DNA of 42,649 nucleotides from Seison nebaliae (taxonomy: Eukaryota): NCBI GenBank assembly GCA_023231475.1, contig JALJEE010000266.1, positions 1 to 42,649 of the forward strand, written 5' to 3'. The notes beneath the pieces were generated by a model. It was not told the DNA's origin. It saw only the letters and a program-made list of their open reading frames with translations, and made no database searches. The position numbers and the translations under genes were made by a program. Positions 1-42,649 of this stretch are shown here, one piece after another; position 1 is the stretch's first letter, and every line of letters begins with the position of its first letter.

Positions 1-164
1 GGGTGGCGAACTGTCCATTTTAAGAAAATGAAGCTCAGATTTATACAAAAGGGTGGCGAAAACACCAAAAATACATAAGTAGGGTGGCGAACTGTCCATT
101 ATTAGGGTGGCGAACTGTCCGAATGAGAGTGGAAAAAAAAAGGGTGGCGAAAACACCGGGATTC
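1..164. repeat. Terminal repeat array of a DNA transposon (probably MULE/Foldback-like), truncated by the window start
   Basis: Five copies of GGGTGGCGAA (at about 1, 51, 82, 104, 142), each followed by CTGTCC or AACACC. The array ends abruptly at ...AAAACACCGGGATTC (164). Repeat-built termini are typical of MULE/Foldback TIRs, but the partner end is not in the window. Confidence 0.55.
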
Positions 165-314
165 AAAAATATACTGCATTTCTGTTAAGAAATGAATTAA
201 ATTGTTGAAGGCATTCTTTTGTATAGAGATAGAATATAGCGACTAGGAAGAGGGATATTATCCATAACCGATATTTTAAACCAATTCATTTCATTCAGTC
301 TTTTTTAAATCTCG

Positions 315-461
315 ATGAATTCCATGGACTTTTCTTTGTCGAAAAACGACAAATCGTTGGTCTATCACAATTATGATTATCGTTTGAAGCATATATGGAA
401 AGATAATTGTACAAAATCGTGGATTTGTGCGGTCAAGAATTGTCAACGAAGATCGCATTTA
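315..461 (+). pseudogene. FLYWCH zinc-finger fragment, probably the N-terminus of a decayed Mutator-like transposase
   Basis: The translation DFSLSKNDKSLVYHNYDYRL...SWICAVKNCQRRSH has FLYWCH-like F-L-Y-W-C-C spacing. The frame then runs into a tandem repeat, and no DDE domain follows. Confidence 0.6.
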
Positions 462-501
462 ATAGTAAGAATAGTAAATATCGCATTTTTAGAAGTCTGT
501 C

Positions 502-614
502 TGGCTCCTTTGTCCATGGCTCCTTTGTCCATGGCTCTTTTGTCCATGGCTCTTTTGTCCCGTAGCTCTTTTGTGCCGTGGCTCTTTTGTCTAGTGGCTC
601 TTATGTCCTTCTCC
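502..614. repeat. Tandem array of 15-16 bp units, probably a MULE-type TIR end
   Basis: Seven units of TGGCTC(C/T)TTTGTCC(A/CG), ending ...TATGTCCTTCTCC, directly downstream of the FLYWCH fragment. Confidence 0.65.
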
Positions 615-2406
615 CAAAACTACATCTCTAATATTCTTATGTCAAACAATGAAATTCATTGAATGAATGACTATATCAATATCTCCACAATATCTACTAT
701 CTGACAATGTTAATACTTTTCAATTAACTCAATATTCAATTATGGGAAAGTTTTAAAATTTTAATTTAACATTCTACCTTGTATGAATATAAATTATAAT
801 ATTCGATCTACCATTAAACAAGGGTTTATAAGAATGATGGAAAAACAATGAACTAGGATATATTGATTAATATATTCATGGAAAATTGGCGGTCTAACAA
901 GAAAAGTATATGAAGATATTGTGATTTATTACATATATGCACAGAATGACAAGCTTTTGAGTGATATGATAATATAAATTCAATCAGATATCTTTCTAAT
1001 AAATAATAAGGAATCTAATTGGTTCATCATATGGTTATGTGAATAATTCTCGCAATCAAACATTTCTCATTTAAATCGATAATTTTGATCTTTCAATGTC
1101 TTTCCAAAAAATTTTTGTTAAATATCTTTGTTAATAATCTAAACGAATTTCCAAGGAATGTCCGATAGACATATGACGAAATATCCGTATTACAAGGAAA
1201 TATTTCGGTTTGGTTTAACTCAAAATCAGTTTGTAGTCTAATAAATAAATGCAGATATAATCCAATAAATTTTCATGGGGTTCTTTGTGGAGCAGAATAT
1301 ATTTATCTTCTCTTGTTATGGTTAGGAAATTGAAAGGAAACCGGAAAGCTTTTAAGCATTTTTTTAAAAATTCTTTATTCTTCTCAAATTATTAAGTTGA
1401 AGTTGAAACCTTTCTATGGTAAGTTCAGGTAAATTTACTATATCAATAATATTCCCACACTGGAAAATGGCATTATATGGGAAAACTTCTTTTATTTTGA
1501 TAATCAACTAATTCTCACGATAAGTATACATAGATTAATATCCACGAAATTCCAACTGGATTCTCTAACTTAAAAGAAATTGTTGAATTGGAGAGAATAA
1601 TTGTTATTTACTCATTCTCATTTTACATATCAATAATTATCTCACATTATAATTATTGAACTTGTTTAACAATCGATCGGTCACTCTTCATTCACAAGTA
1701 TGGTGAAGGGGAATAAAAACAGTTCGTTTAATATTTATTCGAGTTAGTTTATGGAGATTAAAAAGCAATTTTAATAATTGATCTAAAACAATTTTATTTG
1801 ATCCTGTTTCTGCCAAATAATTCTTTGTTCATTCCATTTAGGAAACACATAATATTGATCAGAAAGCTTAATAACTGATATTGTCATTTTAATTCATTCT
1901 TTCAACACATTTCAACACACACCAAATGCAACGAAATGATCTTGCGATTCTTCCTTCCAAAATTTTTATAAGATATATCAGATAATTTCATTCCATCGTC
2001 AATGCAATTGGCTCATTATAAATATACAATGTTTAATCATAAACATTTAACAACCATTTTTAATAACCATCAACTTTTAGAATATATATCATTATCCAAC
2101 ACGATATTATGGATTAATGGATTTTTAATGATTCTAATTAAATTTTCAATATATAGTCAAAAATAAAAAGATTCCATATAATTAATTTTTCCAAGAAAAA
2201 TATTTACGATTTCTTCACAAATTATTCTTCGATATAATTTTATATATAATATGAAAGAAAAGTTTATTAGTTTTTCAGAAAATATTGAAAAATGAAGAAC
2301 TCGAATATTGGAATAATATCAGAAGAATTTTATATTCCCCAACAGAAAATTAAAAAGATTAAACAATTTTAAAGAAAATAATTATTTGAACTTGAACAGA
2401 AATAAA

Positions 2407-2610
2407 TTATTTTTTTGTCACAGCCTTTCCCGATTTTTTCAAAATTTTCTCCACGTCATCAGCTGATAAGGTGGAAGAGAATACCGTGACGGATTTGTTT
2501 TCCAAATCGATCTTGTAATCTGAAACTTCTTTGTTTCGTTTCATGATGCGTTCGATGGCATCACTGCATCCGCTGCAAGTCATTTCGACGTGGAAAGTAT
2601 AGTCGTTCAT
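2407..2610 (-). CDS. ATOX1: Copper chaperone ATOX1/ATX1 (HMA domain)
   Basis: Intronless 67-aa ORF with the MTCSGC metal-binding motif and C-terminal LKKSGK, the classic Atx1 pattern. Confidence 0.95.
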   Translation of the reverse strand: MNDYTFHVEMTCSGCSDAIERIMKRNKEVSDYKIDLENKSVTVFSSTLSADDVEKILKKSGKAVTKK

Positions 2611-2844
2611 TGTGAGAGAGTTTGTGGAACGTGAATGTTGTTTGTGACGTGTTAAAAGGAAATGAAATTGACAAAATTAAACTATACTATTAAAATAAGA
2701 GAGTCTTATTAAATAAAGAATTGATCGTTTGAGAATAGGATATTAATATGATAATAGTTTAATGATAAATTGATTGGGAATAAATGTAAATTGATTGAAA
2801 AGAATTAACGTGAAATAATTGGCTGAAAGAAGAAACTTCTGATT

Positions 2845-3446
2845 ATGAATAAATTATTTAAAATAAATTATCTCCAGAAATTTTCTTCATTACGTTCAAT
2901 TACTACGACATCATCAGTATGTGGTGGTTATTGGAATAAGGATTGGAAACCGGGACCATATCCAAGAACACCAGAAGAGAGAAAAAAAGCAGCACAGAAA
3001 TATGGTTTACTTCCACAAGATTATGAACCGTTTGAAGATGATGGAATGGCACCAGGAGATTATCCTAAATTAGAATTAGTTCCATTTCATCAACGAGATC
3101 CTTATTACAATTGGGATGATCCATGGAGACGACGTGATTGGAATGAACCTGTTCACCAAATGGATTTATTTTGGACATCCGACAAAGGTTTATACTTTTC
3201 TTTCAAATTCTTTCAATTCTTCTAACAATTTCAGGTTATGGTGACACTTATCCATGGAGTACTATGACAATGTTTAAAACTTTCTTATGTTATGCTCTTG
3301 GCATTCCATTGTTATGGTACTTAACACCCAATTTATATATCATGGAACCAGTGATGCCACGACATATGTTTCAAGATTATGTTATCAATCCTGATTTGAA
3401 GAGATATTCTTTCGAATTGACGGATGAGAAATTCAAAGAGGAATAA
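2845..3446 (+). CDS. NDUFB8: NADH dehydrogenase (ubiquinone) 1 beta subcomplex subunit 8; 2 exons (intron 3188-3234)
   Basis: Mitochondrial-transit-like N-terminus, then WKPGPYPRTPEERKKAAQKYGL, PGDYPKL and RDPYYNWDDPWRRRDWNEP motifs. A 47-bp GT-AG intron joins the two ORF-track frames and brings in the TM helix. Confidence 0.95.
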
Positions 3447-3568
3447 GAAATTTTTTAATTTACTTTTTATTATTCATAAATTTTTTTTGAAATTTCTTTA
3501 AATTCGAATTAGAAATTGTCAAATTTTATTGAAATAAATTTTCCATATTAATCAATTAAACATTTGGA

Positions 3569-4169
3569 TTACTTCTTTTCACAAGTTGACTCATGATTGA
3601 CTACTAGAAGTGGATGTAGAACTGTTTGACCTTTTGCTTTACATGTATAACCAGATTGACACGGACAAACGTGTGGATAAATGCTCAGATTTCCATTATT
3701 GTGACTCACTTTACACGACTCATTAGGTGCGGTTAATTTCATACAGAAATCTCCGATAAAACTCTGTCCATCTAAATTTTTATAAATTTTAAATTTCTCC
3801 CGTTCCTTCAAAACTAACTAACTATGATAAGTATAACGTTTGGTAGCAAAATGACGAAGTTCAACACAACATTCATCTTCTGCACAATTCGAATTCGTAG
3901 TACAATGACGGATCTCTCCATTAAACAAATTTCCGAGATGTTTCTGTTGCATAATTTTTGCCAAAGTTCCATCACTGAATGAATTTAAAAAAAATAATTT
4001 TTCATTTTATTTTTAAATAAAACTCTAATACTGTCGCTAGTCCATGAGTTAACGTGTTCAACAAACTATCAATTCCTGATAACGGTTCACCACCACCATC
4101 ACCAAGTCCGTCATCGCCTTCGCAAGAAATGATAGCGATAATGGAAAATAGAACGATCAATCTTTTCAT
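3569..4169 (-). CDS. Secreted prokineticin/astakine (colipase-fold) 10-cysteine protein; 3 exons (introns 3975-4023, 3772-3822)
   Basis: Signal peptide MKRLIVLFSIIAIISCEG, then CTTNSNCAEDECCV...FCMKLTAPNESC...CPCQSGYTC...STC. These are 10 Cys in the prokineticin spacing, and the splice phases are compatible. Confidence 0.8.
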
Positions 4170-5001
4170 ATTTTTTTCTGTTCAAATTATGTTTTATGAA
4201 GTTAAGAATAATTTAATGAATTAATGAAGAGGTGTTTCCATCAGAAAATATTTGGGAAGTTCATGAGAAAGTGAACACACAAGAAGTTTTCACAATTTAT
4301 TAGAATGCAATGGGTAGCAGAATAAAAGTGAATATACAGTTGTAAATCAATTGGACATAAATATGATTAGGAAGAAAATTAAATAATTTTTTAAAGAAAG
4401 AAAAAGAGTGAAATCTTGTAGATCTTCAGTCACATATTCCGATCTTTAGTAGGAATCTCGACTTTCAATTCTAAATGAATGTGAAGAAAATCTGGTAGTT
4501 TCATCAGTTGATTGTTGATCAGAAAAATTAATATATATATCGTTTAATTTATCCCGCCATCAGCTTTCACAAATGAAAGATGAACGTTCGAAGAAGATGA
4601 AATAAGAAAAAATAATTTTTTTTGAAAAATTTGAATGAATGCGATTTTGGATGATAAAGGAAAAATTTGCTCGTTGAATGATTATAAAGGGATCAAGGTA
4701 GCTGTGTTCATGAGTTAAAAAGTTTTTAACGATTATGAATTTTTTTTGAGTGATTTGAATAGAATAATGCTTTGAAATAATAAAGTGAAAGAAGATGATC
4801 TACGAACCAGTAAGAATAACTACAAATTAATAAAAGTCTTTAATTTGAATCTGATATTAATTTGAGAAATTACTGTTACTTTATCGAACTGAACGAATAA
4901 CGAGAATCGGATAAAATACAAAATAAAAATCTTTTCAAATAACATTCAATTGTATCGGAAATTTATTTTATTTTCGTCGTTGTAAACGATTAAGTAATCA
5001 T

Positions 5002-5717
5002 TTATAAATCACTCGGAAAAGGACCAGCAATCAATTTCTTTACAAAACCTTCAATTATATGATATTAGAAGAAATAATTTCCGTCTAGAAAATTCAAACT
5101 TTCGTAATTGAAATTTCCTTCAGCGTCTTCTCGAGTATCAGTCGCCTTCAATAATTCCTCAACTTCGTCTAGCTTTAATTTTTCAGCTACTCAACATAAC
5201 ATTCGGACAGAGTTGAGAGAAAGAATGATGAAGAAATTATTCTAACCCATTGCCACGAGAACTTGAGTCATTTCACAGAGATTCATGTAACCGTTGCCTT
5301 CCTTGTCGAATAGTTTGAGACCTTCGAGAAAGTCGTCACTGGTTCCGAAAGTGGAATCGGGCATCTTGTAAAATTCAGCATAGATGGGGATAAATTCTTC
5401 GAATTTTATCGACTTCTCTCCTTCTTTTTTCGTTTGTCCACGTTTCTCAGCCTGTTCATTGGAGACGTTAATACCTAACGATCTCAACATATCGCCGATG
5501 TATAGACAGTCGACTTTCCCTTCATATCTTTTGTCGAAGACATTGAAGCAATCTTTGGCGTCTATTCGATAGGATTAATATAGAATCATGATAAAAGGAA
5601 AAATGTAGTGAACTATCTTGTTTTTCTTGTGGCAGATCCGACTAATGTTTCGTAGAGATAGAGAGAAATCGTTGTATTTTTAGTGATAAAAATGGAAGAA
5701 GAAGAAAAGCGAACCAT
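5002..5717 (-). CDS. Myosin essential (alkali) light chain, EF-hand family; 5 exons (introns 5642-5714, 5562-5613, 5187-5246, 5049-5099)
   Basis: The spliced product is MSDLPQEKQDNAKDCFNVFDKRYEGKVDCLYIGDMLRSLG...FLEGLKLFDKEGNG...MAEKLKLDEVEELLKATDTREDAEGNFNYESFVKKLIAGPFPSDL. An ATG-only first coding exon is typical of calmodulin-family genes. Confidence 0.92.
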
Positions 5718-7277
5718 TCTCGTTAATATTCAGTTGAAAGAAAGAAAAATGAATTGAGAAACGTAATCTGTTAGATGTTAAGTAGAATAAATAACGAAAT
5801 GAAGATGAGAAAATTGAAGAAAAAAAATGTGGAAGAAAAACGAGGAAAAGATTCCGATCTCTCCTATTAATAAATGGAACTCTTTTTTCTTTTACTTTCT
5901 TTTTTCTGAAAAGTTATAACGCAACATTCCTCCTTATATTCTCTTTCACCGAATTTGGGGAAATATTTGAGCTATCTGTTTTTCAGCGCAGCGTATTATT
6001 TCATTGAAACGTTTCTTCTCTATGTGTATTCTCTTGTGTATGGGAGTTTAATGCATTTAATGATATCTTTCATTCTTATTACTTTTATTATACTTATTAA
6101 TGTTATTTTTATAATAGTCTATCCAAACATCTTAGTCTGGTGGGAGAGAGGAATTTGGGAGGAGGAGAAAATAAATAGATTTTTAAACATTCCCATTCTA
6201 AAGAAGTAAAGTAAGGGAGAATGAATAGAAGAATCATCTAATTCCACCTAATGTTATTCATATGATGGTTTGATCAGTTATCCGACATGGGTATGTGTAC
6301 GAACTCTACATTTACAACAACGATCATATTTGGAAACGATTTTTTCTTTTGCTTCAGAAAGAACTGTCTAATTCTCTTATTTCGATGCACAGATATATAT
6401 AATACGGTAGCGAAATTAGGTATATGAATTATATTCGATTAGTGAGTGAAGATGAATGGTAAAAGAGAGATGATTAAAGAGAAGACACGTTAAGAGGAAA
6501 GACGTTCGTATATAATTCCGATTGAACATCGGAAGGAAAATATTCGGTTATCACTCTAATTGGTAAGAAGATTTTATAAGTCCGGTCTCATTTCTTATCT
6601 CCAAATAACTTACAGTTATTGAGTTGGCGAAGTTATTTTGTTGAGCGTTTATTTGGGAACGGTCTGAAGGATAAAGTTGCAAAAGTAAATTTCATTCTTT
6701 AACAACATGATCATTATAAAAAGAAATAATGGGAATAATTTCTAATTCTCATATAAAGTTTGAAGACAACGGCAAAAATCATAAACGGTATTATTATTCT
6801 TTCTTTTTCCAACATCTTTACACATATTTCGGAATTGATGTTGAAGTGAAATAAACGAAAATAGAGAAGACGAACAGTAACATATCATTGTGAAGATAAA
6901 TAAAGAGTTTTAATCACAAATCATGTACACAATCCACAATTGATAGATTCCTGTAATACACACAGTGCATATAGTAAATATTTTAAAGGAATACTGATGT
7001 AAGAAAAATGTTTTCCCTGAAAAGAATTCTCATTTACTATCTGTATACAAAGAATGGGTTAGGAAATATTATGATGATTATGGTGTTTCTACGTAAAATG
7101 ATGGAAATAAATTTCAAGTTTTTTATAAAGGTAAAATGAATTATTTTTCTTTGAAATAAGTGTGTAAATCAGCTTTTTGAGTAAAAGATTCATAAACATC
7201 GTTAATAAGAATGGGATAGATAAATATGTGAAGCTAAATAAATCAACATTATATAAGAATCATTTCAGTTTTCCGAA

Positions 7278-7714
7278 TTAGAGTGTGGTACAAGACCGTT
7301 TCTCTTTATAAGGGTTCTGACTCTTCACTTGGAATCCAGTACACAGAATATCATGCTCTTCATTTGCCGTTACATAACTAATTAATTGTTGTATCGCCAC
7401 TGAACATGGTATTCGTTCAATATTAGCATGTATTCGAAAATGTTGGACCAATTGTAATAAAGTCTGTTCGGAATAATTAGCACCACCACCTGCATTTGTT
7501 TATTCCCAGATCAGTTCCGATGGAAATAGGAAAGAAACGTTAAATTAATTGTTGAAGAAAAATTGTTTAACCCATTGAAACTTGCACGTCTTCAGCTGAA
7601 TTAAGACGGAATATTATTCGGTTGATAAGGAAAAGTAAGTTTAGGTTGAAAGGAAAGAAGAAAGCAAGATAGTTAGATCATTAGATAAGAAAAGGTAGGA
7701 CGCTAACCCATCAT
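7278..7714 (-). CDS. Heterotrimeric G-protein gamma subunit; 3 exons (introns 7596-7707, 7490-7571)
   Basis: The spliced product is MMAEDVQVSMGGGANYSEQTLLQLVQHFRIHANIERIPCSVAIQQLISYVTANEEHDILCTGFQVKSQNPYKEKRSCTTL. It has GGL-domain motifs (ERIPCS, D.L..G, NPY) and a C-terminal CaaX (CTTL). It is not in the ORF track. Confidence 0.9.
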
Positions 7715-8257
7715 CGCCTATTCTTCAATTTGAATTCTTTTTCGAATAATTTATTGTCAGTTTAATGTATATTAATAATGAAATTTATTCAGGAATAAAA
7801 GCAATTTCTCTGTCTCTCTGCAATTGCTCAGGAAACGAATAGCAGCACGGATGTCTTATCGATTTTCCATATCATGCATAAAATTAAGAAAAGATTGGAT
7901 ATTATTTCTTAAAAATATAATTCATTCTTCATCTCTTTATAAATTTTAAGCTGCTTCCGCCATTCCATTAGCAACAGGTATCTATGCAATTCCAAATTAA
8001 CTCACTTTAGTCAATAATCGATCATTAGCAATTATTAGGATTAATTAGATATTTTAATTTATAAAAATTTAAAACCATAAAAAGTTAATGTTCCTGTCAA
8101 TTTTTTCACCCTTACAATTTCTTGAAAGAACTGTTGAAAAAACTGTTGAAAGAAGTTTTAGGAGAATAAATTTTAAAAAGTACGCTAAGAAGAAAAATTA
8201 TTACAGATTTTGTTTTCTGTCGGAACTCTGATACTTCGTCGAATTATTTTGATAATA

Positions 8258-9187
8258 ATGCAAGATGTGGAAGTGATTTTTGAAAAAAAGAAAACAAAAA
8301 TTCCGTCGAACCGAAAACCATCTGACGATGATTGCATTCTGATTGATAGTGAAGATGACGATGACTTAATTTTTATGGAAGAAAAAAAGCCAGAACAAAA
8401 ACAAAAAATTGAAATTATAGAACAGAATTCTAGCAATCCGTCAAGAAAGACATTTATTCATAATGAGAACGTTCGTCGTCCAACGATTAATAATTTATAT
8501 TTGTCTAATCCAATTTGGGATATAATCGATCCAACACCAGATATCTATGTTCTATTTAAACAATTTGATGATATTTTTTTCTATTCGGCTTTGGGATGTG
8601 TTCGGATTGAATGGTCAAAAAAAATGACAACTTGTGCAGGAATTTGTTATTATAAAGGATATAATAATTGCATTATCCGGTTAAGTGAACCATTGCTTAA
8701 ATTACGTCCAAGACAAAATTTATTAGAGACAATTCTTCATGAAATGATACATGCTTACTTGTTCATCACTTGCAAGAAACGAGATAGAGATGGTCATGGT
8801 CCTCAATTCAAAGATCATATGAATAAGATTAATAATGAGACTGGACTCAATATAACTGTCTATCATTCATTCCATAACGAAGTTCGCCATTACAAAACCT
8901 TCGAATGGACATGTAACGGTACATGTCGTCATCGTCCACCCTTCTACGGTAACTATAAGGCGGCAGTGAATCGACCTCCAGGTAAATCAAATTCTTGGTT
9001 CAATAATCATCAGCAAACGTGTGGTGGCAAGTTTATTCCTCATCAAAAGAATCGTCAAGTTTTAGAAGAAAGGCAACAAAATAAGAAGAAAGCTACGTGC
9101 ACGAAAAAGAAAGAAAGTAGCACTTCAACTAATTCCGGTAATCAAACAGCTTTATTTCCATGGTTTATTGACAAGAAGAATAAATGA
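8258..9187 (+). CDS. SPRTN: SprT-like metalloprotease Spartan (DNA-protein crosslink repair), compact form
   Basis: WDIIDPTPDI, WSKKMTTCAGIC, IRLSEPLLKLRPR, HEMIH zinc motif, DRDGHGPQF, ITVYHSFHNEV and HQQTCGGKFI all match SPRTN. The first ATG is at 8258 and the gene is intronless. Confidence 0.93.
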   Translation: MQDVEVIFEKKKTKIPSNRKPSDDDCILIDSEDDDDLIFMEEKKPEQKQKIEIIEQNSSNPSRKTFIHNENVRRPTINNLYLSNPIWDIIDPTPDIYVLFKQFDDIFFYSALGCVRIEWSKKMTTCAGICYYKGYNNCIIRLSEPLLKLRPRQNLLETILHEMIHAYLFITCKKRDRDGHGPQFKDHMNKINNETGLNITVYHSFHNEVRHYKTFEWTCNGTCRHRPPFYGNYKAAVNRPPGKSNSWFNNHQQTCGGKFIPHQKNRQVLEERQQNKKKATCTKKKESSTSTNSGNQTALFPWFIDKKNK

Positions 9188-9444
9188 AAAATTTCTTTGA
9201 CTTTATTTCATTTTCTATTATATTTCATAAACTGAATAAAATTAATTTTCAATTTTCATTATACTAGATAATTTAATCGACTTTGGATTTTCTTTCTTTC
9301 GTCATGATAATTATTGATTTCGATATAAATTGTTTAAGTTACTTTTATAATTTTAACAAATGAATAATGTTGTAAATAATGAGGCAATATATTAATTAGT
9401 TAATGAATTTTGTAATACAAAAATTTGAAAATTAAAATTTATAT

Positions 9445-9517
9445 CGCCCACCCAGGGGCTCGAACCCTGGACCTTAGGATTAAAAGTCCCACGCTCTACC
9501 GACTGAGCTAAGCGGGC
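9445..9517 (-). tRNA. tRNA-Lys, anticodon UUU
   Basis: Reverse complement is GCCCGCTTAGCTCAGTCGGTAGAGCGTGGGACTTTTAATCCTAAGGTCCAGGGTTCGAGCCCCTGGGTGGGCG. It is a 73-nt cloverleaf with A box, CT-TTT-AA anticodon loop and GTTCGA T-loop. Confidence 0.95.
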
Positions 9518-10076
9518 ATGTTTAATGAGAGACATGCATATTAATATTCTCTTTTTGTATTGATATTTCATACATACATATGATTTCATATGATACATAT
9601 ACAGATGTTTAGGAAGTTGTATGTTTCAAAAGAAAAATTAAAATAATTTATAATTAATGACAACAGGTTGAAAAGGTTATACATATGTCAACATAATTGA
9701 AATCATCTATAAATCAAATTATGCCGAATTAAAGAATAAAACAAATTAAGGAAGAATATCTAAATAGTTGCCAATCATAAAATTGGTTTGATTAGAGAGA
9801 GAACGTTCTTATCAACTATTCTAGACACTACATAATTCGATTATACGAACAACAACAGTGATCGATGGTCGATTCTTCCATCAGATCCATAGAACTTAAA
9901 CTCTGACTCATATATGTTCAATATATTATATTGTTCTTGTTCTTTTCTAAATTACTCTCATTTCTGTATACATCGACCTCATTCTTAACGACTCTCTGAG
10001 CATGGACTAATGACATGTCTGAAAGTGATTGCGATTAACAAAGTTTTATAATGAAATAAATTTTTGTGCGGAGAAA

Positions 10077-12104
10077 ATGGAATTGTGGGATAATGATGTT
10101 GATGAAAATATTTATAAGTATCAGTTCCATACTTTGAATGATGATGTTAATCTAAACTCCAACTATTGGTCAAACGACGAATGTGATTCACTTGCTCTCC
10201 AATTATATCCTGATGAGAAATATTATTACCTATTCTTACCACTTGGGGACAATACACTCAACATGAGTGAACGGTTGACTCTTCTACAAATTTCTGAGAA
10301 CTTGGCACATAATACACCACGAATGAACTTGAAATGTATATGCGAAACGAAAATAGTCGTGAAAATAATTTGTCTCAGTCAGAAACATAAGGATGCCAAA
10401 GTGAAACTTATCAAATATGATGAGTCTGTCCCATCGTTAATTCCGTCAACAATGAAATTATCTTTCGATTTATTAGAGTCCATCGGATTTTCAATGCCAT
10501 ATCTCTGCAATTTTATTTCGAGCGAAAACGAAGAACTGAAGGAACCGATCGAAACAATCGATATTGATAAATTACTATCTCCGAATTTTATGAGTAATAT
10601 GGCGAAAGAAGAAGAATTGGGCAAATTTCCGTTAAATCCTCCACTCCCATCAAACTATTTTTCATTACCAACTTTGTTGGATCATTCGGACAAAGAAAAC
10701 GAAATTCCTATAGATGACACTAGTAACAAGTTTTGAAATACTTAAAAATATTTTATTCAAATTGTTTTAATAACTTTTTTATTTTGAAGTAGTCCGAAGA
10801 TCGTTCGGAATGAAAAAGGAAAGATTATTCTTCGGTGTCCAAATAAAGTTTTTTTTTAAATTTTATTTAAAACAAATCATAAATTGTTTAATTTAGTACT
10901 GCAATCGGACTTATGTAAGTCGATATGCATTCCAAAAACATCTATCAACACATGAAAACGAAGATTCCGATGTGCCAAAGAGAAGAAGAAAGAAAAAATC
11001 GAAACATTCCGATTGGAAGAAAACATTTAAAGTTTCAAAACTTCTTCCTCCTTTTTTAAAAAAGTTTTTCTCAATTTAGTGTTCTTTATGTAAACGATCA
11101 TTTCGTCATGCTCATCATCTTACTGCCCATGAAAAAATCCACCTGAAACAAGCTCTCCATAGTTGCAATGTATGCCACGCGGATTTTTCAAGGAAAATCC
11201 AACTGAATCGTCATATGAAGACACATGAAGTCGATAACAATGAAACTAAATCGTTTTATTTCTAAACTTTTAATCTTTTGTAACATTTCAATTTATGGTT
11301 TTTTAATTTTTTTACCAAATTAGTCATGGTAAGGAAAATAGTGATAAATTTCTGATGGAGGAACAATTCGATGTAAATGGAATCTTCAATGATAATTTCG
11401 AACCATTCAACATACCAAGTTTTGATGAAGAATTCATTGACGAATATGATAATGATCACTTGTTCATTTCAATTCCTAATACTGATTCGATTATCGATGA
11501 TTTTTATCCATCAACGATCAATGTTGATCTGGAAAATATTTTACCCAACAACGAAATGGATAAGTTTAATTTCATAAAATTACTTTTCTTTTCATTTAAT
11601 CAACATTTTATATTATATATTAGGAACTTTACAACAACGATTCCTCTACCGGATATTGAGAAGGAGAATAATTTGCAAATAAACACATCATTGAACGTAC
11701 TTCCGCAATGTACTTCAACTTCTGAATCTACTACTTCGATATTTTCCCCTAAAATCCTTCCTGAAAATAAAACGAAAGAAATTATTCGCAAAACGAATCA
11801 TCGAATCTTTCAACAATGTATTGAACAACCAAAAAATCATGAATTTCTTAACAAAATCAAACAATCTGGTCAAAAACAATCAACTGCCATTAATGAAAAT
11901 GAAACAAAATCCAGCAACCTTAATTTCAAAAGTGATGGGAATTGCAATGGTACTTCATCCGGTACATCTTCTAAAAGTGAAATTGTAGTTCAGAAAGACT
12001 CACTATCGCCATCAAACAGGAAGAAATATTCATATCCTCCAACTTATGAAGAGTACTACAAAGATCCTCAGATGATCGAAATTGAGAATTTCATTGAATT
12101 GTAG
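10077..12104 (+). CDS. C2H2 zinc-finger protein with three fingers; 6 exons (introns 10730-10789, 10848-10896, 11032-11079, 11253-11323, 11564-11623)
   Basis: Splicing reconstructs CPNKYCNRTYVSRYAFQKHLSTH, CSLCKRSFRHAHHLTAHEKIH and CNVCHADFSRKIQLNRHMKTH, plus a basic NLS (KRRRKKK). Intron 11253-11323 joins in frame to the acidic ORF at 11355. The 3' join is less certain, since an unspliced stop exists at 11263-11265. Confidence 0.8.
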
Positions 12105-12499
12105 ATAAAGTTCATGGAAGAAGTATAGTTTTCCAATATTTAAAAAACATTTCTAATTAATTCTTTCCGTCACATTCTTCTATGGGCACATAACGCACGT
12201 ACAATCGTCACATTTAACATAATTATTTTCATAATATTCTATTCATTCTTCCCATCATCAAATCCAATACTTGTTTTTTAATTTATCAATATTTCTCCGT
12301 CAATGTGAATTACAATTCGTTCAATTAATTCTTCAATATTCTTTTCAATTAATTATTATTTAAATCAGTAATTTGCTTATAAGTGACGTAGAAAAAAAAC
12401 GAATAACATATTTCATTTTTCCAAAGAAAATAAAACCGAACTCGTTACAACAGATCAATAAATTTTGACAATTAAACCGACCACATCTCCAATTGACGT

Positions 12500-13834
12500 T
12501 TACATTAAAGCGGTTGCGAATTCTGTTTGACCCGTATTTATAGAGAATGAGTATTCATAAGAAGGCTCGTGGAAGGGAATATTAGAATGTTCAAGAACAT
12601 TTTGGTTGGTAACTTTATCGGGTGCACTACTATCCTTGACTGAGTCTACATAAATGATAGAATCGTTCACTGTCCGTTCGGAACTTGTTTTTTCTTTTCT
12701 GATAAAACTGTCGTGTAACATCGACGTTCGACAGAGTGAAAGTTTAGATAATTTTGGTTCAAATTCTGATGAAATAATGGACATCTAATTCAATGAGAAT
12801 AAATTCATTAGAATTATTATGAAACTTTTCGTCTTTGTTGTATAGGAGGTTTATTCTTAACTATAACATATAAATAGATTTATTAAGAGAAGTGATTAGA
12901 AGAATTAGAACTGTGATGCTTCTCTTGACCATTGAGTGTAACGGGGACGGACGGAAATTGCGACCTAACAAGTATTAAAATAAACGACGTGAAATTGGAA
13001 GGAAAAAGACGAAAATTATTCAATTAATTTGATTTTATAAGATGAAAATCATTGTAAATCAAACGATTCTTTCAATTTGGGAATGTTGTCGATAGCCATT
13101 GTCAGTACATCAGTCGTCTTAGTTGAACATCCTAGCAATATTGGTTTCGTTGTCGATGATTGTTCAATTGTTGTTTTTGATTGTAGATTCATTATCTGTT
13201 TATTTTGAGTTCGTAATAAAGTTGATGAGCCATTTTCATTTTGAAACGATTCTTTAAATTTTGACTCATTATGATTCTGATTTTGTTGACCATTCTGGTT
13301 CGGATCGAAATAACGTTGTTGTTGTTTTAGTTTATTTATTTGAGAAATATTATTTTGAGTATTCGATTTCTTCATAATATTACTGATGAATAAGTTTGGT
13401 TGAGCGATTGGTTGGGCGAGTTCATCGTTGACTTTCGGATAATAGTCTAACATTCGAACTCGATTCGAATTATTAAATGTCATGTTCGGTATAGCTGAAT
13501 CGAAATTGATAGTTTTATAATTTTGTTGAGATTTATGTAAGTTTGGACAGTTAGATATCAGTTTATTAATTATTCCATTTTCAGAAAAATTGATGGACAT
13601 TTTATTCGCGTTGGTTGCCGTTCCCTCATTTTTTTCTACACACATTTCATTCGATTTGTTCATGGGAAGAAATTCTTTTTCTCGGTTTAAAACGAATTCG
13701 AGTTCCCCATCTCTCACGGATGAATTTGTCTTATGTTTGGGAAATATTAATGTAATATCTTTATCAGTAACATCAGGCTTCTCACCCAACTGGTCCAAAC
13801 GACGATTTAAGGACTTGAATTGAAAATTACTCAT
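12500..13834 (-). CDS. Uncharacterised N/Q/S-rich, probably disordered protein; 4 exons (introns 12965-13064, 12861-12911, 12785-12825)
   Basis: The 261-aa and 94-aa ORFs are joined in frame through two small exons by three phase-compatible GT-AG introns. No domain recognised. Confidence 0.65.
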
Positions 13835-14349
13835 ATTATGTCGAATAACGAAAATTGATCAATTGAAATAAAAAGCAAACGAAAAGTAAAAGAAGAATTT
13901 CTTCTTTTTGTAAACTTCAAATGGTATAAAGAAATTTTTCGCTGTCCGCTCTATTATTCCTTTCTTAATCTGAATTTATTACTTCTCTATTCTGTAACAC
14001 TTATACTGACTTGTTAATCAACATCTTCTGTTTTTTATTGTGTTAAATATTAAAAAAAACTATAATTAAATAGTGTACAAAAAAGAATTGTTAAATTGTT
14101 CAGATTAAATGATTATTAAATGAAATTGAAAGTGTCATTATTGTTGGTAAGGAATGATTAATTGGATGTATCCTCACAAATAGAAATTGAAGTGTAATTA
14201 AATTTCGATTAAATAATTAATCAATTTGATATCCAAAACAAATGTTGACCTTATTAATTGGTAATTTCATTAAATGATTACTCGTAAAAACTTATTCCAC
14301 TTCTAACAGCATCTTCGATACATCTGAACATATTCTCCAATCATTCAAA

Positions 14350-14884
14350 ATGAAAACTTTGAAAAATTTCTGCGAATTATTCGTAACAATTTTCTTAATA
14401 TTCATCTTCACGTCGGAAGCCGAAGGTTTAGGATGTTATAAAAATTTACCATCTTCCTTTTTCCATCTACTTCTAATATTTTCCTTTATTTTAAGTTGGA
14501 ATGTCGTTAAGTAACTCTGGGGATGATCATGAATATGGTACATATGGAATATCCTCTCCTTTCGGTGGAATAGGAATTAATACGGAAAAATCGGGTTTAA
14601 ATAATATGTTTCATCAATCATCCTTAATATCATGTCAAATCTCCTAATACTTTATAGACTCCAAATATTCGAACAATAACTTTTTTGACACTTTTCGTAG
14701 TTCGATTTTTGACGACTACGCACCCCCAACTCAAATACGTGCGACAAAATCAATGTTAAATATCAATCATCAATTAAACAAATTAAGTCAAAAAAGACAA
14801 GTAGCAAATGCATTTACCCAACAAGAGTTTGGAGATTTGGTCAATGAGTATTCAGCGTCAAAAATGTTGGGCATTCCATTTTAA
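14350..14884 (+). CDS. Small secreted orphan protein, candidate peptide precursor; 3 exons (introns 14426-14495, 14595-14657)
   Basis: The spliced product MKTLKNFCELFVTIFLIFIFTSEAEVGMSLS...LNKLSQKRQVANAFTQQEFGDLVNEYSASKMLGIPF has a signal peptide and phase-compatible introns with CTAAT branch-like motifs. It is not in the ORF track. Confidence 0.7.
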
Positions 14885-14966
14885 ACAAAATAATAAATGA
14901 TTTATTTACTTAAAAAAAATATATTCTGAAAAAAATCAATTTTTTTTGGAATAAAATATTTGTGAA

Positions 14967-15399
14967 TTATATTTCATTATTGTTTGATTTCTCTGAATCT
15001 TTCACTATATTATAAATTGACTGGCTTGTCGACAAGTGAGGATCAACACCAATATTCTCTCGAACAGTATTAACTAAAAAAAGTTTTATATCTTATTTCT
15101 CAAAACAGAATATAACGTAAATCATTATGAATATTCTCCATCAATTCATTAATCTCCTTCTTTCTATTCTCCATCTCCTTAATATTCTCTTCTTCGATTT
15201 TCCTTATATCCTTGTTGAAATTATCGATTTCAGAGTTGGACAATTCAATCGCTGACTTATCTTGAAAATGTGGTAGATGCATATCAATTTCATATATCGT
15301 ACGGTTTATACTATCGATACCATCTTGCATCTGTCTGTAAATCCTAAGTCTCTCACTGTCGTACTCTTGCATTATCTCTTCAACCTTCTCGTCCGACAT
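14967..15399 (-). CDS. Small acidic coiled-coil protein of unknown function; 2 exons (intron 15074-15116)
   Basis: 99-aa E/K/I-rich heptad-like ORF. A 43-bp intron extends it in frame to ...LNTVRENIGVDPHLSTSQSIYNIVKDSEKSNNNEI. Confidence 0.65.
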
Positions 15400-16971
15400 T
15401 TTAATTCTTCTTCACCAAAATACACACGAATTTGATAATGTCAAAATTCCCACGAAAATGAACTGGAAAATTATGTTAAGCTGATATTTGAAAATAGGGG
15501 AAATAGTAAAAATGAAGTCCGCTAAAAACAGAAAGTCTTATTCTAAAATTTCGGCTTTTACATTTATGAACAACTAATAAATAATTTTTTTCATGTTTTT
15601 GATTGTGCATATGGGAATTAATAATCCATAAAAGTAGATGGATTTACAAGGAAAAAATCCGAAGATACTTCAACTATGACGAGACTAATAAGCCACCACC
15701 TAAAATTATTAGGTAGTGTAAAAGTTATTATTATTTATTAATCACAGTGAGTGATAGAAAATTCCCATGAGGGATAAAATTAACGGAAGTAAAAGAAATT
15801 AAAATATAAGTGAGAAGATAAAGGATACGAATAGTCAAGACATCACTCTAACAGACAATCTAATAATCGTATAGAGTGTTGCCGTTTAAGAATTCCGTTC
15901 GAGCATAATCCTGGCATCGAAGAGATGAGGACGAAAATTTGATAGATGAAAATTAGATGGAGAAAAGTTAACAACCAAATTTTTGAACTCACAGAAGATT
16001 TTGTGTCAGATTTGTCAATTTTGTCAGAGGAAGTTGGTGAGAACCGTAGATCATAATAATGTCGAACATGTCCTAGAATCGACTGATCAGTTTCGAGCAT
16101 CTCTACGATTAACGAACCCATTCGTTGAAACGACGGATTCGTCGAAGCTCCATCCAAGATTCTTAAGATCTTCCGTGCAAATATGATCGGAAAAGGAACC
16201 AGATCAGTGAGGGAAAAGAGAAAAGTTCTATTGCAACGACGAAAACAACCGACCAGACGGCCCCGGAGAAGGATCTGTCCATCGCTAAGAAAGAGCTCGA
16301 AGAAGCCACGAAGATGGAATCCAATCCGAGTTATAGTAACGTTTTGTTATTTGAATGTAAACTAGTTCAGAAAATTTTGTCTAGGGGAAACAAAAAGTAA
16401 GAAGAACAAAAATAAGTTTGGTTGTAACAAAGAATATTCGAAAAAGTTCGAATCGATCGATGCGAGATTGTGTGTCCCATAGTAACAAGTCGAAATGTCG
16501 GACGAGGAGTTCATAATTTATACCGATACCTTATAAGTGACCCATAATTACTTATATTCTCAAGTTAAATCCTTCTATTTATAATCACATTTCAACTTCA
16601 GAAGATAAGTTCAACTAGACAAAATAAATTCAAAATATCAACCGGTTGGAAATATTCTTTCAAAGAAATTTATGGAATAGTTAGCAGAAGAATTATAAAA
16701 ATAAGAAAAAAACGGTTGGGAGAAGGTATTGTTAGACATCCTTTGTTAAAAGTTAAACATCTTCTATGTACATGGTCGATATCGTTTTCTTCCAATTTCA
16801 ATGTAAATTTTTCAATAATGTGCAGTATTATTCGAGTGTTTGATGGTTGAATAATCTTGTTGTGTTAAGTAAGAATAATTCAAACTATAAACAACAATAA
16901 ACCAACATCGATTTTATTATATTAAGAATAAAAATCATTCACAACCTTTCGAAAACGATTTCATTCCAATT

Positions 16972-17655
16972 ATGTTAGGATACCTTCCACTATTTTTCTG
17001 GATCACCGGAATATTGAACTGTGTTATAAGTGAAATGGTTTTGGAAGCCCCTGGGCCTTTCTTCATGATTACGATACAGACACATAAAACTGAACCTTAT
17101 AAATCGTTCGAGTTGAATGGTAAGATATTGATCAACTTCGACGTAGACACAGATTCTATAATAGAACGTAGACGATTATGTAAAAATGAAGGGATGGAGA
17201 TGTTGTCAATTCCAAGTTTAGATGTTTTGAACTTTTTAAACAGTAGTCACGTAGCTCAAGATCGAGAAGATTTGGCTTTGGATTTCCAATATATAAATAC
17301 TACAAACTCAATTATACCTAATTCATATCAGTGGCCTTTTAACGATGGTTGTCCTCTTCTGTCTGAGGAAAGTAGCAATTCAATTACAAATGAAACTTCG
17401 TTAGCATTATCGTATAGCTCATTAAATGCACCGAAAATAATATACACTCGAAATACATTGCTTAAAACTGCATGTGCGAAATTCTACAGAAAAACAACCA
17501 GTTTCCATTTCTCTTGCAATACAGTAACCAAAACAGAAATTAAATCTTTTTTAATGAAGTTCAATGATTGGTTTCCAGCTCTGACGTACAAACCTTATTC
17601 CTGTTACGCATACTCACAGTCAATATTTGGTGATAATTGTTCTCTTTCTAAATGA
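16972..17655 (+). CDS. Secreted protein with a divergent C-type-lectin-like domain
   Basis: N-terminal signal peptide. RRRLCKNEGMEMLSIPSLDVLNFL resembles the CTLD helix1-C..G..L.SI-helix2 motif, and several further Cys follow. No EPN/QPD/WND sugar-binding motif is visible. Confidence 0.55.
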   Translation: MLGYLPLFFWITGILNCVISEMVLEAPGPFFMITIQTHKTEPYKSFELNGKILINFDVDTDSIIERRRLCKNEGMEMLSIPSLDVLNFLNSSHVAQDREDLALDFQYINTTNSIIPNSYQWPFNDGCPLLSEESSNSITNETSLALSYSSLNAPKIIYTRNTLLKTACAKFYRKTTSFHFSCNTVTKTEIKSFLMKFNDWFPALTYKPYSCYAYSQSIFGDNCSLSK

Positions 17656-18274
17656 ATTGAATAGTTTATGGATAAATTTAAATGTTTCCAAATAATTTAT
17701 TTTCAAATAAATAATTTTAGTCTTTTCTTTAGTCACAATAAGTCCCATACTTTATTTTAATATACTAACATAATAGCATATTCTCAACTAATAGAATCAT
17801 CACTAGAACCAATTAACAATTTATTGAAGAAAAGTAGAAGTCGAACCTGTACGTAGAAAATAATGTAATTATTCCCAACCAACTAACGGTGTAAATACAT
17901 AAATTGTTTTGCACTATTTTCCGCCTTTTCTGGACCGGAAGTTCAATAATAAAAAATGGTAATAAAAAATAATTGTTATAATTGTAAATATCTCATATCA
18001 ATCTCAAATTGAATAGTATTTCGCACTTTTAATTAAAATTATTTAATTTATCTTATTAATTAATTTAGGTCGAATGAATTTGACTGCGGAATAAACAATA
18101 TAGATTAGTTTCAGAATAATGACTTTTAACGGCAATAAAAGCTTAAAATGAAGGAATTGTTTTGAATTCAAACATAATGGAATTCCTCAAAAATTTTTTA
18201 ATTTAAGCTTAATTAGATTATTAATTGGTTTTGATTAATAATAAACATGAGATATTTACAACAAATTTGAGAAA

Positions 18275-20107
18275 ATGGTGAGAGAATTAAAGAAAACATT
18301 AATAAGTTATGGAACACATGAGAATATATATATTGATCTCAATGAATTCAAATCAAGTGATGAAAGTGGAGAATATGTCATTATAGGACATGCATCTCAT
18401 TATGGGGATAAATATCCTAATTTGGATTTTATAATTGTCGATTGTTATCGATTGATCAAGTTGAATGGATTTAAGTTATTCGAAATTTATGAGACGTTAA
18501 TTGGAGATTTGGATATAATTGGATTGTGTATCATAGGAGATGGCGATCGAGCGATGACTAACATTTGTGAAGAGAAGATAGATGACAATGAATTCTTTTC
18601 AAACACGATCGATTGTTTGAATCGGATGGAATCGTTAAAAAGTCAAAAATATGAGAAATTATTTCAGAATTTGAATGAAACGAATTTGACACTGAAGAAA
18701 AGTTATATGAAATTAGTCGTTTTTAAAAATTTAAAGAATGAAACATGTTCTTCCGCTGCTATTGACGTTCGTCGACGAATATTACCGAGAGAATTAGATG
18801 ATGATTTTCCCGAAATGGAGAGTAGGTCAGAAATATCGGAGAATTTTAGTAGTTTCTCTAATCAATATGGAAATAAACCATCACCGTCTACATCGACAAT
18901 GTCAGATATTGGAGCAGGAGAAGATCGTGGTATTCGACCGAATATTTTACAAACACATTCATTAACTGATTTGGGAAGTGGTAAAAGTGACAGAAGTAGT
19001 TCGAAGAATGATGAAGATATTTCGACGAGATCTTTCTATCACAATTGGCTGGAAATTCAATTCATTGAAGATAATGAAAGTTTCCGAATGAAATGTTTGT
19101 TCGGAACGATTTCATTTCCATTAAATCAATTTCCAATTTATTCTCGTGAATTACTCGTTAAAAATCGTAGTGATATCACGTACCATCGAATAACTCAACA
19201 AATTGTCAATAATATTTCTTCGCTTTTATTCTCTTATCGATCATTTTTTTCAAAAGAATTCGAGAATTGTTGGATGAAATTGAATAATAAAATTCAATCA
19301 TTCGAATTCCATTTACCGTTCGATTTCGATATTCTTCCCATTTATAAAGAGGAAATCATATTGAATGAACCACTTCGATCATTCGCAGGATTTATGTCAC
19401 CAATTCAAATGAAAGATGTGGATACGAGTCGAATGATAAATTTAACGGGAAATGAAGGAAATGTATTACGTCTACAAATGAAAATTCTAGCGATGTCGCC
19501 GTTGAAAGAGAGGCATGTCAAACAGATATTCTCTATAGACGTCATCAAAGCATTGACAAGAATGGAAGAATGTTATTCGGAATATATTCTCAACACAACT
19601 TTACATCCATTCCTTCAGAAAATATTTTCGAATTTAACTGAATTGGAAAATGACCATATTCTTCTACCAAATTTACCATGTCGTCTGTTTGTGGGAAAGA
19701 ATTTCGTGAATAAAGATGAAAACATTTTTTCTGATTATTCACCTATTCCTTTATTGAGATCATTCGATGAGATGCATGATTATTGTTGCGAATATCTTCA
19801 ATCGCTCATCATTTATGACCAATCGAAAACAGGACAACAATTGAAAGTAGAAGATGGTGTTGACCGTCCATCCATTTATGCCTCACAATATCGAGAAGAG
19901 TTATCATTAAATGATATCAATCGATATAAGCAATACATTGAAATTCAATCGAAGAAATATCGATGGCGATCAAACGAAAAAGTAACGAAATATTCGAAGT
20001 TAATCAAACGTTTGGAAGAGCAACTGGTCAACAACAATTCTCAATTTTTCCTTTATTTTTCCATTTTTATCATCTTACTTTCATTCTTCCTCAATTATTT
20101 TCTCTAA
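18275..20107 (+). CDS. ODR4: ODR-4-like ER tail-anchored protein (GPCR maturation factor)
   Basis: Intronless 610-aa ORF with a C-terminal TM helix. The motifs VIIGH..., LIGDLDIIGLCII (cf. LPGG..VLG.F), DVIKALTRME, LPCRLFV (cf. LP.RVFV) and FSDY (cf. CDY) occur in ODR-4 order. Recognised from memory; divergent. Confidence 0.65.
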   Translation: MVRELKKTLISYGTHENIYIDLNEFKSSDESGEYVIIGHASHYGDKYPNLDFIIVDCYRLIKLNGFKLFEIYETLIGDLDIIGLCIIGDGDRAMTNICEEKIDDNEFFSNTIDCLNRMESLKSQKYEKLFQNLNETNLTLKKSYMKLVVFKNLKNETCSSAAIDVRRRILPRELDDDFPEMESRSEISENFSSFSNQYGNKPSPSTSTMSDIGAGEDRGIRPNILQTHSLTDLGSGKSDRSSSKNDEDISTRSFYHNWLEIQFIEDNESFRMKCLFGTISFPLNQFPIYSRELLVKNRSDITYHRITQQIVNNISSLLFSYRSFFSKEFENCWMKLNNKIQSFEFHLPFDFDILPIYKEEIILNEPLRSFAGFMSPIQMKDVDTSRMINLTGNEGNVLRLQMKILAMSPLKERHVKQIFSIDVIKALTRMEECYSEYILNTTLHPFLQKIFSNLTELENDHILLPNLPCRLFVGKNFVNKDENIFSDYSPIPLLRSFDEMHDYCCEYLQSLIIYDQSKTGQQLKVEDGVDRPSIYASQYREELSLNDINRYKQYIEIQSKKYRWRSNEKVTKYSKLIKRLEEQLVNNNSQFFLYFSIFIILLSFFLNYFL

Positions 20108-23100
20108 TGGATATAATAATTATTAGTTTATTCATATTCTTTTTTAACATATTCTGAAATAGTCTAAAATTCATTTTATTATTCTTCTTTTATGTGAATA
20201 ATACTAGACAGTTCCGATTGACGATCAATGACAGTTAAAAGTACCATGACCGGAAGAGTTTAGAAAAAAGTATAATTTTAAAAAATCACATCATATAACC
20301 ATTTCATTTGTGATTAATGTGCTATTAAAAGTTTATGCTTGAACACAGAAAATTCCACGCAGAAGTTGTTGTCAATAAAATTGTCGATTCCACTTTCAAT
20401 TCAATTTTCATTTATTTAATAGAACTAATAAAATTCCATTAATCACCAAACTAATCACTGTAAGTATGGAATGGATATTATGTACTTCTCTCATTGTACT
20501 TGAAAATTTAAATTTATGGACTTTATCGACGACACTAAAATAAGTTACTTCAACAACTCATATTGACATCGATTTATGGGCAGAAGGATAGTGAAATATG
20601 AAAAAGTTTTTGGAGGGAAGTTAATATTAATTAAATGAGATTTTCCAACTTATTTAAAAACATTTTAAATGTACCAACTAAAATTCAGTTTTTTCACATG
20701 ACCATATGAATGTAGCGAAGAACCGTCAAACAAAGAACGCAGAGAAACATTTCCTTATGAAGTCTATGTTAGTTCGTTCAAACAGTAACTTCGTTAAAAA
20801 GAAGTCAGAGATATAATCGATAAAAGAAACTGTTTATTAATTGACGAATTAGGTTAGTAAAAATATAATTAAAAAGTAGAATGTTCATACATGCATCTTC
20901 CAGGAAAGCTGAATGAAAACTATTTGATTTGATGAAGTGGAAAAAATATTTTTTGTACAAAATCTTAATTTATTCATAATAATACTGATAATTGTACTAA
21001 TAGTGTGGTGGAATGAATATATACTACAACGTTATGTCACATAAATTAAAAGGAATTGTAGTTTGATTCAATATGTATAATGGGAATTCTAAAATATTTC
21101 TCCGTTCTCTATGCAGTAAGTACGACAAAAAATGAGTTTGTACCAAACAGAACAGAAAGTAAAAGAGGAATATATATATAATAATTAGTTCACATACTTC
21201 ATAATATCTGTATAAGATGCAATTAATTATTGAATGAAAGTACAATATTTCTCCAAAAATTTAAAAGAAAAAAATATGTCAAATATCTGATGATGTAAAG
21301 GAGTATAATGTTATTAACATTAACTATGTCTGTTTCATATTTTTAAATATTCATTTTCTTTCATCCCTTCTTCTTATTTTTTCTCTTGGTGCTCATATGT
21401 CTCATTCACTTCGTCTATTTTATAGAAGTCATTTATAATGTTAAAATTCTGATTATCGAATAATAACTGAACTTAAATCGAAATTAATAAGTTGTATGGA
21501 GACCATAAGAATAATCATCATCGATTTCATCTCATATTATTTCCAATATAGTTTATCGTTAAACAATTTTATCTTATCTTTCTTAGAGGTTGTAAAGCTT
21601 AAATTAAAAATATGGAAATTTTACGGAAAAAATTAAATTCATCGAAATCGAACTAATCGTTATTTGTAGAGATGATTTTTAACAAATTTAAATTTTTATT
21701 ATAATCATGAACAATGACGTTATCTATGTATGGGGGAGAGAATGATCTCATTATGATTTCCCACACCAAGAGATAGACGATCATTTAAATAAATTTCAAA
21801 TTTTTTCTCAGTTAATGATTTCTTACCGGACTCATCCATCTCGAGAGATGTCCGAATTCTGACGTGTAATTTTGGTTAAATATTTCTCATTTATTTGTGA
21901 ACCGTTTGTGATCTTCTATCCAATCTTCAGGAATGTGAGGTAAGTAGTGTGTGAAAGAGAGAGAAGGAGAGTGGAGAGAGAGAGAGAGATTACCGATCAA
22001 ATCCATCTGAAAGATTTCATTGATAATTTCCCTCATTTCATTCTCACAATTCTCAATGAATTTCATTTATTAAAAATTTTACTATTTATTCTTCGTTATA
22101 TCCTAAAATCCGAGTATTTAAAGAGATTTTCTTTTAACCGAATTCTGCTAAAACTCGAAGCGGGAGAGTTTTAAGAGAATTGTTAGAGAACTTTCATATT
22201 GATCACCTTCCGTCCCATCCAAATTTGATTCAAGTAGCGCAGTTTCCATTTATATAAATATAAACGTCTTTGCTAATTCTTCACTGGTTGGAAGTTCCTT
22301 ATCATCATTCGCCTTTATTATTTATGTTTTGTTTCTTCTCCCTAAATTTCCTTCCAGTTTATTCACATTAATGTGTGGAATGATGATGGGGAGGAAAAGT
22401 CAGAACCGTTTATACAGAAAAATAGTTTTATAAATTCCCTTTTTTCTTCATCATTATCATTATCACCATCTGAATCATCTTCTTCGTCAGTCCACTACTA
22501 CTTATGTTCTCTTCGTCTAATCATTTATAATAATGATAATAATAAACATGAGTAGGAGGTGATATTAGACGAATGAAAAGAAACAATTAAAAAAAATTCT
22601 TTAATAATTTTCCTTTTTCACTTTTTATAGTTTTGGACTCTGATACTGTGATAATCTTGTAAACACTTTATTCTATTTTCCGATCTATTCTAAATATGTG
22701 AATTCCGATCATTCTCCCATCACATTTCTACCTTTTTTTACTAAAGGTATTGTCATGAGGACAAGGAATGATTTACCACATGATCTTTTCGGTCAAACAT
22801 TACATTTCTCAAGATATGATGTAACTGTTATATGTCACTTATTTTTTTTCGAAAATCCTTCAAAGAAAAAAGTCCATTTTCTTTCTCCTACCATCTAATT
22901 CGACGAGTGTTTATTTTGTGTGTTTTTGGAAGAATGGTTCTTCTTCTAATTGTCCAACGATAAAGATTTATTAGTATTGACAATTCGTACGATGACAACC
23001 TTTCTTGAATTTTGGACAAATGGAAAAATCTTCATCAAATTCGTAAGAATTCTAATTTTCTTCATTTTACCTGAAATTTTCTTCATTATGTTTTGTCGTG

Positions 23101-24590
23101 TTCTTCCTTCTTCATCAAATGATTATCATAAGTGTTATGATTGTTTCTATTTCGCTTATACTCTGCCTTCTCTCAAAGGTAGAACAGGAGGGAGGATGGT
23201 TAGAAATGATGGGTTCATATAATTCAGTTTGCTATTTCTCTGTCTTCCTTCATTTCGTCTCTTTTTCTATCTTTTATGATCATATTATTCACCTCAATCA
23301 TCATTTCTCGTTGACGTGTATATATATGGATGATCGGTGGGAATTATTTGAAAATAAATAATTTCACCTTATTTTTATTGGTGACATGATGGTGGTTGAT
23401 GTTGGTGTAGAGGAGAAATAAATCGATCGAATTTTTATTATTCGTTATTATTCTTTTTTTTATGAACGCCTCGCATAATTTGTTAGTGAGAATAATATTC
23501 TTGTCGGATCAGAATCGATTGGGAGTAGTACCAGTAGAGTGATGGGAAGGAATTTGAAGGGGAAAAATTAGGGAATTTGATATTGATTACGGTACTTATA
23601 TTGACAATATTGTTGAAAAGAACTAAAGTAAATAAATGAAAAGAAATTTTAATGAATAAATGAAATGTAATATTGATAATGTTCTTCTCTACCATCTACT
23701 TCTTTCCCTACCTGAGTTTGACATGCAATTCCATTGAATATATTAAAATTACCGTCCATTCCACTCATTCGTTGTCGTTCCTTCTCATCATTCGAGGGAA
23801 GATGGAAATTCTTTTCATTCATCTATTTGTTTCCATCTGTAATGAAGTTTAGTGAAGTTAGAATAGAGTTTAGTGAATTCATCAGTTAATCAAAAAATTC
23901 ATTCATAATCTGATTCTTCATTCATGAAATTTCTAATTTCATCTTATCTCTCCAATTGTTTATAAGAAATAATAGTTTATGTGAATTTTAGTAGTCGATA
24001 TTGATGTTTGTGTTTGTCTTTTGACACTCTCCTTTATTCCATTATCAGATTTCATACCAACAATAGTCATTGAAAAAAATGAAGCGAAATTGTCTCGAGT
24101 TTCATTTTTCTTTTTAGTTCGGATGTTTTAATAGATTGTTCTAATTATTCTCCAATTGTATTGTTCATCATACAATTCTTGACTGCTCTCTTACCTTTTT
24201 TTGTTTTTTTTTTTAAAAATTCATTCATCCATTAGAACATTCATCCATGGAACTTTGAGGGAATTTATTGTTGGATATTTTTGCGATGATATTTTTGTTT
24301 TATTTTCGATTATAATTAATCGGATATAATATTTTGTTTAATTATAATTATTTCTTTCAAGCAAATAGATCGTTTGTTGGAGATTGATCGATCTAATATG
24401 TTCGAATAATTATGGGGAGATATTAGTGAAAAAGAGATTTCGAAATAATATCTTTCTCTCATTCTTTGTTATTGTCCCAGTTTGGAGCAGGAATCACTAA
24501 ATTCATCAATTTTGTTAAGACATATTAACATTGCGAAGGTCGAACCTTTTTTGAAATATTTTCGAATTTTGAGGATAAAGTTCTCATATT

Positions 24591-26828
24591 ATGAGTATCA
24601 CTGGTCACCATCAAAATGACGGTGATAACGTTATATGCATTTCACGAATGAAGATGGCAAACGATCACGAACATGGCGATACGAAAGATTTGGGTAAGGA
24701 ACAGAATGGTCGAAAATCATCGAATGGCCGACGAATGGGAAAGAATAAGAATCGACGAAGATTCAATAATTTTCAATCGTCGAATGACAAATCTGAATTT
24801 CATTCTCAAATAGAACCATCATCTTATTCCAAATCCAATTCGAAACATACAAACAAGTTGAGAGGTGATGGAAAGAATTCTGCAATTTCAGTTGTAACAA
24901 CCATGAATGGAACGATGCCGAATCAGAATAGTCACATACTAAATCCGGTAATGATGCGTAATAATTTTGTTCCATCACCATTTGTTTCACCTACACCCAC
25001 AAATCAGTTTTATTATAATCCATATGGTTATCATGCCGGTAGTCATTTTGTACCTATTCAACATCCACCTCCAATTCCTTCCACCACTTCGATTCCACCA
25101 CCAGGACATAATTTACAATTTCCTAGTCAGTCACATAATCTTCTAAGTTATTCATATTCTGCTCCAATTTTCAATGGTCAACAACCGTTCCAGCAACCAA
25201 CTGCCGTTAACATTTCTTATATGGCTCATTCTCCCACTTATCCAGTTGAAATGAATTCTCACACTTTCACTAATGATAATAATAATCAGAGTTTGAATGA
25301 ATTCTCGTTAGAAACTTCACCACTATCATCTGCAATGAAATTTGATGAGAATGGGAGTTATATGAATTTCACCGAGAAATTGAAGAAAGAAGAAACTGAA
25401 GTCAATGAAAGAATCGAGGAATATGATTGTGAAAAAGTTAATTGTGTGGACGAAGGGAAAAAAGGAGATCGAGTTGACAAAATGAATGATAAGTCGTCAA
25501 ACTTCGATATTGATGTTAAAGATGAAAATAATGATATATCTAAAATAGATGACATCACCGAACGTCCTTGTCTCTCTGTTTCTTCTGACACTAGATTGAG
25601 TTCGAGGAAAACGCCTACGGACAACGTAGCGATTGGAAATTGTACAAAAGAGACCGAAATGTTAGTTGAGACAACAAATATTGTAACAACTGCAACAAAA
25701 TCGACTGATGATGAAAATTATGATAATTTGCAAATTATAAACCAATCAAATTTTTCGTCACTTCTCCCATCAACCTCATCTGCAACATCTTCCTTAATCA
25801 ACACTCGGGAGGAATCGTTACCGATTGAAGAAACGATAACTAGCACAAAATCAACCAAATCTTCCACATCAATATCATCATCTTCATCAGTTGATATTAT
25901 TGATTCGAAAAGGAATTCATTAGAATCGATTGAAACGAATCCGATATCTTATTGTAATTATTTACCGAACGATAACACAATATCGGAAACATGTTTGATG
26001 ACATATCCTCCAACATTATATTCGCCCAATGTATATCCAAATGTAACAACTAATCAGATATCACCTAACAATTTCAATTATTATTTCGTTCCACAAGTAG
26101 TATATGATCAGAGTACAACTGTTCAAACACCCACATCCACTATCCAACCACAACCATATGGACTACATTCTTCAATATCGTCAGAAACACAACATCTCCA
26201 ACAATATTATCCAAATCATTTATATTATTCGACAGCTGAGCAACAGACATCGGAATCCCTCTTACTTCCGATGGCACAATCACAAACACCAAATGAAATG
26301 CTTCATGAAGATAATGAAAATATGAGTAATTCCAATTCAACAATTACAACAAATGCTCAAATTATTCAATCACCGACAATGACTATAAATTCGAAAGAGG
26401 TTTCGAAAGCACAAAAGACAACCAGTTCCATGTATATCAAAGACAATGTGATGTATGATGAATCGAATAAGGATTCGGTCGTTTACACTGACCAATTGTT
26501 CCCTGGACAACAATTAATCGATTCGATGTATTCGCAACAACAAAACAAACAGGAGAACGGACATCAACAACAAACGTATTTCCCGATTACGAATGAGAAT
26601 AATTTGGAAAGTCAAACATCAACAAATCCAGTGCCATCTCAATCATATTATTACTTCCCGGATAATATGCCTCGCGTCTTCCCAAACAATTATTACCCGG
26701 CTTATTATTATACTCCTCCTCTTTTCGTCCCAAGTCAACAATATGCAAACAATTTCGAAGAAGTTAGCAATCAGACATCACCAACTGTTATTCCAATCAT
26801 TCCCCAACTGACAGTTCATAACGGTTAA
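24591..26828 (+). CDS. 745-aa low-complexity (S/T/N/Q/P/Y-rich) ORF; either an upstream or alternative coding exon of the FNDC3 locus or a separate gene
   Basis: A 2.2-kb open frame in AT-rich DNA. It ends at AAC G|GTTAAT (26824), a possible phase-1 donor overlapping the stop. Composition resembles the FNDC3 N-terminal exons. Confidence 0.7.
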   Translation: MSITGHHQNDGDNVICISRMKMANDHEHGDTKDLGKEQNGRKSSNGRRMGKNKNRRRFNNFQSSNDKSEFHSQIEPSSYSKSNSKHTNKLRGDGKNSAISVVTTMNGTMPNQNSHILNPVMMRNNFVPSPFVSPTPTNQFYYNPYGYHAGSHFVPIQHPPPIPSTTSIPPPGHNLQFPSQSHNLLSYSYSAPIFNGQQPFQQPTAVNISYMAHSPTYPVEMNSHTFTNDNNNQSLNEFSLETSPLSSAMKFDENGSYMNFTEKLKKEETEVNERIEEYDCEKVNCVDEGKKGDRVDKMNDKSSNFDIDVKDENNDISKIDDITERPCLSVSSDTRLSSRKTPTDNVAIGNCTKETEMLVETTNIVTTATKSTDDENYDNLQIINQSNFSSLLPSTSSATSSLINTREESLPIEETITSTKSTKSSTSISSSSSVDIIDSKRNSLESIETNPISYCNYLPNDNTISETCLMTYPPTLYSPNVYPNVTTNQISPNNFNYYFVPQVVYDQSTTVQTPTSTIQPQPYGLHSSISSETQHLQQYYPNHLYYSTAEQQTSESLLLPMAQSQTPNEMLHEDNENMSNSNSTITTNAQIIQSPTMTINSKEVSKAQKTTSSMYIKDNVMYDESNKDSVVYTDQLFPGQQLIDSMYSQQQNKQENGHQQQTYFPITNENNLESQTSTNPVPSQSYYYFPDNMPRVFPNNYYPAYYYTPPLFVPSQQYANNFEEVSNQTSPTVIPIIPQLTVHNG

Positions 26829-29800
26829 TATCTTTTATCTGTTTTTTTACTATCACCGAATCGGTTATGATTAAATGTTTATTAAACTAACCGTTTACAT
26901 GGGAAATTTCCATTTCATAAAGTTATTTTCGATTTCGTTAGAAATTTTATGAAAAGATCATGATGTAAGCATTACATCCAAATGCTAATCGATTTTATCA
27001 TTTTTTGAAATTTAATTAATATTTTTCTACGGACATTTATTCCACTTCTTTCCCTACCGATGAAATTGCTTATCATTTAATTATCTCATCAGTTAAATCA
27101 TTGTTTACATATCTCATACATAAGCAATATTTTTCATCAATCATTCAATCTATCAATCAAATGATCATTCTTCTGATTTAATTAGAGATATGTCAGTCCG
27201 ATTTTCTTTTATGCCATATTATATTATTAATAATTAATTTTTTCACCATTCCAATATAATTCATAATGAAAAATACTTTGATTACATTTCATTAATTTAA
27301 GAAGTCTGAATTAACCAAACTAGACAGAACAGTATGAATTACCAATGTTGGACTTATTCTAGACATTAATGATGTGCATTTCTCATTATTTTGCTCATCT
27401 GTAAGACATAATAATGTAGTTGTAACGATCTTTATGACGTATGTTTCCGGAAATTCCTGACAATAAGAAACTACTGGATGTTTCGAAAGAATAATGGGAA
27501 AATTTATCATGATTTTAATGATTTTCGTCTATTTACGTTAATGAATGGAAAATGAGAGATATGGTCGAATGAGGGATGTACTGTAAAAACCGAAGTAAAT
27601 GGTGAAAGTTATCAAACCTAGAATATTAAGTGGAAAGTATTATCATATTAAATTTTCTATTATTCAATAAAAGTCTTCTCTTTCTTCCTCGTCTTTCCTA
27701 TTTACATCAGTCGTCATCATTTTATTGAGTAGAATTCACTTCAGTACTCATTCGGTTTTCTCTTTTTCTTCTTTTTAAGTTTTCTTCCATCATCATTTTC
27801 CTTATGCGCTTCTTCTTCTTCTTCACAATTTGACGTTCAACATCTTTTATAGTTTTAATGTTTCTTTAAATTCTTTTACTTCATGTCTCCCGTCATTCCT
27901 ATATTCTTCTTCATATTCTCTATGAGAAGATGTTTGAGAAAAGTACCACTTTAAATTATATGCAAATAATATACTTTCTCTCAAACTTTCTAGTCTTTTT
28001 CATTACTGTAGATGTTACGTGATAATTATGTAACACATAACTTTTCATATTACGATAACTTGTAAAACATTCTCTCATTGTTCTTGATCGATCTTGAATT
28101 AATTCAGTTCAATTTCAGAATTTCACAGTAAAACTTTTGTCGCTCATCTCTGATCAATTGTCCCATTTAAAATTTTTGACAAGTGTGCATAATGTCCCCA
28201 ATTGTACCTCCCACTCAATTTATCTATTATTAATCACCACTGAGGTATACTCTCTCAACCAATGTCTCACGATAATGACTATAGAGATTTTCGTTGAAAA
28301 TGCTTCTTATTCTTTCATCCATGCAAATAATCCATGTAGGCAGTTGACAGAAATAAGCACTAACAATTTCTTTCCTATTAGCTATTTTCTTCCTCTGTTT
28401 TCGAATGTTATAATCATTCATAAGAATGTTCTCTTTCTTCTTGTCCTCTTCGATTTTCTTCCTCTTTTTTTGCTGGTGTTTATACTCCAAAATGCAAATT
28501 ATTCACTTCATCATTGTAGTGTGCATGAATATTTTATGTTTGTAAACATTCTTTCCGAATCTTCTACAGAAACTGTACAAGTCACTCACTTTCTTTTTGG
28601 AGGAGACTTGTCTGAACTACTATTACCTACAAAATTCCCATTTATTCAGTCTGTTATTTCCTATAAAGCACTTTCTCTCCACTTTCTCTTCTTCATCATC
28701 ACCTTATTTACAGTTCAATATTATCGATTATATATATAACGAGGATGAGGATGATGACGATTCAGTTCTTTTTCCTCGGTCTGTCTCCTCTCTGATTTTA
28801 AACGTCATATAAGTAACATTTCTCCAGTTAGAAGGAGTGTTAGGAAGTTGAATAACAAAATTATTTTTAATAAATTCAGAAATAACTGATTTTAAATGTT
28901 TTCTTTCCAATTCGTTTATTCGTTGTGCAATTTGCTCAACTTTTTTTCTAAACCATGGATGTCATGCCTTCTATATTAAGTATAAATAATCTATATCAGT
29001 TGACATCATCTCATTTTTCACAACTATTTTTAACACTCGTTTGACCATTTTATTATTATCTAATCCCGAAAATGTTTTTGTTATTACGTAGGTATCTGCT
29101 AGGCTTAAATGATAATAATACATCGTAAGAAATTCAAATTATTTCTTTGCAATATAAATAGTTGGAATGAGTTATAGAATAATTATTTATATAATATGTT
29201 CTTATTTTCAATCGTAATTGCATAATTTGAAAAGAAAAAGATTTAATTTTTTAATATGACGATTACCTTCAAACTCTTTATTCAGATATTCAATCGACAT
29301 CAAAACATTGAAATGTTTCTTATCAATTTTGATTAAAATTGTTGTATTTTGAAAAAAAATTATTGAAATAATAAAAAAAGGAAGGGAAATAGAGAGAAAG
29401 ACACATAAATTTGATGGAGGACAGGAAGACTGATAAGATTCATTTGTGTATCGACTTCGAATTAATATTCTTCTATTTTTTTATGTATATCATGAGAACG
29501 ACATATCGCTAGAAAGTTGGGAAACCTTGAGAATCTTGCTAAACATCGTAGGTGGTCAGTTTCATCCTTGCCCCTACATATATCTGTTTTATATGATTAT
29601 TATATCTTATAATTTGTATAAGTATGTGTTTGAAGAAATAAAGATAACGACCTTCCTGATAGGAAGATGATTTATTTTATTTCATGACCAAAAATACGAA
29701 CAATGTGTGGGCGATAAGAATATTGGGAAATCTGATTGATACATTATTGGTGGACATACATGTATGTGTCACCGAATAAAGTCGTATTAAAACGAAGAAA

Positions 29801-30255
29801 TATATTCGGCTATTAGATGATATTGTTCGAAATGAAAGAAAGCGCACAATAAAATACTGATGTTTTTTTTGCTTTGTTTATTATTGAATTGTCCTTCCCG
29901 TTTGTTGGACGTGACAATTTCAAATATATATTCCGTTGGAATTCAATAAGAAGAGTAAGAATATTGAAAAATATTAGGGAGAGTTGAGTAATCAACAATT
30001 GTTGCCTATTGCCGTTGTTTGAAATATGAATGATTGAAAACTTTTGATGAAATTGTGAAAATTAATTAAAATCAACCATTTTTCCATCATCTCTTCTACT
30101 TCTTCATTCGTTATATCTGTTTGCTAAATATCTTATTTTCGGAACGTATTTAAAAGAAAGTTAGAAAGATAATTAGTTCATTTGTTTTATGGGCGAAAAA
30201 AACTGTGAATTGTCTTACCTAAAACTTCAGTTGGATCGACGAGTAAAAAAATCCG

Positions 30256-33200
30256 ATGCATGGAAGGGAAAATTCGGAAAATTGGATGGAAGATAATGGG
30301 AAGAGTTCGCATTGCCGATATAAGAAGAATATTTCTAACATATCATCATCACCATCATCAACTACATTCGTTAAATCGAATGTAAATGCGCTAACTAGAA
30401 CTTCATCTGAAATCCATTCATCAATTCCAGAAACTTCGATTTTATCTTATTCGACTCATCCATTAACGAACACAACATCATTCAAATCGACTATGATGTT
30501 GAAAGGAACAATATCCGATGGTGTTTCTTCTCATCATTCTAATGATGAAAGACAAAATAAAAATCGTTCTCAGAGACCCTTTAATCAACTACCGACAACT
30601 AAAGTGAAATATTTCCGAGATCTATTACGACAAAGATCTACTACTAATAATGAAATCAACAGCAATACGCATAATAGTAATAGTAATAGTAGTGTTAGTG
30701 GTGGAACGAATGAACATCCATACTCATTAGCTAAGACGACTTCATTAAATTTCCATAATCAAAATAATAAAATGAATATGAATATGGAGAAGCAGAATGT
30801 GGAGCAATCGACCTACGATGTCACATTTATACACATTGCACCAAATGCATCATTCCAATATTTTGATGGTGGGAAAGTGACTTCGATTAAAGGGCCCAAA
30901 ACATTAAAATTGGGATCGTGCGATGTACCGGTGAATGAGAATGGTTATTGTGATTCAATGGACAACATTCATTGTTATGACAACGAACAACAATATCATC
31001 AGAATGATCAAAATAGAAATAGTCTAACTAAAACGAAATCGTTGAATGTGGTGGATCCGAAGAATGAGAACGTTCAATTCATTCCTCGTATTCAACATAT
31101 CATCATTGACGAATTAGATGATAATGTTAATGGATATTCTGTAACTTCCAAATATATTAGTGATAATACTCTGCCATATGTGAAGAATAATGCATCATAT
31201 GATGTCGGCTATTTGGGAACATACGACCGACAAAAGAAACCGGTGAGGAAAGCGTTGTCGAATAAAGTGAAATGTCTCAATCAAACGAAAAGTAATAATC
31301 AATATAATCGACCGAAACGTTCATACACTCAATCGTTTAGTGATCAGAATGATCAATGGATGTTAGGAATGAATCCAATCGAACATATTGGAAATCATCA
31401 ATTCTATTCGATGAGCGAATTACAAAAATTATTAGAGAATTCAAATTCTGACCTTCAATTATCGTCCTCAACCGTTACCACGACAAAAACTACAACAGTT
31501 GCTGATCGATTTGTACAGAGTACTGGTAGTCTCACTAGTCAAAATGAGATTGTGAATTGTTCAAATTCCTCCACAATATCCTCTATCAAATCTTCGACGA
31601 ATAATAATATTCCTGATCAATATTATTCGTCTTATCACCATTATCATCCTCCCACTCATCATAATTATCAACATCATCATCAATACAATCAATCCACTCA
31701 ATCACATGATCATCATCATCATCATCACCAACATCATCATAACAATGATCATCATCTGAATAATCGACATCAATATCAACAACAATCAAGGAGAAAATAT
31801 AATCAATATTCACATTACAATAACAGTAATAATAATAATAATAACGTCAGCACAAATAATAACAATCATGGAGAGAATGGTAAGATTGGACTGAAAAGAC
31901 CAAAACAAGCCACGTTCGTTTCAACACCGGCATCTTCAATTTTGACATCTGGTGTCGATGTTGAGTCTCCTATATCATTCCATTCTATCACTTCCGAAAT
32001 GACGAATTGTAGCGACGTTGAAGATGATGAAATAGAAGGTAGTGATATTCAATTTGTAAGAATATTTGGTTTCAATCATTTCTTCTTCATCTTTACTCCA
32101 CATGTGAATTCTGGTGTCTTTTCTCTCATTCTTTTCCATCTTCTTCTTTGGTCTTCTTTCCACTATATAGTCAAGTTTTCTCTCTTTCTACAATTCAACT
32201 TTTGTCGTTCGTAAATATCGAGAAGCTTAAGGATTTGTGAATAAGTGGAAAATAAGTTTCTTTCTTCGAAGAAAATTTTAAAATTTTATTTGTCCTACTG
32301 AAATCTACCTTCGTTTTATTCATCTTTCCTTCCTTCCTTCCTTTCCTACTGGTATGTTGACTTGACATATTTGCTAAATCTTCTTCTGATATTATTCTTC
32401 TTTTCTTTTTTTCAATGAAAATTTTTTTATTCTTAAACAATTTGTTTTAAGAAAATTTCTTCATTTCCTCAAATTCAAAATTATCTAAAACTTTCTTCTT
32501 TTTTTCAGATAATCAACTATCAAATCAAACTGTTCTCCCAAATAAGTTGAATCAACCCACAAATTACACAAATTCCACTCACGATACATCACCGAATGTT
32601 TTGGAAAAGAATCAACAAACAGACCAACTCGATCGAGCATTATCATCAAACGCTCCCATCGCATTAAGCACATCAGTGGAAACATTAGCAAGTTCGAAAG
32701 ATCTCCCAATCACAAAGAGTAATGTCAATGCTTCTAATTCGATGACTCCCACATCAACAACTTCTTCATCGTCTACAACCATCATTTCATCACCTACGGA
32801 TAATAATATGGATGAAAATAATAATATGATGCATTATTTCCATCATACAGTCCCTAGCGATTCAACTCAACTCAATAATGTTTATTCGAATTGTAATTTG
32901 GGTGATTCAGTTTTTTACGTTTCTTCCCAAGCTCAAATGGATTCGATGAACGATCAACAATTACCTTCTATAGAGAATGGAAGTGAAGAGTTGGCTGTTC
33001 CAATGTACATTCCTGAATATCCTCCTATTATGGATCATAATGCACTTCAATATCCATCGAATTATTGTCCAGGTCAGTTTAAATATTTTCTCTTTTAAAT
33101 TCTGAAATATGTCGCTTATAATATGTCATTTCTATCTTATAATTCTATTGGAAAGTTATCTTTTTAATTTTAGTTGAATTAGAATTTTCATACAGTTCTT

Positions 33201-36200
33201 ACAAATTCATCGTTAAATTAGTCAAAGGCACATTGTTGATTTTATGGAATTTGATGATGACGTGTCAGTGACGTATATTTAAAAAAATTTAAGCTTTAAT
33301 TTATTTAGAAGATGAATATTTTTTTTATTATTTCGAGAATAAAATAAGAAGAAGAATACATAAGATATAAGAAATAAAGAGAAAGTAATGAGAAAAAAGT
33401 GATTTAATTAAATGAAGTTCAGACAATAAAAGAGAAAAGAAGAAATAAGAATAATTTTCAATTCGATTCAATAATAAATTCATATTTTCTTCTTTTGTTC
33501 AATTAAATGTTTGGTGGTTAATTTTTGTAGATATGACCACGATGTACAATCATGAATTAATGGAATATGTTAAGTCTCTATCGAACGATGAAAGAAACGA
33601 GTTGACGAGATCGTTGAATGATGTGAAGGATATTCATATCGATGAAATAACATCGGTATCCGTTCGTTTTTGGTTGCCACTTCCCAACATTTCAACTGAG
33701 TCGCTGACAATTTTAAAGAAGATTTATGAGCAATCTGGAAATAATTCGGATGTTCCTGAGAATGATATTATTAGGAATCTTGTTCAATATCGAATTAATG
33801 TTTGGGAAATTCCATCGGTTGATGCCGAACTCGCTCTCCTTTATCAGAAGAAAAGATTCATGTTAAAAGAGGAGAAGAATGAAAAAGAAGAAGAAATGTT
33901 GTTCAATTATATTATGAATTCAACAAATACGAATTCATCAAAGAATTATGTTCATCATTCGACTACATTCTCCAACAATTCTACACAAATTAGAAAAAAA
34001 GAGTTGAAAGAATTGATAGATGAATTTGAAGGAGAAACATCTACGAGTCAATTGAATGAGAAAATAAAAAAATTGACACGTGACAACTTTCCAATTCACG
34101 CCAATTTCTTCGAACATTATTTGAGTGGTAAAACGATTTCCGTTTGTCTCAAAGATTTTCAACCATTTACTTCTTATTTTGCAAGAATAACAATCGCAAT
34201 ACCCGAAATTGGAATTCTTCATGTTCAAAATTATTTCCAAACAATTTCTTTCTTCATGACACTTCCCACGATACCTTCGATGCCATCACATGTTTATACG
34301 TCATCATCGTTGAATATGCCACAATGTTTAACTAATCGCAATTTGTCATCCAGTGTAACTTTAGGTGAAGTGAATGTTATTACACCAACATCTCCTTCCC
34401 GGACGAATGGAATCGATTCGGATAATGATAAATCAGCAAGTTGTTTAACGACGAATACGAATGAAATTGAAACACAACCAAAACAGCAAGCACAATCACC
34501 GAGATGTTCTGAGAAGAATGATGAATTAATTCCATCGAATGAAATGGAACAATATCATGTGCCTACCAATTCTCTCCATAGTATCCTGACGAGTTTGCGG
34601 AGTAATGCAGAAAATTTATTATATTTGTGTTATACGTCGACTCCTCTCCAGATCGTTTGGGATATTATTAAACATACAAAAGATTTTACTTCTCCAGATT
34701 CGTTGAAGACATTACATGTCAATCCGAGAGATGATGTTTTAGAGAAAAGTAATTCTCGTAATTCAATTAATGTTCGATGGACAGCTACATTACATGATAA
34801 TGGTTCGAAAATTGAATATTATCAATTGGAATATTGTACTCAGAAATCATTCATTTCTGCTTTTATCAAATATTGTCAACGATTAATGAAAAGAGAAGGC
34901 GCAAGTGTTTATCAAGATTTGGAAGATTTGAAAGTGGATTTCCTAAAATCATTGAACAAAGACTTATGGCAAGTTGTCGATTGTAATACAAAAAGATCAT
35001 GGCAAATTACTAATTTATTAGCAGATACAGTTTATATTATTCGAGTGAAATGTAAAAACTTTTATGGACACAGTGAATACAGTTGGCCACTCTATTGTTC
35101 AACTGCCCCACCTTTGCCGAAAGTTCCCGGACCAATCGAAATTCAATCAGTGACTATGACAGAAATATCGTTGTGTTGGGAACGAGACGATTATTGTGAT
35201 GTGGTCCAATTTGAATTACAAGTGAAAGACGAGTCATCAGGACATGGATTCATTTTTGCATATACCGGCGAAAATAATGAAAATATCGTAAAGAATTTGA
35301 GAAGAAATTCTCCGTACGAATTCCGTTTACGAGCAAGATCATTAGGTGGAACGAGTGAGTGGAGTGAAACGATGAAAATTTTTACACAACCAGATGCTCC
35401 TGACGCTCCCAAAGTTCAAAAACATAAATTGAGAAATTATACTTTGACGCACACGAATTTGAATCAATTGTGTGATGAAAGTTTCTATTCGTATTCAGCC
35501 GAATTATTTTGGAATGCACCAAATGACACGGGTGGATTACCAGTTGATAAATATATGGTAGAAATACGAAAGAAAGATGATCGTCGTTGGAATATGGTGT
35601 ATGATGGAAAGGAGAAAAATTGTGTATTAAATTCATTAATTCCGAGTAGCACATATGAAATTCGAATGAGTTGTACGAACGAACGTGGATGGAAAAGTAA
35701 TTGGTCTGAACCGACATATCAATTGAAGACGAAAGCATCACCTCCATCACCACCATCTCCTGGATTTATTAATCGTGAATTATATCGACGTCTTGGATTA
35801 CCAATTCCTCAATGTCGTACGAGTGATAATTCGAATGGTAATAATGAATGTAATACGATCGATCTTCATAATGATTGTGTTCATATCAAATGGTTAAAAA
35901 GTAAATTCAATGGAGGACAAGATGGACAAATGTTTATGGTCGTTCAAGAATCAATAGGAGAAGAATCGAATGATATTAATCGATATAAAATATGGAAAGA
36001 ATATCAGAAGAAATGTAATGATTCTTCTCAATTCTTTCAAATAGTTTATAAAGGAAAAGAGAATTTTTGTTCGATTCAAAATCTCCTCCCAAATCAACAT
36101 TATCTCTTCCGTATAAGTGCATCAAATGATTTTGGTAATTCTTATTTTAGTCTTCCATTACGTGTCAACACATTACCATTCGCACCAGATCCGCCCGTTG

Positions 36201-39093
36201 ATCTTTCTTGTTCTTTCGAAGCAGGAACCAGCGAAATGGTGGACGATCCGACCATCAAAATGGAGAATGAGAATACGACGAAAAGTAATTTCGAGAGATT
36301 TAATGAAAAATTAATGAGACTTATTCAATTGATTAATGAGAATGATAAAGATGATGGAAATCGATTATTGAATGAGTTATTGGAATATAACCAGATGAAG
36401 GACGAAACACAATACAAAATTGTGTTTAGTTGGATGGCACCAAAACGGAATAATGGTAAACCCATTGTCTCATATCGATATCTGATGCAAGTGAGATTGA
36501 TTAATAATAAGAATAATTCTAATTCAACATCCTCTTATACGATCGGTCAAAATGAAATCGAATGTGAGAATGACGAAATGAATATGGTGAAATATTTTAT
36601 GAATTTCAATTCGACAATCGATCACGCATCTTTCCAAATCCAATCGAAGAATGAATGTGGTTATTCCACAGTGAATTCAATCCAATTACCGAAACAATAT
36701 CTCTCTACAATCATTCCACAACCATCGTCACTTCAATTTATGAGAAATCCGTCGACGAATGATTCGATGAAAAAGAATTTTCAATTTCAATTCAAATTGG
36801 AACATTCCGAATATCGACCTCTACTCTTCATCATCTATCTGCAACATTCCAGTTGGAATGGTGATGTTCGTTCTGATAATAAGAATCAATTTATTATTTC
36901 GAAACTTCACACAAATTTCCGTTTACTCATCAATATGTCACTAATTGACAAATTGAAATTACCAAAGAAATATTTGAACTTCTTCAAACATCAGTCAATT
37001 AAACATTATGATGATTCATTGAAATTATCTACTAAACATTCCGATACATATTCCATCATACTATCTCAATTAGATGAAATGTCATTATATTCTATTCGCA
37101 TTTCTACATGTTATTGGAATGATGAAATGGAAACATTCCAATTGTCTTCATTCTCCGAATTTTATCATAATCGCATCGATGAAGTAAACAAATTGGAATA
37201 TTTCAAGGGAAATGATTTATTTGATTCCTCTTGTAATTTCCATAATATTCTTCGATCCATCAAATTAAGTTCGAACAATTCGAAAGAGAATAAATCGAAT
37301 GAAGAACATTTACAAATGACAAATCGATTAGATAAAGAAGAACGTTGTAAATCATTCCTTAACGGTATCATCTTCACAACACCAATTAATGAATTACATC
37401 CACCCAAACTTACCGCCAATTGTTCTCATCGATATATTCGATTGTTGTGGCCGAACATGAATGAAGAGAATCATAATTCTAAATCTATCCAACACGATTC
37501 GAATGACGAGAAATGTATGGTGGTGAGAAGTAAGGAGGAATGGAAATTAGATACGAAATTGTTTGTGACAATACAACAGAAATTGAATGATGACTCACCA
37601 TCTGAAGAGATTCAGATTCTTGATAAGTTTTCATTTTTTTCTCATTTTCATTATTTCTTATTCAAATAGATATTTGACGATTGTGGATCGTAGTGAATTA
37701 AATAATTACAAGTTGAATGGATTACAAGAGAATAAGAAATATGAATTCCGAATTCGAACGGAAACTCTCGATGATTTTGGTGTTTGGAGCGAATGGTTCC
37801 AATTTCAAACGACAAAACAAATTCCTGTTCCACCCAAAGGTTTCATTCATAAATAATTAATAAATAATATTTATATTGACAATGAACTTCTAGGAAATAT
37901 TAATATGAAACAATTAGATTCTAATTCCATCGATTTGTTATGGCAACCTTCCTTAATGGTTGATGATACTGAACAATTAATAAACACTGTTATCTGTTAT
38001 GAATTACAATTCCAATATGAATTGCTTTCTCATAAACATCACGAACAATTATTCTTACAACAACAACAATTGCGACCACAACAGAAGAAAAATAAAAAGA
38101 AGAAATCAGGAAAAACGACAAATATGGAAGTTGTGGAGAAATTGTTGACGAATAATAATTATCCAAAATTTTCATTTCAACCAGTTAAATTTTTTTATCC
38201 TCAAATTGGATTGACAATAATAATATTTTTTCAAATTTTAGATATATTATGGCGGTGACACATCATTCCAAATGGAATTGAAATATTTACCATCGATGCC
38301 ATTCAATCTGATAAAATATCTTTTACAAGATGAGAATGTGCAATTACAATTGAACGTTCGTATACAGAGTGTACGAGATGATGAAATTAGAAGTGCTTGG
38401 TCATCAATAACACATATACCGGTTGACTATTCCAGACTAGCAATTTCTCTGCGACAAAATGATGATGAAATTATGACGATGCAACATTCAAAATCGATGG
38501 ATTGTCTCAATGATGATCTATCCAACAAATGGAAACAATCTAATGAGAATTTTAATGAATTATTAGATATCAATTTCAATCCATTATCTAATAACAATCA
38601 TTATCATCATCAACAACAACAACAACAAAATAAACAACAATCTTTGTCCACAAACAATTTGAATAGTAATAGTTTTGGAATGAAAAAAAAGAAAAACATT
38701 TATCAACAACAACAACAACAGCAGCAACAACAACAATTTACTCGTTCTCAAATTGTTCGATCAACGAACAATGGAACGTTAATTCGACAATCACCAGCTC
38801 AACAGCTGAAGCGTCGTAAGAATGTTAATAATCATATTCCATCGAAATCGATTGATGGAAAAAAGGTGAATGATAAGGATGATGATCAATCAGTTAATAA
38901 TGGAATGGATCTCTCTCAAACAGTCCGAACTTTTATTACGATATTAGTCCGATTATTTACATTAACATTTTGGAAACGTCAATGGCGTCGTTTCTGTTCT
39001 TCACTGGGCACATACGAAGCTCTCTTCATCAAACTATTCGTCTTTTTTATGGCTTGTTATGTTCTGATTAATTTCTGTTTGAAATGGATCTAA
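30256..39093 (+). CDS. FNDC3: Fibronectin type-III domain-containing protein 3 (FNDC3/mtgo-like). Exons ~30256-32038(?), 32509-33072, 33531-37626, 37670-37839, 37894-38183, 38242-39093
   Basis: N-terminal VTFIHIAPNASFQYFDGGKVTSIKGP resembles the conserved FNDC3 VILV.VNPGE.F...GP motif. It has multiple FN3 repeats (DNGSKIEYYQLE, SGHGFIFAYTGE, LRRNSPYEFRLRA, DTGGLPVDKY) and a C-terminal TM tail anchor. Later introns are phase-compatible; the first donor is ambiguous. Confidence 0.88.
31636..31868 (+). repeat. Coding CAT/CAA/AAT microsatellite-like tracts (poly-His/Gln/Asn) in FNDC3
   Basis: (CAT)n and (AAT)n runs encode HHHHHHQHHH and NNNNN. Confidence 0.8.
38611..38736 (+). repeat. Coding (CAA/CAG)n polyglutamine tracts in the last FNDC3 exon
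   Basis: A Q6 tract and a Q11 tract are encoded by CAA/CAG runs. Confidence 0.85.
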
Positions 39094-40154
39094 TTGATTC
39101 GAGATCTCCAATCTCTGCACTTCTACAATTTGATCAATGAACGAAATGTAAATCGCATTACCAACCTTCAACAAAACAATGAGATGACAATTTTAATTTT
39201 ATTTCATTCATTAATGTCCATGTTCAGTGACAGTTCTCTGATTGATGAATCGGATTAGACTGTCGAATGAATATCTTCAATTCTTTAAGAAAAGAACAGA
39301 AACTTACGAATGTTTTGATTTTTATTTTAATTTAAAACTTAATTTATTCGGTGATTTATTCTATCGCTCCTTATATATCTCAGTCTATCTCTATCAATAT
39401 CCCATCACTACTGTTTCTCTTCAAATTGCTCAGTATATCGATCATTCAATGGTGAGATCGATAGTTTGATCTCGTTCTGATATTTGATTAAGTTGATGAA
39501 AAGACAAACGAACCAATATTCACTCTTTCTCTCTAAAACATCTATAAAAAATGACTCGTTCTTTCTCAACTCCTACTCTCTTCCTTTATTCAATTATATT
39601 ATATTAATTTGAAATAATTTTATTTAATCCATATTTTCCGTTTTCGCAAAAAATGGTATTTATATCGGAATCATGTTCAATCTATATTTATCTCTCTTCT
39701 CTCTTCCATGCCATCACCATACTTTAAACAAAGTACTCAATCGTCTTCACTTCGAACATCCAAACCTTCAATCTTCCTTTTATTTGGTGTAATTAACATT
39801 TGTTTTATTTGTTTCGATGTTCTCTCAATCTTTCTCTTCTCATTGTTAATTTTTCCTTCCTTCTCCCCACTCTTTCTCTTTCAATTACACAATGGTTAAA
39901 TTCCGATAAGTTCGAGAATATTATTATTCACATATCTTTCCGTATAAAATACTTCAAGTAATGTATGTATTATCCGACAACATTGATCATCTTTTATTTC
40001 TCTTTATTTATGAATTGTTGCTCTAAAAAAAATAATATTTAACAAAATTTTATTAAGCCTTTTCAGTCATATTAAAAAACTTACTTACGAGGAATACATT
40101 GAAAATTACTTAAATGTTGTGAATCAAAAATGCACAGTTTCAATGAAAAAATAA

Positions 40155-40715
40155 GATACTGTTACTTTCACCCCGAATTACTTTCCCTATAATACTTTCC
40201 CTAATTACTCTATATTTTTAGAACTCATTAAGGGAATAAAATCCAGACACATCGTCGTAAAATCTTGTCATATCAGGAAATTTCTACTATTTATTCCTAC
40301 ATTGAGAAAATTCCTATATGTCGTAAAGAGAAAAACTACATGTGTCTGGATTTTATTCTCTTAATGAATTCTAAAAATATAGAAAAATTGAAGGAAATTT
40401 GACAAAAGTTACCTTTGAAAAATGCCTTAATTTCTATTTAAAAATTAAAATTTTAACTTAAAAAAGTTTTTGGTAATAGAACTTGAACGTGGCTATCTAA
40501 TGATGCCCGACTTATCCAATTTGGATAAGTAACACCTAGCGCACATCAATTCAAAATAGTTGAATTTTTTGTAATCGAAAAAAAAAGAAGTCCAATTTTT
40601 TAGATGATAGGTTTAGTTCGCTTATTTTCAATGAGGAAAAACCCCTTAAAATCTCATTTTTCTCTTCAATTTTTTTTTCGGGGGGAAAGTAATTCGGGGT
40701 GAAAGTAACAGTATC
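40155..40715. mobile_element. Non-autonomous Mutator-like element (MITE), 561 bp
   Basis: Perfect 33-bp TIRs (GATACTGTTACTTTCACCCCGAATTACTTTCCC and its reverse complement) are flanked by an exact 9-bp direct repeat, AAAAAATAA (40146-40154 and 40716-40724). No ORF inside. Confidence 0.9.
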
Positions 40716-40889
40716 AAAAAATAATATTTATCAGTTTACTATGCAGTTCAATTACGTAAATGGGAAAGTGGTTAATTGTAAATATTTTATATTAAATTCA
40801 AATAAACTGATGGAATTTGGAACATTTTCATAATAAATCAATATTTCGCTCAGAAAAAATTTTGGTTATATAAGGTGGAAACTTTGAAC

Positions 40890-41168
40890 CTACGACCAAT
40901 ATGGATAAGGAGGAGGAGGAGGAGCTGATTGCTGATGTTGTTGCATAAGCATCTGTTCTAATGCCATTGTTTGTAGACTTTCTTGATGGCTCATTGTATC
41001 CAATTGAGCAAATAAGTCAGATCTTCCAAATTGGTCATCGATACTCGCTAATTCCATATTGAAACCGGTGTCATCCGCATGTTTGATTTCTCCAAAAAAA
41101 CCCGAAAATGCCTCAGTTCCACTAATAGCCAGAATTCCAATTGTTAATAAGATAAATGAAATTTTCAT
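40890..41168 (-). CDS. Small secreted orphan protein (92 aa) with a Q-rich and PPPPPYPYW tail
   Basis: Clear signal peptide MKISFILLTIGILAISGTEA. A splice-acceptor-like TTTTTTAACAG lies 1 nt before the ATG. Confidence 0.7.
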   Translation of the reverse strand: MKISFILLTIGILAISGTEAFSGFFGEIKHADDTGFNMELASIDDQFGRSDLFAQLDTMSHQESLQTMALEQMLMQQHQQSAPPPPPYPYWS

Positions 41169-41560
41169 CCTGTTAAAAAAATTCTATAATATAATTTTCA
41201 ATTTCAAATTCTTTTTATTTATAAAAATCACTTTCATTAAAAAGTAGTTAATTTAATCACATACCTATATTATTAGATGTCATCAAATGTTAATTTATGG
41301 AATAATTTCTATAAAATTTTCTACTTGTCAATTCTCATTGACAGTAAAAAGCATATCAAACTAATTTGATATTAATAATTAGACGAATAACTTAAATTGA
41401 AAATGAATGATAATATTTTTGTTAATATTATTATTTCTTTAAAACTCAACTCAATAATTTTATTTTTATGATAACTTAATTTTCTGAATTATAGAGAACT
41501 TTATTGAGCATTAATAAGATTAGAATTCATTCGTTACGAAGATTTTTAAATTAAACATTT

Positions 41561-42649
41561 TTAAGATCCACAACTCTTACAGGAACATTTGGTTGGTATA
41601 TTTAGTGTCTGATATTTCAATGAGTCACCATCTGAACAAAGTACCTCCACTCTTTCCTGTCGATATCCATCTGGTACACAACAAGAACAAGATTGAAATT
41701 TAGATTTGGTTTCATTAATTTCTTCATTTCTACCATTCTTAGATAAGAAAACCGTGGTGACCATTTGTTTATCACATGAGCCTTCGCAAACATATTGTGG
41801 AATTGCATTCTTAGTACGACATAACCCATCTTCTGACCATAAAGGTTTAAGCATCGTTGAAGTTAAACTACATGTTCCATTATCTCCAATCTCAGGGGAA
41901 TAAAATAATCTCGATTGGCTGTTCTTCATATTATCATTATTATCTAATTCACACGAGAAATATTGACATTTTAAACAACCATTTATACACTTACATTTCT
42001 GATTCTTCAAACAGTTAGTCTTCTGTTGACTTGGTAGCAAAATATCTCCGTTCCAGATACACGTGCATTGATCCTTCGGTATACATTGGCCTCCAGATAA
42101 AACTAAACCAGTTGGACAAACGCATCCGGACATACAGTTTCTGACAACGCTTAAGTCTTTATCTGCACTACAGTACTGAGTCTGACAAGTAACATTTTGA
42201 TCAATATTAACACAATTGTTAAATTGAAGACCTTTCGTAGCGCAAAATTTTGTCCCATATCTGGTTTCATCAAATTTCAAACCATTAGATGCCCCACATG
42301 AAATTTTTCCCACACAAAGTCTTACATTTGATTCATTTTCAGCTAAACAAATTTCAGGACCCTGAAAAGTAGAAAAACCCAATTCCAATGAGCATTGTTT
42401 ATATGTTGCGGAACATTCTGACCATGTGGAATCTTTCAAAAATAGTTAGTAGTGAACTATTTTCTCAATAATCGAACTACCAACTTTCACATGAGAAATT
42501 TTCTGGTGAAATCAACATTCTTCCTTGTCCTGGAGCAGGTGTAGTTTTCATTAATGTGAAAGTTCCTACGTCTGAAAATGTTTAGTTATTTGGAAATATA
42601 TTTGCAATTTTAAACTTGCAGTTGGTTGACTAAATTGCATTGTAGGTTG
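41561..42649 (-). CDS. 3' part of a mucin/vWF/SCO-spondin-like extracellular protein (TSP1-like, TIL, VWC-like, C-terminal cystine knot); 5'-truncated by the window; introns 42572-42615 and 42433-42484
   Basis: STWSECS (TSP1-like), CMSGCVCPTGLVLSGGQCIPKDQCTC (TIL), CKCINGCLKC (VWC-like) and CEGSC...CSCCVP...VLC...IPTKCSCKSC (CTCK). Confidence 0.85.

Follow-up and report, generated by a model that had tools for sequence, protein, structure and literature searches.

A purine at the third intron position (+3) is regarded as near-universal in animal donors. Most known rewrites of the donor signal come from protists and yeasts with few introns, in which only a small number of sites need to co-evolve. 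Three systems offer points of comparison. First, Entamoeba, an intron-poor protist, places an almost invariable U at +3 of its GT-AG introns, inside a strict long motif (97-98% GUUUGN), and its GUUUGU donors go with a U1 snRNA reading ACAAAC (10.1101/2022.06.08.495308). Second, in the intron-poor fungi of the Saccharomycotina, a switch from +4A to +4U is linked to METTL16 and SNRNP27K (PMC10581693), and METTL16 loss accompanies loss of +4A in yeasts (PMC10581693; PMC11732430). Third, the tunicate Fritillaria borealis has a genome-wide change of splice signals with reduced U6 m6A: it drops GT/AG in most introns and keeps its U1 5′ end and METTL16 (PMC13326754).

Seison nebaliae resembles and departs from each of these. 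Like Entamoeba it has GT-AG introns with U at +3 (30/30 short donors), but it is an animal with many introns in which only GUU is fixed (+4T 16/30, +5G 10/30, +6T 7/30), and it lacks the strict Entamoeba GUUUGU motif. With the Saccharomycotina it shares a METTL16 gene scored missing and a lost +4A preference, whereas its change lies at +3 rather than +4, U shows no enrichment at +4 and it has kept SNRNP27. Fritillaria is likewise an animal with altered splice signals, a change that in Seison too is very probably genome-wide; Seison, unlike Fritillaria, retains GT-AG and fixes the third base. Usual U2-type introns have in common with those of Seison the GT-AG ends, YAG-rich acceptors (25/30) and a residual +5G and -1 purine, whereas half of the short Seison donors (15/30) lack both -1G and +5G, a +3 purine occurs in 0/30, and the +4A signal is absent.

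Seison nebaliae is a marine rotifer relative. The window is the whole 42,649-nt contig JALJEE010000266.1, and all Seison donor tallies refer to this single contig. Its introns were placed by Trinity transcripts aligned with GMAP (PMC8351084, Additional file 2, where contig k141_1965 has the coordinates of the window) and by deposited S. nebaliae proteins that map onto it residue for residue. The initial annotation had listed 25 short introns, all with GTT donors; the positions, strands and hexamers of all 25 are correct, as are its tallies of T at +3 (25/25), G at +5 (7/25) and A, G and C at -1 (14, 8 and 3). Transcript gaps match 14 of these donors exactly (3822, 4023, 5099, 5246, 5613, 5714, 7571, 7707, 12825, 12911, 13064, 15116, 37627 and 42484). 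The deposited proteins account for 13, eight of them outside the transcript set and one (5714) through the N-terminal M-S-D only, so that the two sources combined support 22/25; donors 14426, 14595 and 42615 (3/25) are model-based. Five transcript-defined introns absent from the earlier list, with donors at 12598, 16428, 17593, 17846 and 29701, all on the minus strand, also begin with GTT and bring the short-intron set to n=30. The transcripts define 20 distinct gaps at 19 donors (12825 has two acceptors), and in 20/20 a single GT-AG placement is possible.

The introns fall in genes of varied kinds. On the plus strand, the NDUFB8 intron (3188..3234, 47 nt, GTTTAT) agrees exactly with deposited protein P0001. 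A cysteine-rich secreted-type gene on the minus strand has two introns defined by transcript gaps (3975..4023, 49 nt, GTTTTA; 3772..3822, 51 nt, GTTAGT). The myosin light chain gene, also minus, has four: the first, directly after the ATG (5642..5714, 73 nt, GTTCGC), is placed by a transcript gap and the N-terminus of P0121, and the others (5562..5613, 52 nt, GTTCAC; 5187..5246, 60 nt, GTTAGA; 5049..5099, 51 nt, GTTTGA) by both a transcript gap and P0121. For the minus-strand G-gamma gene, split transcript rows give intron 1 (7596..7707, 112 nt, GTTAGC) and a transcript gap gives intron 2 (7490..7571, 82 nt, GTTAAA), with a Pfam G-gamma match in exon 3. A plus-strand C2H2 zinc-finger gene has five introns in a model identical to P0280: 10730..10789 (60 nt, GTTTTG), 10848..10896 (49 nt, GTTTTT), 11032..11079 (48 nt, GTTTCA), 11253..11323 (71 nt, GTTTTA) and 11564..11623 (60 nt, in frame and stop-free, GTTTAA).

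An orphan gene on the minus strand contains an intron known from split transcript rows (12965..13064, 100 nt, GTTTGA), two defined by transcript gaps (12861..12911, 51 nt, GTTCTA; 12785..12825, 41 nt, or 60 nt with the alternative acceptor at 12766, GTTTCA) and, in its last exon, one of the new introns, alternatively spliced in isoform 345_i2 (12523..12598, 76 nt, GTTCTT). A transcript gap also places the minus-strand intron of an orphan coiled-coil-like gene (15074..15116, 43 nt, GTTATA). The other new introns, all minus, are 16381..16428 (48 nt, GTTACA, transcript 340), two in the likely non-coding antisense transcript 347 (17546..17593, 48 nt, GTTTGT; 17803..17846, 44 nt, GTTCGA, the sole GT-AG placement, 2 nt off the GMAP gap) and 29656..29701 (46 nt, GTTCGT, transcript 335_i2), which is retained in another isoform. 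The three short introns of the plus-strand FNDC3-like gene agree with deposited protein P0130 (37627..37669, 43 nt, GTTTTC, also a transcript gap; 37840..37893, 54 nt, GTTTCA; 38184..38241, 58 nt, GTTAAA). A cystine-knot gene with a DAN-like domain (Pfam), on the minus strand, has one intron defined by a transcript gap (42433..42484, 52 nt, GTTGGT) and one near the contig end (42572..42615, 44 nt, GTTTAA) whose acceptor fits the end of a transcript row and whose donor comes from the model and a gene finder blind to +3. In a small secreted-type gene on the plus strand, intron 1 (14426..14495, 70 nt, GTTTAG) is a reading-frame model and intron 2 (14595..14657, 63 nt, GTTTAA) a model that the same gene finder recovers. 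The 'prokineticin-like' identity proposed earlier was not confirmed, single exons giving a weak Colipase_C match only (E=0.042).

Among the 19,906 transcript-alignment rows listed, none covers NDUFB8, the zinc-finger gene, the gene at 14350-14880 or the 5′ part of the FNDC3-like gene. The +3-blind gene finder recovered 22/25 of the originally listed donors, 14595 and 42615 among them, and 0/5 of the new introns; most of its 73 predictions were wrong-strand noise, and its agreement is taken as weak support. On other contigs GMAP coded 106/114 short gaps as deletions rather than introns, an uncalibrated figure that was not counted as support. Such coding marks a gap that scores poorly under the splice model of GMAP. 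Exact look-ups of candidate single-exon frames gave no match for 5/10, so further introns may be hidden.

The GTT rule is far stricter than composition predicts. All 19 RNA-defined donors begin with GTT, against 41% of the 3781 GTs in the window, 23/53 decoy GTs near true donors and 21/35 GTs within introns; P(19/19) is 3e-8 at a background of 0.40 and 6e-5 at 0.60, P(30/30) at 0.60 is 2e-7, and used donors differ from decoys at Fisher p=5e-6. The near-invariant +3 U is borne out, and within the window and the bdelloid-like loci described below it exceeds both the T content of introns and its frequency in relatives. A concern that models of orphan genes had been biased toward GTT is answered by the transcript gaps at orphan-gene donors, and some GTT introns sit in likely non-coding RNA (transcript 347). 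The claim that all introns use GTT stands for every short intron (30/30) and fails for two long, protein-only introns with GTA and GTC, which makes the full tally 30/32. At +4 to +7 A is as frequent as T, and at +3 of short introns it never occurs. GTC is also absent (0/30; P 1e-4 to 3e-6), although it makes up 26-34% of GTY in controls, so the preference is for U specifically and not for any pyrimidine. Every short intron that can be placed starts with GTT, and it is likely that the splicing machinery of Seison follows a rewritten rule in recognising where introns begin; that the GUU rule extends to short introns throughout the genome of S. nebaliae we regard as highly probable.

In other respects these are U2-type introns: they have GT...AG ends, are removed from RNA and carry a YAG acceptor and a U-rich tract. 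They are short (41-112 nt), with U-rich, G-poor bodies (46% T, about 6% G). The usual +3 purine (GTRAG) occurs in 0/30 short introns and in 1/2 of the long protein-only ones. A loss of consensus at +4, +5 and -1 had also been proposed, and of these only +4 is without signal (U 16/30, not over the intron background, p=0.26). The other two are weakened rather than lost: G at +5 (10/30 vs 6.3% G in intron bodies, p=9e-6) and a purine at -1 (24/30, p=0.002) remain enriched, as does A at +6 (17/30, p=0.004), and the exonic -3 base is A in 18/30. Against the standard U1 target the donors average 3.8/9 matches. The acceptor -3 base is T in 18, C in 7, A in 5 and G in 0 (n=30), and a candidate branch-point motif, YTRAY, lies 8-45 nt from the intron end in 16/30 (raw count). 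Donors in a shifted register (GTT-N-N-GT) were rejected (+6G in 2/30 and +6G with +7T in 0/30, vs +5G in 10/30). The donor motif of minor (U12-type) introns, RTATCCTT, is present in 0/32, and that class was also rejected. In the published BUSCO table introduced below, the U11/U12 protein ZMAT5 has a Missing score for Seison as well as for the two acanthocephalans.

Comparison with relatives sets Seison apart. It draws on 17 donors at 7 positions in bdelloid-like loci (L001-L017), with gene-finder predictions used only where an alignment (A2) confirmed them; in the intron-bearing loci, light-chain identity to the Adineta vaga query is 78-96%. As in Seison, the introns are AT-rich and short (about 50-68 nt) and GTT donors occur, but GTT is the minority (13 GTA, 4 GTT), each time with AG| and +5G. 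The difference from Seison is significant (Fisher p=1.6e-4, counting just the two loci that have several introns). Standard U1 matches average 5.9/9 in the bdelloid-like donors vs 3.8/9 in Seison, and +4A is found in 12/17 vs 7/30.

How might +3 U be read? Altered recognition of the 5′ splice site had been suggested in several forms. The part that stands is a U-specific +3 far above composition, likely read by a changed spliceosome; the part that falls is purely length- or composition-driven definition, which cannot yield +3 U. The mechanism we tentatively put first, at somewhat less than an even chance, combines three elements. An Entamoeba-like U1 snRNA with A opposite +3 would form three core pairs, at G+1, U+2 and U+3; likely loss of METTL16 would leave U6 A43 unmethylated and remove selection for +4A; and intron definition, through short and compositionally distinct introns, would supply the information missing from the weak flanks. 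The absence of GTC favours a partner A or a U-specific pocket over U6 G44, as G44 could also pair with C. METTL16 is Missing in S. nebaliae only, of 25 syndermatan genomes (published BUSCO table, PMC12256650 supplement), a weak call in a genome without 356/954 BUSCO genes. An Rfam search of the window, at gathering as well as E-value thresholds, detected no U1, U5 or U6.

Several observations count against this combination. Most lineages with atypical donors have the standard U1 arm, among them 69/69 yeasts and Thecamonas, Micromonas, Giardia and Trichomonas, as well as Fritillaria (PMC13326754). Many donors would form 3-4 pairs even with a U1 that matches +3U, and one long-intron donor (33073) has 8/9 standard U1 matches and C at +3. 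The lack of +4U enrichment and the retained SNRNP27 (published BUSCO table) also weigh against the mechanism. S. cerevisiae has GUAUGU donors without METTL16, so METTL16 loss alone does not give +3U.

A bolder version makes S. nebaliae the first animal whose 5′ splice code has been rewritten throughout the genome: nearly all introns of its ~11,500 genes would be GUU, the U1 5′ arm would have changed in compensation and METTL16-dependent U6 methylation would be lost; in this full form we consider it rather unlikely. The literature search found no published precedent in Seison or another animal, with most subscription journals outside its coverage. If true, this bolder version would mean that a changed U1 or U6 reading rule can sweep an intron-rich animal genome and not only intron-poor protists. 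An intron-rich animal with +3 U fixed would make the co-evolution of splice signals and snRNAs testable with public data (the assembly, RNA-seq, two strains and related rotifers) and, with its apparent METTL16 loss, would serve as a natural experiment on animal U6 m6A. For annotation, splice models trained on other animals are expected to misjudge Seison GTT sites.

The strongest alternative to a variant U1, and a realistic one although we would not bet on it, keeps a standard U1 that pairs weakly and has +3 U selected at the hand-over to U6 and U5. This could involve GUU(U)G on an unmethylated ACAGA with a U+3/G44 wobble, or changed U1C, LUC7, PRP8 or SNRNP27 binding U+3. The Missing call for METTL16 in Seison alone fits it, as does the usually unchanged U1 of other lineages. 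The +3 base lies opposite U6 G44, a position at which A or G make weak contacts (PMC11732430), and GUUUGU might base-pair more favourably with U6 ACAGA (10.1101/2022.06.08.495308). The A-rich exon ends (-3 A, -1 purine) suit the U-rich U5 loop 1, and the C at +3 of donor 33073 would find a pairing partner in G44. Against it, the absence of GTC (0/30 short donors) is not what plain G44 pairing predicts, +4 shows no U enrichment, and +3A persists in yeast that lacks METTL16. No U1 proteins are among the BUSCO rows listed for Seison.

Improbable, by comparison with the variant U1 reading, are two donor classes set by length, short introns being GUU through intron definition and the few long ones AG|GURAG through a standard U1 copy. 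In the FNDC3-like gene on the plus strand, as modelled in the deposited protein, both introns above 400 nt (32039..32508, 470 nt, GTAGTG; 33073..33530, 458 nt, CAG|GTCAGT) have AG|GT donors other than GTT, the second with the 8/9 match noted above, and gaps of at least 100 nt make up about 7% (8/122) of those on other contigs. These are two cases (n=2) from annotation P0130, neither in the RNA rows listed. The first has an in-phase GTT 30 nt further on, at 32069, and the intervening stretch looks exon-like (6 G/30 vs 1 in the next 30); the second has no single-intron GTT alternative, but GTT solutions are possible with a hidden 17- or 29-nt exon. The 100-nt and 112-nt introns, moreover, are GTT.

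It is very unlikely that the run of GTT needs no special reader and reflects AT-rich mutation pressure, relaxed donors and one-contig sampling. The T-rich intron bodies, the GTT share of GTs inside introns and the GTT donors already present in bdelloid-like loci lend this already disfavoured reading some colour, but the run is improbable even at the 0.60 background, the adjacent +4 has no T excess, A equals T at +4 to +7 and never occurs at +3 of short introns, and equally AT-rich bdelloid-like loci favour GTA. Just as unlikely is that the introns spread recently from a single Introner-like mobile element, its ends starting with GTT by chance: 0/4 Seison light-chain introns lie at the single position used by bdelloid-like orthologues, but this origin was rejected with intron similarity (best pair score 30 vs 31.7 +/- 2.4 in shuffles; 30 introns) and terminal complementarity (inverted repeats 3.80 vs 3.79 shuffled) at shuffle level and flanking direct repeats absent at most junctions.

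Donors beginning with GTT are a real feature of this contig, confirmed by RNA-derived junctions. The initial annotation had proposed that all 25 short introns it reconstructed begin this way; every one of these donors was found in the window where it had been placed, the base tallies were exact on recount, and 22 of the 25 now have independent support from transcripts, deposited proteins or both. Within Rotifera-Acanthocephala, Seison is epizoic and has a compact genome, of about 44-46 Mb; the GC content of assembly GA2 is 31.9% (PMC8351084). RNA evidence came from Additional file 2 of that paper, in which Trinity transcripts are aligned by GMAP and contig k141_1965 has the coordinates of the window. 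Among the alignments listed there, transcript gaps in the window define at least 20 distinct introns with at least 19 distinct donors: 19 of 19 are GTT, 14 coincide exactly with donors already proposed, and at least five (12598, 16428, 17593, 17846 and 29701) are new. For three of the five new introns, the longest frame starting with Met in the spliced transcript runs to 34-42 codons, so reading-frame bias is impossible for them. The deposited proteins point the same way. NDUFB8 exon 1 is a 100% match to the S. nebaliae protein SNEBB_007647, and three further deposited S. nebaliae proteins also come from this contig. Deposited proteins align residue for residue to the window, and every junction has one single GT-AG solution. 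This mapping gives one intron in NDUFB8, three in the myosin light chain (plus a first exon consisting of the ATG only) and three short introns in the FNDC3-like gene, and the five-intron zinc-finger model is identical to a deposited 579-aa protein.

The claim that all introns use GTT stands for short introns (30 of 30, counting the five new ones), while the tally for introns longer than 400 nt is 0 of 2. Two such introns, overlooked at first, are defined by the deposited FNDC3-like protein (2584 aa, beginning at 30256): 32039-32508 (+), with donor GTAGTG, and 33073-33530 (+), with donor GTCAGT. Neither is covered by a transcript among the alignments listed. In the former, an in-phase GTT lies 30 nt downstream of the donor and the intervening sequence is exon-like; for the latter, a single-intron GTT alternative was looked for and none was found, and donor 33073 agrees with the standard U1 target in all but one of its 9 positions. 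The FNDC3-like gene (30256-39093, +) starts about 3.3 kb farther upstream than its long exon implies, and the N-terminal exons of the deposited protein are long and of low complexity. For short introns the GTT rule probably holds genome-wide. Elsewhere in the assembly, 114 of the 122 gaps taken from the transcript alignments are shorter than 100 nt (median 51).

The donor signal is specific to position +3 and to U: not one of the 30 short-intron donors is GTC (P 1e-4 to 3e-6). These introns fail the purine-at-+3 consensus, and their donors match the standard U1 target at a mean of 3.8 of 9 positions. The flanking consensus had been described as lost, and this is correct in part. T at +4 is at background level (16/30, p=0.26), but the signals for +5 G (10/30 vs 6.3% in intron bodies, p=9e-6) and for a purine at -1 (24/30, p=0.002) persist, weaker, in the ordinary register. 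A occupies +6 in 17 of 30 donors (p=0.004), and 15 of the 30 donors have no G at either -1 or +5. The short introns measure 41-112 nt, with a median of about 52. Their acceptors include AAG in 5 of 30 and GAG in none, and at 10789/10792 the deposited model takes AAG despite a TAG 3 nt downstream.

Relatives were sought by scanning metagenomes with the light-chain alignment, which gave 17 loci, called bdelloid-like by protein identity. Nine were aligned, leaving out L003, L004 and L008 (near-copies) and L011-L015 (intronless matches). Each of the nine has one light-chain intron, at the same position and with a GTA donor, and the gene adjoining the light chain in both L001 and L009, presumably a P-type ATPase, adds six more intron positions. 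After removal of L002 as a copy, the 17 donors counted represent just seven positions: GTA accounts for 13 and GTT for four, and +4 is A in 12. Because GTT is found in only 4 of 17, each time backed by a preceding AG and a +5 G, these relatives tolerate it as a compensated minority, whereas Seison has it as the rule without compensation. Three introns of L009 (1-1720) are cleanly missing from the orthologous gene of L001 (7300-8900), a difference that marks introns lost or gained within the bdelloid-like group.

The donor is paired first by U1 and then by U5 loop 1 and U6 ACAGA, with +3 facing U6 G44 (PMC11732430). A near-invariant, U-specific +3 would require a U-specific partner. The explanation we rank first, tentatively, is that a compensated U1 snRNA reads the +3 U, that likely loss of METTL16 led to the vanished +4 A, and that short-intron definition would supply the remaining recognition information. 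It is placed first because Entamoeba, the sole characterised +3U lineage found, has the U1 arm ACAAAC (10.1101/2022.06.08.495308). The +3 U is the only feature the two share: the strict GUUUGU of Entamoeba is absent in Seison. As for METTL16, the U6 base that it methylates, A43, lies opposite +4, and in yeasts loss of METTL16 accompanies loss of +4 A (PMC11732430, PMC10581693). In the BUSCO table supplementing PMC12256650, S. nebaliae is the one genome for which METTL16 is scored Missing; each of the other 24 has it as present or fragmented. Seison is possibly an animal without U6 m6A. In the same table, SPF45 is Missing from Seison and from no other of the 25 genomes, U5-40K is Missing from Seison and a single bdelloid, and ZMAT5 from Seison and both acanthocephalans; SNRNP27, PRP6, PRP31, PRP3, SF3A3, SLU7, Dim1, ZMAT2 and the Sm proteins are Complete. 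Since Seison is without 356 of 954 BUSCO genes, 76 of them on its own branch (PMC12256650), the METTL16 score is a lead, not proof. A scan of the window for spliceosomal snRNA genes found none.

A plausible close second to a compensated U1 is a standard U1, with +3 U selected at U6 or by a protein. It stands close behind because other lineages usually keep the U1 arm unchanged (10.1101/2022.06.08.495308, PMC13326754, PMC10581693). Two donor classes depending on intron length, as the two long introns might suggest, are unlikely. Base composition or sampling is a very improbable source of the pattern: T follows GT in 41% of the 3781 GTs in the window, the count is 23 of 53 for decoy GTs close to true donors and 21 of 35 for GTs within introns, and the probability of 19 GTT donors in 19 is 3e-8 at a background of 0.40 and 6e-5 at 0.60. 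An origin of the introns from Introners, whose signatures failed direct tests, is hardly credible. Donors in a shifted register also failed a direct test.

In working and identity, the Seison introns are major-type GT-AG spliceosomal introns. Our literature search, made outside the annotation paper (which could hold such a note), turned up neither an account of splice sites in Seison nor an animal in which most donors are GTT, and keyword searches of two surveys (PMC11347168, PMC10599564) returned neither Seison nor GTT.

Several other features of the window were recorded. The orphan gene at 12302-13910 (-) has several isoforms, using acceptors 12785 and 12766 (19 nt apart), splicing an intron at 12523-12598 inside the last exon, or retaining introns. 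A twice-spliced transcript without a long reading frame (17331-17924, -) is antisense to the end of a plus-strand ORF (16891-17655). The transcript of the cystine-knot gene (41508-42649, -) resumes on contig k141_1837 directly after acceptor 42572, and the gene therefore extends beyond the window. A low-complexity ORF of 749 codons (24579-26828, +), transcribed in part (24622-25016), had no match when looked up as a single-exon protein from two starts, and may hide further introns. The intronless SPRTN-like gene (8258-9187, +; Pfam SprT-like and SPRTN_ZBD) has two deposited entries with differing starts (309 and 187 aa), and a tRNA gene lies at 9445-9517 (-), its anticodon read by eye as TTT (Lys). 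Near the contig start, short direct repeats form two clusters that are richer in G+C (1-160 and 502-607, with units of 20-24 nt and 15-16 nt), and at 40155-40715 is a MITE-like element whose terminal inverted repeats are perfect, 33 nt long and separated by 495 nt, and which has an inner 50-nt inverted repeat.
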